This document shows positions 1 to 64,000 of a stretch of DNA of 64,000 bases, piece by piece. Below the pieces are notes generated by a model. The model made no database searches and was not told the DNA's origin. It saw nothing but the letters and a program-made list of their open reading frames with translations. The stretch is from assembly GCA_963722885.1 (NCBI GenBank), contig CAVROS010000015.1, forward strand, positions 125,282 through 189,281, written 5' to 3'. This DNA is from an uncultured delta proteobacterium. GTDB lineage: Bacteria; Myxococcota_A; UBA9160; UBA6930. Made by a program: the position numbers and the translations under genes. Position 1 is the first letter of the stretch; each line of letters begins with the position of its first letter.

Positions 1-600
1 CAGCGGCATCGGAGCTTCTCCCTTGGCAATGAGCAGATCGACCTGGCCGGCAAGCGCGTCTTCACCCCTGTACCGATGACCTACCCCGGGCTCACGCCCG
101 TGCACGCAGAGGATCCCACCGTCATCGCCAAAGGCGTTGCGACGACTGGAACGATCCCGCGGCAGCTCTTGATCGGATGGGTGGAAGAGCAGGCGCTGGT
201 GGTCAACGTGGCGGGAAGAGGGCTGGTCCTGATCGTCGGCTGCGGGCATCAGACCGTGCCGAAGCTCGTCAGCCGAACGCAGGCGGTCTTTTCGAAGCCG
301 ATTCATGGCCTGGTCGGGGGATTGCACTACCCGATACCCAAGGGACGCGCGGTGGTGCTCGGTCTACCCCTCCAGAAGCTGATTGCGTCTGGCGATGGGC
401 CGCTGCGCCCCGTGACGCAGGAGGAAGTCTCGGCCAACGTCGACATGCTGCGACAGCTGGACCTCGATCTGGTCGGTCTCAGCGGACACGACAGCAGCGA
501 CGAGGTCATCCAGCAGTTTCGCGCCGCCTTCGGATCTGCTCACCGCGACGTACGCGTCGGTGAGCCCATCGTCGTGACCGACCCCGGACAGCCGGGGTGA
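1..600 (+). CDS. LigB/MEMO1-superfamily protein (class III extradiol dioxygenase-like), 5'-truncated at the window edge
   Basis: The frame is open from base 1. The G-hhhh-G-G-x-H motif (GRGLVLIVGCGHQ) resembles the conserved C-terminal block of LigB/DODA-type enzymes. Assignment is by motif recall only. Confidence 0.4.
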   Translation, partial: QRHRSFSLGNEQIDLAGKRVFTPVPMTYPGLTPVHAEDPTVIAKGVATTGTIPRQLLIGWVEEQALVVNVAGRGLVLIVGCGHQTVPKLVSRTQAVFSKPIHGLVGGLHYPIPKGRAVVLGLPLQKLIASGDGPLRPVTQEEVSANVDMLRQLDLDLVGLSGHDSSDEVIQQFRAAFGSAHRDVRVGEPIVVTDPGQPG

Positions 601-628
601 GCCGCTCACCGGGGTTCGGAAATTCCAG

Positions 629-1225
629 ATGAAGGTACTGATTGCCTACTACTCCAGGAGCGGCCACACGGATGTTCTCGCCCGACACCTCGCCGATGAG
701 CTGAGGCGCAGAGAGCATACCGTCGTACTGGATCGCCTCGAGGTGTTGGAGGAGAAGAGCAGATGGAATCTCCTCCTCAGGCAGATCTATCAGTACCCAG
801 TCGTACTCTTGTCCATGCTCCTGCCGCGGCTTCGTCGCTGGTGGCTGGCGCGCTACCCCCAGCCAGAAGACGATATTCGACCGCCGGCTCATCCAGACCT
901 GTCCGAGTTCGATCACGTCTGCATCGGTGGCCCCAAGTGGTGCTACATCTCCTATCCCGTGGCGAGGTATCTGAGGCAGGTAAAGGGGCTGCGAAGCAAG
1001 AAAGTGAGCGCCTTTGCGACCTTCGCCGGGCCACCGTTCGAGGTATTCGAGCTCGAGCTTCTCTTTCGCCCGTTGACCCACCGTGTCGAGGCGTCGGGTG
1101 GCGTTGTCATCGCCACACTGGGTCTCTCCAGCGGCTATCACGAGCTGGGCATCCTGCGCATCTTCGAGCTGCTGACCCGGCTCAGGCTGGCTCGCTCGCT
1201 GGAGTCGTTCTCCATTCGCCAGTGA
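629..1225 (+). CDS. flavodoxin-like fold protein (NAD(P)H-dependent FMN reductase / flavodoxin family)
   Basis: The N-terminus MKVLIAYYSRSGHT is the canonical flavodoxin-like FMN-binding start. The gene lies 28 nt after the previous gene on the same strand. Confidence 0.65.
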   Translation: MKVLIAYYSRSGHTDVLARHLADELRRREHTVVLDRLEVLEEKSRWNLLLRQIYQYPVVLLSMLLPRLRRWWLARYPQPEDDIRPPAHPDLSEFDHVCIGGPKWCYISYPVARYLRQVKGLRSKKVSAFATFAGPPFEVFELELLFRPLTHRVEASGGVVIATLGLSSGYHELGILRIFELLTRLRLARSLESFSIRQ

Positions 1226-1286
1226 GTATGGAAAGACAAAGATCAGGGAGTTCTGTGATGAGATCGGCCGATAGAGGGCTGACTGC

Positions 1287-2839
1287 TCAGAGGTCCTGGA
1301 TATAGAAGTGCCACCATTCGCCCTGTGCGCGGCGCCAGCTCTCGTTGTCCTCCCGCAGACGTGCTTCGACGGCTGCCAGTCTCTCCTCGATCGCCGGCTC
1401 CAGACGCTCGTCGTCCGGCTGACGGTCGAGCACCTGTTCCACTCGGGCGTGTGCCTTTTCGTACCACTCCTCATAGGAGCGATTCGTCCGACCGGTGTAG
1501 TCCGAGTAGTAGATGTCCCGCTTCATGTGCTCGAGCGTATGGTCGCTGCCCAGGAAGTCGGGAGAAGGATGGCCGTGCTCCTTGAGGACGTCGAGAGCCA
1601 GGCCGCTCCGCTCGGTGTCGATGCCGCGGGTGATGCTCCTGATCTGGCCGATCAACTCGTCCATCAGGACGAGGTGCTCGTAGCTGACCATCAAGGTGGA
1701 ATCGAGCAGCCCCGTGGTGATGAGATTCCCGCCGGCCGCAAGGCCCATGTACAGCCCCAGCGTCATCTCCACTGCGGCTCTGCACTCCGGGCTCGCGGGC
1801 GCTGGTGTTGCCCGGAGCGATGCGGGAAGGCATCCCGTAGTGATCCGCCATCTGGACCGCGGCGGCGTTGATCAGCGCGGCTTCGAAGTTCCCCTGTGAT
1901 ATCTCCGCCGTGCGGAGATCCATGGGAGCGGTGACACAGCCGTAGATGACCGGTGTGCCCGGCTGCACCAGCTGTGCGAGGACGGTGCCGGCGAGAATCT
2001 CCGCGTTCTGCTGCACCAGTGACCCTGCAACGGTGACGGGGCCCGTCGCACCCATCATGACTTCCGGCGAGATCATCGCCCAGCGGGAAGCCGCGGAGCT
2101 CCTGGCCACGGCCATGATCCCGTTGGTCTCCTCGGCGGAGTATTGAAGGGGGCTCTTGGGATTGCACCACACGAATGGAATGAAGCATCTCTCGAGCAGG
2201 CGTTCTCCATCGGGACGCCCCTGCAACACCACGATACTCAGTCCTTCGAGAAGCAGCTCCTGACCGGTCCGACTGAGCAGGCGCATCGAGAGCGTGTCCG
2301 GGCTCCGACCGGTCAAGCGCAACGCACGCTGCCTGTCCCGCACCCGGCGCCGCAGAAACGCTGCCGCGGAATCGGCGCTGCTGAAATCCGGCGTGATTCT
2401 CTTGCCCACCCGTTCGGAATGAAAGACGAGATTGCAGCAGTCGTACTTCACGTTCTGCAGGCTGTCGAGAACCAGGCACTTGTCGTCCTCGTCCTGCTCG
2501 ACGCAGTCCCGATGAGAGCCCCTCTGGTAATCGTAGATGTAGAATGAATTGCCGATCAGTCCGACGTGCGCTCTCGCCCTTCTTCAGGCTCATCGGCTCG
2601 GTCACAGCGAGAGGAGCGTAGTCGAAGCTCAACTGGTTGCGGTCGGGCACGAGGCCAAGAGCCTCCTCGACCAGACGCCTGGGGTAGCGCGCGCGGAAGC
2701 CATCGACCTCGCAGCCGTGCTCGCGGAGTGTCTCTGCCGCCTCGGGACTCTCGTGGAACGTCACGCCGTTGGTCTCGAGGATTTCCAGCGATGCATCGTG
2801 GATCCGGTGCAGGTCTTGCTCGGTCAGCACTTCCAACAT
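1287..2839 (-). pseudogene. MttB-family (trimethylamine/glycine-betaine:corrinoid) methyltransferase, disrupted by at least 2 frameshifts
   Basis: Three consecutive minus-strand ORFs in different frames carry the N-terminal (1763..2839), middle (1471..2451; GATGPVTVAGSLVQQNAEILAG...APMDLRT) and C-terminal (1287..1772; SYEHLVLMDELIG) blocks of the MttB family. A 1-nt shift lies near 1800. The position equivalent to pyrrolysine is Arg and there is no in-frame TAG, so this is the non-Pyl type. Confidence 0.6.
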
Positions 2840-2997
2840 CAGCTACCCCCTTTGAAACGGAGAGATCGAGGTCACCTGCCCTCGCCGTAGTGGCCTTTCC
2901 ACGCTTGGACTAGAATGTCCACCGGATGGTAGCGATCGCGCTACCGGGCAGCTGCCCGTGTGGCGGCGTCGCCTGCGAGATCGAGGAGGTGAGCACC

Positions 2998-4345
2998 ATG
3001 GAGATGCAGGAAGTCATCGACAACATGTTCCTCCCGCTTCCCAGCGTCCCTCCGATCTTCATCACGAAGACCGAGGGAGTGTATCTTCACACCAGCTCCG
3101 GGCACAGGATCATCGACGCTTCGGGCGGACCCATGGCCGTCAGCATCGGATACGGTCGTCCGGAGATTGCCGAGGCGGCGGCTCGGGTGCTCCGAGAGGT
3201 CTCCTACGTGCTTCCCATCTTCGCCTCCGAAGCCAGGATCGAGCTGGTGAAACGGATCAAGAAGGTGCTGCCCGAAGAGCTGCGCAACGTCTACTTCTGC
3301 TCGGGCGGGTCGGAGGCGAACGAGGCGGCCATCAAGCTCGCCCGCCAGTACCAGGTGCTCGCCGGGCGGGAATCCAGATACAAGGTCATCTCCCGGAATC
3401 TCAGCTACCACGGCATGACCTTCCTGACCCTGTCGATCGGCGATGTGAAGATGAGACAGAGGGATTTCCTTCCCATGCTGTGGGAGAACCCTCGAGTCGA
3501 AGCCTGTTACTGCTATCGATGTCCCTTCGGAAAGGAGTATCCGGGCTGCGACATCGATTGCGCGCTGCAGCTGGAAGAACGGATCCTCGCCGAGGGCCCC
3601 GACACGGTGGTCGCATTCGTCGCCGAGCCGATCGTCGCCGCCGCCGGCGGGGCGCTGGTGCCTCCTCCCGAGTACTTCCCGATCGTCCGCGAGACCTGCG
3701 ACAAGTACGACGTCGTCTTCATCGCCGACGAAGTGGTGACCGGCTTCGGGCGGACGGGGCGGAACATGGGGATGGACCACTTCGGGGTCGTTCCCGACAT
3801 CGCCACCTTCGCCAAGGGCGTCAGCAGCGCCTACGCCCCTCTGGCGGGAATGGCGGTCAGCAACGAGCTCGTCGCGCTGTTCCAGGAGCGGGAGGCCGAG
3901 TTTCAACACCTCTACACGTTCTCGGGACATCCGCTCGCCTGCGCCATTGGCGCCGAGGTGATGCGGATCATCGAAGACGAGAACATGATCGCGCGGGCGG
4001 AGCAGACGGGGAAGTACCTGCAGGAGAGACTGCTCCAGCTGATGGATCTGCCGATGATCGGCGACATCCGGGGCAAGGGGATGCTCTGGGCGATCGAGTT
4101 CGTCGAGGACAAGGACACCAAGGCCCCGTTTCCGAAGGAGAAGAACGTCAAGATGGACACCATCGTCCAGTGCCTGCTTGAAGGGCGTCTTCTTGTATCC
4201 GGGGTACTACGAAGACGAGCAGGGGCGTGGCGACCAACTGATGATCGCGCCGCCGTTCATCATCACCGAGGAGCAGATCGACGAGTGTCTCGAGATCCTC
4301 CGCGGGGTCCTGACCGACTCGTATGACAGGTGGTGCGCCGCCTGA
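2998..4345 (+). CDS. class III (omega-type) aminotransferase, PLP-dependent; 1-nt frameshift near 4185 affects the last ~50 codons
   Basis: Class III aminotransferase blocks are present (SGGSEANEAAIKLAR, FIADEVVTGFGRTG, FAKG). A GAGGAGG RBS lies 8 nt upstream of the ATG at 2998. After 'gaagggcgtc' the conserved C-terminus (FLYPGYYEDEQGRGDQLMIAPPFIITEEQIDECL...) continues in the +1 frame and ends with TGA at 4343-4345. Confidence 0.8.
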
Positions 4346-4433
4346 CCTCCAGGCACGCCGATCCTGCTTCTGGTGGGCGGTGCTCATCTGCTCTGGCTCC
4401 GCATCGACCATGCGATCTCGGTAGAGCAAGCGA

Positions 4434-5724
4434 GTGATGCGGGATAGGACAGGGGATCTGGTGCCGAGAGACGGGAAGATCTTCTACGGCTGGTGGATCG
4501 CTGCAACCTTCTTCGTCACCCTGTTCATGGCCGCATCCATTGGAGCCACGCATTCGGTCTTCTTCAAGTCCATCGTCGGAGAGTTCGGCTGGAGCCGCAC
4601 GTCGTTCTCGACCGTGCTGTCGGTCAACGCGGTGATCGGCGCGCTGCTGGCGCCGCTCTGGGGACGGTTGGTCGATCGGCATGGTCCGCGCGGTGTCGTG
4701 CCGGCGGGGGCGGCGATCGTGGGCCTGAGCATGGTGCTGCTCAGCAACATGCGAAGCATGCTGGAGGCCTACCTGCTCTACATTCTGCTGGCGTTCGGAG
4801 CCGGCGGACAGTCACTCGTCCCCATCAGCACCGCGCTCTCCCAGTGGTTCAAGCGCCGCAGGGGCCTGGCGATCGGAATCACCCTGGTGGGAGCTGGCGT
4901 GGGCGGCGTTGCACTGGCTCCCATGGCCAGCGTTCTGGATGGCGAGTTCGGTTGGCGCACCGGCTACCTGGTCTTCGGTATCGCGATATGGGTCGCCCTG
5001 ATCCCGCTGTTGCTCCTCGTCCTCCGACGCCGGCCCGAGGACATCGGCCTGCTGCCGGATGGGGATGAGCGACCGAGTGCGGCGGCGGATGCCGAGGAGC
5101 CGGCGGAAGCGCCGCCCGAGGCCGCCGGCCTGAGCCTGGGAGAGGCGGTACGGACGCCGGCCTTCTGGCTCCTCGCGCTCGGCTTCATGCTGCCGATGTT
5201 CGCGGGGAGGGCGATCATGATCCATCTCGTGCCCGTCATCACCGACGCGGGCATCTCACCGCAGAAAGCGGCGACGGCCTATGGCATGACCGTCGGGCCT
5301 GAGCATCGTCGGGCGGTTCGGCTTCGGATATGCCGCCGACAAGTTCAGCAAGCGGCACATCTTCGCGCTCTGCTACCTGATCCAGGCGGTGGGAATCTGC
5401 TTTCTGATCGGGCTCGAAAGCATGGGGCCGATCGTGCTGGTGGGATTCATCGTCGTCTTCGGGTGCAGCTATGGCGGCGGATTGTCGCTGGCTCCCCTGC
5501 TGATCGCCGAGAACTTCGGCATCGCGTCGATGGGGGTGATCTTCGGCGCACTGGGCATCGTGGCCATGGTAGGGGGGGCGCTCGGGCCGATCTTCGCCGG
5601 GGGCGTCTACGACGCCATGCAGAGCTACCACATGGCGTTCATCGTCTTTCTGGCCGTCCAACTCGTCGCCTCGATCGCAATCCTGAATTGTCGGCCGGCG
5701 GTGGCAACGAGTCCGGGCGACTGA
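4434..5724 (+). CDS. MFS transporter (oxalate/formate antiporter-like); 1-nt frameshift near 5298
   Basis: There are twelve hydrophobic segments. The N-terminal ~285 aa are in ORF 4434..5852 and the C-terminal half is in ORF 5389..5724. The join 'gtcgggcctgagc' reads ...GMTVG|LSIVGRFGFGYAADKFSKRHIF... if one C is removed. Confidence 0.75.
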
Positions 5725-5732
5725 GTGCGCCG

Positions 5733-6236
5733 TCAAGTATACCTGCGGACGAGGAAGAGGATCGTTCCCACCAGACACCAGAGCACCGCGGCATAGAAGA
5801 ACACCAGCTTGATGACCGCGGCCGTGCTCATGATCGGGACGAGAATGGGTGAATAGGTGTCGACGCGCAGGGAAATGATCGCCTGAATCCCGGTTTCGAC
5901 GATGTCGGCCAGCCAGGCGGGAAAGATGCACAGCGACAAGAGGATCCCGAGCTTGCGAGTCTTCTCGAAGGAGCGCCTTGCCACCAGTGTGCCCCAGGCA
6001 AATCCCACTGCAGCATATGCGGGCATGAACGGGAAGAGGTCGATGTATGCGCACATCAGCGATGCGTGGATGCCGCCATCGATGGCCTTCCACGCAGCCA
6101 GGATCGTCTGGTTCGCCTGATAGGTGAACACCGTCTGCTGGTCGACGATCGAGTAGCCGCTCGGGGCGAGGATCGCAAAGTACGGAAGGAAGAGGATGTA
6201 GGAGACGATCAGGAGGAGGATTCCCCCCGCCAGCAC
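5733..6236 (-). CDS. small polytopic membrane protein (4-5 TM), unknown family; possible flippase/accessory subunit of the adjacent glycosylation locus
   Basis: A 167-aa strongly hydrophobic ORF with a GTG start lies directly downstream of, and co-oriented with, the GT-C gene. Confidence 0.5.
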   Translation of the reverse strand: MLAGGILLLIVSYILFLPYFAILAPSGYSIVDQQTVFTYQANQTILAAWKAIDGGIHASLMCAYIDLFPFMPAYAAVGFAWGTLVARRSFEKTRKLGILLSLCIFPAWLADIVETGIQAIISLRVDTYSPILVPIMSTAAVIKLVFFYAAVLWCLVGTILFLVRRYT

Positions 6237-6380
6237 CAGGAGCAGCCATCTGTCTTCCGGCTTCGTCTCCAGTTGTCGAAGAATATGGGTGAGTTCCCAT
6301 GATGTCTCCTTGCGGTGCTTCCTCGGTGGGCAAGATTCGCTGATTTTGCTCCGAAAGGCTTCGATAGAAGTCGGGTGCGG

Positions 6381-8348
6381 TCAGTCTTCGTCCAACAAGT
6401 CCAGCGCGAAGCGCGCCTGCCAGAGGATCTGCGGGTCGTCGGTCACCCACGCGGCGGTCTCGAAGTCGCGGAACTCGAGATGCTTCTCGCGGGCGACCAT
6501 GTGGTTCCAGGGGTGGATGTCCCAGTAGACGGCGAGCGAGTGGATCAGGATGCTGAGGACGACCGTCGTGGCGAAAACGGTACGCCAGAGAGGGCGGCTC
6601 CGGATGCGGTCGATGGCGAATCCTCCGCAGAGAGCCAGGTAGGGCAGGGCGTCGGCCGAGTAGCGGGAGCCATAGGAGAGGACGGCGTGCCAGGCTCGCC
6701 AGGACGCGGTGAGGAGGAGGTCGCCCGTCAGACCGACCACGAGCGCCAGGGCCAGCATCCGGTAGCGGTGTTCCTGCTGCCGCAGCCCGACGCCCGCGCC
6801 GTAGATGCAGAAGAGCAGGAAGGGGGAGAAGATCAGCATGCCGCGGTTCGGGCTGACGAGCAGGCCGAGCAAGGCTCTGGGAAGCCCTGCGAGATCCCAA
6901 CCGCCTCCGAGGATCTTCTCGTAGCCTCCGAAGCCAGGGGTGCCGAAGTAGTGCATGTTGTAACCGAACAGGAAGAGAGCCGGTAGCAGTCCACCCAGCG
7001 CGTACCAGGCCCAGATCCAGATGCCGTTGCGATAGGCGATCCAGAGCAGGAGGGGGAGAGCCAGCGCGAGCGACTGCGGGCGTGCCGCGACCATCAGGCC
7101 GATCAGAAACCCGGCGAGGAGATGCCATGCCGGGCGGCGGGGTTCGCCGACGACGATGTAGAGAACTGCGGCCAGAGAGAACTGGGCCGGACCGTGTGCC
7201 CAGGTGTCCTGCGCGCTGATGTGGAAGGCGGCCGTACCCAGCGCGTAGGCGATCGTCATCCACGTCGCCCCGCGCCGCGAAGCGAAGCGCCGCAGGCAGA
7301 GGAAGATGAACACGGCGGACGCGGCCGTCAGCGTCGATGCCGTCAGCTTGGCCAGCATGTCGACACCCAGCGAGGGTACCTCGACTCCGAGCGCGACGGG
7401 CAGTGCGAAGAACGGGATGCAGAAGAGGGCGGTGCCGGGAGGCCACCGCGGGACCCAGTGTTCGTTCACCTGCATCAGGCCGATCCGGCGGTCGCTCTTC
7501 TTGTAGGTGTGAAGGTACTCGTCCACGTTCATGTCTCCACGGCGGAGCAGGCTGATGGCCATCTGCGGGGCCGGAATGCCGTCGATCATGCCGACCCGCG
7601 CCGAGTTGGAGTTGTAGACCAGCCAGATCAGCAGGAAGAGTACGACCGCACGCCGCGCGTCCAGGAAGCGAACCCGGGTGGCCTCGTCCAGCTCATCCCA
7701 GCGTTCGGCCCTCAGGTTTCGCCAACCGCACCAGACGCCTGCGACGAGCATGTAGATCAGCACCAGGCTCGCCATCGACCATTGTCCGAAGAGCACCTTG
7801 TCCGGCGAGATCAGGTTCCGGACGCAGAGGCCCGCAGCGATGGCCGCGACCGGGGCGACCGTCCAGCTCCACTGGCGGCGAGTCCAGACCGGGACGCGCA
7901 GCCGCCTCGTCACCAGCCAGCGGAGTGCGAGGAGCAGCCCCACCCCGACGGCGAGGGCGCCCGCCATTCCCAACAGGCTGCGCGCCTCGCGCAGGTAGGG
8001 GCGGCGGACGCGAAGGACGCTCAGAGTCGGGTACCAGCCGTGGAAGGTGACGTGGTTGCGGATCCGCAGGCGCGTGAAGACCCGGGGGATCGGGGCGGTG
8101 AGCTCGAAGGTGTTGTCGCCGGGACCCAGGTCGGCGAAGGCGACGGACAGTCGCAGTCTCTCCTTCGTCGACAGGTTGTCCGCGATCACCCTGCCGTTCA
8201 ACGAGACGGAGAGGTCGCGGACGGATTCGCGGACGGCCCACTCCGAAAAGTCGACTCTGAGGAGCCACTCGCTCCGACTGACCAGCATCTCCTCGGGTAC
8301 GGTCACCCGCAGACCGTTCTCGGTCGGATCGACGCGCATGCTCTCCAA
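6381..8348 (-). CDS. large polytopic membrane protein, putative GT-C-fold glycosyltransferase (ArnT/PMT-like, family unassigned)
   Basis: A 655-aa protein with a ~125-aa soluble N-terminal domain followed by more than 10 TM helices and loop motifs. Its context is ArnA-like and ArnC-like genes. No exact family signature was recognised. Confidence 0.5.
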   Translation of the reverse strand: MESMRVDPTENGLRVTVPEEMLVSRSEWLLRVDFSEWAVRESVRDLSVSLNGRVIADNLSTKERLRLSVAFADLGPGDNTFELTAPIPRVFTRLRIRNHVTFHGWYPTLSVLRVRRPYLREARSLLGMAGALAVGVGLLLALRWLVTRRLRVPVWTRRQWSWTVAPVAAIAAGLCVRNLISPDKVLFGQWSMASLVLIYMLVAGVWCGWRNLRAERWDELDEATRVRFLDARRAVVLFLLIWLVYNSNSARVGMIDGIPAPQMAISLLRRGDMNVDEYLHTYKKSDRRIGLMQVNEHWVPRWPPGTALFCIPFFALPVALGVEVPSLGVDMLAKLTASTLTAASAVFIFLCLRRFASRRGATWMTIAYALGTAAFHISAQDTWAHGPAQFSLAAVLYIVVGEPRRPAWHLLAGFLIGLMVAARPQSLALALPLLLWIAYRNGIWIWAWYALGGLLPALFLFGYNMHYFGTPGFGGYEKILGGGWDLAGLPRALLGLLVSPNRGMLIFSPFLLFCIYGAGVGLRQQEHRYRMLALALVVGLTGDLLLTASWRAWHAVLSYGSRYSADALPYLALCGGFAIDRIRSRPLWRTVFATTVVLSILIHSLAVYWDIHPWNHMVAREKHLEFRDFETAAWVTDDPQILWQARFALDLLDED

Positions 8349-9727
8349 GAGGGGGTCGTCGGCGTGGTAGCGCGGGTCGAGCTCGTTCTTGGTGACGTAC
8401 AGCTCGATTTCGCCGGCCGCCTGAGGATGTTTGACCAGGACGTTCCAGGAAGGCGCCCGCTGCAGGTCGAGGGTGCCGAAGAGCCACCACGCCGCGAATG
8501 CGGCGGGCAGGACGAGGAGGGCGATCCGGCCGGGCGGACGGCGCGCCGGCGGAGGTCTTGCCGTCGGCGTTCGTCATCACGGAGGAGGGACCTGCGCGCC
8601 GGGCGCGTCGGCCGGTCCGGCAGCATGTCGTGTTCGACCAGGAGGGCGAACAGTGCGTCGGCGACGATACGCAGGCCCCTGGGATTCAGGTGGCCCTGGT
8701 CCAGGAAATCCTTCGTGCGCACACCGGCCTGGTAGAGCGCGTCGCACAGTGAGAGCATCGGTACGTCCAGTTGCTCGGCCACCTCGGCCATGGCCTTCTG
8801 ATGCTCATCGGGCTTGAACCGTCCCTCGCGCTTTCGGGCGGTGCGGATCTGATCGCGGAAGCAGCCCTGAATCAAGACGACGCGGGCACCGCGGCCCGGG
8901 CTGATCTGGTTGGCCCGCGCCAGCTCGACCATCTCCCGCAGTCGGGCCTGGTAGCCGGCCACCGGCATCCGCTGCAGAGGTGCTCTTGTCTCCTGTCGCT
9001 CTTCGTCCACGCTGTCGTGTGCCCTCCGACGCAGCGTGTAGCTCAGCACTCGATAGGTGGCGCTGAAGTCCAACAGGTGTTCCCGGGCGAAGAGCCGGGC
9101 GTGCTCCGCGTCGGTCATGCCGTCCCAGACGACCGAGTCGTTCCACCCGAACCAGATCGTCACCACGTCGGGCCGGTACTTGAGCCCGCGCCGCTTCAGC
9201 ATCTCGAGCCCCTGATGGGCCGAGTAGCCCGAGCACGCCGCATTCATCACATGGATCTCCCGCCCCGGCCGCGCCTCGCGCAGGAGCTCGGCGAGCAGCG
9301 TCGGATAGGCCTCGTCGTAGCGGACGCCCCAGCCAAAGGTATTCGAGTCGCCCAGGCTGAGCACGCGGAAGTCGTTCGGCCCGCGCTCGACGGGGACCTC
9401 GGGATTGCGCATCCGGTCGCCGTTGGCGATGAAGCCGGTCATCTTGCCCTGATCCAGAGGCGCGGTGGTGTTGGCCTTCAGCTGCCAGAACAGCCACGGG
9501 TCCTTCTCGACGATGTCGGGAAAATTGACCATGCCGAACCGGATCGGCACCTCTTCCGCCTGGGCCTCGAGGCGATGCGGGACGATCGTGGACCAGATGA
9601 CCGCGCAGATCACTTCGATGGCCGAGAGACCCAGCAGCACGGCCACGGCGGCATACAGCACCGTCTTGCCGCGCGAGAACTGGATCTCCTCTGGCGGGGA
9701 GGCCGGTATCGGCGCTCCAGGGGTCAT
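8303..9727 (-). CDS. SGNH/GDSL hydrolase-family protein with N-terminal TM anchor; 3' ~100 codons of the ORF look non-coding (possible lost stop or frameshift)
   Basis: The GDS block is LSLGDSNTFGWG, with GWND and DGHLNPRG blocks downstream. A TM segment occupies aa 22-48. The tail after ...LVEHDML is low-complexity R/S/P-rich and overlaps the next gene. Confidence 0.7.
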   Translation of the reverse strand: MTPGAPIPASPPEEIQFSRGKTVLYAAVAVLLGLSAIEVICAVIWSTIVPHRLEAQAEEVPIRFGMVNFPDIVEKDPWLFWQLKANTTAPLDQGKMTGFIANGDRMRNPEVPVERGPNDFRVLSLGDSNTFGWGVRYDEAYPTLLAELLREARPGREIHVMNAACSGYSAHQGLEMLKRRGLKYRPDVVTIWFGWNDSVVWDGMTDAEHARLFAREHLLDFSATYRVLSYTLRRRAHDSVDEERQETRAPLQRMPVAGYQARLREMVELARANQISPGRGARVVLIQGCFRDQIRTARKREGRFKPDEHQKAMAEVAEQLDVPMLSLCDALYQAGVRTKDFLDQGHLNPRGLRIVADALFALLVEHDMLPDRPTRPARRSLLRDDERRRQDLRRRAVRPAGSPSSSCPPHSRRGGSSAPSTCSGRLPGTSWSNILRRPAKSSCTSPRTSSTRATTPTTPSWRACASIRPRTVCG

Positions 9728-9986
9728 CGTGGATACCTCGACACGTGGTGGCAGAGGAGTCTAGCCGGCTTTCCCACCGGCTCGCGTGGCGAGGGCTGGC
9801 GCCGAGCGCGGCCGGGCCGGCGTCCTCTTGGCCGGCTGGGGATATCCTGCTACACCCGCGAGCATTCTGGAGCGGTGTCCGGCGTGGTACAGCCTCCCCC
9901 GGGGGGCGAGATCTCGCAACCGCTTTCCAATCGCTTCGGGAGCCGGTGCATCGGCGCGGTGCACGCAGACTGAGGGGTATACGGAC

Positions 9987-11063
9987 ATGGCTGACCGGAA
10001 GGTGATCATTCTCGGTTGCGGTGGCTTCGTCGGAAGTCACCTGACGGAGCGCCTGCTCTCCGACGGACGTTTCGAAGTGCTCGGCTACGACGTGGCCGAC
10101 TCGAAATGCCAGCACCTGCTGGATCACCCGAACTTCCACTTCACCAAGGGCTACCTGGACGTCACCAACACCGAACAGGTGCTGGCACCGGTCCTCGACG
10201 GCGCCGAGGCCATCTATTCCCTGGCTGCCGTCTGCAACCCCGCCGAATACGTGAAGAACCCGGTGTTCACCATCAAATCGAACTTCATCCACGCCTACAA
10301 GCTGGTGGAGATCTGCACGGAGGCGAAGCTCTGGCTGATCCACACCTCTACCTGCGAGGTATACGGTCGGACCATCGCCAGCTACCTGCCCGACAACGAC
10401 TACTCGAATCTGGATCTCTTCGAGCAGCGCGAGGAAGAGACCCCGCTGGTGATGGGTCCCACCGTCAACCAGCGCTGGACCTACGCTGCGTCGAAGGCGC
10501 TCTTCGAGCGGTACATCTACGCGAACCACACGGAGAACGGGCTGCCGTTCACCATCATCCGCCCCTACAACTGGTTCGGGCCGCGCATGGATTACATCCC
10601 GGGCCGGGACGGCGAAGGCATCCCGCGGGTGCTGGCCTGCTTCATGCAGGCGCTCCTCGACGGCGAGCCCATGATGCTCGTGGACGGGGGCAAGGCCTAC
10701 CGGACCATCACCTACATCGAGGACGCGGTGGATGCCCTCTGCCGGATGCTCGAAGTGCCGACCAAGGCCAAGAACAACTTCTTCAATCTCGGCAACCGGG
10801 CCAACGAGGTGACCATGCACGACCTCGCCCACGAGATGCGCGACGTCTACGCCGAGATCACGGGCGACCCGGGATACAAGAGTCACCCGATCGAGGTGAT
10901 CTCCGGGGAGAAGTTCTACGGCCCGGGCTACGAGGACTGCGACCGCCGCGTGCCGGACGTCAGCCGTGCCGAGCGACTCCTGGGATGGAAGGCCAAGGTC
11001 CCGCTCCGCGAGACTCTCTTCCACACCATGAGCCACTTCCACGAGCTGTACGGGAAGAAGTAG
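9987..11063 (+). CDS. NAD-dependent UDP-glucuronate decarboxylase, ArnA C-terminal-domain-like (product a UDP-4-keto-pentose or UDP-pentose)
   Basis: It aligns by eye with E. coli ArnA residues ~315-660 (GCGGFVGSHLTERLL, HFTKGYLD, RPYNWFGPRMDY...MLVDGGKAYRTITYIEDAVDAL, EKFYGPGYEDCDRRVPDVSRAERLLGWKAK). The ATG at 9987 lies after a GAGGGG RBS. Confidence 0.85.
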   Translation: MADRKVIILGCGGFVGSHLTERLLSDGRFEVLGYDVADSKCQHLLDHPNFHFTKGYLDVTNTEQVLAPVLDGAEAIYSLAAVCNPAEYVKNPVFTIKSNFIHAYKLVEICTEAKLWLIHTSTCEVYGRTIASYLPDNDYSNLDLFEQREEETPLVMGPTVNQRWTYAASKALFERYIYANHTENGLPFTIIRPYNWFGPRMDYIPGRDGEGIPRVLACFMQALLDGEPMMLVDGGKAYRTITYIEDAVDALCRMLEVPTKAKNNFFNLGNRANEVTMHDLAHEMRDVYAEITGDPGYKSHPIEVISGEKFYGPGYEDCDRRVPDVSRAERLLGWKAKVPLRETLFHTMSHFHELYGKK

Positions 11064-11068
11064 AAGTC

Positions 11069-11806
11069 CTACGGATTGAGCCGCGGGCGGTAGGCGCCCA
11101 TGCGGTAGCGGATCATCACCCGCAGGCAGCGCAGCCCGTACCAGATCGGGTTCAGGTGGGACTCCTCGTCTGCGTAGCGCGTGGGAATCCCCTGCTCGTC
11201 CACCACCAGCCCGTGTGCACGGGCCGACGCGATCACCTCCAGGTCGAAATCGAAGTAGGTCGAGAGCTGGTCGAAGGGGATGGTGCTGGCGGCCCTTCGG
11301 CTGTAGAGCAGGAAGCCGGAGTGGTAGTCGGTCATCTCCAGGCCGAAGGTGCGGTTCTCCATCCAGGTCAGGATCTTCCCGGCCAGCCACTTGTATTTCG
11401 GCATGCCGCCCTCGAGGGCGGTGTCGTCCTTGTGGCGGCTGCCCTGGAGCACGTCCACCCCGTGCTCGGCCATGTACGCCACGAAGGACAGCACGCTCTC
11501 GGGCGGGTACTGGCCGTCGGCGTGGAGACAGACGATGTACTCCGCATCGGACTCCGCCACGCAGCGGCGCAGTCCTTCGCGCACGACGGTGCCGTAGCCC
11601 CGGTTGGGCTGGCGTGAGACCAGGCGGATCTTGGGCTGATCCCGGGACAGCTCCTCCACGACGGCGTTGGTGTCGTCCTGGCTTCCGTCGTTGATCACGA
11701 AGAGGCTCTCGATGGCATCCCAGAGCTCCGGGGAGATGCGCTCGATCACCCCGGGCAGGGTTCGGGCGGCGTTGTAGGAGGGGATGAAGATGGCCACGCG
11801 GCTCAC
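11069..11806 (-). CDS. GT2-family polyprenyl-phosphate glycosyltransferase (ArnC / Dpm1-like)
   Basis: GT2 motifs are present (VAIFIPSYNAARTL, LFVINDGSQDDT, RNRGYGTVVREG, HADGQY). The GTG start at 11806 lies 5 nt after a GGAGG RBS. The gene is convergent with the decarboxylase gene. Confidence 0.8.
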   Translation of the reverse strand: MSRVAIFIPSYNAARTLPGVIERISPELWDAIESLFVINDGSQDDTNAVVEELSRDQPKIRLVSRQPNRGYGTVVREGLRRCVAESDAEYIVCLHADGQYPPESVLSFVAYMAEHGVDVLQGSRHKDDTALEGGMPKYKWLAGKILTWMENRTFGLEMTDYHSGFLLYSRRAASTIPFDQLSTYFDFDLEVIASARAHGLVVDEQGIPTRYADEESHLNPIWYGLRCLRVMIRYRMGAYRPRLNP

Positions 11807-11997
11807 GAGAACCTCCGATCCGTAGCGCGTCTCCCCCGTGGAGGACGCGGGCCCTCGGGGACGTCCCTGGGCTCCATGGTCTGGCGCGATCGAGCTCGCA
11901 GATATAGGTATAGGGATAGCACTTCGCTGCCTACTCTCCGTTCCCGAAGCCAGGGCTCCGAGGCGACCAGGCGAGGGGCCGGCTCTTGAGCTGCTGA

Positions 11998-13434
11998 ATG
12001 GATCTGATGAAGCCCTCGATCGCAATCGTCGCGCTGCTGCTGGCCTGCTCGCCACGTGAGCTGGAGCCTCGCGAGCTCGGTGAGGCGACCCTCCTCTCGT
12101 GGGTGGGGCCCTCGGGCGCGGAGAGCCAGCTTCTCCTCGACGGCTCGGAGATCGGCCGCCTTCGAAGGGACGGAGAGCACCGGCGACTCTCCGCCGGGCC
12201 GGTCTCGGCGGCGCTCACGCGATCCGGTGCGCCGCTCGAGGCCGGGGCAGCGTATCCGCGCCGGGTAGTCGTCGAGGCACGTCTCGGTGACGACGGCAAA
12301 CCGCTTCGACAGGTGCTCACCTTGCTCGCCCCGCCGGCGCCTCTCTCGATCGAAGGGCTCGGACTCGAGGTCTCGACGGATATGCCGGGTCTCAATCGCG
12401 AGGAGCACGCCGAGCTGCGGGCGTGGCTCGGTACTCAGGGGCTGCCCGCCGACACCACGGCATTCGAGACCCTTCACCAGGCCGGCTCCGGGCGGGAGCT
12501 TCGGGTGTGGTACGAGATCTCCGGACGCCGCGTCGGCGGCACGCTCTCGCGGGGCGATGGTGGCCCGTGGCTGGCCCGGTTCGACTCGCTCTATCGGAGC
12601 GAGGGGGGCGGATTGAAGATCCATCACAAGCGGCCGGGTGAGAACGGCCGCTTCACCTACCACCGGCAGAGCCTCGAGCTGGCGGACATAGTCGAGTCCG
12701 CGTCGGGCGGCCTGCCCGCACTCGTGTCCCATCAGTGCGGCTGCTACGGCTACGCGATCGGTTCCGACTTCATGACGCTCGGGGATTTCCTCTACCACGT
12801 CGAGGCCGATTGGCTCGACGATCGGGTGGGCGCCGACTTCTTCATCGGTCTGGAGCGGCGCGAGGACTTTCCGTGGATCGGTTTCGGCGATCGGCGCCGG
12901 ATGCGGGACCTGGCGCGCCGGGTGAAGGCGTACCGGCTGACGGACGCGCGGGGTGAGCCCTTTGCCGAGATCGCACTGGATCTCCCACCGGCCCCGCCGC
13001 CCTCGGGGTTGGGTCCGGTTTCTTATCGCGTCGACGTCTGGCAATCCGGCGGTGAGCGCGCACCCCTCGCCCGCATCGATCACCGCGCCGCCGGGATCGA
13101 GCTGCGCATCTTTGGCGAGCGAGGGCATTGGCCCGAGTCGCTGGAGCGAATCGACACCCTGCTGGCGGCGATGCCCACACAGGTCGTACGCGGCGACGGC
13201 ATCCGCGACAGTCACCTGGCCGAGATCGAGCAGCTGATCGACTGGACTCGATTGATTCGCGAGCCGACGGAGGATCGGCTGGCCGACGTCGTCAGCGACA
13301 TAGACGCCCTGACTGCGCCTCGAAAGGTCCAGGCCCTGCTCGGATCCGATGCCGAGAGGTTTCAGGCCGAAGCGGCCGCGCGGCCGCCGGAGCCGATCGC
13401 ACCGGGCGCCTTGACCGGCGGCGGCCGACGATGA
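11998..13434 (+). CDS. hypothetical lipoprotein (478 aa)
   Basis: The signal peptide carries a lipobox (IVALLLAC-S). Composition is not arginine-dominated. No family was recognised. Confidence 0.5.
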   Translation: MDLMKPSIAIVALLLACSPRELEPRELGEATLLSWVGPSGAESQLLLDGSEIGRLRRDGEHRRLSAGPVSAALTRSGAPLEAGAAYPRRVVVEARLGDDGKPLRQVLTLLAPPAPLSIEGLGLEVSTDMPGLNREEHAELRAWLGTQGLPADTTAFETLHQAGSGRELRVWYEISGRRVGGTLSRGDGGPWLARFDSLYRSEGGGLKIHHKRPGENGRFTYHRQSLELADIVESASGGLPALVSHQCGCYGYAIGSDFMTLGDFLYHVEADWLDDRVGADFFIGLERREDFPWIGFGDRRRMRDLARRVKAYRLTDARGEPFAEIALDLPPAPPPSGLGPVSYRVDVWQSGGERAPLARIDHRAAGIELRIFGERGHWPESLERIDTLLAAMPTQVVRGDGIRDSHLAEIEQLIDWTRLIREPTEDRLADVVSDIDALTAPRKVQALLGSDAERFQAEAAARPPEPIAPGALTGGGRR

Positions 13435-13471
13435 GAGGATGTGCCACACTTTCATTGGTGGGATCCCACCC

Positions 13472-13879
13472 ATGATGCATCGCATTGCGCTCAGGGTGAT
13501 CTTCGCGGTGTGTCTCGCCGCGGCGTTCTCCTGCGCGTCGAACACGTTCTCAGGCGCCAACGAGCCCGATTTCGACGAGGTGGTTCGCCGCTACCGAACG
13601 CTCGAGCCGCACAAGGCCCTCGCCCTCGCCACGGAGGCCGACGGGCGCTGGGTGTACGGTGTGCGCTTCGCAAGCAGCTCGCCGGAGCAGGCGATCGAGG
13701 AAGCCATCGATGAGTGTCGCAAGAAGTCGCGCCTGGACGGGACGCGAGCGCGCTGCATCCTCTTCGCGGTCGAGAACCAGCCCGCGCCCGACACGAAGAG
13801 AGACTGCCTCACCGGAATGATCCCCTCCCAACGCTGCGCCATGCAGCGACGCCACTACGGCGCTCTCACCAAGCCGTAA
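13472..13879 (+). CDS. small secreted hypothetical protein
   Basis: The signal peptide is MMHRIALRVIFAVCLAAAFSCAS. There are four Cys in the mature part. Confidence 0.45.
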   Translation: MMHRIALRVIFAVCLAAAFSCASNTFSGANEPDFDEVVRRYRTLEPHKALALATEADGRWVYGVRFASSSPEQAIEEAIDECRKKSRLDGTRARCILFAVENQPAPDTKRDCLTGMIPSQRCAMQRRHYGALTKP

Positions 13880-13888
13880 GGCGGGAGC

Positions 13889-14359
13889 TCAGGAGCGCCG
13901 AACCCGGTACCGGAAGTCGCACTGGGAGGCGCCTTCCATGCAGGTCTGGGTTCGCTGCAGATCGAGACCCCACGCCTCGGCGGCTGGAAAGTCCCCGTCG
14001 CAGAGAAGCAGTGCGCCGAGGTCGAGGGCGTCGAGCTCCTCCATCATCTCCTTGTACCGGCAGCGAGTCACGTTGAAGTCGAAGGCCTCCTCGTCTTCCC
14101 GCAGAATCTCGTACTCCAGGGCTCCGCCAGCTCCCGCGTTCTTCGCCAGCCCCTTCTCACTGAACGGCATCTTCGTGGGGCGCTTACCCTTCAGCGCCCG
14201 TTCGACGTCCACCTTCGTCGTCTCGGCACGGGCGCGCGCCACGATCTCGTGAGCGCGCTCCACTCCCAGCTCATTCTCGAATGCGCGAATGATCGGGATC
14301 AGCGCCTCGACCTCGATTCGCGCGCGTTCGAAATCCGTCAGACGGGGCGCATCAGGCAT
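13889..14359 (-). CDS. L-2-amino-thiazoline-4-carboxylic acid (ATC) hydrolase-family protein
   Basis: The C-terminal signature NVTRCRYKEM...LLCDGDFPAAEAWGL...RTQTCMEGASQCDFRYR matches the ATC_hydrolase family pattern. Confidence 0.65.
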   Translation of the reverse strand: MPDAPRLTDFERARIEVEALIPIIRAFENELGVERAHEIVARARAETTKVDVERALKGKRPTKMPFSEKGLAKNAGAGGALEYEILREDEEAFDFNVTRCRYKEMMEELDALDLGALLLCDGDFPAAEAWGLDLQRTQTCMEGASQCDFRYRVRRS

Positions 14360-14456
14360 TGGAGGGCCCTCCTGGTTGGCATTATACCCCGACTCTTTGC
14401 CGGACGAGAGCGGCCGCCGCGGGTCTTCTCTCCGCAGGCGCCTCGGCGAGGCCGGC

Positions 14457-14954
14457 CTACGTGGTCGGAGACGCCTTCAAGCCCATCACGCGTCCCACCT
14501 GCTGTGGTATCGGCAGGGCGCTGTGGGCGCGCCCGATCTCGGCGAGGCGCTCGAGAATCTGCGCCGCCATGGGAGCGCTGCGGCGGGTCTCCTGGCTGAC
14601 GTGCAGACTCATCAGCTCATTGGTCGCCGCCAGGTAGCCCTCCTGCGCGTGGTACATCTCGTGGAAGTAGTGGATGCGTTTCGCGTCGAAGCCGAGCAGC
14701 CGGGTGGTGAAGCGCAGCTCGTCGCCTTTCCCCACCTCGCGCGCGTAGGTGACGTGGGACTCCAGTGAGAAGGTCGCGATCTTCGCGCTTCTCCGGTGCT
14801 CGGTGTCGAGACCGATGTAGTCGAGCCAGGCGTCCGTCGCGAAGTCGAAGACGACCACGTAGTAGCCCATGTTGAGGTGGCCGTTCCGGTCGATCCACGC
14901 GTCGCGGACGACGTCGCGATAGCCTTCGAAGGGGGCGGAGATCGTCTCAATCAC
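14457..14954 (-). CDS. hotdog-fold acyl-CoA thioesterase (4HBT / YbgC-like)
   Basis: The protein is about 165 aa with a thioesterase-superfamily pattern (DRNGHLNMGYYVVVFDFATDAWL). The GTG start lies 8 nt after the stop of the upstream small ORF. Confidence 0.7.
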   Translation of the reverse strand: MIETISAPFEGYRDVVRDAWIDRNGHLNMGYYVVVFDFATDAWLDYIGLDTEHRRSAKIATFSLESHVTYAREVGKGDELRFTTRLLGFDAKRIHYFHEMYHAQEGYLAATNELMSLHVSQETRRSAPMAAQILERLAEIGRAHSALPIPQQVGRVMGLKASPTT

Positions 14955-14963
14955 GAGGAGATC

Positions 14964-15203
14964 TCACGCGGACTCGTCCCGCCGTCGAAAGCGCCGTGCC
15001 AGCGCTGCGAAGGGCCGACCCACGGTCCATCCCAGTACGCGTGGATTGAGTGCGACGCGCAGCAGCTGGGGGAGCTCCGCCTGGTCGATGATGGTCTCGG
15101 ACTCCCAGATGCCCATCTTCCCGATCATCACCAGCGACGTGTCGCGGACCTCCACGCGCTCCACGACGATCTCGAACTCCCCCGCTCCACTGATCACCTG
15201 CAT
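14964..15203 (-). CDS. small hypothetical protein (79 aa), translationally coupled between the nitroreductase-like gene and the thioesterase gene
   Basis: It is an ATG-initiated ORF with non-arginine-biased composition, tightly packed in the operon. No homology was recognised. Confidence 0.35.
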   Translation of the reverse strand: MQVISGAGEFEIVVERVEVRDTSLVMIGKMGIWESETIIDQAELPQLLRVALNPRVLGWTVGRPFAALARRFRRRDESA

Positions 15204-15235
15204 CTTCGCCGTGCCCCCTTTTCAACGGACTCCGC

Positions 15236-16561
15236 TCAGGCGGAGTGCCAGAGCGTCATGTGGTCGCGCTGCGCCTCGGTGTAGGCGCCCTTCTTGTAGA
15301 AGCGGTCGTAGAACTCGAGATCCAGGTGGTGGGCCTGTACCCAGCAGCCCGGGGTCGAGATCGCGTCGACGTGAGATGGGAAGCGACCGTAGGTCTCGTA
15401 GATGTAGTTGCAGATGTCCTTCACGCACTGCACCAGCGCGTCGCTGTAGCGGGGGACGCCCGTCACCAGCTCGTGGTGATTCGAGAAAGCGCTGGCGGGT
15501 TCGCGCTGGGGGTCGTAGAGGCCGCCGGAGCCGAACTTCGCCTCGACTACCGCGTCGACCGCCGCGTCCATGCTCGGGTAGAAGGGGGGACAGTACGCCT
15601 CCAGGATTCCCTCCCGCCCGACGGGGCTCGGGATCCCCTTGGTCGATCCGCCCTTGCCGGTCACGAAGCGGAAGCCCAGGCCCTTGGCCAGGGGCGTGCC
15701 TCCCAGCAGCACCATCGCGGTGGGATGGGCGTGCACCCAGCCACCCAGCCCCATCGCCTGGATGGCCAGGAGGAGGTTCTGGATGATGAAGCCGGACTCG
15801 ATCTCCGAGACCTTCCCGAAGTAGCTGATCGGCGCCGTGTACATGGCGTTGAGCAGGCCCTCCTTGACCCAGCGCTCGCAGCCGGCGGGCCGGTTTCCGT
15901 TGTCGGGATCCACCAGCGTGATGCCACCGTCGGGCCAGCCGCACATCAGCAGGAGCACGTTGATCAGCTCGAAGGTGGTGTCTGCAACGGGCAGGAAGAT
16001 CGTCGATCCGGGGATGTCGGAGGTCGGAATGTTGAAGGGCAGCATGGTCGGGTAGCTGTGCGGGTACTCTGGCCGCCCGTCGAAGAGCTTGACGGCGCAC
16101 TTTCGGTGAAACTCGAGGATCTTGGCCCGGTCGTCCTGGTTCTGGTAGAGCAGCAGCTCGTCGGGCGTGGTCTCGTGAAGCTTCATCACGTAGGTGCCCT
16201 CGTCGTTCCAGAAGAAGAGCTCGGTATCGTGCGAGGCGCAGGGGCTGGGCCAGGTGCGGCCGGCGAACTGGATCATGGTGTTGCCGCCCATGTCGCGGCC
16301 CTGCTCGTCGCAGAAGGGGAGGTCGGCGAGATTCAATCCGCTGAGTCCCGTCGCGGCCTGCACCAGCAGGGCCTCCTCCAGCTCGTCGAGCGGCAGGGGC
16401 GGCTGCTCTGACTTGAACTGGGTGGGACCGCCAGGGATCTCGGACCCCAGGGCGATGCGCCGGGTCCGGCGCTTGAAGATCGCCTCCATCAGCGGATAGC
16501 TCCAGGCGGCATCGAATCCCGCCGGAATCTGGCCGGTCGTCTTCGGATCACTGTTCGACAT
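15236..16561 (-). CDS. nitroreductase-superfamily protein, atypically long (441 aa) with large internal insertion (SagB/ThcOx-like?)
   Basis: The N-terminal block is FKRRTRRIALGSE...PLPLDELEEALLVQAATGLSG and the C-terminal block is GFIIQNLLLAIQAMGLGGWV, separated by ~250 aa. The ATG at 16561 lies after a GGAGGA RBS. Confidence 0.55.
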   Translation of the reverse strand: MSNSDPKTTGQIPAGFDAAWSYPLMEAIFKRRTRRIALGSEIPGGPTQFKSEQPPLPLDELEEALLVQAATGLSGLNLADLPFCDEQGRDMGGNTMIQFAGRTWPSPCASHDTELFFWNDEGTYVMKLHETTPDELLLYQNQDDRAKILEFHRKCAVKLFDGRPEYPHSYPTMLPFNIPTSDIPGSTIFLPVADTTFELINVLLLMCGWPDGGITLVDPDNGNRPAGCERWVKEGLLNAMYTAPISYFGKVSEIESGFIIQNLLLAIQAMGLGGWVHAHPTAMVLLGGTPLAKGLGFRFVTGKGGSTKGIPSPVGREGILEAYCPPFYPSMDAAVDAVVEAKFGSGGLYDPQREPASAFSNHHELVTGVPRYSDALVQCVKDICNYIYETYGRFPSHVDAISTPGCWVQAHHLDLEFYDRFYKKGAYTEAQRDHMTLWHSA

Positions 16562-16694
16562 CTCGCGGTCCTCCGCTCCCCCCGCCCGATTATAGACTCG
16601 GGGCCAAGCGGGATGTCGATGGATTTCTGCCTCCGAGCCGAACCGAACCGGCTGGATTCTGTCGGAAAATCTGCCTAGCGTTGGTGCGGGGAAG

Positions 16695-17951
16695 ATGGGG
16701 ATCGAAATCGGCCAGCCGATCGGGCCAGGCGCTTCCGGGCAGCGCGAGGGGGATCCCGCGGCCGGCGATCGCCTGCGGGCGCTCAGCCGCGTGACGGCGC
16801 TGGCGGCCGTCGCCAATCTGCTGCTCGTCGTCGTGAAGGGTGGCGTCGGGCTGCTCGGCGGCTCCAGCGTGCTGGTGGCCGACGCGGTTCACAGTCTTTC
16901 GGACCTCGCGACCGACGTAGTGGCACTGTTCAGTCTTCGGGTGGCCTCGAAGCCCCCGGACGAGGATCATCCCTACGGGCACGGGCGCTACGAGACGTTG
17001 GGGACGGTGTTTCTCGGCGTGATCCTGCTCGGCGCCGCGGTGGGGATCACCTGGGAAGCCTCGAGCCGATTCGGGGAGTCGGTGGTACCGGCCGGGATCA
17101 CGCTTTGGGCGGCCGGTCTCAGCATCGCCGTCAAGGAGGCGCTCTTCCAGCTCACGGTTCGAGTCGGTCGGCGGCACGAGAGCCCGCTGGTGGTCGCCAA
17201 CGCGTGGCACCAGCGCTCCGACGCCCTCTCCTCGGTTGCGGCGCTGGCGGGAATCGCAGGGGCGAGGATGGGGTTTCCCATCCTCGATCCGGCGGCAGCC
17301 GTGGTGGTCGCAGCGCTGATTGCGAAGATGGCCATCTCGGTCTTGGTTGGAGCGGTTCGCGAGGTCACCGATACGGCGCTTCAGCGAGAGATGCTCCGCG
17401 ATCTCGGCGCCGGAATTCGACGTCTCCCTGGGGTGGTGAGCCTGCACGAGCTTCGAGCGCGACGGATGGGCCCGCGGATACTGGTGGATCTTCACGTGCA
17501 GGTCGATGCCTCGACGACCGTCTCCGACGGCCACCAGGTCGCCGAGCGGGTCCGGGAGTTCGTCTTCCGGGAGCATGGAGGCGTGTCGGAGGTGCTCGTC
17601 CACATCGATCCCGAGCCCGACGAGGACCTGGCGCCGGCGGACCAGCTGTCTCGCCCCCGCGACGAGATCGAGAGCGAGGTGCGCGGGATCGCGCAGCGGG
17701 TCGATGGCGTCCGGGCGGTGACCCACGTGTTGGTCCACTTCGTGGAGCGCCGCGTGGTGCTTCAAGTCGAGATCGAGGTGGACCCCGAGCTTCGAGTCCA
17801 CCAGGCCGCTGCGGTCGCGCGAGCGCTGCGGGAGAGACTCGAGGCCGTCGGCGACGTGGATTGCGCGGACATCCACCTGGAGCTCGACGACCTCGCGCAC
17901 CGGGAGCTGCCCGCGACGCTCCAGGGACCGCGCGATCGGGGACGTTGTTGA
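16695..17951 (+). CDS. cation diffusion facilitator (CDF) family metal efflux transporter
   Basis: It has six TM segments with H/D metal-site residues (HSLSDL, HQRSD) plus a C-terminal cytoplasmic domain. The stop codon lies inside the hairpin repeat. Confidence 0.85.
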   Translation: MGIEIGQPIGPGASGQREGDPAAGDRLRALSRVTALAAVANLLLVVVKGGVGLLGGSSVLVADAVHSLSDLATDVVALFSLRVASKPPDEDHPYGHGRYETLGTVFLGVILLGAAVGITWEASSRFGESVVPAGITLWAAGLSIAVKEALFQLTVRVGRRHESPLVVANAWHQRSDALSSVAALAGIAGARMGFPILDPAAAVVVAALIAKMAISVLVGAVREVTDTALQREMLRDLGAGIRRLPGVVSLHELRARRMGPRILVDLHVQVDASTTVSDGHQVAERVREFVFREHGGVSEVLVHIDPEPDEDLAPADQLSRPRDEIESEVRGIAQRVDGVRAVTHVLVHFVERRVVLQVEIEVDPELRVHQAAAVARALRERLEAVGDVDCADIHLELDDLAHRELPATLQGPRDRGRC

Positions 17952-17969
17952 ACGCTCAACAACGTCCCC
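17938..17969. repeat. 32-nt palindromic hairpin GGGGACGTTGTTGA-ACGC-TCAACAACGTCCCC; member of GGGGACGTT...AACGTCCCC repeat family
   Basis: A perfect 14-nt stem with a 4-nt loop overlaps the stop codon of the CDF gene. Confidence 0.6.
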
Positions 17970-18068
17970 GATGACGGAGGCGTAGACACACCACTCCCCG
18001 AGCATCCCGCCGGAGGGGGCCGGAGGGGTGCTCTGAAGAGGTCACCGCTTCAGGAACTGTCGCTCGGC

Positions 18069-18284
18069 TCAATCGCCCCCGCGATACTTGAAGGAGACGT
18101 TCACCCTGGCGCGGTAGGCGAGCACCTTGCCGCCGTCGATCTGCAGGTCGAGCTTCGCGATCTCGGCGATCCGCAGGTCTTCCAGGCTCTGCGCAGCTCT
18201 ATCCACTGCGGCAGTCGCAGCCTTCTCCCAGGATTCGGTGCTGGTTCCGACCAGCTCGATGATCTTGTAGACGCTCTCGGCCAT
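18069..18284 (-). CDS. dodecin (flavin-binding) family protein
   Basis: MAESVYKIIELVGTSTESWEKAA...VSFK matches the dodecin fold signature. An AGGAGG RBS is present. Confidence 0.8.
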   Translation of the reverse strand: MAESVYKIIELVGTSTESWEKAATAAVDRAAQSLEDLRIAEIAKLDLQIDGGKVLAYRARVNVSFKYRGGD

Positions 18285-18435
18285 GTCGCTCTCCTCTTCC
18301 CGGAGATGGCGCCCGAGCGGGCCACGCCATCCAGGGGGTGCTTCCATCTTACGCCCTGGTGTCGGGAAGCCCAACGAGAATCGGTCGCTGGGTGACATTT
18401 CGAGGTGACGCGCGCAACGCGCCCGAATGGCGTAT

Positions 18436-19008
18436 TTAGAAAAGCAGGATCAGCAGCAGAGTCAATGTCGCTAGCGGCCAGATCCACGCCAGATCGCCCG
18501 GCCCCCCGCGGCCTGTGAGTCCGTGACTTCGCCTGATCCGGAGCAGCCGGTACTTCTCCGTCAGCGCGGCGAGCTTCTGATCCGAATCGGTTCTCGGTCG
18601 AATTCCCGCCAGCCAGGCGGCGAAGCCGCTGGCGATCAGGACCTTACGCAACAGGTCGATTCGGTTGTCCGAGCCACTGATGTCGGTGGCGCTGCCCGCC
18701 CACCAGCCGTCGGGGAGCCAGATCTCGACCTCCGGATTGGCGAGGATGTTGCGGTACCAATCCGAGCCGCTTCCGAAGCCGGCGAGGCAGTAGACGTCGC
18801 CGTCGACGACGACGTAGTTGAGGGGCGTTCGCCTTCTCATCCCCGTCTTGCGGCCCACATGGGTGAGCACCATGATGCGGCCGCCGACGCTCGGCCATGC
18901 GTTGAGCCCCCCGCCCAGGCCCAGGCGGAAGAGAGCCAACATGAACCGGTTCAGGTATTTGAAGGATTTGAGCAGCAGGTCTTCCGCTTTGGTTCTCGCC
19001 TCACTCAT
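18436..19008 (-). CDS. nitroreductase-family deazaflavin-dependent oxidoreductase (DUF385; F420H2-dependent reductase-like)
   Basis: The DUF385 core is MVLTHVGRKTGMRRRTPLNYVVVDGDVYCLAGFGSGSDWYRN. The gene overlaps the GH31 gene end by 4 nt. Confidence 0.8.
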   Translation of the reverse strand: MSEARTKAEDLLLKSFKYLNRFMLALFRLGLGGGLNAWPSVGGRIMVLTHVGRKTGMRRRTPLNYVVVDGDVYCLAGFGSGSDWYRNILANPEVEIWLPDGWWAGSATDISGSDNRIDLLRKVLIASGFAAWLAGIRPRTDSDQKLAALTEKYRLLRIRRSHGLTGRGGPGDLAWIWPLATLTLLLILLF

Positions 19009-21419
19009 GACAGAGTCGAGATCTCCATCGCTGAATCGCCCCGACTGCCGAGCTCTTCCACCCGGAACCTCACCGCACTGGGAGCGATTTCGATTCTGTG
19101 TTTCCCGCGCAGAGCGGTGTAGCGCACCGCGATGCGTTCGTCGTTTACCGGCACGGTGAAGACGGTTTCACCGTCGCCGGAGAAGGGTGCCACGCGAAGG
19201 GTGATTTCCGATACTGGGGATTCCCCTACGTGGTTCATCACCGGTCCCATCGGGATGATGGCACCCTCTCGGACGTAGAGGGGAAGTGTCTCGAGATCGG
19301 CCTCCACCTGGATCCAGCGACCTCCCGCGAGGCGGGTGCCGGTCCACCAGTCCGTCCACTCTCCAGCGGGCAGGTAGACCCGGCGAGCGCCACTCTCGTC
19401 GAAGATCGGCGCCACCAGCAGCCCGTCTCCCAGGAGCCACTGGTCGCCGATGTTCCAGACGCTGGGATCGTCCTGAAACTCCAACACCAGGGCCCGGGCC
19501 ATCGGGAGGCTTCGCTCGACGCAGTCGAAGGCCGAGCCGTAGATATACGGAAGCAGCCGGTAGCGCAGGTGGAGGTAGTCGCGGCAGATGCGCAGCACCT
19601 CGGGATCGAACTTGTAGAGCTCCCGGTCCCCGACGCCGTGGATTCGTGCGTGGGACAGGAAGAGGCCCGCCTGCATCCAGCGCACCAGCAGCGGGCCGCC
19701 GGTGATACCCAGGAAGCCGCCGATGTCCTGGCTCCAGAACTGGAATCCCGAGAGTCCGAAGGAGAGGCCTCCCTCGATCTGCGGAATCAGGTTCGACCAG
19801 TTGGCGCTGCTGTCTCCGCCCCAGTGGAGGGGGTAGCGCTGGCTCCCCGCCCAGGCGGAGCGGGCCCAGATGACCTGCTCGCCGGTGGCATCGCGGGTGA
19901 CCTCGGAGAGCGCCTGGTTGTAGAGCAGCGGGTAGAGGTTGTGGGCCTGGTGTCCCGGGGTGCCGTCGTGGTAGACGCCGTCGAGGGGCGCCTGCTCGCC
20001 GAAGTCGACCTTGATCACCTTGGCGCCCATCTCGAAGAGGCGCCGGAAGTGCTCCTGGTGCACGCGGCGTCCCTCGGGATTGGTGTAGTCGACACAGCCG
20101 ACGACTCCCTGGAAGCCGGGCGTCATGCAGATGCCCACGTCGTAGATTTCGCCTTCGGCCGTCTTCACGAAGCCGTCCACCGCCGCGAGATCCTCGAAGA
20201 GCTTCGAACCCTCCGGAATGTAGGGGAGCTGCCAGAGGGAGAGCTTCACCCCCATCTCTGCGAGCTCAGCAATGAAGCCCTGGGGATCGGGGAAGCGCTC
20301 GCGGTCGAACTCCAGGTCGCAGTACCAGTCCTCCTTGAACCAGTGGGTGTCCAGGTGGAGGACGTCCATCGGCACCTCCGCCTCGCGCATCTTGCGCGTC
20401 ACCTCGAGAGCCTCGTCGGCGGCGCGATAGGAGATCTTGCTCTGCCAGTAGCCGAAGCTCCAGAGAGGGGGGACGTGCCCCTTGCCGGTGAGGTCGGTGT
20501 ACTGGGAGAGGATCTCCTTCATGTCGCCGACGATCACGTAGTAGTCGAGAAAATCGTCCTCCACCGCGACCTGGACGTCCACCGCGGAGAGGCTCCCCAT
20601 CCAGCAGGTGATGCGACTCGAGTGATTGAGAAAGATTCCGTAGCCGCGGGTGCTCATGAAGAAGGGGATGTTCTTGTAGCTGCGCGGTGTCGTCGTTCCC
20701 AAGGACTCGAGCATGTTGAGATCGATGGTCTGCCCGACCTTGTTGAGCTTGATGAACTGCTCGCCCAGCCCGTAGATGGCTTCCTGGGGCCGCAAGGTGA
20801 AGCGCTCGACGGCGATCGGTGCGTCGTCCAGGGCGCTCCGGCAGATGCCGGTGTTGAAGGAGTCCCAGGTGTGGAAGTGGTTCTTCTCGGGGCCGCCGAT
20901 CGCGCAGACTTCGCGGCCTTCGGTGGTGGTGATGCGCAAGGTAAAGGGCTCGAGGCCGATTTCGGCGCGCAGCTTCGACGTCGTGTAGACGACCCGGTAG
21001 TTCTCCTGCCTCATCTGGCTCGCCGAGGGACCGGCCGGCTCTCCCACCAGCATCGGGGTGGCGTTCTCCGGAATCTCGTCGCCCTCGGCGTAGCGCACCC
21101 GCAGGATCGAGTCGCTGACCAGATCGACTCGGAGGCTTCCCGAGACCAGTGCTCCCGCCTCGGTGTCCGCGGTGAACTCGGCCTCGTCGCTTCCCGCCGG
21201 GAATTTCGTCTGAGCCGTCGTGATCTCCGCTCCGGTGCGGAGCAGGAGGCCGGTCTCGGTGGCGTCGACGACCGAGGTCGTCTTGACGGAGCTGCGGATC
21301 ACCTCCCGGGTTTCGAGAAGGCGCGTATCCAGCTGATCGAGGACGGGAGGTTGGGTCATGATTCCCCTTGCGGTGGCCGGGAAGGTCGCGACACCGGGAG
21401 GAAGAAGTATAACTCCCAT
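19005..21419 (-). CDS. glycoside hydrolase family 31 (alpha-xylosidase YicI-like)
   Basis: KVDFGE (nucleophile region), HWGGDSSANW and SGFQFWSQDIGGF are near-identical to the E. coli YicI blocks. An 804-aa intact ORF. Confidence 0.9.
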   Translation of the reverse strand: MGVILLPPGVATFPATARGIMTQPPVLDQLDTRLLETREVIRSSVKTTSVVDATETGLLLRTGAEITTAQTKFPAGSDEAEFTADTEAGALVSGSLRVDLVSDSILRVRYAEGDEIPENATPMLVGEPAGPSASQMRQENYRVVYTTSKLRAEIGLEPFTLRITTTEGREVCAIGGPEKNHFHTWDSFNTGICRSALDDAPIAVERFTLRPQEAIYGLGEQFIKLNKVGQTIDLNMLESLGTTTPRSYKNIPFFMSTRGYGIFLNHSSRITCWMGSLSAVDVQVAVEDDFLDYYVIVGDMKEILSQYTDLTGKGHVPPLWSFGYWQSKISYRAADEALEVTRKMREAEVPMDVLHLDTHWFKEDWYCDLEFDRERFPDPQGFIAELAEMGVKLSLWQLPYIPEGSKLFEDLAAVDGFVKTAEGEIYDVGICMTPGFQGVVGCVDYTNPEGRRVHQEHFRRLFEMGAKVIKVDFGEQAPLDGVYHDGTPGHQAHNLYPLLYNQALSEVTRDATGEQVIWARSAWAGSQRYPLHWGGDSSANWSNLIPQIEGGLSFGLSGFQFWSQDIGGFLGITGGPLLVRWMQAGLFLSHARIHGVGDRELYKFDPEVLRICRDYLHLRYRLLPYIYGSAFDCVERSLPMARALVLEFQDDPSVWNIGDQWLLGDGLLVAPIFDESGARRVYLPAGEWTDWWTGTRLAGGRWIQVEADLETLPLYVREGAIIPMGPVMNHVGESPVSEITLRVAPFSGDGETVFTVPVNDERIAVRYTALRGKHRIEIAPSAVRFRVEELGSRGDSAMEISTLS

Positions 21420-21450
21420 ACCCGTCTTCAGGACCGTAGGAGATTCCGAA

Positions 21451-23003
21451 GTGAGTCAGCCCGAAGCGCACAGCCGCCCCAGGAACGCGATCGTCGTGCT
21501 CCTCGACAGCCTGAATCGCCACATGCTCGGTGCCTACGGTGCGACGGAGTTCGACACGCCCCATCTCGATCGCTTCGCCAGGCGATCCATCCGCTTCGAT
21601 CGCCACTACGCCGGCTCACTCCCCTGCATGCCCGCCCGCCATGACATCCTCACCGGCGCCCTCGACTTCCTCTGGAAGCCCTGGGGATCCATCGAGGTCT
21701 GGGAGGACGCCATCACCCATCAGCTGCGCCGCGCGGGTGTCCACAGCTATCTGGCCTCGGATCACCCGCACCTCTTCGAGAGCGGCGGCGAGAACTACCA
21801 CACCGACTTCAACGCCTGGGAGTACCTGCGCGGTGGCGAGAACGACCCCTGGAGGAGCGTCCCCGACCCGAGCGCCACGGGGGCCCCCGAGATTCCCGAG
21901 GCCAGGCCGGCGCCGGTCCGCCGCCCCTACGACGACTCGCGGACCTACTTCCGGACCGAGTCGGACTTCCCGGCCCCCGGACGATGGCAACCGCCGCCCA
22001 GTGGCTGGAGGACAACGCCGGCCGCCACGAGCGCTTCTTCCTCTTCATCGACGAATTCGATCCCCACGAGCCCTTCGACACCCCGGAGCCCTATGCCTCC
22101 ATGTACGACCCGGGCTGGGAGGGACCGAAGCTCATCTGGCCCCCTTACGCAGTGGGCCCCATTGCGCGCGGGAAGATGAGCGAGCGGGAGGGCAGACAGG
22201 TTCGCGCCTGTTACGGGGCGGGCCTCACCATGATCGACCACTGGTTCGGAAGGCTGCTCGACACCATCGACCGCAAGGGCCTGGCCGACGACACCATGAT
22301 CGTCCTCTGCACCGACCACGGTCACTACCTGGGCGAGAAGACCGTGGACGACCTCGACATCTGGGGCAAGCCCGGGGTGCCGATCTACGAGACCCTCGGC
22401 CACACGCCGCTGATGATCTCCTGGCCCGGCCGCCCCGGGGGCTCCACCCGGGCTCTCACGACCAACGTGGACATTCACGCCACCCTCGCCGACCTCTTCG
22501 GGGTCGAGCCGACGCACCGCACTCATGGCCGCTCGATGATTCCGCTCCTCGAGGGAGAGGCGACATCGATCCGCGAGTGGGCACTCTCCGGGATCTGGGG
22601 GCGTCACATCCACGTGATTGGTGGCGAGGCCAAGTACGCCCGGGGCTACGCGGACGAGAACCTCCCGCTCTCGATGTGGTCGAACCGCTGGTCCACGATG
22701 CCGGTTCCGCACCTTCCGCAGCTCCGCCTGCCGCGTCCGGACCGGCGTGCCCGACTGGATTTCATGCCGGGATCCGACGTGCCGGTGATCCGGCAGCCCT
22801 TCGCCAAGGGCGATCCACTCCCGTACTGGGCCTCGAGCTCCCCACCCGACGATCACCATCTCTTCGACCTGAAGGACGACCCCGAAGAACGCCGCAATCT
22901 GGTGGGCACGGCTCTCGAGAAGCAGGCCATCGACCGGCTGCGCGCGGCGCTGGAGGAGGTCGAAGCGCCAGCGGATCAGCTGGTGCGGATTGGCCTGGCC
23001 TAG
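21451..23003 (+). CDS. sulfatase (Cys-type, formylglycine-dependent); 1-nt frameshift near 21955
   Basis: The sulfatase signature SLPCMPARHDILTG lies in frame 1 and the C-terminal block (TDHGHYLGE, ...) in frame 2. The GTG start at 21451 lies after an AGGAGA RBS. Confidence 0.85.
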
Positions 23004-23015
23004 AGGCGCAGTGGG

Positions 23016-24393
23016 TCAGAGACCGGGGGCGTCGAACAGCCCGCGCTCGGCGCCGAGCTCCCGCAGCTTCGCGATGGCGCCCGCCTGGATCTGCCGCACG
23101 CGCTCTCGCGAGAGGCCGAAGAGGTTGGCGATCTCCTGAAGCGTGTGTCCGGGCTTGCCGGCCAGCCCGAAGCGCTGGCTCAGGACATCCCGCTCGCGCT
23201 CGCTCAAGTGGACCAGCATTGAATCCAGGGTCCCCGTCAGTCGCTCGCGGTGCAGCTCGTCGATCGGGTTGATGGCCTCGGTGTCCTCGATCAGATCCGC
23301 CATCGACTCGTCTTCCGAGTTGCGGATGGGAGCGTCGAGCGAGGTCGGCTTCTGCCGGATTCGGCTCAGCATCTCGATCTGCTTCTCGTTGACCCCGAGC
23401 TCCTTGGCCAGCTCCTTCGTCGTCGGCGTGCGCCCGAGCGAAGTCGAGAGCTGCTTGAGGACGCGCTGGTAGCGCATGCTCCGGTCGTAGACGTGGGAGG
23501 GCAGGCGGATGGTGCGCGACTGGTTCTGGATGGCGCGAATCATCGCCTGACGAATCCACCACACCGCGTAGGTCGAGAACTTGAAGCCTCGCGTATGCTC
23601 GAACTTGCCGACGGCGTGGATCAGGCCGAGATTCCCTTCCTGCACCAGGTCCGGCATGGCGATGCCCATGCCGCGGAACTCCTTGGCGACCCTGATCACG
23701 AGCTTCAGGTTGTGACGGGTGAATTCGTTGCGGGCCTCGTGGAGACCGCTCTCCTCCTTGTCGATCTTCCGCATGCGCGCACGGAACTCCTTCGCGGAGA
23801 GACCCACCTCGAATTCCAGCTGCTGACGCGAGGTGCGGGATCCCGCCCCGGAGCTGCGCTCGCGAGAGGAGCGTCTCCCGATCGCGAAGGCCCTTCAGGA
23901 TCTCGTCGATCAGGGTCGGTGACAGGTTGGCCCGGATCAGCGCGCGCTGCATGTCCTGGTCGAGCTGCGCGAGCTTCGCCTCGGAGGGGCGGGCCTTGTA
24001 GCTGCCGGAGAGCTTGTCGCGGCGATCGAGGAGCAGGGCGACGCGCCGGAGCGCGCGATCCATCCGGGCGCTGGCGTCGGCTTCGCGGCGGTCGGCGGGC
24101 ACCGCGCTCATCGTCGCGGTCACGCGCTCCGCGCCGCGGAGCTCGCTCCAGCGCTCGACCACGAAACGCGCCGCGAAGGGAATCCCGAAGATCTCCTTCC
24201 GGAGTCCCGCGGTGTGGGCGTCGACCCGCTTGGCCAGGGCGACCTCTTCTTCCGCGGTCAGGGTCTCGACGGGACCGATCTCACGAAAGTACGGCCGCAG
24301 CATCTCGAAGGTGTCGTCCTTGGCGACCCGGTTGCTCTCTTGATCCGAGTGCTGGGTGTGGGCGCTCGAGAAATCGACCTCTTGCTGCAGCAT
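23016..24393 (-). CDS. RNA polymerase sigma factor, sigma-70 family group 1/2 (RpoD-like); 1-nt frameshift near 23845
   Basis: Region 1.2 is FEMLRPYFREIG. Region 2 (TRHNLKLVIRVAKEFRGMG...FSTYAVWWIRQAM), region 3 and region 4 (TLQEIANLFGLSRERVRQI) are all present. The ATG at 24393 lies after a GGAGG RBS. Confidence 0.85.
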
Positions 24394-24511
24394 CACCGCC
24401 TCCGTTCGATTTCGGGGTCTCCCGGGTTTCTTCTCAGAGGCCCTCTGGATCCGGGCCGACGGGAGAATCCCCCTGGGGGATTGCCGTCTCTCCTCCGGAG
24501 ACGGGAGCAAA

Positions 24512-24540
24512 ACTATAAGCTCCTCGGCGGAGATTTGCAA
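24512..24540 (-). promoter_or_regulatory. sigma-70-type promoter upstream of the sigma factor gene: TTGCAA-17 nt-TATAGT (minus strand), in a ~60-nt AT-rich island
   Basis: The hexamers are read directly from the sequence (plus-strand coordinates 24535-24540 and 24512-24517). An inverted repeat AAAACTAT/ATAGTTTT overlaps the -10 and the UP region. Confidence 0.4.
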
Positions 24541-24561
24541 TATCTTTATTTAAATAGTTTT

Positions 24562-25599
24562 TTATTTCTTGTGGGAGCGGCCGAGCCCGGAGTCCGCGAG
24601 CTCCTCCGCCAGCCGCAGGATCTCCTCGCGAAGCTCGAGCATGGCGAGCCAGCGGGGCGGGATGGCTGCGTCGCCCAGGGCGGCGCCAAGCAGGTTGCCC
24701 GCAATGGCGCCGGTGCTGTCGCTGTCGCCGCCGTGATTGACGGCCAGGCGAAGGGCGCTCTCCAGGTCGGGCGCGGCCAGGGCGCAGAAGACCGCGATCG
24801 CCAGCGCCTCCTCGGCCACCCAGCCCTCGCCGAGCGATTCCACGTCCTCCGGGAAGGCTCCGCCGCGTTTTTCCACGGAGAGGGAGATCGCGCGCTCGAC
24901 GGCGGCTGCGCACTCCTCGTGGCCCGGGTGCCGGCGTAGCTCCTCCAGGGCCTCCTGGCAGGCGGCGCGAAGCGGCGTTCCCGCCGCGGCCTCGCGGATT
25001 GCCAATGCCTGGTAGCCCGCGGCCAGGAAGCCGGTGGGGTGGCCGTGGGTGATGGCGGCGATCTCGCAGCCAGCGGAGAAGGGATCGCCGATTTCGCCGG
25101 CGAGACCGACCGGAGCGATCCGCATCACGCCCCCGCAGCCTTTGCTGCTGTTGAGAGGCTGCTCAGCGCTTCCCATCCGGGGCGCCCGCAGGGCGGAGAG
25201 GCAGGTGTTGCCCGGGCTGCGGCGGCTGTGGAGCGCCTCGAGGCCGAGGAGCCAGCCCTCGTCGGTGCGCTCGAAGGTTGGATGGGCCGAGCGCTCGCCC
25301 TGGGTGCGGAGCCAGCGCAGGTAGGCGCGGTGCACCGATCGCACCAGACCCGAGCGGCCCGAGAAGGCGGGATCGCCGGCTGCCAGGATCAGCCCCTCGG
25401 CGGTGAAGAGGGTCATCTGGGTGTCGTCGGTGATGGCGCCCACTCTGCCAAATGCCGGCGCGGGTTCCCGGAGCCCCTCCGAACCGAAGCGGGCGCGGAT
25501 CTCGCGGAGCGACTCGAACTCGATCGGAGCGCCCAGGGTGTCGCCCACCGCGCCGCCCAGCAGGGAGCCGCGGATGCGATCTCGGGGCAGCTGGCTCAT
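24562..25599 (-). CDS. ADP-ribosylglycohydrolase family protein (DraG-like)
   Basis: LLGGAVGDTLGAPIEF and HGGDSDSTGAIAGNLLGA are the canonical ARH N- and C-terminal motifs. Confidence 0.9.
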   Translation of the reverse strand: MSQLPRDRIRGSLLGGAVGDTLGAPIEFESLREIRARFGSEGLREPAPAFGRVGAITDDTQMTLFTAEGLILAAGDPAFSGRSGLVRSVHRAYLRWLRTQGERSAHPTFERTDEGWLLGLEALHSRRSPGNTCLSALRAPRMGSAEQPLNSSKGCGGVMRIAPVGLAGEIGDPFSAGCEIAAITHGHPTGFLAAGYQALAIREAAAGTPLRAACQEALEELRRHPGHEECAAAVERAISLSVEKRGGAFPEDVESLGEGWVAEEALAIAVFCALAAPDLESALRLAVNHGGDSDSTGAIAGNLLGAALGDAAIPPRWLAMLELREEILRLAEELADSGLGRSHKK

Positions 25600-25702
25600 G
25601 CCGCAATTCTAGGGCTTCCAATCGAGATCCCCGAGGGGTTCCAGCCTCGCGGCTGGCGAACGCCCCGAAGCGGTAGGATGCGCTCCGGGAAGTGCGGCGG
25701 GG

Positions 25703-26986
25703 ATGATGCGGCCAGGACCGGTGAGCGGGGCGCCGAGGGGAGAAGCGGGTGGGGAGAAGCCTCCCTCGCCGCTTCGGATCGCCCAGTTCCGCTGGCTCTT
25801 CACCAGCAACATGTTCTTCTTCATGGCGATGGAGGCCCAACGCCTGGTCCGGGTCTGGATCGCCTACGACCTCACCGACCGAAAGATCGCCCTCGGCCTG
25901 CTGCTCGCCGCCGTGGCCACCCCGATGATGCTGATCGCGCCCTTCGGCGGGGCGATCGCCGACCGTGTCGAGCGGCGCAATCTGATCGTCATCGGTCAGG
26001 CGATCGTCGTCGCCAACGAGGGCCTGATCCTCGCGCTGTTGGTCAGCGACCAGCTCGCCTTCTGGCACCTGCTCTGTACCTCCGCGGTGGCGGGCTGCGT
26101 GTTCCCGCTGATCATGCCGGCACGGGCCGCCATCGTCGTCAACATCGTCGGCAAGGAAGGCGTGAGCCAGGCGGTGGGGCTCAACATGGCGGGCATGAAT
26201 ACGATGCGGGTGGTGGGCCCGGGCGTGGCCGGTTACCTGCTCTACCTGCTGGGCATGAAGGGCGCAGCAGCGGTGGGAGTCGGGATCTACTTCCTGGCCT
26301 TCCTGTGCGTGCTGCGGGTCGGGCGCTACCGCCCCCAGAGCGCGGCGCGGGAGGTCTCGATCGGCCGCAACATCCTCGACGGCGTCCGCTACATGCGAGA
26401 GCACCGCCTGGTGCTGGTGCTGCTCTTCTTCGGGCTGGTTCCGATGTTCCTGGCCATGCCCTTCGGCACACTGCTGGTGGTCTTCGCCCGCGACATCTGG
26501 AAGGTCGGAGAGTGGGGGCTCGGCTGGCTGCAGGCGGTCGGGGGGCTCGGCGGAGTGGTGGGAGCCATGCTGATCGCCTGGCGAGCCGCCGGCAGCCGCC
26601 GTCTCGGCACCATGATGTGGAGCGTGATCGGCTTCGGTGTCTTCCTGGTCGGCTTCGCCTTCAGCCCCTGGTTCCTGCTCGCACTCCCGCTGGTCTTCGC
26701 CGCCAACGTGCTGGGCAGCATCTACTCGACGCTCAATAGCGCCGCGATCCAATTGCTGATCCCGGACGCGGTGCGCGGGCGGGTTTCGAGCTTCCTGATG
26801 ATGTCCTTCTCGCTCCCGCTGCTGGGGACACTGCCAATGAGCGCCGTCGCCGAGTTCTACGGCGCTCCGTTCGCGGTGGGGCTGGCCGCGGTGCTCTCCG
26901 TGGCGGCTGCCTTGATCTTCTACGTGTCGAGCCCGCAGCTGCGCCGGATGGACGCCTCCATCCGCGAGGCGATGGCGGAGCAGTAG
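25703..26986 (+). CDS. MFS transporter (DHA3/EntS-like)
   Basis: Twelve TM segments and the MFS loop motif GGAIADRVERRN. Confidence 0.85.
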   Translation: MMRPGPVSGAPRGEAGGEKPPSPLRIAQFRWLFTSNMFFFMAMEAQRLVRVWIAYDLTDRKIALGLLLAAVATPMMLIAPFGGAIADRVERRNLIVIGQAIVVANEGLILALLVSDQLAFWHLLCTSAVAGCVFPLIMPARAAIVVNIVGKEGVSQAVGLNMAGMNTMRVVGPGVAGYLLYLLGMKGAAAVGVGIYFLAFLCVLRVGRYRPQSAAREVSIGRNILDGVRYMREHRLVLVLLFFGLVPMFLAMPFGTLLVVFARDIWKVGEWGLGWLQAVGGLGGVVGAMLIAWRAAGSRRLGTMMWSVIGFGVFLVGFAFSPWFLLALPLVFAANVLGSIYSTLNSAAIQLLIPDAVRGRVSSFLMMSFSLPLLGTLPMSAVAEFYGAPFAVGLAAVLSVAAALIFYVSSPQLRRMDASIREAMAEQ

Positions 26987-27017
26987 GGCGCGTCGTCATC
27001 CCGTCGAAGAGGGGCTC

Positions 27018-28413
27018 TCACTCGCCGATCGCGGCCAGCACGGCGGCGCCGAAGTCGTTCGAGCTGTAGCTGCTCTCCGGGCGGGACTGGCCCAGGCGCA
27101 CCAGGACCAGCTCGCGGGAGGGGATCACCACGACCTCCTGGCCCTCGAAGCCTCGCGCAGAAAAGGTGTCGGTCGGCAGGTCGGGCCAGGGGCGGTCGCC
27201 GGGGTCGTCCGGCTCTCCGGCGTTCAGCCACCAGTGCGCGCCGTAGCGGCCCTGCGGCGCCTTCGGCGTCGGCGTGGTGCTGTACTCCACCCAGCCCTCG
27301 GGCAGGATGCGCTCGCCCTGCCAGACGCCGTCCTTCAGGAAGAGCAGCCCGAAGCGCGCCCAGTCGCGCGCCGTGGCGAACATGAACGACGATCCGACGA
27401 AGCTGCCGCTCGCGTCCGGCTCGATCACCGCGCTGCGCATGCCGATGCGATCGAAGAGCGCCTCGCGCGGGAAGCGGAAGTGGGCGGCCTGGTCGCCCTC
27501 GAAGCTGTGGCGAAGGATCCGCGAGACGATGTTGGAGGTGCCGCTCGAGTAGTGCCAGTGGCTGTCGGGTGGGTGCTCGAGCGGCTTCGCGGCGGCATAG
27601 GCTGCCGCGTCGCCCCGGTCGCAGAGCATCGTCACCAGGTCCCCGTCGTACTCGTCGGTGGCCTCCCCGAACTCGAGACCGCTGCTCATGCGCAGCAGCT
27701 GATCCAGCGTGATTGCTCCGCGCGGATCGCCGGCGCTGCGCCACTCGGGCACCGGAGCGGGTGCCTGGAGATCGAGCGCGCCCTGCCGCACCCGGATGCC
27801 GACCAGGGCGCCGATCACGCTCTTGGTCATCGACCAGCCGGGGAGCGGCGTCTGCGCGTCGAAGCCTTCGGCGTAGCGCTCGGCGATGATCCTTCCCCGG
27901 TGGACGACGACGACGGCGCGGGTCTCGCGCCTTCCCGAGTCGGCGGGCTCCGAGAAGACCTCGATCCAGCGCAGCGTCGAGCTTCGCCGCGTCGATGCTC
28001 GCCGTCTGCGGCGGCCCGTCGGGCAGCGCGTCGCCGCTCGGCCAGGGAACGGTGCTCGGGTCGACAGCGGGAGCCGTCGGCGGATCGTAGGGCTGGCTGC
28101 GGATCTCCTCTTCCGTCAGCCCCTTGACCAGCGTGCAGCCGAGACCCTCGCGGCAGATCGCCTTGCTCCGGACCACGCCGAGCGCCCGTGCACTCGCCGA
28201 GCGGTCTTCCGGATCCACCCGGCCGGACACCAGGACCATGGGGCCGTCGGAGAGGTCGTCGCGGATCACCCGCTCGGCCTCCCTCCCGGAGACGAAGACG
28301 CGCGAAGCCAGCTCCTTGGCCTTGTACCCCGCCCCGCTCTGGAGCGTCTGGCCCAGCCCGGAGCACGCGAGCGTCGCTGCGATCAATAGTGCCGCGGTCG
28401 AGAATCGCAGCAT
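27018..28413 (-). CDS. beta-lactamase-related serine hydrolase lipoprotein; 1-nt frameshift near 27955
   Basis: The N-terminus with lipobox (LIAATLACSG) lies in ORF 26920..28413. The S-x-x-K region and the C-terminal half (GWSMTKSV..., YSSGTSNIV, HWWL) lie in ORF 27018..27830. Confidence 0.75.
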
Positions 28414-28416
28414 CCG

Positions 28417-28881
28417 CTAGCCCAGGTCGAGGGCCGTCGCGCTCGCCGGGTCGCGGATCTCCTGGAGCTCGACCACGTTTCCGTCCGGATCCCGGCCGTA
28501 GGTGACCCGCGATCCGCCCAGATCCTGGGGTGGACAGTGGAAGCGCATGCCCGCAGCCGTCAGCCGCTGGTACTCGGCATCGACGTCCGTTACGTCGAGG
28601 CAGATGTGGGTGATGCCGTGATCGCAGACCGGGCGGTTCGGGTCAACCGGGCTCGGAGCGGGCGACGCGTACTGGAACAGCTCGAGGAAGGCGTTTCCGG
28701 CGCGAAGCATCGCCAGCTGGGCCGAAGAGCCCGAGAGACCGGTGATGTTGTCGGCCACCTCCACGCCGGCGGGCCAGCCCCCCTCGAAGACCGTCTCGAA
28801 TCCCAGCAGGTCGCGGTAGAAGGCGAGGGCTCGTTGAAGATCGCCGGTCGAGATGGCGGCGTGATGGATTCCTCTGATCAT
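28417..28881 (-). CDS. VOC-family protein (glyoxalase/bleomycin resistance/dioxygenase fold)
   Basis: IHHAAISTGDLQRALAFYRDLLGFE...HICLDVTDVDAEYQRL is the typical paired beta-alpha-beta-beta-beta module. Confidence 0.85.
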   Translation of the reverse strand: MIRGIHHAAISTGDLQRALAFYRDLLGFETVFEGGWPAGVEVADNITGLSGSSAQLAMLRAGNAFLELFQYASPAPSPVDPNRPVCDHGITHICLDVTDVDAEYQRLTAAGMRFHCPPQDLGGSRVTYGRDPDGNVVELQEIRDPASATALDLG

Positions 28882-28948
28882 CGTTGCGGCTCCTCCGAAG
28901 CACGGGTTTCGGAAGGAGCATACCGGAGGCGGACCCGGCTCCGCGCGT

Positions 28949-29923
28949 CTACTCCACCTGTCGCAGGAACTCGGAGAGCCCGTAGCCGACCTGGTCGCCG
29001 CAGCGCCACTCGGTCATGCCCTCGCCGATGTGGGTGACGAGGCCGGCGCGGCGGTTGCGCAGCGGAATGAAGCTCTGGACCTTCCCCTCGATCTCCAGCT
29101 CTTCTCCCTTCGCCGTCTTGACCTTCGCGTGCACCCCCTTGTGATAGAGGGTGTTCTCCTCGTAGTCCGCGTCGATCTCGACCTCGGTGATCAGGTCGAT
29201 CTCCTCGCCGTGGACGACGACGCCCCAGCGTCGCTCGCGCTCCTGGTCCCAGCGAATGATCGACACCATGGCGTGGAAGTCCGGTCCGAAGTTCATGGTG
29301 AGCCAGTCGTACTGGTGGATGGCCTGCCAGTAGCGGGGTCCCCAGGAGTGGTCCCGCAGCCCGAAGCCGTCGATCTGGTAGGTGGTGTCGTCGATCTCGA
29401 GGGTGCCCTCGACGTGCATGTGCTGCTCGTAGTGGGCCTTGCCGAACTGCTCCTCGGGCGGCTTGTCGCCCTGCTCGCCGGCGTCGTTCTTTCCGTAGAG
29501 CGGGCCCACCGCCTCGTGGAGCAGGTCCAGGTGGACGCGCTTCTTCGGGCTCTCGACGAAGGCGCGCTTCGGATCTGCCATCTTCCGGGGCTCCTCGAGC
29601 TCCAGCACGGAGCCCTGGTAGACGGTGCGCAGGGTCTGGGTCGGCTCCAGCACCTCGAAGCGGCAGCCCCCGGCGTCGAAGGTGTCGTTGTCCTTGATCT
29701 GGGGCCGCTTGAACATGAAGAGCACGCGTCCGTCCGGCAGGTAGAGGGTCACGGTCATCTCGGCCTGGCCCTCGTTGGCGCGGTTCCCCAACCGGATGAA
29801 GCCCCCGATCGACTTCTCCCTGTCGAAGAAGTTGAAGTACATGCTCTCGTTGAAGTTCGACTCCGGCCCGAGGGGATGTGTGAAGTCGTCTTCCGGAACG
29901 ATGTTGCCGATGATCTTGGCCAT
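28949..29923 (-). CDS. hypothetical protein (possible CrtC/AttH-like beta-barrel fold)
   Basis: A 324-aa ORF with balanced composition. The motif RDHSWGPRYW is reminiscent of AttH/CrtC-like proteins. The family assignment is weak. Confidence 0.55.
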   Translation of the reverse strand: MAKIIGNIVPEDDFTHPLGPESNFNESMYFNFFDREKSIGGFIRLGNRANEGQAEMTVTLYLPDGRVLFMFKRPQIKDNDTFDAGGCRFEVLEPTQTLRTVYQGSVLELEEPRKMADPKRAFVESPKKRVHLDLLHEAVGPLYGKNDAGEQGDKPPEEQFGKAHYEQHMHVEGTLEIDDTTYQIDGFGLRDHSWGPRYWQAIHQYDWLTMNFGPDFHAMVSIIRWDQERERRWGVVVHGEEIDLITEVEIDADYEENTLYHKGVHAKVKTAKGEELEIEGKVQSFIPLRNRRAGLVTHIGEGMTEWRCGDQVGYGLSEFLRQVE

Positions 29924-30016
29924 GGAATCCTCCGCCCGCCTGGGTCAGTCCGTCAGCGACGAGCCTATCAGAAGCCGCGCCCGACAAACACGCCGAAATG
30001 CGCCCCCGCCGCGGAA

Positions 30017-31062
30017 TCACTGCCGTGTGCGCTTCTTCCCCGCCTTCGGCGCCGTGCCCTCCGCGCCCTCGGGCTCCTCACAGACGTCTCCGGTGCCGTC
30101 GCCGTCTGCGTCGGCCTGATCGGGGTTCTTGACACGCGTGCAATTGTCGTCGATGTCGAGGACGCCGTCGCGATCGTGATCCGGTGAGGAGGCGAGGATC
30201 TTCTCGATCTGCTCCCGGTAGGCGTGGATGTCGACGGCGTAGGTGGCGTTGCCGTAGACGCTGAGATTCGCCGGCTGATTCGGGTGCTGGGAGATGGTGA
30301 TCATGATGCCGACCAGCTCCCATTCTCCGTCGCCGTTCTTGGCGAAGACGGGTCCGCCGGAATCTCCCGAGGCGGCCTGGGCCTCGTGCGGCGTGGGAAG
30401 GCCGTCCTCGAAGAGCGTCGCGAAAGCGCGGCTCACGCGCTTCCCGGTCCGCGTGCGCAGAGTCGACGGCGGCGATGCGGTTGGTTCCCCAGCGCATCGC
30501 TCTTCCCGGGCCGAGCTGGTAGCCCGCATGGGAGGCGCCGCCGAGCGGTAGGATCGTCCAGGATTGGCTCCACCCCGTAAGCGACGGGCTGCGATCGAGA
30601 CCGTTGCCGATCATCACGACCCGGGTCTCGGTACGCGGTGCGCTGCGTGGCCAGCCGCACTGGCGGAAGATCGGGAGATTCGCGGAGCTGAAAGAGCTGG
30701 AGATCCGCCTCGAGCGCCGGGCCGGTGGAGAGGCGATGCCGGATCTTCCCCTGGACCGCTTCGAAGAGCCGATCTCCCAGCTGCAACTCGCGCCCGCCGG
30801 TGTGCCCGGCGGTGAGCACCCAGTGGTTTCCCAGAAAGACGCCCGTGGTCTTCCCGAGCACTCCGACGTTGCTCCATCCGGGATCGTCGGCCGGCGCGCC
30901 GGTGTTGCCGCTTCCGTCACCCGAATCGATCACGACCGCGATCGCGGGCCGCACACCGAGAGCGATCAGCAGAATCAACCAGGGCACCCAGGACGCCGAT
31001 CGGGCGAATCTCTCATGGCGGGGCGAAAGACCTCGAGCGGGTTCGAGCTCAGAATACCCCAA
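30017..31062 (-). pseudogene. secreted trypsin-like serine protease with C-terminal thrombospondin type 3 (TSP3) Ca-binding repeats; 2 frameshifts (~30632, ~30490)
   Basis: The His region LTAGHT, the Ser region GDSGGPVF and the TSP3 repeats DRDGVLDIDDNCTRVKNPDQADADGDGTGDVC are distributed over three frames. Confidence 0.65.
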
Positions 31063-31447
31063 TGCCGAGGTAGATCAGGAAGGCGCCAAACAGCGCACCG
31101 ATGACGCCGAGAACGCGCAGCACGGCCGGATCGTCCACGGCGTCCATGAACCCGAGGGCGATCTTCTGGTAGAAGGACGTGAAGATCAGCAGAAACACGG
31201 TGGCGAAGAGAAACAGCCAGCCGAGAATCGAGATGACCCAGGCCGCATCCTGCTCGGCGCCGTGTGCAGCGCGAGTCATTGCCAGACCGAGTGCGGCAAC
31301 GAAGACGCTCATGATGCGAATCCGCGCATGGCTGGCGAGAAGCCACCGGTAGGCTGCCACCGTGACCGAAGGCGCGACGACCATCGGACCCCGCGCCACG
31401 ATCATGACGGCTCCGGCTACCACGCTCACCAGTGCCAGATGGTCCAC
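31049..31447 (-). CDS. small membrane protein (4 TM), partner of SPFH protein
   Basis: The GTG start lies 4 nt after the SPFH stop, with the GAGGAG RBS formed by the last two SPFH codons. The ORF is hydrophobic. Confidence 0.5.
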   Translation of the reverse strand: MDHLALVSVVAGAVMIVARGPMVVAPSVTVAAYRWLLASHARIRIMSVFVAALGLAMTRAAHGAEQDAAWVISILGWLFLFATVFLLIFTSFYQKIALGFMDAVDDPAVLRVLGVIGALFGAFLIYLGIGVF

Positions 31448-31451
31448 GGGA

Positions 31452-32549
31452 TCACTCCTCTCGCTTCTTCTCGGGCGTCTCCGCACCCTCACCCTTGGCC
31501 AGGGCCGCGATCCCAGTCACGGCGCCCAGGCCCATGGTCTCGACGGCGGAGCTGGGGACGATGATCATCGATCCCTTCTGGCGGATCCCCTCGTAGATCA
31601 TGTTCATGGCGCGCAGGTGGAGGGCGGTAGGATCGTCCCGGTACTGGTCGGCGGCAGCCGCGAACTTCTCGGCGATCTCGCTCTCGGTGGTGGAGAGGAT
31701 GATCCGTGCCTGCCGCTCGCGCTCGGCCTGCGCGCGCTTCGACATCGCCTCCTCGAGGGCTTCGGGGATCACGACGTCGGTGATCTCGATGGACTGGATG
31801 GTGATCCCCCAGGCGTTGGTCTTCTCGTCGACCCTGTGCTGGATCTCGTCGCAGAGCTTCTCGCGGCTGCTGAGCAGGTCGTTGAGCTCGTGCTTGCCGA
31901 CCGCGTCGCGAAGCGCGGCCTGGGCGGAGAGGATTACGGCGTGGGCGTAGTCCGCGACCTCGAGCACCGCCTTCTCGGCGCTCCAGACCAGCCAGAAGCT
32001 GATGGCGTCGACGTAGACGGGGACCGTGTCGAGGGTGAGGATCCGCTCGGCGCGGAAGTCGGTGGCGCGCACCCGCTGATCGACGAAGGCCTCGATCCGG
32101 TCGACGAAGGGCAGGATCAGGAAGAGCCCCGGTCCGCGCAGCCCGCTGTACCGCCCCAGCCGCAGCAGGATGGCCTTCTCCCACTGGCTCGCGACCTGCA
32201 CCACGCAGGAGAGGATCGCGGCGAGCGCGATCCCCGTTACCAGAAGCAGGATCTTCTCGTCGGGAAGGACCAGCTTGAGGGCGATGGCGATCAGCACCAC
32301 GCCGCTCAGGATCTGCTCCCAGCGCCTTCCCATGAACAGGCTCAGGATCATGAAGATCGCGGCGACCCCGGTGGCGATGACGAGGTCGTCGGAGAGGTTC
32401 CCCTGCCGGTACACCAGGGCCGCGGTCAGGCCGATGCCGGCCAGGAGCACGAAGGCGTTGAGCGGGCCCCAGGCGAAGTGCGACTTGAAGATCGGCAGGG
32501 CGGCGAGCTTCTGGAAGGGCTCTTTCCAGTCGAAGGTCTTCTTCATCAT
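31452..32549 (-). CDS. SPFH/band-7 (stomatin-like) protein with N-terminal multi-TM extension
   Basis: The band-7 core is AILLRLGRYSGLRGPGLFLILPFVDRIE...TLDTVPVYVDAISFW, with a coiled-coil tail. The ATG is separated by 1 nt from the GntR stop. Confidence 0.85.
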   Translation of the reverse strand: MMKKTFDWKEPFQKLAALPIFKSHFAWGPLNAFVLLAGIGLTAALVYRQGNLSDDLVIATGVAAIFMILSLFMGRRWEQILSGVVLIAIALKLVLPDEKILLLVTGIALAAILSCVVQVASQWEKAILLRLGRYSGLRGPGLFLILPFVDRIEAFVDQRVRATDFRAERILTLDTVPVYVDAISFWLVWSAEKAVLEVADYAHAVILSAQAALRDAVGKHELNDLLSSREKLCDEIQHRVDEKTNAWGITIQSIEITDVVIPEALEEAMSKRAQAERERQARIILSTTESEIAEKFAAAADQYRDDPTALHLRAMNMIYEGIRQKGSMIIVPSSAVETMGLGAVTGIAALAKGEGAETPEKKREE

Positions 32550-32550
32550 G

Positions 32551-32934
32551 TCAGCTCTCCTCTCTGAAGTTCTGGAGCGCCTGGATGATTTCACCCAGCT
32601 CGATCCCGTAGGCGCCCGCGCGTCCCACCACGTCCTTGCAGAGCGCGGTCAGCACGCGCTTCTTCTCGTCGGGCGCGATCGTGACCTCGGCATCGCTGAT
32701 GAAGGTGCCCGTGCCCTGCTGCGTCTCCAGGTTCCCGCGGATCTCCAGCTCCTTGTAGGCCTTGATGATGGTGTTCGGGTTCACCGAGAGCTCGACAGCG
32801 AGCTGGCGCACCGTCGGCAGCTGGGTGCCGGGGGGGAGATCGCCCCGGGCGATCGCGTAGAGGATCTGCGAGATGATCTGGCGGTAGATGGGGACGCCGG
32901 AGTGATGATCCAGACTGACGCTGAATTTCGCCAT
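32551..32934 (-). CDS. GntR-family transcriptional regulator, YtrA subfamily (short C-terminal domain)
   Basis: A 127-aa protein with a winged HTH (PIYRQIISQILYAIARGDLPPGTQLPTVRQLAVELSVNPNTIIKAYKELE). Confidence 0.9.
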   Translation of the reverse strand: MAKFSVSLDHHSGVPIYRQIISQILYAIARGDLPPGTQLPTVRQLAVELSVNPNTIIKAYKELEIRGNLETQQGTGTFISDAEVTIAPDEKKRVLTALCKDVVGRAGAYGIELGEIIQALQNFREES

Positions 32935-32944
32935 CGCGAGAATC

Positions 32945-33676
32945 CTACCTCACCCTGGCGCGGTGGATCCGCGCCAGCAGCGCGATTCCGCCCAGACACA
33001 GGGCGGCCGCGGCGAGCGGCTCGACCCAGGCCGGATGGCCGGGCCAGTGGACGGCCAGTCCGGCGAGCTGCGCCTCCCCGGCGTAGGCGCGGAGCAGGCC
33101 GAGGTACACCCAGTAGTGCGGACTCCACGCCAGCAGGATCTGCCACGGGGAGGGCACCACGAAGACCAGCGCGGGCACGATCGACATCGAGCTCACCAGC
33201 TTGGCCACCGCCATCCCCTCGATCTTGTTGGCGGCCGCCACGCCCAGCATCAACATGCCGAGTGGCGCTGCCAGCGAGCCGACCGCCAGCATCAGCAGGA
33301 AGCCGGGGAGGTCGGCGACGGGCTGACCGAAGACCGCTGCGGCCACCAGGCCGAGGGCGCAGGAGAGCAGGCCGGTGGTGATCACCAGGTAGCTGAAGTG
33401 CGCCGCCCGCGAGAGCGGGAGCACCCGCAGCAGGAGCAGCGTCTGGCGCTCGCGCTCCTCGATCAGCCCGAATCCGAAGATGATGGCGGCGATCGAGCCG
33501 CCCAGTGTGACGAGCCAAGGCGCTACGTAGAGGGCCAGATTCTCGACGGGGATCCAGGGGACGCCGAGCCGCGCGGCGATCGCCACCAGTGGCATGTACA
33601 CGCACATGTAGAGCAGGAAGCCGTCCCGGTAGATCCCGCGGGCATCCTTCCGGAGCAGCGCCCCGACCTTGCTCAT
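32945..33676 (-). CDS. ABC-2 type transporter permease
   Basis: Six TM segments. The gene overlaps the upstream permease gene by 4 nt. Confidence 0.7.
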   Translation of the reverse strand: MSKVGALLRKDARGIYRDGFLLYMCVYMPLVAIAARLGVPWIPVENLALYVAPWLVTLGGSIAAIIFGFGLIEERERQTLLLLRVLPLSRAAHFSYLVITTGLLSCALGLVAAAVFGQPVADLPGFLLMLAVGSLAAPLGMLMLGVAAANKIEGMAVAKLVSSMSIVPALVFVVPSPWQILLAWSPHYWVYLGLLRAYAGEAQLAGLAVHWPGHPAWVEPLAAAALCLGGIALLARIHRARVR

Positions 33677-34389
33677 GCTCGCTCCAATCGCTCGCGCACC
33701 CGCTCCTGAAAGGAGCGCCGCGCCCAGCGGAACGCGACGACGTTGTAGCCGAGCAGCAGCGCGGCGTAGAGGGCGTAGTGGAGTGGATCGGGATCCGGGC
33801 GGGCCAGGTTCGCCAGCCCGAAGAGCGCCGCGTCGCTCGGAATCCACACGAAGGCCAGCCGCGGCGCCAGCTCGAAGTACGAGAGGTAGGGCAGCTGGAT
33901 CAGCACCATCGCCGGCATCAAGCCCGCGACCAGGAATCGCGTGAACTCCGAGAAGCGGGCGGAGAGTCCGAGTCCCAGGAAGCCCGCCAGTGTGGCGGTC
34001 AGCAGGAGCGGCGGGAACAGCAGGACCAGGCGCAGATCGACGCCGAGTACAAAGCCCTGGATCATCATTCCCGCCAGTGTCGCCACCAGCGCCGAGGCGA
34101 GGACCATGGCGAAGACGTACTCGCCGCTCCGTAGCGGTGTCACGGCCAGCGCGGTCACGCTGCGATCGCCTCGCTCGAGATAGGCCTGGGCGGCGACCAA
34201 TGTCAGCGCCAAAGTGCCCGGCTCACCGAGCAGGAAGGCGGGGACCAGCCATTCCACGTACTGCTCCGGGATGGCCAGGCGGAAGCCCAGTACAGTCAGC
34301 AGGGCCATTCCCAGGTAGACGTGGGGGAAGCGGTTGCGCCACTGGGCGAGCAGGAACAGGTGCACCGCGTTCGCGACGCGACCCCTCAT
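33673..34389 (-). CDS. ABC-2 type transporter permease
   Basis: Six TM segments. There is an ATGA overlap with the ATPase gene. Confidence 0.7.
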   Translation of the reverse strand: MRGRVANAVHLFLLAQWRNRFPHVYLGMALLTVLGFRLAIPEQYVEWLVPAFLLGEPGTLALTLVAAQAYLERGDRSVTALAVTPLRSGEYVFAMVLASALVATLAGMMIQGFVLGVDLRLVLLFPPLLLTATLAGFLGLGLSARFSEFTRFLVAGLMPAMVLIQLPYLSYFELAPRLAFVWIPSDAALFGLANLARPDPDPLHYALYAALLLGYNVVAFRWARRSFQERVRERLERA

Positions 34390-35267
34390 TCGAGCAGCCC
34401 CCTTCCGGTCATCTTCAGAAACACGTCCTCGAGGGAGGGCTCCAGCGTGTGGATGGTCTGCACGTCGTGATCGCGGACCCACTCGATGAAGCGGTGCTTG
34501 CCGAGCGGGTCCTGGATGGGGAAGTCGCGGATTTCCACGCCGATTCCATTGACCGCTTCGACCCGCGCGATCTTCCGGGTGTGGCGCAGCTTTAGCTGGC
34601 GCGGCGTATCGAGGGCGCTGATCTCGCCCGCCACCAGGAAGGCGACGCGATCGCAGAGCTCATCCGCCACGGTCATGTTGTGCGTGGTCAGGAAGACTGT
34701 GGTTCCCGATGCGGCCTTCTCGCGGATCAGCTCGCGCACCTGCACCGCGTGCTCGGGATCCTGGCCCGCGGTGGGCTCGTCGAGGAACCAGAAGCGCGGC
34801 CGGTTCATCAGGGAGCGCGCCACCACCAGGCGCATCTTCATCCCTTTCGAGTACTGTGCGACGCTGCGACGATCTCCCACCGGGAGGTCGAGGCGCTCCA
34901 GCAACTCGGAAGGCTTCTCGGTCGGCACGTCGAAGAAGCCGCCGTAGAACTCCAGGTTCTCCTCCGCCGTCAATTTCTCGTAGAGGTTGGGGAACTCGAA
35001 GCAGACGCCGATCCGGTTGTAGAAGTCGTCGCCCATGCTGCGGAGATCGCCCCCGAAGACCTCGACCTCTCCCCGATAGCCGGGGAGGATCCGCGTCAGC
35101 AGCTTCTGGGTGGTGCTCTTTCCCGAGCCGTTGGGGCCGAGAAAGCCGAAGATCTCTCCCTCGCGGATCTCGAAGTCGAGTCCGCGCAGGACGGGATCCG
35201 GTGAGCCGGGGTAGCGGTAGCGGAGTTCGCGAACCCGGAGCACCGTTTCGAGAGCGCTGTCGTCCAT
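34386..35267 (-). CDS. ABC transporter ATP-binding protein
   Basis: Walker A is GPNGSGKST, the signature is YSKGMKMRL, Walker B is FWFLDEP, and the H-loop is present. Confidence 0.95.
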   Translation of the reverse strand: MDDSALETVLRVRELRYRYPGSPDPVLRGLDFEIREGEIFGFLGPNGSGKSTTQKLLTRILPGYRGEVEVFGGDLRSMGDDFYNRIGVCFEFPNLYEKLTAEENLEFYGGFFDVPTEKPSELLERLDLPVGDRRSVAQYSKGMKMRLVVARSLMNRPRFWFLDEPTAGQDPEHAVQVRELIREKAASGTTVFLTTHNMTVADELCDRVAFLVAGEISALDTPRQLKLRHTRKIARVEAVNGIGVEIRDFPIQDPLGKHRFIEWVRDHDVQTIHTLEPSLEDVFLKMTGRGLLE

Positions 35268-35310
35268 CGTCCCCTCTTCTCCCCTGGGGGCGTCCAGGCT
35301 TGGCGATTCG

Positions 35311-35348
35311 GAGAAATAATGTACTAGTTAACTAGTACATTATTTCTC
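35311..35348. promoter_or_regulatory. 38-bp perfect AT-rich palindrome GAGAAATAATGTACTAGTTAACTAGTACATTATTTCTC in divergent promoter region; candidate operator
   Basis: The palindrome is perfect over 38 nt at about 26% GC in a roughly 68% GC context. It lies between the divergent ABC ATPase (minus strand) and SDR (plus strand) genes. Confidence 0.6.
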
Positions 35349-35395
35349 TTGTGTCAAGAGGTAGTCTCTCGGTCCGAGATCGAGGGAGAAGAGCG

Positions 35396-36172
35396 ATGAG
35401 AGTCAAGGACAAGGTGATCGTCGTGACCGGCGGCGCCAGCGGCATCGGCAAAGCGATGTGTCTGCGCTTCCACCAGGAGGGCGCGCGCGGCATCGCGGTC
35501 GCGGACATCAACGAGCCGGGCACGCGAGAGGTCGCGGAGAAGATCGGGGGGCTGGCGCTTCGCTGCGACGTCTCCGTCGAGGCCGAAATCATCGCGCTGG
35601 TGAAGGAGACCGAGCGGCGGTTCGGTCCCATCGATCTCTTCTGCTCCAACGCGGGCATCGGAATCACCGACGAGCCGGGAGGGATGGCCAGCTCGGCCCC
35701 CAACGAGAGCTGGCAGAAAATCTGGGAGGTGAACCTGATGGCCCACGTCTACGCGGCCAGGGCGGTCCTGCCCGGCATGATCGAGCGCGGCGAGGGCTAC
35801 CTGCTCAACACCTCCTCGGCCGCTGGCCTCTTGAACCAGATCGGCAGCGCCTCCTACTCGACCACCAAGCACGCGGCGATCGGCTTCGCCGAGTCGCTGG
35901 CCATCACCCACGGCGATGACGGCATCCGCGTCTCGGTTCTGTGTCCGCAGGCCGTCGCAACGCCGATGATGGAGGGCAAGGATCACTCTCCCCAGGCGGG
36001 GGACGGGATGCTGCAGCCCAGCGACGTGGCCGAGTCGGTGATCCAGGGCCTGGAAGAGGAGCGGTTCCTGATCCTGCCCCATCCCGAGGTCCTGACCTAC
36101 ATGCAGCGCAAGACCTCGGACTACGATCGCTGGCTGAAGGGCATGCGTCGCTTCCGACAGCAGTTCCTCTGA
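35396..36172 (+). CDS. SDR-family oxidoreductase
   Basis: [10 protein letters not shown] glycine motif, NAG motif (CSNAGIG), and the catalytic YxxxK (YSTTKHA). An RBS GAGGGAGAAG is present. Confidence 0.9.
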
Positions 36173-36177
36173 GCTTC

Positions 36178-36242
36178 GGGGACGTTGTTGAACATTCAAT
36201 TTCCGGGCCGGGCCCGGAAATTGAATGTTCAACAACGTCCCC
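36178..36242. repeat. 65-nt perfect palindrome (32-nt arms) GGGGACGTTGTTGAACATTCAATTTCCGGGCC-G-...; repeat family member between convergent genes
   Basis: Read directly from the sequence. It starts 6 nt after the SDR stop and ends 3 nt before the stop of the convergent thiolase-like gene. Confidence 0.65.
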
Positions 36243-36245
36243 GTT

Positions 36246-37718
36246 TCAGCGGGGGGTGAAGTTGCCCTCGCCGTCGATCTCGACGGGGCGGCCGCAGAAC
36301 TCCTCGCTGGTCATTGCGGCCATCGTGTCGGCGTCGCGGGTGTTGGCCCAGGTGCGACGGCCGTCCTCGATCAGGCAGGCGGCGTGGCCGATCTCCGGTC
36401 CCTCCAGGCCGTGCATGACGGTGTAGGACTCGATCGTCGCCGGCCCCTGGTGATCGATGCGGACCTGGCGGCGCGGCAGCGGGTCGACCCGCTCCTGAAG
36501 GTTCTCGTAGCGGAAGGGCCCGGCCGGGGGCTCGGTGGAGTAGACGCCGAAGGCGTGCTTGGTGAGGTAGCCTCCGTTCGCCGTCACCAGACCCTTGCTG
36601 CCGGGGTCGGCGCGCAGCACCTCCACCATCGTGGCGTTGGAGTGCATCACGTAGTCGTTGAGCGGACCGCCGCCGAAGGTGAGACCGCCGGTCACGGTGA
36701 GCTGGCGGTCCTCGCCGATCCCCAGCTCCTGGGCGGCGACCTGTACCGCCGAGGGGAAGCAGCTGTAGACGTCGATGTGGGCCAGCTCCTCGATCGAGGT
36801 CTCGGCCAGCTCCAGCGCCCGGGAGCCGGCGATCCGGATCGCCGGAGAGGAGTGCAGGTCGGCTCGAGTCGAGACCGTCGAAGAATCGTGCGCTTCGGTT
36901 CCGGCATGGAGGTAGACCCATCGCTCCTCGCCGATGCCGGCTCTGCGGGCGGCCGCCGCCGAGCAGAGAATCAGGGCCGCGCCCTGGTCGACCCGGTTGT
37001 TCGAGTTCATCAGCTTGGGGTAGGGGAATCCGATCATCCGGTTGGAGGGCGAGGTGGTGCGGATCTCCTCGGCGGAGAGCGGCTCGCGCAGCCAGGCGTG
37101 GGGATTCTCGACGGCGACCGCGTTGAAGCGCGCCCAGAGCTCGGAGATCCGAATCAGGTGCTCATCCAGGGACTCGCCCCGCGCATGGCGGATGGCGTTC
37201 TCGAAGATCGGGTAGAGCTGGATCGCCCGGACGATGTCCCGTGCGATCTCCGCCTGGTGGTTCATGGGCTCTTCCGGCGCGATGGCGAGGTCGGGCGTGC
37301 CGGGAGCCTCGCTGAAGGAGAGCTTGACGCCGTTTCTGCGCGCCCTGGCCGAGCTGTTTCCGACCTCCGCTCCGGTGATCACCGCCACCTCCAGCTCGCC
37401 GCGCTGGATCGCCAGCGCGGTCTGGTTGACGGTCGTCTGCACCATGTTCCCGCCCCAGGGTGTTCCCACGGTCTGGGCTCCCGGGGCACCGATCCGCTCC
37501 GCCACCACCCGCCCCGGGTCGCCGTACTTCCAGATCCCCCGGATCACCCGGACGGAGTTCGCCGCGCGCAGCAGGTCGCGGCTTCCGGCGTCGTCCGCCG
37601 CCTGCTCGACCGCGGCGATCATCATCTCCAGGGGCTCGGCCCCCTCCCGGGGGTCCGCTACGCGCTGCTCGATCTGCCCCACGCCCACCACGACGGGAGC
37701 TCTGGGATCGGGGGTCAA
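36246..37718 (-). CDS. thiolase-like protein (SCP-x/non-decarboxylating thiolase family)
   Basis: PVVVGVGQ N-terminal motif, thiolase C-terminal domain blocks (CFPSAVQVAAQELG, TGGLTFGGGPLNDY). A TTG start after a GGAGAAGG RBS is proposed. Confidence 0.75.
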   Translation of the reverse strand: MTPDPRAPVVVGVGQIEQRVADPREGAEPLEMMIAAVEQAADDAGSRDLLRAANSVRVIRGIWKYGDPGRVVAERIGAPGAQTVGTPWGGNMVQTTVNQTALAIQRGELEVAVITGAEVGNSSARARRNGVKLSFSEAPGTPDLAIAPEEPMNHQAEIARDIVRAIQLYPIFENAIRHARGESLDEHLIRISELWARFNAVAVENPHAWLREPLSAEEIRTTSPSNRMIGFPYPKLMNSNNRVDQGAALILCSAAAARRAGIGEERWVYLHAGTEAHDSSTVSTRADLHSSPAIRIAGSRALELAETSIEELAHIDVYSCFPSAVQVAAQELGIGEDRQLTVTGGLTFGGGPLNDYVMHSNATMVEVLRADPGSKGLVTANGGYLTKHAFGVYSTEPPAGPFRYENLQERVDPLPRRQVRIDHQGPATIESYTVMHGLEGPEIGHAACLIEDGRRTWANTRDADTMAAMTSEEFCGRPVEIDGEGNFTPR

Positions 37719-37791
37719 GCTGCCTTCTCCATTCGCGCGAGCTGGATTCGCAGGAGCGTGATCGCTGGGAGCTCGTCGCCCGGGATGCGCG

Positions 37792-38025
37792 TCAGGAGCA
37801 GCCCGTACCCGCTCTCTCGCAGCCGCCGCAGGTCGGTCCCGCGAAGCTCTCGCATGCGGCCGCCTCTGCACCGGTGGCGACGCCTCCGACGTTGTGAGCG
37901 CTCAGGGTCTTGCTGAGCTTCCCGCCATCGCCGGTGGGGCAGTCCTCGAGGGGCGGATCCGACAAGCGCTGCAGGGCCTCGACGGTCTGGCCGCAGGAAT
38001 CACAGATGTACTCGTAGATCGGCAT
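37792..38025 (-). CDS. FmdB-family zinc-ribbon protein
   Basis: The N-terminus MPIYEYICDSCG....CPTC is the FmdB/CxxC_CxxC_SSSS signature. The gene lies directly upstream of the thiolase-like gene. Confidence 0.65.
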   Translation of the reverse strand: MPIYEYICDSCGQTVEALQRLSDPPLEDCPTGDGGKLSKTLSAHNVGGVATGAEAAACESFAGPTCGGCERAGTGCS

Positions 38026-38110
38026 GACGAAAACGTCGTCCATCCGCGCTGGATGTCAACCGAGGGCGGGATTGGCGGAGGACCCCCGATACGCGCCAGA
38101 ATGGTGACCA

Positions 38111-39623
38111 ATGCGGACCTTGGGAGCCTTGGTGGCGCTGGCGCTGGGAGTCCTGGCCTCGAGCGCCCAGGGGGCCGAGCTGTTTCGCCGCGGGGACTTC
38201 GTCGTGGATTTCTCCGGGTCGATCCGAAGCATCGGCCTCGCGACTCGGGGCACCGATCTGGAGGACTTCGAGGAGGCCGCGCGCGAGTCTCTGGTGGAGC
38301 CCGACCCGCTGGCGATCGCCATTCTCAGCGATCCCGAGCTGCGGGGTCTCCTCGAGGCCACCGCCCCCGGGCTGGTGCGTCGAACTCACCGAGTCGATCG
38401 TGGATCCGGTCTGTCTGCTGGCCGAGTTCTTCGAGGAGTGCCCCGCCTTCGACGAGGTCGGGGGGACCGGCGTCTGGCAGAGCCTGACCCGGCTCCGCTT
38501 GCGCTTCGATCTCCAGTTCTCCCAGTCGCTCTCGGCCAGGCTCGAGTACGACAACGAGCTGGTGATGGGGAAGCTGGACACGCTCGAGTTCCGGGGATTC
38601 GATACCACGGACGTGGATCCCTTCCTCCCCCTTCAGGATGAGATCTCGAACTTCGATCTGGGAGGAGACGCGCGAGGCGTCTGGCGCCACTCGCTGTATC
38701 GCGCCTGGCTGAACTGGGAGACGGAGCACTTCCAGGTGATCCTGGGCCGACAGCGGATTCCCTGGGGCGTGGGGCGGCTCTGGAACCCGATCGATCGCTT
38801 CAATCCGATCTCTCCCCTCGCGATCGAGCAGAACGAGTCGCCGGGGGTCGATTCCGTGGTGGCGACCTGGTTCGTCAGCGACGCCGCCGCGCTGGATTGG
38901 GTCTATGCGCCGGGCGACAACGGAGACCATCAAGACTACGCGCTGCGGCTGCACGGTCTGGTGGCGGATACGGATTATTCGCTGATGGCGGGAGTCTTCG
39001 ACGACGCCAACACCGTCGGCGGGACCCTGGAGCGAAACCTCGGCGAGATGGCCATCCACCTGGAAGCCGTCTACGCCGACCCGGATGCGCTCTACTGGCC
39101 GGTGGGAAGCTCGCGGCCCAGCGATCTTCCCTCCTACTGGCAGGTCGTCGTCTCACTCGACACCAACATCGACGTGGGGAAGGGAATCTACGCACTGGTC
39201 GAGTACCTCTACAACGGCAACGCGCTGGGTCTGGGGGGCGGGCGCGCCGGCTCCCTGCTCTCGTTCTACGAATCCACCATGACGCCTCCGGCCGAGCTGC
39301 CGCCGGCGCTCGGGGCGATCTTCCCGGGCCCTTACGTGCAGCCGATCAGCAGCGATCGCTTCGGCGGGAGCCGCGTCGTCAGCTTTTCTCGGCATCAGAC
39401 CGGGTTGATGCTGGGCTACGAGCTGACACCGACGCTGCAGGGCGATCTGCTGGTGATCTACGACTGGGACGGTCACAGCTCCGCGATCGCCCCTCAGCTC
39501 AGCTACACGCCGCGCGGCGATCTCGAGGTTACGCTGGGTATCCAGCTCTTCACGGGAAACCGCGACTCGCAGTACGGCGGGGCGGAGAATCTCGCCTTCC
39601 TCACCGTCGACTACTTCTTCTAG
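38111..39623 (+). CDS. outer-membrane beta-barrel protein (alginate-export/DUF1302-like); 1-nt frameshift near 38390
   Basis: The signal peptide is in ORF 38111..38641. The body in ORF 38400..39623 has alternating amphipathic strands and a C-terminal ...LTVDYFF (terminal Phe). Confidence 0.6.
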
Positions 39624-41452
39624 CCCGCTCGGCACTCCTGCTCGGCGCGCTCTGCGTCTGCGGTCCGATCGTCGAAGCTGCCCTGGTCGAGCTCCGGCGC
39701 CACCAGTCCTCGCAGGACATGCGTCTGCTCCTCGGTGGATGCCATCCGCGCCGCGAGGGCGCGCAGCAGGGCCAGGAACCCCTCCACCTGATGGGCCTGG
39801 CCGAGCGCCGCTTCGAACTCCAGGGCCACGTCCCGGTGCAGCAGCGTGCCGTCGGTCAGCCGGAGCTGGCCATCCGGGGAGAGCTCTGCCAGACGAACCA
39901 GCGCGGCGCGCAGAATCGGATCGACGAAGTCTGCGGAGGGCGTGAGGGCGCGGGCGAGATCGGTCGGCTCCAGGCCCTCGCGAAGCGCCGCGTCGAATCG
40001 CAGCGCGCAGTCCGAGACCGCATCGGGTCGGATCTCCGCGAGGCCGTCCAGTGCCCGCCGCGTGGTGCGGACCTCGGGACGATGGAAATCCAGAACGGTG
40101 CGGTGTAGCTGGCGGGCGGTCTCGAAGCCGGTGAAGACGCGCAGCGTTGGAATCTCGTCTCTCGCCGCCTCGCCGAGGTGAAGCTGCAGGAGGAGATCGC
40201 TCCCCAGCTGGACGGCGGTCGCCCTCTCGATCTGGGGACTCTGCAGAGAGTCGAGCACGGTTCCGGCGGCTTCACCCAGTGCCGCTTCGGTCAATACCAC
40301 GTAGAACTCGCGGTCGGTGTTGCCCACGCGCACCTCCAGCTCGGCGCTGCTCAGCAGCGTGAGTGCACCGCGCTCCGCCAGGTAGCGATATCCGACGATC
40401 TCCACCCGATTCGAGATCCGTTCCAGATCGATCTGTAACTCGCTGGTGTCGCCATGCAGAGGCGCGGTGAAGCTTGCAGGCTGGTAGCCCGGGACGAAGG
40501 CCCGGACACTCAACGAGTCGTCCCGGTGGGCGACGAAGCGGCTCGGCAGCTCGACATCGAGGGGCGCCCGCACCTGTTCGAACATCAGGCGGGCGCCGTG
40601 CCGCAGATAGGCGAGATCGAGAAGCGCGCCGGGTGGGTTCGTCTCGATGCGGATCGACCGCTGGCGGAAGTAGTGCCACGGTCTCGCCAGGGCGGGTAGC
40701 AGATTCGCCCACTCGGCCAGGGAGTCCGGCTTCATTGCGATGCCCGAAGCGGTGAGTGACGCGTGGGGCTTGAACCGTCGCCGCAACGAGGTGGAGAGCA
40801 GCCGAAAGGTGCCGGTGCGGGTTCCGTCCCGCCTGTAGCTTCCGGTCAGCCGGTCGCCGCTGGCGCCCGCGGATTCCGTCGTCATGACCGTCTGCGAGAG
40901 AGCGGCGACGGCGCCGGGGCGACCCAGCATCTCATCGATGCTGAAGACGGGGAGCTCTCGAGTTCCCGACACGGAGCCGGCCAGTCCGAAGCTCATCGGC
41001 GCGCGGCTCTTCCGGAGCGCATCCGAGTCGGCGCGCGTCCGCCACCCCCCAGCTTCGGTCTGCTCGAGGGTGAGGATCCGGGTACCGCGCGGATTCGTGA
41101 AGAGACCGCGCTCGATCTCCCGGCGCTGCGAGCGGCTCGGCTCCCATGGACCCACCACGCGTCGATCGCGCTCGAAGCGGCCGCGAGAGTCCACGAAATT
41201 GACGATTTCGTATTCCGTCCACAGCAGCCGCTCGCCTTCGCGCTGGAAGTCCCAGATGCGATCTTCCCAGCGCAACGCGCCCGGGTTCGAGGAGGTGGCA
41301 TCCCGGTAGTGCACCAGCAGATACCAGGTTCCCTCCAGCTCGACTGCCGGCGCCGCGTCTGCGACGAGAAGCAAGGCGAGGGCGACGGCACCGCGGCGGA
41401 CCCAGGAGGCCGCCCGAAACGAACCTGAAGCTGAGCCAGAAACCGTGCTCAA
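39620..41452 (-). CDS. hypothetical secreted protein (approx. 600 aa)
   Basis: Signal-like AVALALLLVADAAPA, mixed composition, no recognised family. The start is uncertain. Confidence 0.45.
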   Translation of the reverse strand: MSTVSGSASGSFRAASWVRRGAVALALLLVADAAPAVELEGTWYLLVHYRDATSSNPGALRWEDRIWDFQREGERLLWTEYEIVNFVDSRGRFERDRRVVGPWEPSRSQRREIERGLFTNPRGTRILTLEQTEAGGWRTRADSDALRKSRAPMSFGLAGSVSGTRELPVFSIDEMLGRPGAVAALSQTVMTTESAGASGDRLTGSYRRDGTRTGTFRLLSTSLRRRFKPHASLTASGIAMKPDSLAEWANLLPALARPWHYFRQRSIRIETNPPGALLDLAYLRHGARLMFEQVRAPLDVELPSRFVAHRDDSLSVRAFVPGYQPASFTAPLHGDTSELQIDLERISNRVEIVGYRYLAERGALTLLSSAELEVRVGNTDREFYVVLTEAALGEAAGTVLDSLQSPQIERATAVQLGSDLLLQLHLGEAARDEIPTLRVFTGFETARQLHRTVLDFHRPEVRTTRRALDGLAEIRPDAVSDCALRFDAALREGLEPTDLARALTPSADFVDPILRAALVRLAELSPDGQLRLTDGTLLHRDVALEFEAALGQAHQVEGFLALLRALAARMASTEEQTHVLRGLVAPELDQGSFDDRTADAERAEQECRAG

Positions 41453-41586
41453 ATCTGAACCTTGCGCGGAAACCGGGATCGGAGCCCAATCCCGATAATC
41501 TCGAGTATATGGGAGGTGCGGCTACAGATGGGGCGGCCATCGGATCCGTTGCGGCCCTTTGCGTCCGATGCTCTAAGCTTTCCCGA

Positions 41587-43041
41587 ATGGATTCCCTCCT
41601 CCGCAAGTCCGGCAGCGAGCTCGCTCGTCTCATCCGAGAGGGCAAGTTCAGTGCGCTCGAGGTGGTCGAGCGTCACATCGCGCGCATCGAGGAGGTGAAC
41701 CCGCGGCTCAACGCCGTGGTGCGCGAGCGCTTCGACGCCGCCCGCCAGGAGGCGGTGGAGGCGGATACGCTGGCCGATATGGCGCCGGCTGCCGATCTGC
41801 CGCCGCTCCACGGTGTTCCCTGCACCATCAAGGAGTCCTGCGCGCTCCGCGGGATGCCGAACAGCTCCGGGCTCGTCTCGCGAGCGGGGATCGTCTCGGA
41901 GAAAGATGCGCCGCCGGTGGCGCGCCTGCGCGCGGCGGGTGCGATTCCTCTGGGTGTCACCAACACCTCGGAGATCACCGCCTGGCCGGGGGCCGAGAAC
42001 CGCGTCTACGGCCGCACTGGAAACGCCTACGATCCTGATTGCCAGAGCGGCGGAAGCTCGGGGGGCGAGGGCGCGATCGTCGGCGCCGGGGGCTCTCCCT
42101 TTGGCCTGGGGACCGACATCGGGGGCTCGATCCGAATTCCCGCGTTCGCGAACGGCGTCTTCGGGCACAAGCCCTCGGCCGGGCTGGTCCCCGGCACCGG
42201 CCAGTATCCGACCTACGACGGCCGGCTGCAGCGCTTCAACACCACGGGCCCGCTGGCGCGCCGGGCCGAGGACCTGATGCCGCTGCTGCGGATCCTGGCG
42301 GGACCCGACGGCGAGGATCTGGGCTGCATCCCTATCGAGCTGGGCGACCCCGCCGGCGTGAAGCTGGATTCGATCCGCGTGATCGTGGTGGCGGGCGATG
42401 CTCGGCGTTCGATCGACCCGGAGCTGCGCATGGCCCAGCAGAACGCCGCCTATGCGCTGGCGCGCAGCGGTGCCCGGGTCGAGATGCAGAACCCTCCCCA
42501 CCTGCGCCGCGCCGCAGAGATCTACCTGGGCCTGATGTTCGAGGCGGGCGGGATGCCGATCGAGAACGCCCTCGGAGACGGGAAGCCCATTTCGCTGGGA
42601 CGCGAGGTGGCCCGCGCCCTGGTCGGGGCCTCTCCCCACATGCTGCCGGTGCTCCTCCTCGCCGTGTTCCAGCGTCTCGGGCGCCTGGCGAGAAAGCGCC
42701 TCGCCCGCGACGCCGCAATCGGGCACGAGCTGCAGGCGGAGCTGCGGGACCTGCTCGGGGACGATGGCGTGCTGCTGTTCCCCTCCGCGCGCTCGACGCC
42801 GCCCCGCCAGGGAAGGAATCTGGCGGCCCTGTCCAACTTCGTCTTCACGGGTCTCTTCAACGTGCTGGAGATGCCGGTGACCCAGGTGCCGCTCGGCATC
42901 GGCTCCCAGGGTCTGCCCCTGGGCGTGCAGGTGGCCGGAGCCCACGGCAACGACCATCTCAGCATCGCCGTTGCCATGCAGCTGGAACGCCTTCTAGGGG
43001 GTTGGACGCCGCCGGCGCTCTTCGAAGCGCACTCCTCGTAG
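41587..43041 (+). CDS. amidase (amidase-signature family)
   Basis: GGSSGGEGA...GTDIGGSIRIPA amidase-signature block and the Ser-cisSer-Lys triad region. Confidence 0.9.
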   Translation: MDSLLRKSGSELARLIREGKFSALEVVERHIARIEEVNPRLNAVVRERFDAARQEAVEADTLADMAPAADLPPLHGVPCTIKESCALRGMPNSSGLVSRAGIVSEKDAPPVARLRAAGAIPLGVTNTSEITAWPGAENRVYGRTGNAYDPDCQSGGSSGGEGAIVGAGGSPFGLGTDIGGSIRIPAFANGVFGHKPSAGLVPGTGQYPTYDGRLQRFNTTGPLARRAEDLMPLLRILAGPDGEDLGCIPIELGDPAGVKLDSIRVIVVAGDARRSIDPELRMAQQNAAYALARSGARVEMQNPPHLRRAAEIYLGLMFEAGGMPIENALGDGKPISLGREVARALVGASPHMLPVLLLAVFQRLGRLARKRLARDAAIGHELQAELRDLLGDDGVLLFPSARSTPPRQGRNLAALSNFVFTGLFNVLEMPVTQVPLGIGSQGLPLGVQVAGAHGNDHLSIAVAMQLERLLGGWTPPALFEAHSS

Positions 43042-43181
43042 GTGATTTTCCCCTCAAGTTCCGGGGATTTGGCGCCGATTCCTGAAACGCGCGTTTGAAT
43101 CACCCGTCTGACCGAGGCGAGCACCGCATCCGCGTGTCGCCTCTCGAGCGAGAGCTGCGAGCCAGACCGAGGTAGCCCCCC

Positions 43182-43958
43182 ATGGCCAGCCAAGACACCC
43201 GCGAGAGGCTCCTCAATGCCGCGGAGCAGCTCTTCGCAGAACACGGGATCTCGGGCACCACGCTGCGCGCGCTCACCAGGGTCGCCAGGGTGAACCTGGC
43301 GGCGGTCCACTATCACTTCGGGGGCAAGGAGGGGCTGCTGGACGCCGTGGTGGAGCGGCGCGCAGCGGCCATGAACCGGGAGCGCCTGCGCGAGCTCGAC
43401 GAGCTGGAGCGATCCGCCGAGCGACTTGCCGGGGGAGCTTCGAACCCAGGGGCGCCCCAGGTCGAAGACATCCTGCGCGCCTTCTTTCTCTCCGGGCTGC
43501 GTGCCTTCGAGAGCGAAGAGCCGGAGACCGTCGAGCTCCTGACACGGCTGAGCGCCCGCATCACCTGCGAGCCACCCGAGGCGATCGAGGCGTTGGTCCG
43601 CAAGCACTTCGGCACCGTGATGAGGCGCTTCGTCGAAGCTCTGCAGTCCGCTCTCCCGGGGCTTCGCAAAGAGGTGGTGGACGATCGCTTCCGCTTCGTG
43701 ATCGGCACCCTCAGCCACGTCTTCTCCGGGACCTTCGATCTCGACGTGATCCCCGGCCACGGTGTCTGCGAGACCAGCGACGAGGAGAGGATCCAGCACC
43801 TGATCATCTTCCTCGCCGCCGGCTTGCGAGCGCCCAATCCACCCCTGGGTTCCCGCGATGTCAGCCCTGCGGCGCTCCTGCGAAGCGGCGGGATCCGAAA
43901 CGATGCCGGGCGATCTGGAGATGAAGGGATGGAGAGCCGCAAGGAAGCCCGACGATGA
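43182..43958 (+). CDS. TetR/AcrR-family transcriptional regulator
   Basis: N-terminal HTH RERLLNAAEQLFAEHGISGTTLRALTRVARVNLAAVHYHFGGKE. There is an ATGA overlap with the MFP gene. Confidence 0.9.
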   Translation: MASQDTRERLLNAAEQLFAEHGISGTTLRALTRVARVNLAAVHYHFGGKEGLLDAVVERRAAAMNRERLRELDELERSAERLAGGASNPGAPQVEDILRAFFLSGLRAFESEEPETVELLTRLSARITCEPPEAIEALVRKHFGTVMRRFVEALQSALPGLRKEVVDDRFRFVIGTLSHVFSGTFDLDVIPGHGVCETSDEERIQHLIIFLAAGLRAPNPPLGSRDVSPAALLRSGGIRNDAGRSGDEGMESRKEARR

Positions 43959-45121
43959 CGCCGACCAAGAAGATCGTCCTTCCCATCCTGGTCGTCCTGG
44001 TGGGAATCGTCGGTGCGACGGGGCTGCTCAGGGTCCGACCGAGCGTCGCCACCCACAGCACTGCTCCCCCCATTCCGATGGTGCGCGCGATGACGGTCGA
44101 GCTCCAGGACGTGCAGCTGCGCATCGAAGCCCAGGGCAGCATCACACCGCGCACCGAGAGCGACCTGGTGGCCGAGGTCGCGGGCCGCATCACCTGGGTC
44201 TCTCCCAGCCTCGCCGCCGGAGGCTTCTTCGAAGAGGGGGAGCTGCTGGTCCGGATCGACGCCAGCGACTACGAGCTGGCAGTAGAGAGAGCGGAGGCCG
44301 CACTCACGCGTGTGCGGAGCGAGCTCGCCCTGGCGCAGAACCACCTGGACCGCCGCCGAAGTCTGGCCGAGCGCGGTGTGGCGAGCACCGCCGCCCTCGA
44401 CGAGGCCGTGAATACCGAGAGGGTGGCGAGCGCGGCGGTGCGCGACGCGCGCGCCTTTCGGAGCCAGGCGCGCCGAGACCTGGAGCGCAGCCGCATCCTG
44501 GCGCCCTTTGCCGGACGCGTGCGTGAGAAGCGCGTTGGTGTCGGCCAGTTCGTCGGGCGAGGCGCCGGCGTGGCGAGGATCTACGCGGTCGATTACGCCG
44601 AGGTCCGGCTTCCGATCCCCGACCACGAAGCCGCCTTCGTGGACCTGCCGATCGACTACCGGGGCGAGGCGGGCGAGAACGATGGGCCAGAGGTGCTGTT
44701 GCGCGCGCGTTTCGCGGGCCGCGAGTACAGCTGGACCGGGACCATCGTGCGCACCGAGGGCGAGATCGACCCGCGCACGCGGATGATCCAGACGGTGGCG
44801 CGCATCCAGGACCCCTACGGCCGCAGCGCGCAGCTGGACCGGCCTCCTCTGGCGGTGGGAATGTTCGTCAAGGCGGAGATCAGCGGCCGCCTCCTCGAGG
44901 ACATCGTGGTCCTGCCGCGGTCGGCCCTGCGCGGTCGCGACCGGGTGGTGGTGGTGGACGGGGAGAACCGCCTGCGACTGCGGCGCGTCGACATCCTGCG
45001 CACGGAGCGCGAGACCGTGGTGATCACTGGCGGCCTCGCCCCGGGTGAGCGGGTCTGCACCTCGCCCCTGGAGACGGTCGACGAGGGCAGCCAGGTGAAG
45101 ATCGTCGTGGAAGAGTCGTGA
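43955..45121 (+). CDS. efflux RND transporter periplasmic adaptor subunit (membrane fusion protein)
   Basis: N-terminal TM, coiled-coil hairpin, and the biotinyl/beta-barrel pattern (RILAPFAGRV). Confidence 0.9.
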   Translation: MTPTKKIVLPILVVLVGIVGATGLLRVRPSVATHSTAPPIPMVRAMTVELQDVQLRIEAQGSITPRTESDLVAEVAGRITWVSPSLAAGGFFEEGELLVRIDASDYELAVERAEAALTRVRSELALAQNHLDRRRSLAERGVASTAALDEAVNTERVASAAVRDARAFRSQARRDLERSRILAPFAGRVREKRVGVGQFVGRGAGVARIYAVDYAEVRLPIPDHEAAFVDLPIDYRGEAGENDGPEVLLRARFAGREYSWTGTIVRTEGEIDPRTRMIQTVARIQDPYGRSAQLDRPPLAVGMFVKAEISGRLLEDIVVLPRSALRGRDRVVVVDGENRLRLRRVDILRTERETVVITGGLAPGERVCTSPLETVDEGSQVKIVVEES

Positions 45122-48100
45122 ACCGCGCGATCGCCTGGTTCGCCGGGAATCACGTCGCCGCCAACCTGCTGATGATGCTGCTGCTGGTGGGCGGGCTCCT
45201 CTCGATTCCCACCATCAAGCAGGAGGTCTTCCCGGAGCTCAGGCTCGACGTCGTCACCGTGAGCGTGGTCTATCCGGGCGCCGCTCCGATCGAGATCGAG
45301 GAGGGCATCTGCATCCGGATCGAGGAGGAGCTGCAGGGCCTCCAAGGCGTCAAGCGCATCAGCTCGACCTCCGCGGAAGGAGTCTGCCTGGTCAGCGTCG
45401 AGCTGCTGGCCGGCGAGGACGTCCGCCGCCGCCTCGACGAGATCCGCGGCCGAGTCGACGGGATCGACAGCTTCCCCGAGGAGGCGGAGAAGCCCGTGAT
45501 CGTCCAGGCCAGCGTGCGCTTCCAGGTCCTGGACGTGGCCGTCTCGGGCGATGTGGATGAGGTGACCCTGAAGAACCTGGGCCAGCAGGTGCGCGACGAG
45601 ATCGCCGCTCTGCCGGGGATCACCGACGTCGAGCTGGTGGCGACGCGTCCCTACGAGGTTGCCATCGAGGTCTCGGAGGACGCGCTCCTGCGACACGACC
45701 TCACCTTCGACCACGTGGTGCGCGCGGTGCGCCGATCCTCGATGGATCTACCGGGGGGCTCCGTCAAGACCGCCGGTGGCGAGATCCTGATCCGCACCAA
45801 GGGTCAGGCCTACCGCGGAGGCGAGTTCGAGGGGCTGGTGCTGCTCTCGCACCCGGACGGCTCTCGGCTCCAGCTGGGGGACGTCGCCCATGTAGTGGAT
45901 GGCTTCGAGGAAACGGACCAACTCGCTCACTTCGACGGCCGACCCACCACGCTGGTGGAGGTCTACCGGGTGGGCGATCAGAGTGCGCTGGAGATCTCGG
46001 CGACTGTCCGGGACTACATCGAGCAGGCGCGAGAGAGGCTCCCCGCCGGCGTGACCCTGACCGTCTGGCAGGAGAATGCGCGCTTCCTTCGCACGCGCCT
46101 CGACACCTTGCTTCGCAACGGCCGAGACGGCTTTGCCCTGGTGCTGCTGGTGCTGGCCCTCTTCCTGCGGTTGCGCCTCGCCTTCTGGGTGAGCCTCGGT
46201 GTACCGCTCTCGTTTCTGGGCACCCTCTTCGTGATGCCGAGCCTGGACCTGTCGATCAATCTGATCTCGCTGATGGCCTTCATCGTGGTGCTGGGCATCG
46301 TGGTGGACGACGCCATCGTGGTGGGGGAGAACGCGTACACCGAGCACTCACGGGGGGCCGAGCCGCTTGCGGGGGCGGTCGCCGGCGCCCAGGGGATCGC
46401 GATGCCGGTGATCTTCGGTGTCCTCACCACCATCGTGGCCTTCGTCCCGATGCTGTTCGTGGCGGGACCGATGGGTCGGATGACGCGCATCATTCCCATG
46501 ATCGTGATCGCGTGTCTGATCTTCTCCCTGATCGAGTCGCTCTTCGTGCTCCCTGCCCACCTCGCCCTCGCAGGCGCGCGGGAGACCCGGGGCAAGAACC
46601 CCGTGACGCGGAACTGGCTTCGCTTCCAGGGCGCCGTCGCTGCCGCGCTGCAGTGGTGGATCCGCGAGGTCTACAGACCCGTCCTCGAGATCCTCCTCGA
46701 GTGGCGCTATCTCACCGTCGCCGCCGGCGTCTCGATCCTGCTGATTGCGATGGCGATTCTCGGCGGAGGCTGGCTGCGTTTCGTCTTCCAACCCGAGGTG
46801 GAGGGCGAAGTGGCAGTCGCCTATCTGACCATGCCGCTGGGAACCCCCGTCGAGGTCACCTCGGAGGCGGTGAGCCAGCTGGTCCGCTCCGCCGAGGAGG
46901 TGCGCCGCGAGATCGATGCGGAGCGCGAGTCGGGCAGCGTGATCGCCCACGTCTTCGATGCGGTAGGCGAGCAGCCCTACCGCCGCCGTCAGGCATCGAG
47001 CATCGCTGCCTTCAGCGAGGCGACCGGTATCGGCAGCCACCTGGGCGAGGTCGAGATCGAGGTGGTTCCCTCGGAGGAGCGCGAGATCACCGTCGAGGAG
47101 CTCACCCGGCGCTGGCGGGAACGAACCGGGATGATTCCGGGCGCCGTGGAGCTGAGCTTCGTGTCGACGTTGATCACCGCCGGAGCACCGATTCACCTGG
47201 AGCTCGCCGGGCCGGATCTCGAAGAGCTGGCCTCGGCCGCCGAGCGAGTCAAGAGTGGCCTCGCCGCCTACCCGGGCGTGATCGACATCTCCGATTCCTT
47301 CCGCGGCGGCAAGCAGGAGATCGAGCTGGAGATCCTGCCCGAGGCCGAGGCCCTCGGGCTCACCCTCTCCGATCTCGCCGGTCAGGTGCGACAGGCCTTC
47401 TACGGTCACGAGGTCCAGCGCATCCAGCGCGGCCGCGACGACGTCAAGGTCGTGGTGCGCTACCCGGCGGAGGATCGCCGCTCTCTCGGCGATCTGGAGA
47501 GGATGCGCATCCGCGCCGCGGACGGCTCCGCGGTGCCCTTCACCAGTGTCGCCCGCGCGAACCTGGGCCGCGGCTTCTCGTCGATCCAGCGCGAGGATCG
47601 GCGCCGCGTCGTCAGCGTCACCGCCGGCGTCGACAGCCGGATCGCCAACGCCAACGAGATCATCGCCGACCTCAAGAGAGAGGTGGTGCCGGAGATCGAG
47701 GCCATTCACCCTCGCCTGCAGATCTCCTTCGGCGGAGAGCAACGCGAGCAGGCGGAGGTGCTGGAAAGCCTGATCCGGGGGTGGGTCATCGCGCTCTTCG
47801 CCATCTACGCGCTGCTGGCGGTGCCGCTGCGCTCCTACGTGCAGCCGCTCATCATCATGGCCGCGATCCCCTTCGGGCTGGTCGGCGCGGTCGGCGGGCA
47901 CCTGATCATGCAGTACAAGTTCAGCATGATGTCGGTGGTGGGACTGGTAGCGCTCTCGGGTGTGGTGGTGAACGACAGCCTGGTGCTGGTCGACTACATC
48001 AACAGGTGTCGCGCGAAGGGCGCCGCGCTGCAGGACGCGATTCGCGAAGCGGGAGCCGCGCGCTTCCGCGCCATTCTTCTCACCTCGCTCACCACCTTCG

Positions 48101-48360
48101 CGGGCCTGACTCCCCTGCTGATGGAGCAGAGCGTGCAGGCCAAGCTCCTGATCCCGATGGGCATCTCCCTTGCCTTTGGCGTGATCTTCGCCACTCTGAT
48201 CACCCTGGTGATGGTGCCGGTCAGCTACCAGATCCTCGAGGACCTGCTCCAGGCCGCCGGTCGGCTGCTGCGGAGGGGCGATTTGGAGGACGCGATGCCG
48301 GTGGAGATAAAGCCCGATGCCGCACGCCAGGAGAGCGGCGGCGGATCGGGCATGCGGTGA
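45118..48360 (+). CDS. efflux RND transporter permease subunit (AcrB/HAE1-like)
   Basis: A 1080-aa intact ORF with 12 TM segments and two large periplasmic loops. There is an ATGA overlap with the MFP gene. Confidence 0.95.
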   Translation: MNRAIAWFAGNHVAANLLMMLLLVGGLLSIPTIKQEVFPELRLDVVTVSVVYPGAAPIEIEEGICIRIEEELQGLQGVKRISSTSAEGVCLVSVELLAGEDVRRRLDEIRGRVDGIDSFPEEAEKPVIVQASVRFQVLDVAVSGDVDEVTLKNLGQQVRDEIAALPGITDVELVATRPYEVAIEVSEDALLRHDLTFDHVVRAVRRSSMDLPGGSVKTAGGEILIRTKGQAYRGGEFEGLVLLSHPDGSRLQLGDVAHVVDGFEETDQLAHFDGRPTTLVEVYRVGDQSALEISATVRDYIEQARERLPAGVTLTVWQENARFLRTRLDTLLRNGRDGFALVLLVLALFLRLRLAFWVSLGVPLSFLGTLFVMPSLDLSINLISLMAFIVVLGIVVDDAIVVGENAYTEHSRGAEPLAGAVAGAQGIAMPVIFGVLTTIVAFVPMLFVAGPMGRMTRIIPMIVIACLIFSLIESLFVLPAHLALAGARETRGKNPVTRNWLRFQGAVAAALQWWIREVYRPVLEILLEWRYLTVAAGVSILLIAMAILGGGWLRFVFQPEVEGEVAVAYLTMPLGTPVEVTSEAVSQLVRSAEEVRREIDAERESGSVIAHVFDAVGEQPYRRRQASSIAAFSEATGIGSHLGEVEIEVVPSEEREITVEELTRRWRERTGMIPGAVELSFVSTLITAGAPIHLELAGPDLEELASAAERVKSGLAAYPGVIDISDSFRGGKQEIELEILPEAEALGLTLSDLAGQVRQAFYGHEVQRIQRGRDDVKVVVRYPAEDRRSLGDLERMRIRAADGSAVPFTSVARANLGRGFSSIQREDRRRVVSVTAGVDSRIANANEIIADLKREVVPEIEAIHPRLQISFGGEQREQAEVLESLIRGWVIALFAIYALLAVPLRSYVQPLIIMAAIPFGLVGAVGGHLIMQYKFSMMSVVGLVALSGVVVNDSLVLVDYINRCRAKGAALQDAIREAGAARFRAILLTSLTTFAGLTPLLMEQSVQAKLLIPMGISLAFGVIFATLITLVMVPVSYQILEDLLQAAGRLLRRGDLEDAMPVEIKPDAARQESGGGSGMR

Positions 48361-49223
48361 TCCGCGCCTTCAGCTGGATCGCGGTCGCCTACCTGGTGGC
48401 GGGAGCCGTGGCGCTCGCCGTCGCCATGCCGCTGCGCGGCGAACACCCGATCCTGGTGGCTGCTGCCGCGGACCTGGGCGCCACCCTCGCGATCTTTGCC
48501 TTCAGCCTGGCGTTTCGGAACTCGAGCTTCTACGACGCCTACTGGAGCGTCGCGCCCATCGCGATCGCCTTCTACTGGTGGCTATCGGCGCCCGAATCCG
48601 GCGCGGATCCGGTGCGCGGGTGCCTGGTTCTCGGCCTGGTGAGCCTCTGGGGCGTTCGCCTCACCACCAACTGGGCCCGCGGCTGGCGGGGGCTCGGTCA
48701 CCAGGACTGGCGCTACACGGATCTCCAGAAGCAGACGGGTCGCGCCTATTGGGCGGTGAGCTTTCTCGGCATCCACCTGTTTCCCACCCTGATGGTCTTC
48801 CTCGGATGTCTCCCACTGTTTCCGGCGCTGGCCGAGCCGGTCCGGCCGTTTGGGGTGCTGGATCTGGTGGCCGCGGGGATCACCGGCTTCGCGGTCTGGC
48901 TCGAGGCCACGGCGGATCGTCAGCTCCGCCGCTTCACCACCGCCTCCCACCCGCCCGGGGAGTTCCTCCGCAGCGGCCTCTGGGCGTGGTGCCGGCATCC
49001 CAACTACCTGGGAGAGATCCTCTTCTGGTGGGGGCTCCTGGCCTTCTCCCTGGCGGCGGGCGTCATCTCCTGGTGGACTGCGGTCGGCGCCATCGCCATC
49101 ACGGTGATGTTCCGGGTCGTCAGCCTGCCCATGATCGAGCGGCGCATGATCGAACGCCGCCCGGCCTATGCGGAGCACGCGAAGCGAACCTCGGCGCTCC
49201 TGCCCCGTCGCCCCGCCGCCTGA
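48357..49223 (+). CDS. DUF1295 / isoprenylcysteine carboxyl methyltransferase-like membrane protein
   Basis: The GTG start overlaps the RND stop (GTGA). The protein has multiple TM segments and the C-terminal HPNYLGE motif characteristic of ICMT/DUF1295 proteins. Confidence 0.75.
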   Translation: MIRAFSWIAVAYLVAGAVALAVAMPLRGEHPILVAAAADLGATLAIFAFSLAFRNSSFYDAYWSVAPIAIAFYWWLSAPESGADPVRGCLVLGLVSLWGVRLTTNWARGWRGLGHQDWRYTDLQKQTGRAYWAVSFLGIHLFPTLMVFLGCLPLFPALAEPVRPFGVLDLVAAGITGFAVWLEATADRQLRRFTTASHPPGEFLRSGLWAWCRHPNYLGEILFWWGLLAFSLAAGVISWWTAVGAIAITVMFRVVSLPMIERRMIERRPAYAEHAKRTSALLPRRPAA

Positions 49224-49228
49224 AAGGC

Positions 49229-49292
49229 GGGGACGTTCCTTGCGTTCTTGCGTTCCGGCAAGCCGGAACGCAAGAACGCAAGGAACGTCCCC
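49229..49292. repeat. 64-nt perfect palindrome (31-nt arms, 2-nt centre) GGGGACGTTCCTTGCGTTCTTGCGTTCCGGC-AA-...; repeat family member between convergent genes
   Basis: Read directly from the sequence. It starts 6 nt after the DUF1295 stop and ends 9 nt before the stop of the convergent hydrolase gene. Confidence 0.65.
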
Positions 49293-49300
49293 GCTGAGGC

Positions 49301-50194
49301 TCAGTGCTCTGCGGCGGCGGTGTGCTCGGCGATGGCCTCCACCAGGGTCGGGATCAGGCCCGGGGCCACGTCGTGTCCCATCCCGGGAATCAGGCGCAGC
49401 TCGGCGCCGGGAATTCGCTTGGCCGTGTCCATCCCGGCCTCGACCGGGATCAGCGGATCGTCGACACCGTGGATCACCAGGGTCGGGACGCGGATGGTCT
49501 TGAGCAGCTCGGCGCGTTCTCCCCCGGTCAGAACCGCCAACATCTGCCGGCTGATGCCTTCGGGGCAGTGGCAGCGATCGTAGGCTCTCTCGGCCGCCGC
49601 GCGCAGGTAGGCGTCCCCGGGCGGGTAGCCGGGGCTCCCGAACACCTTCTCTGTTTCTACGCTGTGCTGGATCACCGACTCCCGGTCGTCCGGGTCCTCG
49701 GGGCGGGACATCAGTGCGGCGGCGGCCTCGGGGGTCGGTCCTGGAAGCCCCGGGGCGCCCGAGGAGGACATGATCGAGGTGAGGCTGCGCAGGCGTTCCC
49801 CGTGCCGAATCGCCAGCAGCTGGGCGATCATTCCGCCCATCGAGATCCCCGCTACGTGGGCGGTCTCCACCTCGAGGGCGTCGAGCAGACCCACCACGTC
49901 GAGGGCCATGTCGCCAATGCGGTAGGGAGCGTCGATGGGATCTCCGCGCGCCGCGCGGCCCATGGCCTCGCCGATGTCGATCGAGCCCGCCCTGTGGAAT
50001 TTGGTCGAGAGCCCCGCGTCCCGGTTGTCGAAGGTGATGACGCGGTGCCCGCGCTCCACCAGAGCTGCCAGGAACGCGTCGGGCCAGGCGGTTCGCTGGG
50101 TGCCGAGCCCGCGAATCAGCAGCAGAGGGACGCCCTTCGCCTCTCCGAACACCTCGGCATCGATCTCGATTCCGTTGGCCTTGAAAGCGGTCAT
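49301..50194 (-). CDS. alpha/beta-fold hydrolase
   Basis: Nucleophile elbow GISMGG, HGVDD, and catalytic His near the C-terminus (GMGHD). Confidence 0.9.
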   Translation of the reverse strand: MTAFKANGIEIDAEVFGEAKGVPLLLIRGLGTQRTAWPDAFLAALVERGHRVITFDNRDAGLSTKFHRAGSIDIGEAMGRAARGDPIDAPYRIGDMALDVVGLLDALEVETAHVAGISMGGMIAQLLAIRHGERLRSLTSIMSSSGAPGLPGPTPEAAAALMSRPEDPDDRESVIQHSVETEKVFGSPGYPPGDAYLRAAAERAYDRCHCPEGISRQMLAVLTGGERAELLKTIRVPTLVIHGVDDPLIPVEAGMDTAKRIPGAELRLIPGMGHDVAPGLIPTLVEAIAEHTAAAEH

Positions 50195-50277
50195 TTCGGC
50201 TCCCACGGGGTATGGCTCGGGACGTCAGCGAGCTTACACTGGATGCCGGTCTCGTCGCAGCGGAAGGAGGCGTCCAG

Positions 50278-50784
50278 ATGGTTCGTGTTCTCAAGTGGCT
50301 CGGGCTCGTGATCCTGGGGATCGCGGCGCTCGCGGTGTGCATCGTCTTTGCGGCGCGTTTCGCGGATGGGCCCCTGGGGCCGGTCCCCGGCGGCCCGATG
50401 AGCGGCGAGCGCGTCGCCGGGCCGGTGACGGACTGGGACTTCCTTGTGGAGCGCGACACCGTCGAGCTGGAGGTGAATCCGGACGCGCCGCGCTCGATCA
50501 CCACCTGGGTGGTGGGGTACGGAGGGCAGCCCTACCTCCCCTCGGGCTACGGGGCCCGGAAGACCTGGACGGCACAGCTGGCCGCGGACGGGCGCGCCGT
50601 GCTGCGGGTGGACGGGAAGCTCTACGAGCGGCAGGCGGTGCGGGTGACCGACGAGGAGCTTCTCCAGGAGCTGCGGGCGGTGCTGATTCGCAAGTACGAC
50701 CTGGACCCGGAGGGCAACTTCTCCGGCCCCGCCACCTGGTTCTTCCGCCTCGACCCGCGCGAGTCGCTGTCACCCCCCCAGTGA
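50278..50784 (+). CDS. hypothetical membrane-anchored protein
   Basis: N-terminal TM (WLGLVILGIAALAVCIVFAA) followed by a soluble domain. No family was recognised. Confidence 0.45.
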   Translation: MVRVLKWLGLVILGIAALAVCIVFAARFADGPLGPVPGGPMSGERVAGPVTDWDFLVERDTVELEVNPDAPRSITTWVVGYGGQPYLPSGYGARKTWTAQLAADGRAVLRVDGKLYERQAVRVTDEELLQELRAVLIRKYDLDPEGNFSGPATWFFRLDPRESLSPPQ

Positions 50785-51276
50785 GGGGTCTTTGAGGAAC
50801 ATGGCCGTCTGGTCGCCGAAATAGACCGGGGTCTCCTCCTGCCAGAAGCGGAGCTCGCAGCGCATCACGATGCGCTTCGGACCCACCCGGGTCCGGGTCT
50901 CCCGGGACTCGAGTCGCAGCGGCGGACCCAGCCGGGCCAGATTCTTGAAGTCCGCGCGGTGGATGCGGCATCCGAAGCCCGCCCAGCCGTCCTCCCAGCG
51001 GCAGCCGTGGAAGAACCAGGCGTGCAGACAGCCGATGCTGCCCGTGATCTGGAGCAGCTCCCCCGCGTTGACGTGGGCCGGATGTCCCGGGTCGACGCGC
51101 TGATGCCGGCTGAAGGGGAGCTCGCGGGTGGTGTCCATCCGCGCCTCGATGACCCGGGCCTCGGGATCGATCTTCACCACCTCGTCCACCAGGAATGCCT
51201 CCTCCCGGTAGCTGAAGGTGTCGAGGAAGCGGCGCATCTCCGCGGGATCGTAGGGTCCGGGTACCTCTCGGGGCAT
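50770..51276 (-). CDS. hotdog-fold dehydratase-like protein (FabA/FabZ-like)
   Basis: FSRHQRVDPGHPAHVNAGELLQITGSIG resembles the FabZ HFPG-P-PG-LLIE active-site region. Confidence 0.6.
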   Translation of the reverse strand: MPREVPGPYDPAEMRRFLDTFSYREEAFLVDEVVKIDPEARVIEARMDTTRELPFSRHQRVDPGHPAHVNAGELLQITGSIGCLHAWFFHGCRWEDGWAGFGCRIHRADFKNLARLGPPLRLESRETRTRVGPKRIVMRCELRFWQEETPVYFGDQTAMFLKDPSLGG

Positions 51277-51396
51277 GCGGTGTGTATATCGCCAGCACTC
51301 GATTTGGGCGAGGGGAAGCGAGTGGGTGAGAGATGGTCGCTAGACTCGTCCTCGCCGGCTGGCGAGACGCCAGCCGGCGAGGAGGTGATCTCCGCG

Positions 51397-52223
51397 ATGA
51401 CGGAGCCGGGTTTTCGAGTCGCGGCCGGTGTCGCCGCCTGTCTCTGGACGCTTGCCATCCTGGCGCCGGGGGGGCGGGGGCGCGGGATCGGGGCGCCGAC
51501 GGCCGCTTTGCCACCCGCCGATCCTCGCATTTCGTCCTCTACCAGGATGTGGACATCGATCGGGCCTCGGGCTGGACCGGCTCGGTGCAGTTCGAGAAGC
51601 AGGTGCTGGCGGCGCTGGAGAGCGCCCACGACCGACTCGACCAGCTCCTGGGCCTGCGCCCAGGCCGGGACGTGGAAGTGTGGGTCTACGATCCGGCTAT
51701 CTTCGACACGCTCTTCGGAGGCCGATTTCGCTTTCCGGTGGCTGGCTTCTACCACGGCGCGGTCCGGGTGCGCGGTGACGTCGAGCTGACCCCGCATCTA
51801 TCGCGGGTGCTTCACCACGAGCTGGTCCACGCCGCCATCGATTTCGCGTCCCCCTCCTATCGACCTCCCGCCTGGGTGAACGAGGGGATCGCGGAGTGGT
51901 TCGAGAATCGCGCCACAGGCAAACGGCGTCTCAGTCCCGGTGAGTGGGCTGCACTGGCCGAGGCCAGCCGCCGAGATGTGTGGATTTCCGCCCCATTACT
52001 GCTCCAGCCGAGCTTCGCGGCGCTTCCCGCCGAGTCCGTGGGCCTCGCTTACCTGCAGTCCTACGCCAGCATCGATCTGCTGGTGCGTCGCCGGGGCGAG
52101 CGCAGCCTCGAGAGCTTCCTCCATACCCTGCTCCGGCTTCGCGACTCCGATCGGGCCCTTCGCCGCATCTACCGGATGGATCTCCCGAGGATCGGGGAAA
52201 CGCTCCGGGCGGAGCTGCGCTGA
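51397..52223 (+). CDS. putative secreted zinc metallopeptidase (HExxH; DUF1570/MA-clan-like); frameshift in a G8 homopolymer near 51468
   Basis: The signal peptide is in ORF 50959..51789 (MTEPGFRVAAGVAACLWTLAILAPGG). The body in ORF 51333..52223 has HHELVHAAID and a downstream E (WVNEGIAEWFE). Confidence 0.55.
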
Positions 52224-52342
52224 GACGCCAGACAGCGGCGGCGAGCGGATAAAGGATCTACTTCCCAGCCGGTAGACGCGTCTTTTCCCGGCATGGACGT
52301 GTCTACTCGCTTACCATCGGAGATCTGACAGGGAGGTTCTTC

Positions 52343-53431
52343 GTGCAACTGCATCCGATGATCGAGCTCTCGGCCAACCACGAGGTCAGACAGGCGAAGG
52401 GATTCAAGGATGCCGCCGCCGCACTGACCGGGGAAGAGCTCGCGGGAATGTACGAGACGGAGCTGGCCAATGCGCCGAAGCGTGCCGAGGCTGGGAAGAA
52501 GTTCCTGGTCAAGGCGAAGCCTCCCACCACCCGTCGCGCCCACAAGGACGAGGAGCACCTTTCTCTGGCCCTGCTCAAGTACGGCCGCGATTCCGGCGAG
52601 GGACTGGCTCTTCCCGGTGTCGGGAATCTCGATCTTCTCGCTGCGCAGGTTCCCATGGCGACGGCGAGCGTCGATCGCTCCCTGGGTGACGCGGATCCGA
52701 ACAAGGGTGTCGGCAAGATCGATCTGCTCGGCGTCGGTCCCGAAGACCGTCTGGTGGTGGCGAAGCTCAAGTTTGCAGCGCCCGGAGCGACCCGAGGCGG
52801 CACCGGGGATACGCCGCTGCGCGCGTTCCTGGACGGGCTTGCCCAGACTGCCATCGCCGCTGCGAACCGGGAATCCCTGGCGTCGGAGGTCGCGGCCGCG
52901 CAGGAGCGCACTCTCTCCGACGCGCCCCCGCTCTTCGCCCTGGTGGCAAGTCCCCGCTACTGGGAACTCTGCCGCAAGCGCGAGGCTCAGAAGGGTGCAG
53001 CGTGGATTCGAGAGATGGAGAGGCTCGCCCGCGAGGCCGAGGAGTCGATCGGCGTTCAGGTGCTGTACCTGGCCATTTCCCTCGAAGGAGATCCGGGCTG
53101 GGAGTACGGCGAGGAGGGCCCCGTCCTCACGGCGGCACCCCAGCTGACCGCCGCCTGGGAGGCCCGCGCGGGAGTCGTGAAGCCGAAGGCGAAGCCCCGG
53201 CCCAAGGCCCAGGCTGCGGTCGTCGAGACGATCGTCGAGGCGGATCTCTCCCGGCCGATCCGGGACTACCTCCTCACCGAGAGCTACAGCGCCGGCGACC
53301 GCATCTCTCATCCCACTCTCGGCACCGGCGTGGTCCAGGGCAGCGCGGGAGTCGGCAAGGTCCGAGTGCTCTTCGACGGGAAGAAGGCCCTCCTCGTCCA
53401 CCAGAGACCCGTCTCGAGCTCCTCGACCTGA
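52343..53431 (+). CDS. hypothetical protein with possible PD-(D/E)xK nuclease-like core and C-terminal DUF3553-like domain
   Basis: The central segment EEHLS...GNLDLL...GKIDLLGVGPEDRLVVAKLKF resembles the E / D / (D/E)xK arrangement (weak). The C-terminus GDRISHPTLGTGVV...GKVRVLFDGKKALLV resembles DUF3553. Confidence 0.5.
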   Translation: MQLHPMIELSANHEVRQAKGFKDAAAALTGEELAGMYETELANAPKRAEAGKKFLVKAKPPTTRRAHKDEEHLSLALLKYGRDSGEGLALPGVGNLDLLAAQVPMATASVDRSLGDADPNKGVGKIDLLGVGPEDRLVVAKLKFAAPGATRGGTGDTPLRAFLDGLAQTAIAAANRESLASEVAAAQERTLSDAPPLFALVASPRYWELCRKREAQKGAAWIREMERLAREAEESIGVQVLYLAISLEGDPGWEYGEEGPVLTAAPQLTAAWEARAGVVKPKAKPRPKAQAAVVETIVEADLSRPIRDYLLTESYSAGDRISHPTLGTGVVQGSAGVGKVRVLFDGKKALLVHQRPVSSSST

Positions 53432-53471
53432 TTCGGGCTCTCGATTCCGGATTGCGCGGTGCGCAGGCCGA

Positions 53472-54240
53472 TCAGAATCGGTCCGGGCGCACCTCTGCGT
53501 CGTTTCCGCCGTCGATGTAGTAGATGCTTCCGTGGATCCAGGACGCATCGGGCCCGAGCAGGAACGAGACCAGCCCTGCGATCTCGTCCGGCGCTCCCCG
53601 GCGCCCGAGCGGTACCTGCAGGGTGCGGATCGCCTCGCCGAAACGGGGATCGTCGAGACCACCCTCGAGCAGTGGTGTCTCCACGGGGCCCGGAGCCACC
53701 CCATTCAGTCGCACCCCGGCACGGCCCCACTCCCCCGCCCGGCGTCGCAAGGCCCGACCCAGGGCGTTCTTGGAGCCTGCGTAGGCGAGGAAGGGCTCGC
53801 CGGATTCCTCCAGGAAGCGGTGTGCACCGGCTTCGTCGTGGGCCAGCAACGCCGCCGTGTAGGGGTGGTCTTCGAGAGGGATGAACTGGGCCGAGTTCGA
53901 GCAGATCACCACGACGGCCGGATCCTCGCCCCGCTGCAGCGCGGGAAGCAGTCCGTCGAGCAGCTCGACAGCGCCGAAGTAGTTGACAGAGGCGATCAGC
54001 GATATCGGAGTGACGTGGACCCCGAGCCCGGCCGAGAGGACGAGCCGGTCCAGACGGCCCTCGCAGTGCTCCTCCACCCTGGCGATGGCGGCCTCGCGTC
54101 CTCGCCTGGTCGGAGAGGTCGATCTCGATCTCCGCATCGCGGACGTCGATCCCGATGATCCGGTCGCCCTGTCTCTCCAGACGCGATCGCACCGCCGCGC
54201 CGATCCCCGATGCCGACCCGCTGACTGCTGCCGTTCCCAT
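53472..54240 (-). CDS. SDR-family oxidoreductase; 1-nt frameshift near 54110
   Basis: The N-terminus VSGSASGIGAA is in ORF 53308..54240. The NAG/YxxxK core (LSAGLG, YAGSKNA) is in ORF 53472..54137. Confidence 0.75.
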
Positions 54241-54330
54241 CTTTCCCTCCGTACCGCAACTTCCGCGATGAGCTTAGCTCGACGTGAGGGCCGTCCATCG
54301 GGCAGGCGGACAGGGTGGATTCCTCTCTGT

Positions 54331-55485
54331 ATGCTGCGCCGAATGGCCCGCTCCCGTCGTCGCCGCTACGAGCTCGCGGACCCCGAGCTCAACCAGTTGA
54401 TCGAGGAATTGATCGACCGCGCCCAGGAGATCTACGGCCAGCGGTCGGGTGCGGACCTGATCCGGCAGGTGGTCGTCTCCGCCCTGCGGCTGATGAGGGA
54501 CGACGCGTCCACGGGCGACCTGAAGCTCATCAACAGCGCTCTCAAGGAGCTGCGCCACTCCTTTTCCGTCTTCGGACCCTACAAGCACGTGCGAAAGGTC
54601 GCCGTCTTCGGCAGCGCGCGAACCGAGCCAGGCCATCCCGACTGGGAGCAGGCCCGCTCGTTCGCGGAGCGGATGGTGGCCGAGGGTTGGATGGTGATCA
54701 CCGGCGCCGGAGACGGGATCATGGGCGCCGCGCAGGGAGGCGCGGGCCGGGAAGCCTCCTTCGGCGTCAACATACGGCTTCCACTCGAGCAGGATGCCAA
54801 CGTCGTCATCGCCGGCGACCCGAAGCTGATCAACTTCCGCTACTTCTTCACGCGCAAGGTGGTCTTCGTCAAGGAGGCCCATGCGATCGCCCTGTTTCCG
54901 GGTGGCTTCGGCACCCACGACGAGGGCTTCGAGGCGCTGACGCTGATGCAGACGGGCAAGGGCGAGATCCTGCCCGTCGTGTTCGTGGATGCGCCGGGCG
55001 GTAGCTACTGGAGGGAATGGATCGCCTACCTGAGCTCCCATCTGCGAGGGCGGGGAATGATCGGCGAGGAAGATCTCTCGCTGTTTCGCGTGACCGATGA
55101 CCTGGACACCGCGGTCGAGGAGATCGCCGGCTTCTACCGGAACTACCACTCGAGCCGCTACGTGGACGATCTGCTGGTGCTCCGAGTGCGCCGCGGACCC
55201 GATCCGGAGCAGCTCGACGCATTGAACAGCGAATTCTCCGACATCCTCGCCGGCGGGAAGATCGAGGTGCGGCCGGTGCTGCCCCGGGAGGCCGGTGAGG
55301 TGGATCACTATCCGCGCGTCACCCTGCGCTTCAACCACATCAGAATCGGACGGTTGCGCCAGCTGATCGATCGCCTCAACAGCTTCGTTGGCGAGGCCGC
55401 GCCGCCCGGCGAGGCCAGCCCCCGCGAGATCGTCGCGGCAGAGATCCCCCCCGAGGCCGAGCGCGCCGAGGAGGATGACGGATAG
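54331..55485 (+). CDS. LOG-family protein with N- and C-terminal extensions (PpnN-like nucleotide 5'-monophosphate nucleosidase)
   Basis: LOG core AVFGSARTEPGHP...VITGAGDGIMGAAQGGA...PGGFGTHDEGFEALTLMQTGK. Total length ~385 aa with flanking domains. Confidence 0.8.
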   Translation: MLRRMARSRRRRYELADPELNQLIEELIDRAQEIYGQRSGADLIRQVVVSALRLMRDDASTGDLKLINSALKELRHSFSVFGPYKHVRKVAVFGSARTEPGHPDWEQARSFAERMVAEGWMVITGAGDGIMGAAQGGAGREASFGVNIRLPLEQDANVVIAGDPKLINFRYFFTRKVVFVKEAHAIALFPGGFGTHDEGFEALTLMQTGKGEILPVVFVDAPGGSYWREWIAYLSSHLRGRGMIGEEDLSLFRVTDDLDTAVEEIAGFYRNYHSSRYVDDLLVLRVRRGPDPEQLDALNSEFSDILAGGKIEVRPVLPREAGEVDHYPRVTLRFNHIRIGRLRQLIDRLNSFVGEAAPPGEASPREIVAAEIPPEAERAEEDDG

Positions 55486-55545
55486 GACAGCTGGGGGGGG
55501 CGGGGGCGGGCTGGAGGAGGGCCGGGAGCCGGAGTTCTCCATGTC

Positions 55546-55573
55546 TGGCCATCCGATCCGGGTGGGTTATGAT
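55546..55573 (+). promoter_or_regulatory. candidate promoter of cspA-like gene: TGGCCA-16 nt-TATGAT, giving a ~80-nt leader
   Basis: Hexamers read from the sequence. A long 5' UTR is typical of cspA-family genes. Confidence 0.25.
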
Positions 55574-55653
55574 CACGCCGCTTCGAGCCCCGCCCCGGCG
55601 GGGACCGAAGCGAGGATTTGCATTACGGGTCCCGAACAGGGACCGCAGGAGAG

Positions 55654-55863
55654 ATGAGTTTGTCAACTGGCACAGTGAAATGGTTCAGCGACGAGAAGGG
55701 ATACGGGTTCATCGTTCCCGATGACGGAGGGAAGGATCTCTTCGTCCATCATTCAAACATTCAGGGCGAAGGCTTCAAGACCCTTCAAGACGGCCAGCAG
55801 GTGGAGTACGAGGCACAGCAAGGCAAGAAGGGGATGGAGGCTACACAAGTACGACCCTGCTAA
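55654..55863 (+). CDS. cold-shock protein (CspA family)
   Basis: [15 protein letters not shown] (RNP1) and DLFVHHS (RNP2); 69 aa. RBS AGGAGAG. Confidence 0.95.
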
Positions 55864-55888
55864 GCGCGGGATCATTTCGAAAAAAGAG

Positions 55889-55922
55889 GGCCCCGGCAAT
55901 GCCGGGGCCTTCCTGTTTTCTT
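55889..55922 (+). terminator. rho-independent terminator after the csp gene: GGCCCCGGC-AAT-GCCGGGGCC followed by TTCCTGTTTTCTT
   Basis: A 9-bp GC stem plus a T-rich tract, read from the sequence. Confidence 0.6.
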
Positions 55923-55978
55923 GGCAAGCCCGGCGAGCCCGAGGCGAACGAAGTCCACCAGGTGGGCCGCGGCGCAGG

Positions 55979-57398
55979 CTAGATGGAAGGACGGCGATCG
56001 AACCAGGGTCGGGCCTGCTCGAGCTGACCCGCGAGGCGGAATAGCGTCGCCTCGTCGCCGAAGCGCCCGGCGAACTGCACGCCGATGGGCAGACCGGCGG
56101 CGTTCCACACCAGCGGCACGGACATGGCCGGGTTCCCCGCCGCGTTGAAGAGCTGGGTGAAACCGACGGTCTTCAGGAGGCTCTCGAGGAATTCGCCGAA
56201 GTCCGGGTTGGAGAGGGAGAGAACCCCCAGAGGGAGAGGGGGTGTGGCCATGGTGGGCGTGAGCAGTACGTCGTAGCGCTCCAGAAAGCCTGCCACCTGG
56301 CGGCCGATGCCGTGGATGACGCGGACCGAGCGGGCGTACTCGGCCGCTCCGGTTGCCGCCGCCCCTGTCACCATGGCGTAGGTCACGGGCTCCAGATCGT
56401 CCGGACCGAACTCCCGCCCCAGGGTGGCGGCCCGGTCCTCGCAGGTGGCGCGCAGATTCGCGGCGATGATGGTGCCGGTCGCCTGCCGGAAGGTCTCGGT
56501 ATCGATGGAGAGCGAGGTCTCCTCGACCTCGTGACCGAGCTCCGCGCAGACTCGCGCCGCCTCCTCGACGGCGGCGACACAGTCCGGATGGGTCTCGACG
56601 TCGTTGAAGGTGCGGCTCTGAAAGGCGATGCGCAGTCGACCCGGCGAACGACCCACCTCCTCCAGGTAGGGGCGCTCCGGAGGCGACGCCCAGTAGGGCG
56701 CACCGAGGTCCGGTCCACTGCTGGCATCCAGCAGAGCGGCATTGTCGCGGACCGAGCGGCTCACCGCGTGGACCGCGCTCATGCCGCTCCAGCCCTCGCC
56801 CGCATCCGGACCCGCGGGCGTGCGGGCGCGGGTGGGCTTCATTCCGAACAGACCGCAGCAGGAGGCGGGAATGCGGATCGAGCCACCGCCATCGCTGGCG
56901 TTGGCCAGGGGGACGATCCCCGCAGCGACGGCTGCCGCGGCGCCGCCCGAGGAGCCGCCGGCGGTGTGGTCGGTGTTCCAGGGGTTCCGCGTCTGTCCGA
57001 AGAGCTTCGACTCCGTGGTGGTGGTGAGGCCGAATTCGGGGGAGGCGGTCTTGCCGAAGATCACCAGCCCGGCATTCCGGTAGCGGGTCACGATCTCGCT
57101 GTCGTGATCGGCGACGAAGTCCTCGAAGAGCCGGCAGCCGTAGCTGGTGCGCGCACCGCTGGTGAGGAGGTGGAGATCCTTCAGCAGGAAGGGAACGCCG
57201 CGGAAGGGCCCGTCGGGGAGATCGCCGGCGGCCTGCCTTCCGGGCCTCGTCGATCATGGGAATGACGACGGCGTTGAGCTTCGGATTTCGCTCCTCGAGC
57301 CGCGCGATCGCCGCCTCGAGGATCTCGGAGGGTTTCGCCTCGCCCTTCCTGATCAGCTCGGCCAGACCCAGGGCATCGTAGGATTCGTAGTCGTTCAC
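55979..57398 (-). CDS. amidase (amidase-signature family); 1-nt frameshift near 57250
   Basis: The N-terminus (MNDYESYDALGLAELIRKGE...) is in ORF 55872..57398. The AS core GGSSGGAAAAVAAG...SDGGGSIRIPAS is in ORF 55979..57091. Confidence 0.8.
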
Positions 57399-57414
57399 GG
57401 CATTTCCCTTCCGC

Positions 57415-58083
57415 TCATATCGACACCCAGGGTCGATTCAGTTCGTCCTCTGGCTCCTCGCACAGCCACCAGTCCGAGATCTTCTCGATGGGTCGCTCGA
57501 CGAAGTCTGCCGGAAGCTCGCTGTTCTTCAGGAAGAAGGCATTGGGCGCATAGCTTTCCGCGTGCACCAGGGTGTAGCCCTTCTCTCGGCCGAGCTTCTG
57601 GAGGGCAGCCAGGCTGGCCCCGTGGTAGGGGGTCTTGTCCCAATGGAAGTCGGCGCTGTAGGGAATCGTCTTGCGCACCGACGGTCCGAAGAAGATGTTG
57701 TACTCGATCACCACCACCCGGGGGTGGTAGCCGTCGATGGCCTTCCAGATCCAGTAGTCGTTGCCGTCGACGTCGATCGAGAGCAGATCGAAGTCGGGCG
57801 GCACCCGGTACCGGGCAAACAGTTCGTTCACGTTCTCGGCAGTGACGAACTCGTTCTGCACCGGCTCGCGGACCCGCTCGGCATCGCCCTCCATCAGCAG
57901 GCCCGACCAGCCGTGGTCGATGCGCAGGTGGGCCGTGTTCGACTCCACGCATCCGTCCTTGGCGCCGAACTCGACGAAGTAGCGGTTGGCGGTGCCGATG
58001 CACTCGAAGATTCGCAGCAGGACACCGTCTTCTCCGCACTGGGAGCGAAAGCTCCGTTCGTGGGCTCTCAAGTCGCTCAGCAT
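57415..58083 (-). CDS. FkbM-family class I SAM-dependent methyltransferase
   Basis: YFVEFGAKDGCVESNT...GWSGLLMEGD matches the FkbM domain pattern. The ATG at 58083 lies after GGAG. The GTG start at 58143 in the ORF track lacks an RBS. Confidence 0.6.
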   Translation of the reverse strand: MLSDLRAHERSFRSQCGEDGVLLRIFECIGTANRYFVEFGAKDGCVESNTAHLRIDHGWSGLLMEGDAERVREPVQNEFVTAENVNELFARYRVPPDFDLLSIDVDGNDYWIWKAIDGYHPRVVVIEYNIFFGPSVRKTIPYSADFHWDKTPYHGASLAALQKLGREKGYTLVHAESYAPNAFFLKNSELPADFVERPIEKISDWWLCEEPEDELNRPWVSI

Positions 58084-58163
58084 GGGTGGCTCCGCATCTC
58101 CCAGGTGCTTCTCAGGGGCTCTGATCCTAGCGAACGCGATCACGCTCCGGGTAGAATGCGCCC

Positions 58164-59582
58164 ATGGACGACATACTCACGCTCAGCCTGACCGAGCTCA
58201 CGGGTCGACTGCGGGCCGGCAAGGTCTCCCCCGTCGAGCTCATGGGATCCGTTCTCGACCGGATCGACCAGACCAACGGCGATCTGAACGCCTTCGTCGC
58301 GATGCGGGAGCGCGATGTCCTGTTGGCCGATGCCAGGGATTCCGAGGAGCGCATCCAACGGGGCGAGGCCGGGCCTCTGGAGGGAGTTCCCCTTGGCGTG
58401 AAGGATCTCGAGCACGCCGAGGGGCTGCCGAACACCGAGGGCAGTCTCATCTACAAGGACCGCATTTCGGATCACGACGATGTCCACGTGGCCCGCCTCA
58501 AGGCCGCGGGCGCCATCGTGATCGGGAAGACCAACGCCCCGGAGTTCGGTCACACCGCCGTCACCAAGAACCTGGTCTACGGGGTCACCCGCTCCCCCTG
58601 GAACCTGGAGCGTACACCGGGCGGATCCAGCGGCGGATCCGCGGCGGCCATGGCGGGGTGTGTGTGTCCCCTGGTGACGGCCAGCGACGGCGGCGGCTCG
58701 ATCCGGATCCCCGCCAGCTTCACCGGGACCTTCGGGCTGAAGCCCTCCTACGGTCGGGTTCCGCGGGGACCGATCGAGCACTGGGACTACGACGACACCT
58801 CCTGCTACGGGCCGCTCACCAAGACCGTCGAGGACGCCGCCCTGTATCTGGATCAGGTCGCCGGCCCCTCGCCCTACGATCCGAACACACTCCCGGCTCC
58901 GGGTTTCTCCTACCTGGACGCCCTCGGGGAGGCTCTTCCCTCCGGGCTGCGGATCGGCTTCTCGCCGGATCTCGGCTACGCAGTGGTCCAAGGGGACGTA
59001 GCCGCCGCCGTGGAGGCGGCGGTGGGCATCTTCGACAAGCTCGGCCACCGTGTGAGCCCGCTCCCAGGCGGCCCGCCCTGGATGGGTCGAGACTGGGGCC
59101 TGCTCGGCGCCTTCGAGTTGGCCGCCCGTATCCACGAATACCTGCCCGATCGCGAATCCGAGATGGGGCGGGCCCTCATCGCCGGGGTCAAGACCGGCTG
59201 GTCGATGACCCCCGAGCGCTGGCGGAGCATCGGGGACCAGCGGGTCGAGCTGAACCGCTGGTGCGCCGAGGCCTTCGAGCGCTTCGACCTGCTGGTGACG
59301 CCCACCGTTCCCTACGACCCACCGCCGGCCAAGGGACCTTTCCCCGCCGAGACCGAGGGGCGGCCCCAGTCGATGGCGGGCGTCGCCTCCTTCACCATTC
59401 CCTTCAATCTCTCCTGGCACCCGGCGGCGACGATGCGCGTGGGGCGGTCGCAGCTGGGGCTCCCGATCGGAATGCAGATCGTGGGACCGCGCCACCGCGA
59501 GGAGCTGGTGCTGCAGGCCTCGCTGGCCTTCCAGCGCGAGTGCCCGTGGCACCCCGAGTGGCCGATCCGTTGGCCCGATTGA
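58164..59582 (+). CDS. amidase (amidase-signature family)
   Basis: GGSSGGSAAAMAG...SDGGGSIRIPASF. A 472-aa intact ORF. Confidence 0.9.
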   Translation: MDDILTLSLTELTGRLRAGKVSPVELMGSVLDRIDQTNGDLNAFVAMRERDVLLADARDSEERIQRGEAGPLEGVPLGVKDLEHAEGLPNTEGSLIYKDRISDHDDVHVARLKAAGAIVIGKTNAPEFGHTAVTKNLVYGVTRSPWNLERTPGGSSGGSAAAMAGCVCPLVTASDGGGSIRIPASFTGTFGLKPSYGRVPRGPIEHWDYDDTSCYGPLTKTVEDAALYLDQVAGPSPYDPNTLPAPGFSYLDALGEALPSGLRIGFSPDLGYAVVQGDVAAAVEAAVGIFDKLGHRVSPLPGGPPWMGRDWGLLGAFELAARIHEYLPDRESEMGRALIAGVKTGWSMTPERWRSIGDQRVELNRWCAEAFERFDLLVTPTVPYDPPPAKGPFPAETEGRPQSMAGVASFTIPFNLSWHPAATMRVGRSQLGLPIGMQIVGPRHREELVLQASLAFQRECPWHPEWPIRWPD

Positions 59583-59583
59583 T

Positions 59584-59994
59584 TCAGGAGCGATGGGCGC
59601 CGCGCGCGTGGACCAGGACGCGGTGTCCGTCCGGGAAGCAGACCTGGACTTTTTCCGGTCCGGCGACTCGGTCGACGACGCCAGCGCCGAAACGCGGATG
59701 CTCGATGCGGTCGCCGATCGCGTAGCAGTCGCTGCTCCGGTAGCTCTTGGGCGGCCGCGAGGGATCCGCCTCCACCAGGGGCTGCGCGGGCTTCGCCTTC
59801 GCACTCGCGTTCCGGGTGCGCGTCGCGCTTCGCGCCGCTGCGGGTCGCCCGCCGATCGGCCGATAGCGGTGAGGCCGCCCGCACTGCTTGCATTCCACTC
59901 TGGCGATTTCTCCGTTCGCGATGGCGACGATCACGTGCCACACCTCGCCGCATCTTCCACACACGGCTTCGATGTCTGCTCCGACTTTCACCAC
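59584..59994 (-). CDS. hypothetical protein: N-terminal CxxC...CxxC zinc ribbon, basic linker, C-terminal DUF3553-like domain
   Basis: CGRCGEVWH...CKQCGRPH, then IGDRIEHPRFGAGVVDRVAGPEKVQVCFPDGHRVLV, which parallels the C-terminus of the 52343..53431 protein. Confidence 0.5.
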   Translation of the reverse strand: MVKVGADIEAVCGRCGEVWHVIVAIANGEIARVECKQCGRPHRYRPIGGRPAAARSATRTRNASAKAKPAQPLVEADPSRPPKSYRSSDCYAIGDRIEHPRFGAGVVDRVAGPEKVQVCFPDGHRVLVHARGAHRS

Positions 59995-60075
59995 CGCCTC
60001 TCCACCCCGAGAAGGACAAGGAGAGTAACCGCAACCGAGCGGGGACGCTCTCTGCGTCCTTGGGTTCGGGACTAG

Positions 60076-60904
60076 CTAGCGGTGACGCTCCAGGAAGTCG
60101 TGGATCAGCCACTGGGCGATGCTGACGCTGCCCGGAAAGATCATCGGCATGTCGTCTGCCGCGAACCATCCGGCGGTCTCGACCTCGGTGCCGTCCACCT
60201 GGATCTCGCCGGCCGCGTAGCGCGCTTGAAAACCCAGCATGAGGGAATGTGGGAACGGCCAGGGCTGGCTTCCGAAGTATCGGATGTCGGTCACCTCGAT
60301 GTGCGTTTCCTCGTACACCTCTCGGACCACTGCGTCTTCGGCGCTCTCTCCTGGCTCCAGGAAGCCCGCGAGCACGCTGTGGATCCCCGGCGGGAAATGG
60401 GGGCCTCGCGCCAGTAGAATCGCGTCCTCCCTCTCCACGGCCACGATCATCGAGGGCGCGATGCGCGGGAAGTGGTGCAAGCCGCATCGGGGACAGACGC
60501 GCGACCGCTCGGCCGTCGCGATCTCGGTGGGGGTTGCGCAGGCGCCGCAGTAGCGATGGTTGCGGTCCCACTCCACGATCTGGATGGCGCGACCGGCCAA
60601 TTCGTGAAGGTCCCATTCCAGTCGTCCCAAGAGGGCCCGGAGGTCGTGGAAGGCCATCCCCTCGGGCGGCCGGCTCTCCGGCGGCAGCTCCGCCGCGTAG
60701 CAGCGGATGTCTTCGAGGAGACCCAGGTAGTGGGTCTGTACCGGCTGGATGTCCGAGACGATCCAGCGCTTCGCCGGGTGGAAGGAAGGAGTCGGCAGCG
60801 ACGAGCAGCTCCCGGTTTCGGAAGGCGAACCACAGGGCGGGCCTGGATCCCTCCGTCGGTTCGCTGAGGCTCGATCTGAAAACCCGTCGATTCTCTTCGC
60901 CCAT
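60076..60904 (-). CDS. nudC: NAD+ diphosphatase NudC (NADH pyrophosphatase); 1-nt frameshift near 60745
   Basis: The N-terminal domain is in ORF 59312..60904. The zinc ribbon CGACATPT...CPRCG and the Nudix box GFLEPGESAEDAVVREVYEETHI are in ORF 60076..60657. Confidence 0.8.
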
Positions 60905-60934
60905 GGGGCGAACGTAGCCCAGGCCGCCCTGCGT

Positions 60935-61376
60935 TCAGTCCTCGCCGGGATCCCGTCCGCGCAGCCGCTTCTTGTCGCTCTGCTGCCGCTTCTCGGTGAG
61001 CCGGCGCTCGCGACTTCCGCGCGTCGGTCGGGTGGGCTTGCGCGGCCGCGGCCTCGCCAGGGCGCGCTGGATCAGCTCTCTCCATCCGCGCCAGAGCCGC
61101 CTCCAGGTTGCGAGTCTGCAGGCGACTTTCGCTGCTCACCACGTGCAATCTTCCGTCTCCGTCGAGCCGGCTCGCGAGCTTCTCACGAATCCGGGCGACA
61201 TCCTCGGTTCCGAGATGCGCAACAGCTCCATCCAGGTCCAGGCGCAGGTCGACCTTCGTCGCCACCTTGTTGACGTTCTGCCCCCCCGGGCCGCTGGCGC
61301 GGGTGAAGCGGACCGAGAGCAGGCGTGCGGGGATTACCCGCCTCTCCGAAATCTCCAGGTCTCGAAGTCCAGCCAT
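60935..61376 (-). CDS. arfB: peptidyl-tRNA hydrolase ArfB (alternative ribosome-rescue factor B); 1-nt frameshift near 61065
   Basis: The GGQ motif SGPGGQNVNKVATKV is present. The basic C-terminal tail (LIQRALARPRPRKPTRPTRGSRERRLTEKRQQSDKKRLRGRD) is recovered in the +1 frame after ...ARME. Confidence 0.8.
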
Positions 61377-61430
61377 TGCGGTGCTATCGGCGCCCGCAGC
61401 GGGGAGCTGATTGAAAAACAGGAGGGGCTA

Positions 61431-61703
61431 CTAGGCGTGGCCTGCGATGCTCAGCGGACCTCGCCTGACCCGGCGCGGTGCGGTGTCCTGGCGGGGACCG
61501 ATCGAGAATCCCCCCGCCATCCGGATGACCAGCTCCAGACGGGGGAGGAGCACCTGGCAATCCTCGATCCAGCTCTCCTTCTGGGCGAGGGCGAAGGCCT
61601 CGAGCAGGGCGGCACGGCTCTCGAGGCGGATGCGGATCTCGCGATGATCCTGGGCGTCGCTGGCCTGGTTGAGCCTTCGGGCGGTTTCGGGTGAAAGGGC
61701 CAT
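61431..61703 (-). CDS. small hypothetical protein (90 aa)
   Basis: An ATG lies 7 nt after a GGGGAGG RBS. Composition is mixed. There is no homology evidence. Confidence 0.4.
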   Translation of the reverse strand: MALSPETARRLNQASDAQDHREIRIRLESRAALLEAFALAQKESWIEDCQVLLPRLELVIRMAGGFSIGPRQDTAPRRVRRGPLSIAGHA

Positions 61704-61914
61704 TTCGGGTCCTCCCCTTCAGTATTCCCTGGATTGCGGAAGCCCCAGGGTTACTGATACCGCGATTTCGTCGGGCGCGTCTGAAGGAGCGGTGAACGGA
61801 GCGAAAAACCCGCTCCAACGACCAAAATCGTAGCCGAAGAGCCTCCTCTTCTCGGTGATCTGGAACACAGGGTCGGGAGATCCTCTACGATTCGAGCCTT
61901 GGAGGATTTCGATC

Positions 61915-62793
61915 ATGAAGCTTGTCACCTTCAAGCATGCTGGCGCGACCCGTCTCGGGATCGTCGCTGACGAGGAGGTGGTGGATCTCGCCTCCGCCGC
62001 ACCGGATCTGCCTCGCGAGATGCGCGCACTTCTCGAGGCGGGCCATCCCGCCCTCGATGCCGCCGCCGAGGCGCTGGACGCCGGCCGGCACCGGATCGCT
62101 CTCGCCGAGGTTCACCTCGAGGCGCCGGTGCAGCCCAGCAAGTGCCTGGCGATCGGCCTCAACTACGCCGAGCACATCGAAGAGACCGGCAGGCCGAGGC
62201 CCGAATTCCCCACCGTTTTCAACAAACAGGTCTCCTGCGTCACCGGGCCTGGCGATCCGATCCATCTGCCGCGGGTCTCGAGCGCCCTCGACTACGAGGG
62301 AGAGCTCGCCTTCGTGATCGGAAGGCGTTGCCGCCACGTCCCCAGGCAGCGCGGGGCCGAGGTCATCGCCGGCTTCACGGTGATGAACGATGTGAGCGTA
62401 CGCGACTGGCAGGCCAAGGCGCCCACCATGACGCTCGGCAAGTCCTTCGATACCCACGGCCCGATGGGGCCGTGGATCGTCACTCCCGATGAGGTCGGGG
62501 ATCCCCACTGCCTGAACCTGGAGACGCGGGTGAACGACGAGGTCCGTCAGAGCTCCAACACGAAGCATCTGATCTTCGATTGCTACGAGCTGATCGAGAC
62601 GCTCACCACGGTGATGACCCTCGAACCGGGGGACGTGATCTCGACGGGAACGCCCGCCGGAGTGGGAATCGCCAGGAAGCCGCCGCGAATGCTGGTCGAA
62701 GGTGACGTGGTGACGATCGAGATCGAGCGAGTGGGCCGCATCGAGAACCGCGTGATCGCGGAGCCCGCGGACACCGGGACCTTCTCGACCTAG
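61915..62793 (+). CDS. fumarylacetoacetate hydrolase (FAH) family protein
   Basis: KCLAIGLNYAEH, DYEGELAFVIG, GTPAGVG are the FAH-family metal-site blocks. RBS GGAGGA. Confidence 0.9.
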   Translation: MKLVTFKHAGATRLGIVADEEVVDLASAAPDLPREMRALLEAGHPALDAAAEALDAGRHRIALAEVHLEAPVQPSKCLAIGLNYAEHIEETGRPRPEFPTVFNKQVSCVTGPGDPIHLPRVSSALDYEGELAFVIGRRCRHVPRQRGAEVIAGFTVMNDVSVRDWQAKAPTMTLGKSFDTHGPMGPWIVTPDEVGDPHCLNLETRVNDEVRQSSNTKHLIFDCYELIETLTTVMTLEPGDVISTGTPAGVGIARKPPRMLVEGDVVTIEIERVGRIENRVIAEPADTGTFST

Positions 62794-62874
62794 CGGGGAC
62801 GTTGCCTTGTGAACTTCGTTCGCCTACGGCTCCACTTCGCGCTGCGGCTCACTGCGTGCGCTACGGCGCTTGCG

Positions 62875-64000
62875 TCACACCAGTGTGAGCTGCTGGGGGA
62901 CGCCCAGGGCCTCGTCGAAGCTCTGACCGGTCTCCGAGAGGATGCCGTCGGCGACCGGACGCAGGACCCGCTCCAGGTAGTGCCTCCGGTCGATCCCCTT
63001 GGGTAGAGGGCGCCCGGGGAGGACGGGCTCCGGGCCGTTCCGGGTGATCACGTAGTGGACCACCCGGCCGACCGCCCCGCCGGCTTTGCGCGCCGCGCGG
63101 ATGTGAGGGGGCGTGGTGGCGGTGTAGCGATCCAGGGATCCCTTGCGGATCCGCTTCACGTAGATCAGCTCGCCGTCCAGCTCGCCGGAGCGCACCTCTT
63201 CTACCAGCTGCTTTACGAAGGGGAGCACCTCCCGGTCGGTGAAGAGGCGCTCGAGCATCCCCTCCTGCAGGCGGTGGGCGATCTGGGGCCAGTCGCGGCG
63301 GACCGACTCCAGGCCCACGATCACCAGGCCGCCATCCACCCAGCCGGCGTAGCGCTTCTTGCTGCCGCCGCGTCCGCCGCGCACACGGGGCAGCAGCAGC
63401 CGCTCGAAGATCCTCTCCAGCTCCAGCTCGAGCTGGGGCTCGACGCGATACTGGCGGCGGATCCTCTCGGCGATGCAGGTCTGCACTCGATCTCGCAGCA
63501 GCCCGGCCTCGGCAGGCTCGTCTCCCTGCAGCTGGACGAAGACCGAGTCGGTGTCGCCGTACAGCACCTGCACACCCTCCGCCTCGAAGGCCTCTCGGGT
63601 CCAGTGCAGGGTCTGCTGGCCGAAGCTGGTGATGGCGTTTGCGATCTCCGGGTTGAAGAAGCGGCAAGAAGCCGCGCCGAGCACCCCGAACAGCGCGTTC
63701 ATCATGATCTTGATGGCCTGGTCCGCCTTGTGATCTTGGTTTTCCTTGGCCCGATCGCGCCGCTCTGTGAACTCCCGGATCACCTCCGGCAGGATCGCTT
63801 CGGAGCGCGAGAAGCGCGCCCCGTTGGGCGCCTCGATCGCCTCTTCGCCGGCTCGCGCATTGGCCAGCGGATCGAGGTTGAAGGTGCGGATCAGGCTCGG
63901 GTAGAGGCTCTTGAAGTCGAAGACGGCGACATTCGCATAGAGGCCGGGCTTCGGCTCGAGCAGCGCGCCGCCCCGCACCATCTCGGTCTTGCGCTCCTGA
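62875..64000 (-). CDS. polB: DNA polymerase family B (Pol II-like), C-terminal part; gene continues beyond the window end
   Basis: Motif A DFKSLYPSLI, motif B KIMMNALFG, motif C YGDTDSVFV. The ORF is open at position 64000. Confidence 0.85.
   Translation of the reverse strand, partial: QERKTEMVRGGALLEPKPGLYANVAVFDFKSLYPSLIRTFNLDPLANARAGEEAIEAPNGARFSRSEAILPEVIREFTERRDRAKENQDHKADQAIKIMMNALFGVLGAASCRFFNPEIANAITSFGQQTLHWTREAFEAEGVQVLYGDTDSVFVQLQGDEPAEAGLLRDRVQTCIAERIRRQYRVEPQLELELERIFERLLLPRVRGGRGGSKKRYAGWVDGGLVIVGLESVRRDWPQIAHRLQEGMLERLFTDREVLPFVKQLVEEVRSGELDGELIYVKRIRKGSLDRYTATTPPHIRAARKAGGAVGRVVHYVITRNGPEPVLPGRPLPKGIDRRHYLERVLRPVADGILSETGQSFDEALGVPQQLTLV

What the first reader, a model, noticed from the sequence alone, without database searches (positions are those of the whole stretch)
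5733..11806. Compact arn-like lipid-linked pentose glycosylation locus lacking the amination branch
The locus has five adjacent genes.
- GT2, ArnC/Dpm1-like (11069..11806, minus strand).
- A stand-alone ArnA-C-terminal-like UDP-GlcA decarboxylase (9987..11063, plus strand).
- An SGNH hydrolase with TM anchor (8303..9727, minus strand).
- A 655-aa GT-C-type membrane protein (6381..8348, minus strand).
- A 167-aa 4-5-TM protein (5733..6236, minus strand).
This mirrors the logic of arnA-arnC-arnT-arnE/F (UDP-pentose, then polyprenyl-P-pentose, then a periplasmic GT-C transferase). No DegT-type aminotransferase, formyltransferase or deformylase is nearby.
The implied donor would be a polyprenyl-phosphate 4-keto-pentose, arabinose or xylose rather than Ara4N. 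The SGNH hydrolase could be an acyl-esterase or transferase acting on the product. The acceptor (lipid A, protein or glycan) is unknown.
Basis: partly seen in the sequence, partly recalled or inferred. Interest (0 to 1): 0.65.

Follow-up and report, generated by a model that had tools for sequence, protein, structure and literature searches.

The report
Lipid-linked apiose/xylose envelope glycosylation locus
This gene cluster probably makes the rare branched sugar apiose (or xylose), loads it onto a membrane lipid carrier and attaches it to an unknown target outside the inner membrane; this route for apiose was not found described in bacteria.

Summary
All five genes are real, but three gene models were wrong. 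Single-base indels, absent from a 95%-identical relative, truncate or extend them. Corrected sizes are 383 aa (SGNH), 732 aa (membrane protein) and 188 aa (small protein).

The general logic proposed is supported: UDP-pentose, then polyprenyl-P-pentose, then a periplasmic GT-C.
- The GT2 matches polyprenyl-phosphate sugar synthases best (PpgS, DPMS, ArnC, GtrB).

The "ArnA-like decarboxylase" label is wrong. The SDR is a UDP-apiose/UDP-xylose synthase:
- 332 bits to Arabidopsis UAXS against 210 to ArnA.
- 57-59% identity to GrUAS, XpUAS and YpUAS (Gr and Xp enzymes characterised) against 34-35% to ArnA and RsU4kpxs.
- UAXS signature cysteines present.

Conservation across relatives:
- Conserved core: UAS, GT2 and GT-C.
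- An orthologous GT2 abuts the UAS in 25 of 80 metagenomic loci, and in 5 of 5 close relatives with enough flank.
- Non-orthologous PMT_2-type GT-C proteins often sit beside them.
- The SGNH and 4-TM genes are clade-specific accessories.

Verdict: a new variant of three-component periplasmic glycosylation. The sugar, flippase and acceptor are untested.

The parts
11069..11806 (-). GT2 glycosyltransferase, 245 aa, with no TM helix. Predicted polyprenyl-phosphate pentosyl (apiosyl or xylosyl) synthase of the DPM1/PpgS/ArnC/GtrB type. Carries the motif HADGQYPPE in place of DADxQ.
   Evidence: - Pfam: PF00535, 6.9e-23.
- NCBIfam best hits (all below the curated cut-offs): PpgS 1.6e-17, AglJ, ArnC, PgfS and Dol-P-hexose transferase.
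- Family profile against PDB: DPMS 5mlz 2.1e-17, ArnC 1.9e-14, GtrB sll0501 3.3e-12.
- Orthologues (51-97% identical in 24 loci, 42% over a 95-aa end fragment in L073) lie next to the UAS in 25 of 80 metagenome loci.
9984..11063 (+). UDP-apiose/UDP-xylose synthase (bUAS-type extended SDR), 359 aa. It is convergent with the GT2 gene, and their stop codons are 5 nt apart.
   Evidence: - PDB: AtUAXS 6h0n E=4e-98 (332 bits), against ArnA 3.5e-61 (210 bits) and UXS ~1e-28.
- 46% identical to AtUAXS. C100, Y105, T139, C140, E141, R182, Y185, K189 and R341 are all conserved.
- 57-59% identical to GrUAS, XpUAS and YpUAS (Gr and Xp enzymes characterised), against 34-35% to ArnA and RsU4kpxs.
- The NJ tree places it in the UAS clade.
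- JGI names its homologues 'UDP-apiose/xylose synthase'.
9728..9983 (.). Divergent intergenic region of 256 bp between the UAS gene (+) and the SGNH/GT-C/4-TM gene string (-). Presumed bidirectional promoter region.
   Evidence: No sigma-70 consensus match was found, so the promoter role is inferred from the layout only.
8577..9727 (-). SGNH/GDSL hydrolase, 383 aa after correction. It has an N-terminal TM anchor, so the catalytic domain is predicted to be periplasmic. As the sequence stands, the ORF runs on to 8303 because of a 1-nt deletion at ~8616.
   Evidence: - Pfam: PF13472, 2.2e-22.
- Blocks GDS, GxND and DxxH are visible in the translation.
- Indel mapped; corrected model.
- Present in L001, L019 and L021 (72-94% identical). 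Absent from L002-L004 and L010.
- Non-orthologous SGNH genes also sit beside the UAS/GT-C genes in L017, and beside P0018.
6381..8580 (-). GT-C-fold membrane glycosyltransferase, 732 aa after correction (GTG start at 8580, overlapping the SGNH stop). Layout: TM1; a beta-rich periplasmic domain (aa ~45-175); three TM helices; then the GT-C core (aa ~292-732, window 6384-7706). As the sequence stands, the ORF is 6381-8348 because of a 1-nt insertion at 8550.
   Evidence: - Homologues are 715-732 aa. Indel mapped; corrected model.
- Core model: pLDDT 92.7, pTM 0.93.
- Foldseek: the top 19 hits are all GT-C, with ArnT best at 3.1e-5.
- 10 of 48 family members hit PMT_2, 5 hit PMT and 2 hit Glyco_transf_22.
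- Conserved first-loop residues: Y322, D333, D353 and G373-H374. Other conserved motifs: SPxRG and GxRY.
5733..6300 (-). Orphan 4-TM membrane protein, 188 aa after correction (ATG at 6300, AAGGAG ribosome-binding site). It is a candidate lipid-linked-sugar flippase or accessory subunit, but this is speculative. As the sequence stands, the ORF is 5733-6236 because of a 1-nt insertion at 6294.
   Evidence: - No Pfam or NCBIfam hit.
- Only 15 relatives among 1.84 billion representative proteins.
- Invariant intramembrane D87 and D132-x-x-E135.
- Present only in the clade that also has the SGNH gene (L001, L019, and the L021 end fragment).

Best explanation
The locus is a dedicated periplasmic glycosylation module of the three-component kind (Gtr/Arn/PpgS-Rv3779 logic), fed by a UDP-apiose/UDP-xylose synthase. 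Steps 1 to 5 below give the proposed mechanism.

1. In the cytoplasm, the SDR (UAS) converts UDP-glucuronate to UDP-apiofuranose plus UDP-xylose. The family assignment is shown by sequence; the product is inferred.
2. The adjacent TM-less GT2 transfers the pentose to polyprenyl phosphate (undecaprenyl-P) at the inner leaflet. Inferred from its best homologues and from the conserved pairing.
3. The lipid-linked pentose is flipped across the membrane. The flippase is unknown; the 188-aa 4-TM protein is one candidate.
4. The 732-aa GT-C enzyme has its conserved acidic first loop and its extra beta-rich N-terminal domain facing the periplasm. It transfers the pentose to an envelope acceptor. The fold is shown; the donor and acceptor are inferred or unknown.
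5. In this clade, a membrane-anchored periplasmic SGNH enzyme adds or removes an O-acyl group on the acceptor or the product. This step is speculative.

Whether the transferred sugar is apiose or xylose cannot be decided from sequence.
For: UAS identity:
- AtUAXS is the best PDB hit, 332 bits against 210 bits for ArnA.
- All catalytic and signature residues are conserved, including Cys100 and Cys140. These positions are Ala and Ser in ArnA and UXS (table in PMC12820599).
- 57-59% identity to GrUAS, XpUAS and YpUAS (Gr and Xp enzymes characterised), against 34-35% to ArnA and RsU4kpxs and 31% to human UXS.
- In the NJ tree it sits in the clade sister to Gr/Xp/Yp, with plant UAS basal and ArnA outside.

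GT2:
- Its top matches in NCBIfam and PDB are polyprenyl-phosphate sugar synthases: PpgS, AglJ, ArnC, PgfS, DPMS and GtrB.
- The alignments extend through the post-catalytic 'K..AGK...E(x)8DYHSGF' region that it shares with ArnC and DPMS.

GT-C:
- High-confidence model.
- Structural matches are exclusively GT-C enzymes.
- Family members hit PMT, PMT_2 and GT22.
- Topology by the positive-inside rule puts the conserved Asp-bearing first loop in the periplasm.

Synteny:
- The same locus is found in L001, L019 and L021. The core trio is found in L002-L004 and L010.
- An orthologous GT2 lies within -6 to 862 bp of the UAS in 25 of 80 loci. This includes 5 of 5 loci with UAS at least 60% identical and enough flank.
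- Independent, non-orthologous PMT_2-type membrane proteins lie next to UAS-GT2 in L014, L029, L034/L038/L054/L056, L067 and L081, and next to the UAS alone in L017 (no GT2 within 6 kb).
- A variable GT-C partnered with a conserved GT2 is the pattern seen in Gtr-type systems (PMC11127046).
Against: - No step has been shown biochemically.
- The GT2 scores are far below the NCBIfam equivalog cut-offs (63.7 bits against 370 for PpgS).
- The GT2 has no TM helix, and its DxD-like motif reads H-A-D.
- No recognisable flippase (GtrA, SMR, MATE or Wzx) is present.
- No ugd gene for UDP-GlcA supply lies in the 64-kb window.
- Most UAS homologues 50-60% identical, including the branch holding the characterised Gr, Xp and Yp enzymes, lack the GT2 neighbour (3 of 21 informative loci). 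In X. pisi, apiose is transferred directly from UDP-apiose by a GT90 Leloir enzyme (PMC6193724).
- In this window three of the five genes are frameshifted. I attribute this to assembly error, but in this particular strain they could be real lesions.
Confidence: 0.6

Rival explanations
1. The GT2 is an ordinary cytoplasmic Leloir transferase. It would add xylose or apiose from the UDP-sugar directly to a nascent Und-PP-linked glycan or another cytoplasmic acceptor, as XpXylT and XpApiT do in X. pisi. The GT-C protein would use a different donor, or act as a polymerase- or ligase-like enzyme in the same glycan pathway.
For: - In X. pisi, the only bacterial case studied, UDP-apiose and UDP-xylose are consumed by soluble Leloir GTs encoded next to the UAS (PMC6193724).
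- The GT2 here has no TM helices.
- Its scores against the PpgS and ArnC models are well below the curated cut-offs.
- One locus (L029) also has a Wzy_C-type protein nearby.
Against: - XpXylT belongs to a different GT2 subfamily (pfam13704/cd02511). The GT2 here matches PF00535.
- Its closest characterised relatives are all polyprenyl-P sugar synthases, including the TM-less PpgS.
- GT-C enzymes use lipid-phosphate-linked donors as a class, and a dedicated GT2 is encoded beside a GT-C in many independent UAS loci.
Confidence: 0.2
2. The SDR is an ArnA-C-terminal or U4kpxs-type decarboxylase that releases UDP-4-keto-pentose, possibly reduced to arabinose or xylose. The locus would then be an amine-less arn pathway that modifies lipid A.
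For: [quoted passage not shown] ArnA 210 bits in PDB).
- ArnT is among the best structural matches of the GT-C core.
- ArnC is among the best GT2 matches.
Against: - UAXS outscores ArnA by 120 bits.
- Identity to the bacterial UASs GrUAS, XpUAS and YpUAS is 57-59%, against 34-35% to ArnA and RsU4kpxs.
- The tree places the SDR inside the UAS clade.
- The PRK11908 score is below its own cut-off (256 against 294).
- ALG12 and Pmt4 match the GT-C core as well as ArnT does or better, so there is no specific ArnT affinity.
- There is no Pfam PMT/GT83 hit.
Confidence: 0.05
3. The pathway logic is correct, but the functional product of the SDR in this clade is only UDP-xylose. The lipid donor would then be polyprenyl-P-xylose and the system a periplasmic xylosylation system.
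For: - All characterised UASs make UDP-xylose alongside UDP-apiose (PMC5607165).
- UDP-apiose is chemically labile (own knowledge).
- In X. pisi, the GT2 encoded beside the UAS used UDP-xylose.
Against: - An ordinary UXS would serve to supply xylose alone. Yet the UAS-type enzyme is strictly conserved, with both ring-contraction-associated cysteines: C84 is invariant in 18 homologues, and C124 is present in the window enzyme.
- This rival differs from the best explanation only in which sugar is used.
Confidence: 0.25
4. The locus is decaying in this genome: the frameshifts in the SGNH, GT-C and 4-TM genes are real, so the cluster is non-functional here.
For: Three 1-nt indels interrupt three of the five genes.
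Against: - At least five further 1-nt indels break unrelated neighbouring genes within the same 14 kb, including the aminotransferase, the MFS gene and the MttB region. That pattern suggests sequencing or assembly error.
- Protein identity downstream of each shift stays at 91-96% to the intact L001 genes.
- Third-position GC stays high in the shifted frames.
Confidence: 0.07

Closest known systems
Bacterial UDP-apiose/UDP-xylose synthases (GrUAS, XpUAS, CeUAS; Smith & Bar-Peled 2017, PMC5607165) and the X. pisi apiose operon (UAS + GT90 XpApiT + GT2 XpXylT; PMC6193724)
   Same: - The same enzyme family supplies the nucleotide sugar: 57-59% identity over the 245-aa core, with the same catalytic residues.
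- A glycosyltransferase gene lies directly beside the UAS gene.
   Different: - The neighbouring GT2 is of the DPM1/PpgS type (PF00535), not the pfam13704 type.
- There is no GT90.
- A GT-C membrane enzyme is present, which implies a lipid-linked donor and periplasmic transfer.
- The 2017 paper reported no conserved operon around bUAS genes. Here a UAS-GT2 pair is conserved across 25 metagenomic loci.
Three-component periplasmic glycosylation systems. Examples: GtrA/GtrB/Gtr-type GT-C; PpgS (Rv3631) with Rv3779; ArnC/ArnT; and the pentofuranose systems PPPRS + MATE + GT136 (Kelly et al. 2024, PMC11127046)
   Same: A cytoplasmic enzyme loads a single sugar on polyprenyl-P, and a GT-C enzyme transfers it outside the cytoplasm. 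The GT2 is conserved while the GT-C partner varies. Some of the GT-C proteins carry an extra periplasmic, possibly carbohydrate-binding, domain.
   Different: - The module includes its own nucleotide-sugar synthase, of the apiose/xylose type.
- The known pentofuranose systems start from PRPP through a UbiA-like PPPRS, not from a UDP-sugar through a GT2.
- No GtrA, SMR or MATE flippase is recognisable.
- The GT-C belongs to no Pfam family.
- The GT2 lacks the TM anchor of GtrB and ArnC (as PpgS does).
The arn (pmrHFIJKLM) Ara4N lipid A modification pathway
   Same: It also starts from UDP-GlcA through an extended-SDR decarboxylase related to ArnA-C. A GT2 related to ArnC and a GT-C structurally similar to ArnT follow.
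   Different: - The SDR lies in the UAS clade, not the ArnA clade.
- There is no aminotransferase, formyltransferase or deformylase.
- There are no ArnE/F homologues.
- The GT-C is not GT83 by sequence.
- Nothing indicates that the acceptor is lipid A.
NCBIfam NF047440, LA_3751/LA_3752 family putative glycosyltransferase (Leptospira)
   Same: It is the only curated model that the 732-aa protein touches: E=6.1e-14 over aa 418-680.
   Different: The score of 51.7 bits is far below the 200-bit cut-off. That family is itself uncharacterised.

Membership tests
[quoted passage not shown] | Closer in sequence to characterised UAS enzymes than to ArnA, U4kpxs or UXS | tested here: met
   - PDB: AtUAXS 332 bits, ArnA 210 bits, UXS ~100 bits.
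- 57-59% identity to GrUAS, XpUAS and YpUAS, and 49% to AtUAS1. Against this, 34-35% to ArnA and RsU4kpxs, and 31% to human UXS.
- The NJ tree places it inside the UAS clade.
[quoted passage not shown] | The SDR catalytic triad T139/Y185/K189, plus E141, Y105, R182 and R341, plus the UAXS-specific Cys100 and Cys140 (AtUAXS numbering) | tested here: met
   All nine residues are conserved. According to PMC12820599, Cys100 and Cys140 are Ala and Ser in ArnA and UXS. Caveat: the functional GrUAS and XpUAS have Ser at position 140, and CeUAS has Ala at position 100 (S1 Fig). The cysteines are therefore indicative, not strictly required.
[quoted passage not shown] | Converts UDP-GlcA to UDP-apiose plus UDP-xylose | not testable with these tools
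   Needs an enzyme assay with NMR or LC-MS.
Polyprenyl-phosphate glycosyltransferases of GT2 (DPM1/GtrB/ArnC/PpgS type) | A GT-A catalytic domain whose closest characterised relatives are Pren-P sugar synthases | tested here: met
   - NCBIfam top hits: PpgS 1.6e-17, AglJ 3.4e-14, ArnC 6.5e-14, PgfS 8.8e-14 and Dol-P-hexose transferase.
- Family profile against PDB: DPMS 2.1e-17, ArnC 1.9e-14, GtrB 3.3e-12.
Polyprenyl-phosphate glycosyltransferases of GT2 (DPM1/GtrB/ArnC/PpgS type) | Reaches the curated cut-off of a specific equivalog model (PpgS, ArnC and others) | tested here: not met
   All scores are far below the cut-offs, for example 63.7 against 370 bits for PpgS and 51.6 against 529 bits for ArnC. 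It is therefore not an orthologue of any named enzyme.
Polyprenyl-phosphate glycosyltransferases of GT2 (DPM1/GtrB/ArnC/PpgS type) | Canonical D-A-D-x-Q metal and nucleotide motif, and C-terminal TM helices | tested here: inconclusive
   The motif reads H-A-D-G-Q-Y-P-P-E and is invariant in 15 orthologues. There are no TM helices. PpgS-type and eukaryotic DPM1-type members also lack them (own knowledge; the PpgS model is 226 positions long).
Polyprenyl-phosphate glycosyltransferases of GT2 (DPM1/GtrB/ArnC/PpgS type) | Forms a polyprenyl-P-sugar product | not testable with these tools
   Needs a membrane or lipid assay.
GT-C fold glycosyltransferases | The polytopic GT-C fold | tested here: met
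   - Core model: pLDDT 92.7, pTM 0.93.
- Foldseek: the top 19 hits are all GT-C.
GT-C fold glycosyltransferases | Conserved acidic residue(s) in the first extracytoplasmic loop after TM1 | tested here: met
   D333 is Asp in 27 of the 28 sequences that have a residue there. D353 is Asp in 40 of 48 and Asn in 6. Both lie in the loop after core TM1. Periplasmic placement follows from the predicted topology. A catalytic role is inferred only.
Specific GT-C families: ArnT/GT83, PMT/GT39, GT87, GT22 | Significant match to the family's sequence model | tested here: not met
   - No Pfam hit, even at E<=10, for the window protein or for P0001.
- No PDB sequence hit with the family profile.
- Only some remote relatives hit PMT_2, PMT or GT22, and weakly.
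arn (Ara4N) pathway | Presence of ArnB aminotransferase, ArnA-N formyltransferase, ArnD deformylase and ArnE/F | tested here: not met
   None of these domains occurs in the locus or in its conserved relatives. The nearby class-III aminotransferase is not conserved with the core.
SGNH/GDSL hydrolases | Match to the family model and presence of the catalytic blocks | tested here: met
   PF13472, 2.2e-22. The GDS, GxND and DxxH blocks are present. No specific subfamily could be assigned: the best PDB hits are generic esterases at E>=1e-5.
GtrA, ArnE/F or SMR lipid-sugar flippases (for the 188-aa protein) | Sequence match to a known flippase family | tested here: not met
   No Pfam or NCBIfam hit for the protein or for 12 relatives.

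The most novel reading that the evidence does not exclude
This locus and its relatives would define the first lipid-linked apiose pathway. A DPM1/PpgS-like GT2 makes polyprenyl-phosphate apiofuranose from the labile UDP-apiose. A previously unclassified GT-C family, with PMT_2-type analogues in other lineages, acts as periplasmic apiosyltransferase. Apiosylated envelope glycans would then be widespread among uncultured deltaproteobacteria-like and other environmental bacteria. The pathway would also be a UDP-sugar/GT2 counterpart of the PRPP-based pentofuranose three-component systems.
Probability: 0.33. Interest if true: 0.78.

Novelty: new variant of a known kind. Interest (0 to 1): 0.62.

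Why it matters
Apiose was long considered a plant-only sugar. In bacteria, only a few UAS enzymes and one apiosyltransferase (a GT90 in X. pisi) have been studied, and the 2017 study reported no conserved gene context.

The evidence here shows three things.
- UAS homologues are numerous in metagenomes: 1111 at E<=1e-60.
- One large clade is tightly coupled to a polyprenyl-phosphate-type GT2.
- That pair is repeatedly accompanied by GT-C enzymes.

If the prediction holds:
- It gives the first lipid-linked apiose (or UDP-derived xylose) donor.
- It defines a new GT-C family for CAZy.
- It offers a testable route to find bacterial apiosylated or xylosylated envelope structures.
- It provides enzymes for glycoengineering with a rare branched pentose.

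It would also extend the three-component paradigm to a module that carries its own nucleotide-sugar synthase.

Tried and rejected
- Direct Pfam and NCBIfam assignment of the 655/732-aa protein failed. There were no hits even at E<=10, and only a sub-threshold LA_3751/2 hit.
- A family-profile search of PDB sequences for the same protein found nothing.
- The first full-length AlphaFold model, built from 15 sequences, was poor (pLDDT 60) and gave only marginal Foldseek E-values. I replaced it with a core-only model built on a 48-sequence alignment.
- I considered an SGNH-GT-C fusion protein, because the SGNH ORF runs into the GT-C ORF. I rejected it: homologues are separate genes of 384 and 732 aa, and the window has two compensable 1-nt indels.
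- I tested whether the neighbouring MFS transporter is a conserved partner and possible flippase. The MFS genes of the window and of L014 are not homologous, so I rejected this.
- I tested whether the L014 458-aa membrane protein is an orthologue of the window GT-C. It is not (BLASTP and hhalign), but it does hit PMT_2 weakly.
- I looked for the small protein in known families through an exhaustive HMMER search followed by a Pfam scan of its relatives. Nothing was found.
- I looked for ugd in the window with an E. coli Ugd sequence written from memory. There was no hit.
- The promoter and terminator scan gave nothing useful.
- Savino et al. 2019 (PMC6914363) is not held in the library, so the residue roles are cited second-hand from PMC12820599.

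Full report
**1. Observation**

The window has about 67% GC, so spurious ORFs abound.

Pfam results:
- 11069-11806(-): GT2 domain.
- 9786/9984-11063(+): extended-SDR epimerase/dehydratase domain.
- 8303-9727(-): GDSL_2 domain.
- The 655-aa and 167-aa ORFs: nothing.

The C-terminal ~80 residues of the SGNH ORF look like out-of-frame sequence. The reading frame of the 655-aa ORF stays open and keeps coding-like GC3 for 225 nt upstream of its first possible start codon.

Homologues of the membrane protein are mostly 715-732 aa and begin MVTNAGGKTSPARRPPGRIALL.... The closest relative is contig CAVXZE010000021.1, from a MAG labelled 'uncultured delta proteobacterium'. It is 95.3% identical in DNA over 14 kb. 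The window differs from it by many single-base indels. Three of them fall in this locus.
- Insertion at 8550, in codon ~10 of the membrane gene.
- Deletion at 8616, which removes the SGNH stop.
- Insertion at 6294, in codon 3 of the small gene.

Removing them restores the following genes:
- A 732-aa membrane protein (8580->6381).
- A 383-aa SGNH protein whose stop overlaps the next gene's start (GTGATGA).
- A 188-aa small protein with an AAGGAG ribosome-binding site.

Unrelated neighbours (aminotransferase, MFS, MttB region) are broken in the same way. Protein identity after each shift stays above 90%. I therefore read these indels as assembly errors, not decay.

**2. The SDR is a UDP-apiose/UDP-xylose synthase, not an ArnA-type decarboxylase**

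- Against PDB sequences, the best hit is Arabidopsis UAXS (6h0n, E=4e-98, 332 bits). It is well ahead of ArnA (3.5e-61, 210 bits) and UXS (~1e-28).
- Identity to AtUAXS is 46%, within the 43-49% range reported for the bacterial UAS homologues studied in 2017, three of which (Ce, Gr, Xp) were shown to be active (PMC5607165).
- C100, Y105, T139, C140, E141, R182, Y185, K189 and R341 are all conserved.
- The two cysteines are Ala and Ser in ArnA and UXS (table in PMC12820599).
- I transcribed the alignment in S1 Fig of PMC5607165. Over a 245-residue core, the window enzyme is 57-59% identical to GrUAS, XpUAS and YpUAS, 49% to AtUAS1 and 40% to CeUAS. It is only 34-35% identical to ArnA and RsU4kpxs, and 31% to human UXS.
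- In a crude NJ tree it lies in a clade sister to the Gr/Xp/Yp clade. Plant UAS is basal and ArnA/RsU4kpxs lie outside.
- JGI's own annotation names the homologues 'UDP-apiose/xylose synthase'.

One caveat applies. Functional GrUAS and XpUAS have Ser at position 140, and CeUAS has Ala at position 100. The cysteines are therefore supportive, not diagnostic.

**3. The GT2**

It has 245 aa and no TM segment.
- NCBIfam's best hits are all polyprenyl- or dolichyl-phosphate sugar synthases: PpgS (1.6e-17), AglJ, ArnC, PgfS and the haloarchaeal Dol-P-hexose transferase. All are far below the equivalog cut-offs.
- A profile of 15 orthologues hits DPMS (2.1e-17), ArnC (1.9e-14) and GtrB sll0501 (3.3e-12) as the best single-domain PDB matches.
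- The alignments run past the catalytic core, into the segment that ArnC and DPMS use at the membrane interface.
- The DxD-type motif reads HADGQYPPE and is invariant among the orthologues.

**4. The membrane protein has a GT-C fold**

- The full-length model was weak (pLDDT 60). Even so, it showed a TM helix, a beta-rich domain (aa 45-175), three more helices and then a helical core. Its best Foldseek hits were already STT3, AftA and ArnT.
- A profile search recovered 73 relatives, some carrying PMT, PMT_2 or Glyco_transf_22 hits.
- With a 48-sequence alignment, the core (window 6384-7706) was modelled at pLDDT 92.7 and pTM 0.93.
- The first loop after core TM1 carries the conserved residues Y322, D333, D353 and G373-H374. 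Later loops carry SPxRG and GxRY motifs.
- By the positive-inside rule, this loop and the N-terminal beta-rich domain face the periplasm.
- The protein matches no Pfam model and no PDB sequence. It has the GT-C fold but is not a member of GT83, GT39, GT87 or GT22.

**5. Synteny**

- L001, L019 and L021 repeat the whole arrangement: GT2, UAS, SGNH, GT-C and the 4-TM gene.
- L002-L004 and L010 (GT-C 74% identical) keep only GT2, UAS and GT-C, inside an unrelated neighbourhood. The core is therefore three genes.
- A metagenome scan with a UAS alignment returned 80 loci. An orthologous GT2 (51-97% identical, apart from one 42% end fragment in L073) lies within -6 to 862 bp of the UAS in 25 of them.
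- Among loci with UAS at least 60% identical and at least 1.5 kb of flank on both sides, 5 of 5 have this GT2. Among those 50-60% identical, only 3 of 21 do.
- UAS and GT2 identities fall together (for example 66% and 64% in L014), as expected for co-inheritance.
- Large polytopic proteins lie next to the pair. They are not orthologues of the window GT-C, but they hit PMT_2:

| Locus | Size of membrane protein | PMT_2 E-value |
|---|---|---|
| L081 | 652 aa | 3.2e-15 |
| L067 | 915 aa | 6.6e-10 |
| L067 | 533 aa | 1.1e-6 |
| L054 | 642 aa | 8.7e-7 |
| L017 | 649 aa | 4.9e-6 |
| L029 | 525 aa | 2.4e-5 |
| L014 | 458 aa | 3.3e-4 |
| L034 | 633 aa | 6.5e-4 |

  The L054-type protein is shared by L034, L038 and L056. 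L017 has the UAS but no GT2 within 6 kb.
- L020 and L021 have a paralogue of the window GT-C (32% identical) just upstream of the GT2.
- Remote homologues of the GT-C in other contexts also sit beside small GT2 genes (L007, and L012 in Mesorhizobium).
- A conserved donor-making GT2 with a variable GT-C is the signature of three-component periplasmic glycosylation systems (PMC11127046).

**6. Accessory genes**

- The SGNH protein has an N-terminal anchor and intact catalytic blocks, but no assignable subfamily.
- Non-orthologous SGNH genes also accompany the UAS and GT-C in L017, and accompany the GT-C homologue P0018. This hints at a recurring functional link, such as O-acyl handling of the glycan, but nothing more can be said.
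- The 188-aa protein has four TM helices and invariant intramembrane D87 and D132xxE135. It has only 15 relatives among 1.84 billion representative proteins and no known family. A flippase role is a guess.
- The neighbouring MFS gene is not a conserved partner.
- No ugd gene lies in the window.

**7. Mechanism and status of each step**

- Shown by sequence or structure prediction: UAS-clade membership; similarity of the GT2 to Pren-P synthases; the GT-C fold; cytoplasmic versus periplasmic placement; and conserved linkage.
- Unknown: which pentose is used, the flippase, the acceptor and the SGNH substrate.

**8. Comparison and novelty**

The literature available here describes the following:
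- A Leloir GT90 apiosyltransferase in X. pisi (PMC6193724).
- Pentofuranose three-component systems that start from PRPP, not from a UDP-sugar (PMC11127046).

Full-text searches for a polyprenyl-phosphate-linked apiose donor found nothing; the only undP-Xyl mentions are in the two PRPP-system papers, PMC11127046 and its commentary, PMC11194591. I therefore rate the locus as a new variant of a known kind, of moderate to high interest. All functional claims remain untested.

Noticed in passing
window 1215, 1783, 2571, 4178, 5294, 6294, 8550, 8616 (and others up to 16650): Relative to the 95.3%-identical contig L001, the window carries many isolated 1-nt indels, mostly insertions. They break otherwise conserved genes: the class-III aminotransferase (2926-4326), the MFS gene (4434-5852), the MttB-family region (~1471-2839) and three genes of this locus. 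This looks like uncorrected assembly error, so ORF-based annotation of the window is unreliable.
   Followed up: partly
window 11998-13434 (+): A 478-aa protein with a lipoprotein-like signal (…ALLLAC…) and no Pfam or NCBIfam hit. It is divergent from the GT2 gene. It is conserved (92% identical) in L001 but absent from the second clade, so it is probably not part of the module.
   Followed up: partly
L067:2558-5305 (-): A 915-aa PMT_2-type GT-C protein fused to a C-terminal pectate-lyase-like domain (PF09492, 1.2e-23). It lies ~1.7 kb from a UAS-GT2 pair, on the far side of a 533-aa PMT_2 protein. It might be an acceptor-binding domain for an acidic polysaccharide.
   Followed up: no
L017:768-2537 (-) and L022:2905-4734 (-): A ~600-aa protein with a weak DUF5060 match recurs next to the UAS, together with an SGNH gene, in two loci that lack the window-type GT-C. 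The two copies are 42% identical to each other. Its function is unknown.
   Followed up: no
L021:172-2358 (-) and L021:5709-8159 (-); L020:2402-4588 (-): Some relatives carry a second, paralogous GT-C, 32% identical to the window's and with the same length and N-terminal extension. It sits directly upstream of the GT2. This suggests two different acceptors or two successive transfers from the same lipid donor.
   Followed up: partly
L012 (Mesorhizobium calcicola NZ_JBHUGY010000035.1) 5901-12371: A remote homologue of the GT-C (27% identical) lies between a GDP-mannose 4,6-dehydratase gene and a UbiA prenyltransferase plus GT2 gene pair. This may be an analogous module for a 6-deoxy sugar.
   Followed up: partly
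window 5733-6300 (-) and alignment A5: The small 4-TM protein family is extremely rare, with 15 representatives in 1.84 billion proteins. It has invariant membrane-embedded acidic residues (D87 and a DxxEN motif), which suggests a transport or catalytic role rather than a passive subunit.
   Followed up: partly
S1 Fig of PMC5607165: The functional bacterial enzymes GrUAS and XpUAS, and the homologue YpUAS, have Ser at the position of AtUAXS Cys140. CeUAS has Ala at the position of Cys100. The plant 'signature' cysteines are therefore not strictly required for UDP-apiose formation. The window enzyme has both.
   Followed up: yes

Follow-up and report, generated by a model that had tools for sequence, protein, structure and literature searches.

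Three long palindromes at gene ends in an uncultured delta proteobacterium, probable members of a dispersed, head-tagged repeat family

Introduction

What are the long, perfect palindromes that lie between convergent genes of an uncultured delta proteobacterium, and what keeps them there? For mycobacteria there is continuing debate over how transcripts end in GC-rich genomes that are poor in U-tracts, and a hairpin shared by two convergent genes touches directly on that question. The stretch analysed here (the window; 64,000 nt, GCA_963722885.1 CAVROS010000015.1:125282-189281) carries several such palindromes. An initial annotation, made from the sequence, took them for one family with shared termini, either REP/BIME- or MITE-like or a protein-recognised bidirectional terminator.

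Results

Three palindromes in the window are real, with common termini and differing inner arms as first described, and their arms (17, 33 and 33 nt) are slightly longer than had been noted:

17935-17972, no strand assigned: element 1, subfamily A short form, 17-nt perfect arms with a 4-nt loop
36177-36243, no strand assigned: element 2, subfamily A long form, 33-nt perfect arms with 1 nt between them
49227-49294, no strand assigned: element 3, subfamily B, 33-nt perfect arms with 2 nt between them

Each palindrome outgrows a core, at 17938-17969 (GGGGACGTTGTTGAACGCTCAACAACGTCCCC), 36178-36242 and 49229-49292, respectively. The terminus CGGGGACGTT stands at both ends of all three, a C precedes and a G follows every copy, and the flanks weakly continue the palindrome (A(G/T)...(C/A)T). 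Within each arm, a conserved 10-12-nt head, A(G/T)CGGGGACGTT, leads into a body of about 16 nt that differs between subfamilies and is often built of two tandem 8-nt units or of a self-palindromic motif; a fast-evolving, GC-rich apex completes the arm. In element 2 the body GTTGAACATTCAATTTCC separates the head, CGGGGACGTT, from a GC-rich apex, while in element 3 the head is followed by two tandem 8-nt units (CTTGCGTT twice) and the apex CCGGC. The internal tandem of element 3 (TTGCGTTC twice) and the identity of the first 16 nt of copies 1 and 2, both pointed out initially, were confirmed. Element 1 reads ATC-GGGGACGTT-GTTGA-ACGC-TCAAC-AACGTCCCC-GAT and is linked to the long form of subfamily A by a metagenome scan pattern of head, GTTGAAC-GTTCAAC and head.

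The gene context given by the initial annotation also stands. Element 1 carries the stop codon of the CDF transporter gene (TGA, 17949-17951) within its left arm, and encodes the last four or five codons as well as the stop. Element 2 occupies the 73-nt spacer between the stops of the convergent SDR (36172) and thiolase-like (36246) genes, and element 3 lies between the convergent DUF1295 (49223) and alpha/beta-hydrolase (49301) stops. Convergent spacers in the window are mostly 0-12 nt long without an element, as against 73-81 nt with one. The 9-mer GGGGACGTT occurs 7 times in the window where 0.50 are expected, a count reached in 0 of 100 shuffles. RNA folding predicts -34, -63 and -71 kcal/mol for elements 1, 2 and 3 (z = -7.9, -14.0 and -14.2). 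An Rfam search returned nothing at the gathering threshold, and below it only generic miRNA-hairpin noise.

Three further sites in the window have a weaker claim to membership:

62794-62803, plus strand: orphan head CGGGGACGTT directly past the TAG stop of the FAA-hydrolase gene, membership doubtful
60040-60064, no strand assigned: possible degenerate short relative, CGGGGACGCT-CTCT-GCGTCCTT, low confidence
11857-11867, no strand assigned: GGGGACGTCCC, similar to the head-to-head minimal palindromes of relatives (L153 at 4317; L285)

The first had been listed as a half-site at 62797-62816. Its head is present, but those coordinates lie two bases too far right (the half-site spans 62795-62814), and its membership is unproven: one isolated 9-mer is no more than chance would give (0.5 expected), the 91 nt across the spacer (62790-62880) fold no better than shuffles (z = -0.05), and the rest of the FAA-hydrolase spacer (62805-62870) is a different direct-repeat family. 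Orthologous spacers in five related contigs also hold a different direct-repeat family, with neither head nor palindrome. The minimal GGGGACGTCCC is likewise where it had been reported, but it sits at the 5' end of a glycosyltransferase ORF, in a divergent region and not at a gene 3' end, and is probably a chance occurrence unrelated to the family; we probably have to place both it and the half-site outside. The motif at 60040-60064, 12-36 nt 3' of the stop of a minus-strand gene (60076-60657), has one head mismatch and a stem of six Watson-Crick pairs.

Whether the shared termini might be a matter of chance was a question raised by the initial annotation. A genome scan and a metagenome scan, each with at least 120 matches, speak against chance: the head delimits numerous palindromes elsewhere, on further contigs and in further genomes. 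Both scans needed intact heads, so that the sample is biased towards well-formed palindromes, and the apparent modal length of 63-65 nt is cut short by the search pattern. At least dozens of near-perfect palindromes of 60-67 nt on high-GC contigs carry the same head. Copy 2 has at least 15 close paralogues in metagenome contigs (subfamily A), and copy 3 has a near-identical 64-nt counterpart in a non-orthologous context (L097) and a relative in a Myxococcota MAG (L002). Paired copies occur within single MAGs (L034, L074/L080, L081/L108, L040/L058, L090), and tandem 8-nt duplications specific to an element are frequent in the arms of the metagenome matches. The elements thus form a multi-copy family with subfamilies.

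The head also marks shorter multi-copy families in Collinsella, Bacillota, Omnitrophota and proteobacterial MAGs, with at least about 85 loci in Collinsella that group into sets of orthologous sites, and at least about 30 near-identical copies on 40-46% GC contigs whose metagenomes come from sludge, digesters and elsewhere. Among named relatives, those nearest to the source organism are Myxococcota and Binatota-type MAGs, at no more than 73% amino-acid identity. There were no Mycobacterium loci among the matches listed, no match on 72,556 plasmids, and no match to the element family in the catalogues and open-access literature searched. In one phage group, GGGGAC(G/C)TT forms iteron-like arrays beside a primase-helicase gene.

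Placement at gene ends is a property of the family as well as of the window. Among the matches listed, the 20 high-GC elements with both neighbours called comprise 15 between convergent, 2 between divergent and 3 between co-directional genes, and for most high-GC elements the distance to a stop codon is 0-30 nt; the elements of L097, L002, L034 and L102 are placed likewise. Copies settle in post-stop spacers that are otherwise tiny (0-12 nt), above all between convergent genes, and in being multi-copy, extragenic and enriched after genes and between convergent ORFs they match REP/REPIN repeats.

Such a position, exactly between convergent stop codons, is also what would be expected of bidirectional terminators (factor-independent 'I-shaped' or convergent-collision) that had evolved independently, with the common GGGGACGTT base a functional convergence on a strong GC clamp. 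The hairpins are extremely stable on both strands, the elements of low-GC carriers lie inside larger palindromes that have an A-tract at one flank and a T-tract at the opposite one, and the TRIT of Mycobacterium is a precedent for a terminator-like hairpin of conserved sequence near stops (PMC3152330). However, no T-run adjoins copies 1-3 in the sequence as read, and high-GC copies are not bordered by A- or T-tracts. The initial annotation had made the same point; a terminator consensus scan of 30001-50000 bears it out for copies 2 and 3, neither of which was called, and copy 1 lies outside that range. Terminator-like sites in the scanned stretch are at chance level (5 against 5.8 expected). 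With a hairpin and no U-tract, the elements are not canonical intrinsic terminators. Mycobacterial hairpins that lack U-tracts reportedly do not terminate in vitro (PMC3993855), and overlap minimally with mapped 3' ends (bioRxiv 10.1101/2022.06.01.494293). Arms of 31-33 bp, moreover, are far beyond what termination needs. Finally, 26-nt bodies are conserved in at least 16 non-orthologous copies and the 64-nt copy recurs in an unrelated context, which indicates copying and not convergence. We regard independent origin as unlikely.

The arms are kept strictly Watson-Crick complementary through paired changes. Covariation of the arms had been proposed initially as a check on the family, and it came out in favour of that proposal: in 16 subfamily-A copies double changes are found at 10 of 31 pairs with 98% of cells paired, a level reached by 0 of 500 shuffles, and in L154 one pair of the element 3 orthologue has undergone a compensatory change. 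There is almost no G-U in this covariation, which fits a DNA-level constraint equally well as a constraint on RNA from two strands.

When close relatives are compared, some copies are retained at the orthologous site and others have been lost or rearranged. Element 3 is represented in L285 by a half element plus a minimal palindrome and is absent from the orthologous spacer of L153; element 2 is absent from L123 (96% nucleotide identity) and replaced in L124 by a rearranged element with a different body between its heads, at an identical right-hand offset from the thiolase stop. Different bodies at one offset fit interior exchange at a fixed site better than transposition of a whole element. 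They also recommend a reading in which a short GGGGAC-GTCCCC palindrome is the primary conserved post-gene site and only interiors move: a site-specific enzyme or template switching would insert or exchange them, or make them grow in place, at the ACGT centre of that palindrome. Minimal head-to-head palindromes do exist at gene 3' ends (GCGGGGACGTCCCCGC in L153 at 4317; CGGGGACGTCCCCG in L285), full elements have the form GGGG-ACGT-T...A-ACGT-CCCC, with ACGT duplicated around the interior, heads are nested in L102, L034, L035 and L072, and tandem 8-nt duplications in the arms would be expected of growth in situ. On the other hand, the empty orthologous sites in L123 and L153 lack even the minimal palindrome, which as a form is equally well explained as a slippage scar between two ACGT direct repeats; the interior termini differ so widely that no single cassette-type recombination site is evident, and no recombinase candidate was found. 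We consider this reading rather improbable.

A further possibility is a classical MITE, derived by deletion from a DDE transposon, with terminal inverted repeats starting GGGGACGTT and mobilised in trans. Its identical inverted termini, small size, multiple copies and intergenic position would suit the family. No direct repeats flank the copies, however, and no target-site duplication or clean junction emerged when filled and empty orthologous sites were compared. Past the first 10-12 nt, the 'terminal inverted repeats' of copies 2 and 3 are wholly different within one genome. An autonomous parent with the same termini was found neither in about 280 loci (among the matches listed) nor on the plasmids, and the 1-7-kb stretches examined between paired copies hold ordinary housekeeping genes, with no longer head-bounded element. 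Among the matches listed, about 150 loci outside Collinsella and the genome-scan loci have no recurrent transposase-like ORF within 3 kb, and no RAYT gene lies next to any copy examined; this local search is a weak one, since one would expect a single RAYT-type gene, located at some other place in the genome. A MITE origin appears very unlikely.

It is hardly probable, in our view, that the elements serve a regulator or nucleoid protein (NarL/LuxR-type, for example DosR) as binding sites in duplex DNA, read through their GGGAC/GTCCC half-sites, with an incidental interior. The DosR box TTSGGGACTWWAGTCCCSAA has the same half-sites (PMC2703886), and the phage arrays near the primase-helicase gene make it plausible that proteins reading this word exist. 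Nonetheless, the elements are at gene 3' ends and not in promoter regions, the distance between their half-sites varies from 14 to 47 nt, the interior is held to strict pairing as a spacer would not be, and the family spans phyla with different regulator repertoires.

Discussion

Our analysis favours, at a probability of roughly 0.55, a reading of the three palindromes as copies of a dispersed, head-tagged REP/REPIN-like repeat family, non-coding and non-autonomous, that form 3'-end hairpins for both convergent transcripts. The alternatives offered by the initial annotation are supported overall, with the exception of the MITE. Like REPs and REPINs, the elements are short, non-coding, multi-copy palindromic repeats with subfamilies within a genome and a short tag shared across taxa on variable stems. 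Their arrangement often allows a long hairpin, they lack target-site duplications, their usual place is 3' of a gene, where the flanking ORFs converge or run in the same direction, and sometimes over a stop codon, and they decay while persisting at orthologous sites; roles in mRNA 3'-end stability or termination are proposed for both. Tags conserved across phyla on variable stems have a precedent (Di Nocera et al., 2013, PMC3733652), and GTAG-tagged REPs are mobilised by RAYT Y1-HUH transposases (Bertels and Rainey, 2011, PMC3116915; Di Nocera et al., 2013, PMC3733652). Several results count against the favoured reading: the local searches turned up no mobilising gene, the filled and empty sites compared gave neither a clean junction nor a target-site duplication, and the unlike bodies of the window and L124 at one offset suit an exchange of interiors at a fixed site.

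The family is nevertheless distinct from the systems it resembles, and fails the tests for GTAG-REPs, CGTC-REPs, MITEs and canonical terminators. In place of an unpaired 5' GTAG (or GT(A/G)G) tail there is a tag, (A(G/T))CGGGGACGTT, that is base-paired and found at both ends, with no GTAG adjacent; the high-GC element is one perfect 31-33-bp hairpin, whereas a REPIN consists of two imperfect 8-13-bp REP hairpins and a spacer, and no RAYT gene occurs in the local neighbourhoods examined. CGTC REPs come closer in that CGTC is found in the head on one strand (AACGTCCCC), and they too span several phyla, have no dedicated transposase and dimerise head to head, so that a single large hairpin can form (PMC3733652). 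Their CGTC, however, is unpaired and precedes a stem of 8-9 bp that opens with AT; the loop has 4-5 nt and the tail is CCA (PMC3733652). Here, by contrast, the motif is reversed relative to the stem-loop (GACG 5'), paired and flanked by GGGG/CCCC, on stems of 14-33 bp without the CCA tail. TRIT, a motif with no Rfam family, numbers about 147 per genome, is tightly linked to gene ends, often over the stop codon (around position -8), and has been reported only in Mycobacterium (Gardner et al., 2011, PMC3152330). It is similar in being a largely palindromic, bidirectional hairpin of conserved sequence without a canonical U-tract, for which a binding factor is suspected, and in overlapping stop codons, as element 1 does. 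Our elements are set apart by the description of TRIT and not by its sequence: the head occurs in many phyla, with no Mycobacterium among the matches listed, and they are not centred about 8 nt before a stop, element 1 alone overlapping one.

Bidirectional intrinsic terminators also serve two convergent units with one hairpin, and low-GC copies share their A-tract and T-tract sides. The high-GC copies differ from them in having no such tracts, arms two to four times the length of terminator stems, and a sequence common to unrelated loci. The attC sites of integrons are likewise bounded by short, inverted, conserved termini around a variable palindromic interior directly after an ORF, and work as a folded single strand. 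They follow the pattern RYYYAAC...GTTRRRY, are imperfect, with extrahelical bases, and belong to arrays of co-oriented cassettes beside an integrase. In our elements, by contrast, the order is GTT...AAC, the arms are perfect, the neighbours are convergent housekeeping genes, and there is no integrase.

Under the REP/REPIN-like reading, both convergent transcripts would enter the element and each would fold the same 31-33-bp hairpin (-63 to -71 kcal/mol), which could then be a shared 3'-end structure that blocks 3'-exonucleases. It could also pause or terminate the polymerase and insulate the gene pair from read-through without a U-tract, in the manner of REP elements and bidirectional terminators. 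We infer this RNA-hairpin function entirely. The invariant head may be the part recognised by the agent that copies or maintains the elements, for which a trans-acting enzyme and head-to-head template switching or recombination are candidates, and errors that the hairpin provokes during replication, through template switching or through loss of the DNA between the ACGT direct repeats, might produce both the rapid turnover and the perfect arms.

More tentatively, the GGGGACGTT-headed palindromes may constitute a third, uncatalogued cross-phylum superfamily of tagged palindromic repeats beside the GTAG and CGTC REPs; at less than even odds, we suggest that a conserved enzyme or hairpin-templated copying at the DNA level keeps their 30-bp arms perfect, swaps interiors between fixed heads and leaves GGGGACGTCCCC scars, and that they are the default 3'-end structure of convergent pairs without U-tract terminators in many uncultured high-GC bacteria.

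If the preferred reading is right, an unannotated class of 3'-end element is present in many uncultured high-GC bacteria and in cultured gut Collinsella, and could explain how convergent genes with stops 70-80 nt apart are insulated without canonical terminators. For annotation, the elements mark true gene ends and can supply stop codons, as in the CDF gene; short-read assemblies are also likely to be broken or wrongly joined at them. Together with the strict Watson-Crick symmetry, the series of full, compensated, half plus minimal, and absent forms at orthologous sites provides a natural system for the upkeep and loss of palindromes, and a 10-12-nt head that is invariant across phyla points to a conserved factor that recognises it.

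Three perfect palindromes with common termini

In the window, which has a G+C content of 67%, no perfect inverted repeats within 120 nt are longer than the three palindromes singled out in the initial annotation:

17935-17972: element 1, arms of 17 nt with 4 nt between them
36177-36243: element 2, arms of 33 nt with 1 nt between them
49227-49294: element 3, arms of 33 nt with 2 nt between them

All three have the termini CGGGGACGTT...AACGTCCCCG, and the left 9-mer of this conserved head, GGGGACGTT, occurs seven times in the window against 0.50 expected from dinucleotide-preserving shuffles, none of which reaches seven. (The same 9-mer is the 5' end of Bacillus tmRNA, a resemblance that we take to be a coincidence.) Folded as RNA, either strand gives a single uninterrupted hairpin, of -34, -63 and -71 kcal/mol for elements 1, 2 and 3, with z-scores from -7.9 to -14.2.

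The elements had been described as sited between convergent genes, and our gene calls, which used codon-position G+C together with Pfam, confirm the neighbours. Element 1 includes the stop codon of the CDF transporter gene and its last four or five codons, element 2 occupies the 73 nt that separate an SDR gene from a thiolase-like gene, and element 3 the 77 nt that separate a DUF1295 gene from an alpha/beta-hydrolase gene. At the remaining convergent junctions in the window the stops mostly overlap or have 0–12 nt between them (31–40 nt or other sequence at a few), so the elements make up nearly all of the spacer wherever they are present. The reported lack of a T-tract also holds for elements 2 and 3: a T-run is absent from both, and a terminator consensus scan of positions 30001-50000 calls neither, the number of terminator-like sites in those 20 kb being at chance level (5 versus 5.8). 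Beyond element 1, about 466 nt (17970-18435) separate the palindrome from the next confidently coding gene; this stretch contains only weak ORFs, and may hold a small gene or other non-coding sequence.

18069-18398 and 18101-18487, minus strand: weak ORFs between element 1 and the quinone reductase gene
18436-19008, minus strand: F420H2-dependent quinone reductase gene, the next confidently coding gene past element 1

A family of headed palindromes beyond the window

The pattern GGGGACGTT-N17-47-AACGTCCCC had at least 120 matches in a scan that took one genome for each GTDB species. Among those listed, about 85 are a 40-nt Collinsella element that groups into orthologous-site sets across Collinsella species; its carriers include strains of the cultured species Collinsella aerofaciens (L021, L069, L072, L095). 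The others include long palindromes, perfect and with these same termini, from several MAGs.

MAG loci with headed long palindromes (MAG contigs may carry wrong taxon labels, e.g. L097)
Myxococcota: L002
'Spirochaetales' bin, 69% GC: L097
Omnitrophota: L081 and L108, nearly identical to each other
Clostridia and Lachnospiraceae: L041, L045, L074/L080, L102
Oscillospiraceae: L034, two copies
Gammaproteobacteria: L090 and L119

The L097 copy is almost identical to element 3 across 64 nt in a non-orthologous context, lying 2 nt past one stop codon and 13 nt before a convergent one.

A metagenome scan with 10-mer heads also gave at least 120 matches, and those listed include dozens of near-perfect 60–67-nt palindromes on contigs of 64–78% GC, which fall into clear subfamilies. 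In subfamily A (at least 15 copies) the arm GGGGACGTTGTTGAAYGTTCAAYTTYYC is followed by a variable GC-rich apex; element 2 belongs here, and element 1 is a short form in which the two heads enclose only GTTGAAC and GTTCAAC. In subfamily B each arm adds to the head a tandem pair of 8-nt units, which vary by element (GTTGAATA, GTTTAGAA, GTCAAGTT, GTTGAGTT, CTGCTTAA), the unit of element 3 being CTTGCGTT, present twice. On contigs of 40–46% GC from sludge, digester and other metagenomes, the matches listed include about 30 near-identical 51-nt elements, found in both orientations and flanked by GGGACA...TGTCCC. In the low-GC genomes the palindrome continues into the flanks, which A- and T-tracts border, and nested or tandem heads are also present.

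Both scans demanded intact heads, and the modal length of 63–65 nt is limited by the upper bound of the search pattern; longer copies, of 75–122 nt, were met incidentally. Random 9+9 matches would show no palindromic interior, within-genome recurrence or shared bodies, and singletons in some phyla could be due to chance, given the size of the collection. Two short-read contigs carry an SDR gene 100% identical to that of the window: one (L122) stops at the SDR stop codon, and the other (the Logan contig L121, 855-999) becomes unrelated sequence at that stop, where the window palindrome begins, likely through a k-mer assembly break or mis-join at the perfect palindrome. Perfect palindromes of such size probably break or mis-join k-mer assemblies, and the family may therefore be under-represented in short-read MAGs.

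Placement after stop codons

Both neighbouring genes could be called for 20 of 78 high-GC metagenome elements, and the pair was convergent in 15, co-directional in three and divergent in two. Where only one neighbour was called, 29 elements adjoin the 3' end of the gene and nine do not. The distance to the stop codon in these high-GC elements is mostly 0–30 nt, with several overlapping the stop. In the flank logo, position -2 is A (61%) and position -1 is G or T, which extends the conserved head to about 12 nt; TAG directly precedes the head in 9% of ends.

The arms covary

It had been proposed that the arms should covary as palindromes in related genomes, and an alignment of element 2 with 15 copies from metagenomes (L260, a degenerate relative, and 14 members of subfamily A), all of which come from a pattern demanding both heads intact, bears this out. 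The consensus helix has 31 pairs, with standard pairs in 98% of cells and double changes in 10 of the 31 pairs (45 cells; shuffles 14.9 ± 3.9, none of 500 as high). Sliding the partner by 1–3 columns lowers pairing to 34–51%, and G-U appears in only 2 of 492 cells. Such Watson-Crick strictness fits either a structure needed on both strands, as expected if both convergent transcripts use it, or a homogenising process at the DNA level.

Orthologous sites in relatives

The closest named homologues of the source are Myxococcota or Binatota-type MAG proteins with at most 73% identity; metagenome contigs provide nearer relatives. Related contigs include one of 1.2 Mb (ERZ25039603 contig_609) and one of 0.7 Mb (ERZ25039514 contig_16550). 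The SDR/thiolase junction was found in three states. Element 2 is complete in the window; in L123 (96% nucleotide identity over ~19 kb) 7 nt replace 71 nt, with no duplication and with differences in the adjacent codons as well; and L124 (~85% identity) has GGGGACGTTATGCGTTCGTCCCCAATCGTAAGAACGTCCCC, with a right head at exactly the window's offset from the thiolase stop (CCCC-GTT-stop) and a different, rearranged body consisting of a short hairpin and a right-arm fragment. The hydrolase/DUF1295 junction has four states: the full perfect element 3 in the window; a full element in L154 (85% amino-acid identity), which has a tRNA_edit gene downstream in place of DUF1295 and whose element shows a single compensatory pair change (GCGTTCC/GGAACGC to GCATTCC/GGAATGC), a single mismatch in the head and a new loop; a left arm and, after it, the minimal palindrome CGGGGACGTCCCCG in L285 (91%); and just an 18-nt spacer in L153 (86%). 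We therefore conclude that the elements are inherited at orthologous sites, constrained in their pairing, and quickly deleted or rearranged.

These sites bear on how the elements spread. One option is that a putative trans-acting enzyme would read the head and mobilise the whole element. The other is that the heads stay fixed while interiors are exchanged or grown in situ. What keeps this option alive is that the window and L124 have different bodies at an identical right-hand offset, that heads can be nested, and that the arms carry tandem units peculiar to each element. The minimal GGGGACGTCCCC stands alone in L153, 5 nt past an amidase stop; slippage between the two ACGT direct repeats at the base of the hairpin would produce just this sequence, or alternatively it could be a primary site that receives interiors.

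Separately, two convergent genes that overlap at their stop codons in the window (39620-39623) are parted in the 96% identical L123 by an extra 1.36 kb with an MFS-transporter fragment (14163-15522), a further indel at a convergent junction.

Candidate partial copies and a second repeat

The half-site, an orphan head after the FAA-hydrolase gene, starts at 62795 rather than at 62797 as first given, and adjoins the TAG stop of that gene. One extra 9-mer is compatible with chance, a 91-nt stretch across the half-site spacer folds no better than shuffles, and the FAA-hydrolase/polB spacer of five related contigs has neither head nor palindrome. A supposed minimal copy at 11857, GGGGACGTCCC, turned out to lie where a glycosyltransferase ORF begins, within a divergent region. 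Membership of either in the family is unproven. We also rejected a casposon or PolB link of the half-site: the neighbouring polB is of the ordinary chromosomal kind, its product has 761 aa in relatives, and its synteny is conserved.

In those five contigs the FAA-hydrolase/polB spacer carries a different, direct-repeat element, TTCGTTCGCCTRCGGCTCACTGCG..., which is also in the window at 62805-62870. It represents a second, non-palindromic intergenic repeat family, CCTTGTGAACTTCGTTCGCCTACGGCTC, which follows closely on two different stop codons; a 24/28 copy of its opening 28 nt (62805-62832) is at 55935-55962 on the minus strand. In one of the contigs (L279, 10874-10970) it is tandem, with two units of about 49 nt each (TTCGTTCGCCTGCGGCTCACTGCGCGCGCCAGGGGCGCTTGC).

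Other palindromes and GGGAC words

The window also contains a 38-nt perfect AT-rich palindrome, GAGAAATAATGTACTAGTTAACTAGTACATTATTTCTC, at 35311-35348, in the spacer from which the SDR gene and an ABC-transporter operon diverge. It resembles an operator rather than the GGGGACGTT family.

about 32551-32934: GntR-family regulator gene, within that ABC-transporter operon

The Myxococcota MAG OZ245002.1 (L002, 7354-7438) has a perfect palindrome of 85 nt whose arms are 41 nt long and whose termini are unrelated (ATGAAGAAGTGGGGCC...), and very long perfect palindromes in these genomes thus extend beyond the GGGGACGTT family. Collinsella and Omnitrophota loci contain other terminator-like palindromes with GGGGAC-N-GTCCCC or GGGAC-N-GTCCC at the apex or base (L003 5873-5911, L027 6047-6079, L036 4582-4612, L064 1982-2018, L086 2091-2155); the GGGAC/GTCCC word recurs in hairpins outside the headed family.

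In phage-like IMG/VR contigs of ~62% GC, inverted triads of GGGGAC(G/C)TT iterons surround about 100 nt of CA/GA-rich sequence (L130 5190-5560, L126 3700-4040, L133 70-400), within the 3' part of a primase/helicase-like ORF of 1206 aa that was listed mechanically. The layout resembles a replication origin, and plausibly some protein reads the word as duplex DNA; we judged these arrays, found in one phage group and located at the primase-helicase gene, to be a separate phenomenon. Kineococcus xinjiangensis has tandem arrays with a 73-nt period (L012 2094-2215; L085 393-514 and 1569-1691), in each unit of which AACGTCCCCGCC...GGCGGGGACGTT makes an inside-out hairpin between degenerate 31-nt segments. 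A CRISPR was ruled out, since the 'spacers' are alike.

Comparison with known systems

No Rfam family reached the gathering threshold in the window and 15 loci, E-value mode returning only sub-threshold miRNA-precursor hairpins, and a full-text literature search with the head sequences in both orientations found just primers and an unrelated DosR-box table. The plasmid collection had no match to element 2, element 3 or one low-GC element, and almost none of 28 matching loci in viral contigs were palindromic. We saw no target-site duplication at the copies or at the filled and empty sites compared, and no longer element bounded by heads among the loci examined; between paired copies lie genes such as hisC and a Kef-type antiporter. 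Clustering of ORFs in the 2.5–3 kb around elements showed no recurring transposase, only orthologous neighbours and common paralogues (ABC ATPases, SDRs). Unlike RAYT-associated REPs, the elements have no GTAG tag, and they lack the architecture described for CGTC REPs (PMC3733652). Their nearest functional analogue, as judged from its published description, is TRIT, a terminator-like hairpin motif reported as restricted to Mycobacterium (PMC3152330).

A possible shared role at convergent 3' ends

The best-supported reading of the elements is a REP/REPIN-like family of head-tagged palindromic repeats in the spacers after stop codons. Their position and stability, and the analogy with REPs and bidirectional terminators, suggest a shared role as 3'-end hairpins: a single hairpin would serve the 3' ends of both convergent transcripts, where it would block exonuclease and would act, without a U-tract, as a pause or termination signal that also provides insulation.

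Follow-up and report, generated by a model that had tools for sequence, protein, structure and literature searches.

A 38-bp palindrome before an ABC transporter-GntR-SPFH operon as putative operator of its YtrA-type repressor

Introduction

What is the function of a long, perfect and AT-rich palindrome located between two divergent gene starts in a GC-rich bacterial genome? The question is raised by GAGAAATAATGTACTAGTTAACTAGTACATTATTTCTC, a 38-bp sequence read directly at positions 35311-35348 of the window, by which we mean the whole 64-kb stretch of DNA analysed. On one side of it starts a minus-strand operon encoding an ABC transporter, a GntR-type regulator and an SPFH protein, on the other a gene for a short-chain dehydrogenase/reductase (SDR). 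A first-pass annotation of the same DNA had read the palindrome as a candidate autoregulatory operator of the GntR protein, adding that it could also be a recombination or nuclease target.

Operators of YtrA-subfamily GntR regulators are described as palindromes of unusual length, about 24 bp, with GT and AC far from the centre (PMC4494728; PMC6746942, the latter citing Rigali 2002). Usually a single site precedes a single operon, which typically encodes an ABC transporter; divergent arrangements (divergons) are rare (PMC4494728; PMC6746942). No delta-proteobacterial and no Bacteroidetes YtrA regulators were analysed in the survey of Suvorova 2015 (PMC4494728). Of the known systems, PmtR of Staphylococcus aureus gives a footprint of 36 bp over the transcription start (PMC5080381), and the YtrA protein of Sulfolobus acidocaldarius has a 32-bp inverted repeat composed of a core and secondary half-sites (PMC6746942; PDB 6sbs). 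MbrR of Streptococcus salivarius recognizes a palindrome with G3 and C20 as critical bases; its regulon comprises ABC exporters plus a flotillin, and its ATPase releases the repressor by sequestering it (bioRxiv 10.64898/2026.02.18.706565).

Here, we describe the palindrome, the regulator encoded downstream of it and the homologous loci in other bacteria, and discuss which protein, if any, the site is likely to serve.

Results

The palindrome and its genomic surroundings

A repeat search resolved the palindrome into two arms of 19 nt each (35311-35329 and 35330-35348), which are 100% complementary and have a spacer of 0 nt. Only 10 of the 38 bases are G or C (26%), versus 66.9% GC for the whole window. 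The perfect, AT-rich inverted repeat of the first-pass annotation is thus fully confirmed. No other perfect palindrome in the window comes close in length, the next best having GC-rich arms of 10 nt. Given the base composition of the window and 64,000 possible centres, 1.8e-6 such palindromes would be expected by chance, and in 30 block-shuffles the longest perfect arm measured 7-11 nt, versus 19 nt in the palindrome.

The intergenic region that holds the palindrome is 128 bp long and extends between the divergent starts of the ABC ATPase and SDR genes. Between the palindrome and the start codon of the ATPase gene (35267, minus strand) there are 43 nt, and between the palindrome and the ATG of the SDR gene (35396, plus strand) there are 47 nt, matching the offsets of 44 and 48 nt given before. 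Searches of the window with the half-site and with 20-mers, allowing three mismatches, did not reveal a second copy. A weight-matrix scan of the 64 kb likewise returned the palindrome only, with 51.6 bits, the next, unrelated match scoring 0.6; this matrix was built from the same homologous loci that were later scanned, and the comparison of half-sites with scrambled half-sites (see below) is the non-circular test.

The operon on the minus strand starts with the gene for a DrrA-like ABC transporter ATPase (34386..35267; Pfam PF00005, with a sub-cut-off match to NCBIfam drrA). It is followed by the genes for two ABC-2-type permeases identified by Pfam, one of 238 aa (33673..34389), the start of which overlaps the ATPase stop, and one of 243 aa (32945..33676). 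Next come the genes for the 127-aa GntR regulator, the proposed repressor (32551..32934), and for a 365-aa SPFH/Band_7 membrane protein (31452..32549; Pfam), the conserved partner of the regulator. A gene for a protein of about 132 aa (31049..31447), conserved in homologous loci, lies downstream of the SPFH gene and probably shares the operon with it. The minus-strand genes are densely packed, their stop and start codons overlapping or abutting. On the plus strand, the divergent gene (35396..36172) encodes an SDR (Pfam adh_short). Pfam upheld all the earlier gene calls, i.e., the ATPase, the two ABC-2 permeases, the GntR and SPFH proteins and the SDR.

The regulator is a relative of known YtrA proteins

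The GntR domain (Pfam PF00392, E = 9e-16) spans residues 17-79 of the regulator. In the AF2 model, which has a mean pLDDT of 87, a winged helix-turn-helix domain is followed by exactly two C-terminal helices. The amino-terminal elements are helices 16-29, 42-49 and 53-65 and a beta-hairpin of residues 69-79, while the carboxy-terminal helices comprise residues 88-108 and 113-126. A length of 127 aa (within the range of 120-130 aa) and a reduced, two-helix C-terminal domain of about 50 aa are what characterizes the YtrA subfamily, as does an operon with ABC transporter genes, present in the window as the ATPase and two permease genes upstream of the regulator gene.

Comparison with known structures leads to the same assignment. 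In the PDB, phmmer matched the sequence to the YtrA-type entries 3by6, 4ham, 3neu, 6sbs, 4r1h, 3tqn and 2du9/2ek5, and the top Foldseek matches of the model were 4ham, 6sbs, 3neu, 4r1h, 3by6 and 2ek5, with 115-121 columns aligned. Pfam, PDB sequence matches, predicted fold and Foldseek therefore all support the YtrA type suggested by the first-pass annotation. The best NCBIfam match is Rv1152 (NF053730), with 74.8 bits versus a cut-off of 170, and the second is PmtR (NF047563), with 67.4 bits versus a cut-off of 200 (E = 1e-18). As a score of about 67 bits is far under the family cut-off of 200, the protein is not a PmtR orthologue; it is a relative, not a member, of the named Rv1152 and PmtR families.

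The motif accompanies the regulator gene across phyla

Homologous loci were collected by exact-protein look-ups of close homologues and by a scan with a GntR alignment, taking one genome per species, which gave 80 loci with regulators of 47-98% identity. Their labels belong to at least seven phyla: Myxococcota ("delta proteobacterium"), Acidobacteriota (including Bryobacterales), Gemmatimonadota, Spirochaetota, Bacteroidota, Planctomycetota and Fibrobacterota. Individual loci are designated here by numbers preceded by L.

For the half-site test, only the window-derived motif TGTACTA-N6-TAGTACA was used, and its best match was located in each locus of 5-10 kb. Of the 76 loci in which the GntR gene comes first, 74.3 have the best match upstream of this gene at a distance of 13-79 bp (median about 50); mismatches number 0-4 (median 1). 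The average for forty scrambled half-sites was 8.5 of the 76 loci; the highest value among the scrambles, 46/76, was reached by the near-identical TGATCTA. The spacing of 6 bp is invariant in all 57 loci matched in a scan that permitted 2-11 bp, and the weight matrix finds one site per homologous locus. The search for the half-site in relatives, which the first-pass annotation had proposed, thus places it upstream of the GntR gene in nearly all GntR-first loci.

Where the ABC genes come first, the motif is upstream of the ABC ATPase gene, as it is in the window (4/4 loci: L009, L010, L013 and L014); at L007/L013 (73% identity), putative promoter and palindrome form a block before the ATPase gene. 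In L004, L011 and L089, which are 85-88% identical and do not have ABC genes, this block is located directly before the GntR-SPFH genes. Being before the ATPase gene in ABC-first loci and before the GntR gene in loci without ABC genes, the site tracks the transcription unit of the regulator. The motif accompanies the GntR operon with or without ABC genes or the SDR gene. In the lineage of the window, the exporter cassette sits between the operator/promoter region and the regulator gene.

In 77 of the 80 loci, the SPFH gene is found 3' of the GntR gene, on the same strand; of the three loci that depart from this, one is on a truncated contig. Only 13 of the 80 have an ABC ATPase gene nearby, upstream of the regulator gene in the Myxococcota subclade and downstream of it in spirochaetes. 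It is the SPFH gene, and not the ABC transporter, that is the constant partner of the regulator; the ABC operon put forward earlier as the context of the palindrome stands for the window, but not for the family. A divergent SDR gene is confined to L009, L014 and the P0006 contig, the last known from gene calls. At L001/L010 a VWA/FHA gene, at a distance of 568 bp, is the neighbour in divergent orientation, and at L007/L013 a TetR gene, with no SDR gene at the position in either case, nor in any of the GntR-first loci.

A conserved core and variable outer arms

Over 79 distinct sites, 24 columns are informative, with the pattern A-n-TGTACTA-n-T-nn-A-n-TAGTACA-n-T. They correspond to positions 35318-35341 of the window, and this column information delimits a putative core operator of 24 bp, AATGTACTAGTTAACTAGTACATT. 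Within it, the half-site TGTACTA occupies positions 35320..35326 and its reverse complement TAGTACA positions 35333..35339. G35321 and C35338 in ATGTACTAGTTAACTAGTACAT are 17 bp apart. In the core, the frequency of complementary pairs equals the value predicted from independent column frequencies, and selection has therefore acted on the sequence, as in recognition by a protein, and not on pairing.

The outer 7 bp of each arm are uninformative family-wide. A dyad of 19-22 bp per arm (38-44 bp in total) is reached in the closest subclade only, and the 38-bp palindrome (35311..35348) may be regarded as a putative extended operator. Symmetric double changes at positions 9/30 and 5/34 distinguish the type found in the window, GAGAAATAA, from that of L011/L089, CTAGAGAGATAG, and this co-variation follows the lineages of the regulator. 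The element of L001/L010 (91% identity) is AGAGAAATAATGTACTATTTAACTAGTACATTATTTCTCT, with private asymmetric substitutions, in L009 (98% identity) GTAATAGTTGAC replaces GTACTAGTTAAC, and in L014 the flanks of the palindrome have diverged. The perfection of the palindrome is peculiar to the genome of the window and is not kept even in the 98%-identical relative. As a unit, the 38-bp repeat of the first-pass annotation is correct for the window, but family-wide the conserved part is the 24-bp core only.

The outer arms probably add contacts or accommodate a second, weaker dimer. We considered that they might be further copies of the core half-site and rejected this, as GAGAAATA is unlike TTGTACTA. 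Real extra half-sites, at an offset of 8 bp, occur in the Gemmatimonadota loci.

The site and the candidate promoter of the operon

On the minus strand, 3 nt before the palindrome, we identified a -35-like box, TTGACA (35352..35357), that is conserved in relatives and may belong to the promoter of the ABC-GntR-SPFH operon. A weak candidate for the -10 hexamer, TAGTTA (35329..35334), follows 17 nt after it, at the centre of the dyad; it resembles TATAAT poorly, and the central hexamer of homologues reads TATTTA, TAGTAT or TAGCTA. Counted from the core, the TTGAC box of L001, L004, L009, L010, L014 and L091 occupies the identical position, as does the TTGAT of L011 and L089; in L007/L013 the box is more distant by one base. 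L012 and L093 have only a weaker TTGnnn at the -35 position (TTGCTT and TTGCCG). A strict scan of positions 35200-35450 found neither a sigma-70 promoter nor a terminator-like site. Given this result and the weak -10 hexamer, the promoter assignment and the geometry of occlusion rest on the conserved TTGACA box.

In minus-strand reading, TGTACTA (35320..35326) would be the promoter-distal half-site, lying over the expected transcription start, and TAGTACA (35333..35339) would be in the promoter spacer. The loci of spirochaetes and acidobacteria show an arrangement displaced by roughly one helical turn, with TTGACA abutting the left half-site; in the spirochaetes, the right half-site also contains a good -10 sequence, TACAAT, at 17-nt spacing. 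In either arrangement, the operator would overlap the core promoter. An operator placed over the core promoter is the classic geometry of repression by occlusion. With TTGACA only 17 nt away from the central hexamer of the dyad, a bound repressor would be expected to occlude the promoter.

Discussion

A proposed autoregulatory switch

The palindrome is, with high probability, the operator of the 127-aa YtrA-subfamily GntR repressor encoded in the same minus-strand operon. This was also the main reading of the first-pass annotation, which phylogenetic footprinting now supports, with four corrections. In the mechanism we propose, the regulator, encoded four genes downstream in an operon of ATPase, two permeases, GntR, SPFH and 132-aa protein, would form a homodimer and place its winged-helix domains on TGTACTA (35320-35326) and TAGTACA (35333-35339). 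The critical contacts would be made to the G and the C that are 17 bp apart, leaving the AT-rich centre free to vary. Located directly downstream of TTGACA, the site would span the expected -10 region and transcription start, with the half-sites flanking the -10 position and covering the spacer and the start region. The bound repressor would stand in the way of RNA polymerase and so subject the operon to negative autoregulation. If PmtR, MbrR and YtrA of B. subtilis are a guide, the signal for release would probably be stress on the membrane or envelope, or an amphipathic compound that is exported. Conceivably, release might consist of sequestration of the repressor on the transporter ATPase.

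Whether the same operator also represses the SDR gene, as in a two-way divergon, is a question of its own. The site is midway in the intergenic region, 47 nt from the SDR ATG, and the SDR gene is divergent in three related contigs. A speculative -10 candidate of the form TAnnnT, TAGTCT (35362-35367), is unchanged in L009 and reads TACTCT in L014; as a -10, it would place the -35 region of the SDR gene inside the right arm of the palindrome. However, no -35 box is recognizable for the SDR gene, the gene is missing from the position in L001/L010, L007/L013 and all the GntR-first loci, and divergons are very rare for YtrA regulons (PMC4494728). Because the SDR gene is a lineage-specific neighbour, its co-regulation is no more than possible, and we are inclined to doubt it. 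It is improbable that the palindrome serves another protein, such as a nucleoid-associated one or an unlinked regulator, or is just an AT-rich promoter or UP-type element, instead of being bound by the GntR protein of the operon. AT-rich DNA in a GC-rich genome does attract nucleoid proteins, and scrambled AT-rich motifs land upstream of the GntR gene above random, in up to 46 of 76 loci (TGATCTA). What decides against such a binder is the presence, across phyla and always beside an orthologue of this GntR protein, of two specific 7-bp half-sites with an invariant spacing of 6 bp, together with the GT...AC pattern expected of GntR/YtrA proteins (PMC4494728) and the symmetric co-variation at 9/30 and 5/34, which follows the lineages of the regulator.

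The palindrome could also act as a nucleic-acid structure, either as a hairpin in the 5' leader RNA (an attenuator or processing site) or as a DNA cruciform. A 17-bp stem is indeed predicted, with a DNA free energy of -14.9 kcal/mol (z = -8.9), and the symmetric double changes in the outer arms among close relatives would suit it, but complementarity in the core is exactly what independent columns predict and the single substitutions in L001, L009 and L014 are unpaired. With transcription starting at the point that the -35 box suggests, the hairpin would not be transcribed in full. A scan of the palindrome against Rfam gave one hairpin-like match of 20.3 bits versus a gathering score of 55.8 (E = 0.2), i.e., no family at threshold. 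There is no terminator-like site and the flanking genes diverge; an intrinsic terminator was rejected on these grounds, its stem moreover being AT-rich and situated between divergent gene starts. Taken together, a structural role is very unlikely. We give next to no credence to the palindrome being a recombination or nuclease target, the remnant of a mobile element or an artefact of cloning or assembly, even if it contains SpeI (ACTAGT), HpaI (GTTAAC) and RsaI (GTAC) sites and has a composition that is highly unusual for the genome. Neither GTTAAC nor ACTAGT is conserved in homologues, while the half-sites are; the element is single-copy in the window, and no integrase or transposase gene adjoins it. 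The suggestion of a recombination or nuclease target made in the first-pass annotation is not borne out. A REP or MITE element or a terminal inverted repeat was likewise dismissed, there being a single copy in the window (with three mismatches allowed or by weight matrix) and one site per homologous locus. As to a vector or cloning scar, which the same annotation had kept in mind, blastn of the site plus flanks against PLSDB (72,556 records) gave no plasmid match, so that a vector origin is rejected, and naturally diverged versions exist in independent metagenomes and MAGs. The private asymmetric substitutions in the nearest relatives show the element to be natural and evolving, and not a cloning scar.

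Comparison with known YtrA systems

Autoregulation by the GntR protein of the operon, the reading we prefer, would make the palindrome a site of an already known type. That it is a textbook YtrA-type autoregulatory repressor site, and in this sense unsurprising, is well supported. Its length, symmetry, 17-bp G-to-C spacing and position fit the YtrA operator pattern. As in other members of the subfamily, the regulator is short and has a two-helix C-terminal domain, and a single site with AT-rich surroundings precedes its own operon. Unlike in these systems, the regulator gene of the window is the fourth gene of the operon, not the first, the dyad extends to 38 bp, and an SPFH gene takes the place of the ABC transporter as constant partner (77 of 80 loci as against 13). 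The orthologous group of the regulator is outside the survey of Suvorova 2015, as far as the available part of that work extends (PMC4494728); in the part of its supplements that could be searched for the motif, only FadR-type DgoR sites (TTGTAGTACAA) were found among the entries listed.

PmtR resembles the regulator described here in being a YtrA-type repressor that is encoded with an ABC exporter and autoregulated, and its 36-bp DNase footprint is similar in size to the 38-bp dyad. In contrast, pmtR is the first gene in S. aureus and is not accompanied by an SPFH gene, and its effectors, phenol-soluble modulins, have no known counterpart here. The YtrA protein of S. acidocaldarius also autoregulates an operon encoding a membrane protein, and its structure (6sbs) is among the top fold matches. 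Weaker secondary half-sites add affinity in that system, which parallels the layout of core and outer arms in the palindrome. There, a compact dimer accounts for a core of just 14 bp, and the promoter is archaeal (BRE/TATA).

MbrR and its partner MbrAB offer a parallel in gene content, with a YtrA-like repressor and a regulon that joins ABC exporters with a flotillin, an SPFH protein. The spacing of G3 and C20 in its operator equals that of G35321 and C35338 (17 bp), the comparison being limited to this geometry. In S. salivarius, however, the flotillin gene is a separate and poorly conserved transcription unit, whereas the SPFH gene is the invariant operon partner here. Sequestration on the ATPase has been shown for MbrR and is conjecture in our case, most of the orthologous loci having no adjacent ABC ATPase gene. 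A search of the literature for links between YtrA regulators and SPFH genes found none except the MbrR preprint.

A possible cross-phylum module

The observations may be joined into a wider reading, namely that a YtrA-like repressor, an SPFH scaffold and a TGTACTA-N6-TAGTACA operator constitute an undescribed cross-phylum module for sensing membrane state; we offer it as a tentative idea, unlikely to hold. The repressor, which would have no ligand pocket, might sense the state of the membrane via its SPFH or ABC partner, by a sequestration switch like that of MbrR. In different lineages, exporter cassettes would have been inserted after the operator and ahead of the regulator gene, and the dyad of 38-44 bp in the Myxococcota subclade might reflect a higher-order complex, e.g., of two dimers. 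The module would extend over the seven phyla named above, and the ABC operon may not be its key unit.

To the first-pass annotation, the present analysis adds a delimited 24-bp core, a likely promoter and the proposed cross-phylum GntR-SPFH-operator module. It provides a precise and testable putative operator (the 24-bp core with G35321 and C35338), along with a likely promoter, for an uncharacterized exporter-SPFH operon of an uncultured Myxococcota-like bacterium. The putative operator-regulator pair is conserved with the SPFH gene across many phyla that are outside the studies of GntR/YtrA regulons, and may be a further system for testing the recently proposed control of YtrA repressors by sequestration on transporters. 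The conserved pair would also offer a way into the question of when SPFH proteins are expressed in bacteria.

AT-rich and palindromic sequences outside the predicted operator

Apart from the operator, the predicted binding site of the YtrA-type GntR regulator, only one spot in the 64-kb window lies as far below the genomic GC content. This AT-rich island (24533-24572, within the context 24480-24580; ATTTGCAATATCTTTATTTAAATAGTTTTTTATTTCTTGT) has a GC content of 15% and is placed between two convergent open reading frames, which end at about 24518 (plus strand) and at 24562 (minus strand). Just upstream of it, at about 24485-24505, is a GC-rich hairpin, CCGTCTC-TCCTCCG-GAGACGG. The score of the island with the operator matrix, built from homologous operator sites, is about zero. 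The second-longest perfect palindrome of the window, CCGGCGATCCGGATCGCCGG (36826-36845), has 10-nt arms and is 80% GC. It sits within an open reading frame of 563 amino acids (36225-37916), for which searches of Pfam and NCBIfam gave no match.

In L007, a homologous locus from a Myxococcota metagenome-assembled genome, the operon diverges from a TetR gene. This gene is accompanied by AT-rich palindromes of its own (3374-3395 and about 3423-3443; AAAAATGAATCAATTCAATTTT, with AAAAATGAACGTATTCATGTT nearby), distinct from the TGTACTA motif and presumably forming the TetR operator.

Variants of the predicted operator

In the Bryobacterales/Acidobacteriota loci the promoter-proximal half-site is systematically TGTTCTA, with the distal half-site still TAGTACA; examples are L032, L035, L050, L053 and L072, at positions of about 4940-4970. 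The -35 box in these loci is fused to the promoter-proximal half-site (GCTTGACTGTTCTA), and the conserved TGTTCTA/TAGTACA asymmetry probably reflects a constraint from the overlapping promoter.

In Gemmatimonadota loci the half-site is repeated in extra direct copies (TTGTACTA / TTGCACTA), either 8 bp upstream of the main palindrome or overlapping it, which yield second-best operator-matrix scores of 20-33 bits. This arrangement is seen at 1147-1188 in L016, 4899-4940 in L018, 4937-4978 in L022, 4928-4969 in L040 and 4943-4984 in L076; the extra copies resemble what has been described as "additional half-sites" in GntR operators (PMC4494728).

Gene content around the predicted operator

Downstream of the operon, on the minus strand, is a trypsin-like/TSP_3 gene (30023-31011), the counterpart of which in the homologous locus L001 is a single open reading frame of 333 amino acids. 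The alignment of the two is spread over three reading frames of the window (-2, -3 and -1); this points to two frameshifts in the window gene, which is thus either a pseudogene or affected by indel errors from assembly. The contig of locus L010 (CAZTOU010000034.1) is labelled "uncultured Spirochaetales bacterium", and L001 lies on a contig of equal length (55,389 bp). The L010/L001 locus is GC-rich and its proteins are 82-91% identical to those of Myxococcota/"delta proteobacterium" loci; the Spirochaetales label of the L010 bin is probably wrong.

Loci L004-L006, L011 and L089-L092 were compared with the window, L001, L009 and L014. Among these loci, the GntR proteins of which are 82-88% identical, the three ABC genes may be present or absent. 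The promoter-operator block is kept in both layouts, with and without these genes, which suggests a gain or loss of the exporter cassette exactly at the junction of the operator and the GntR gene.
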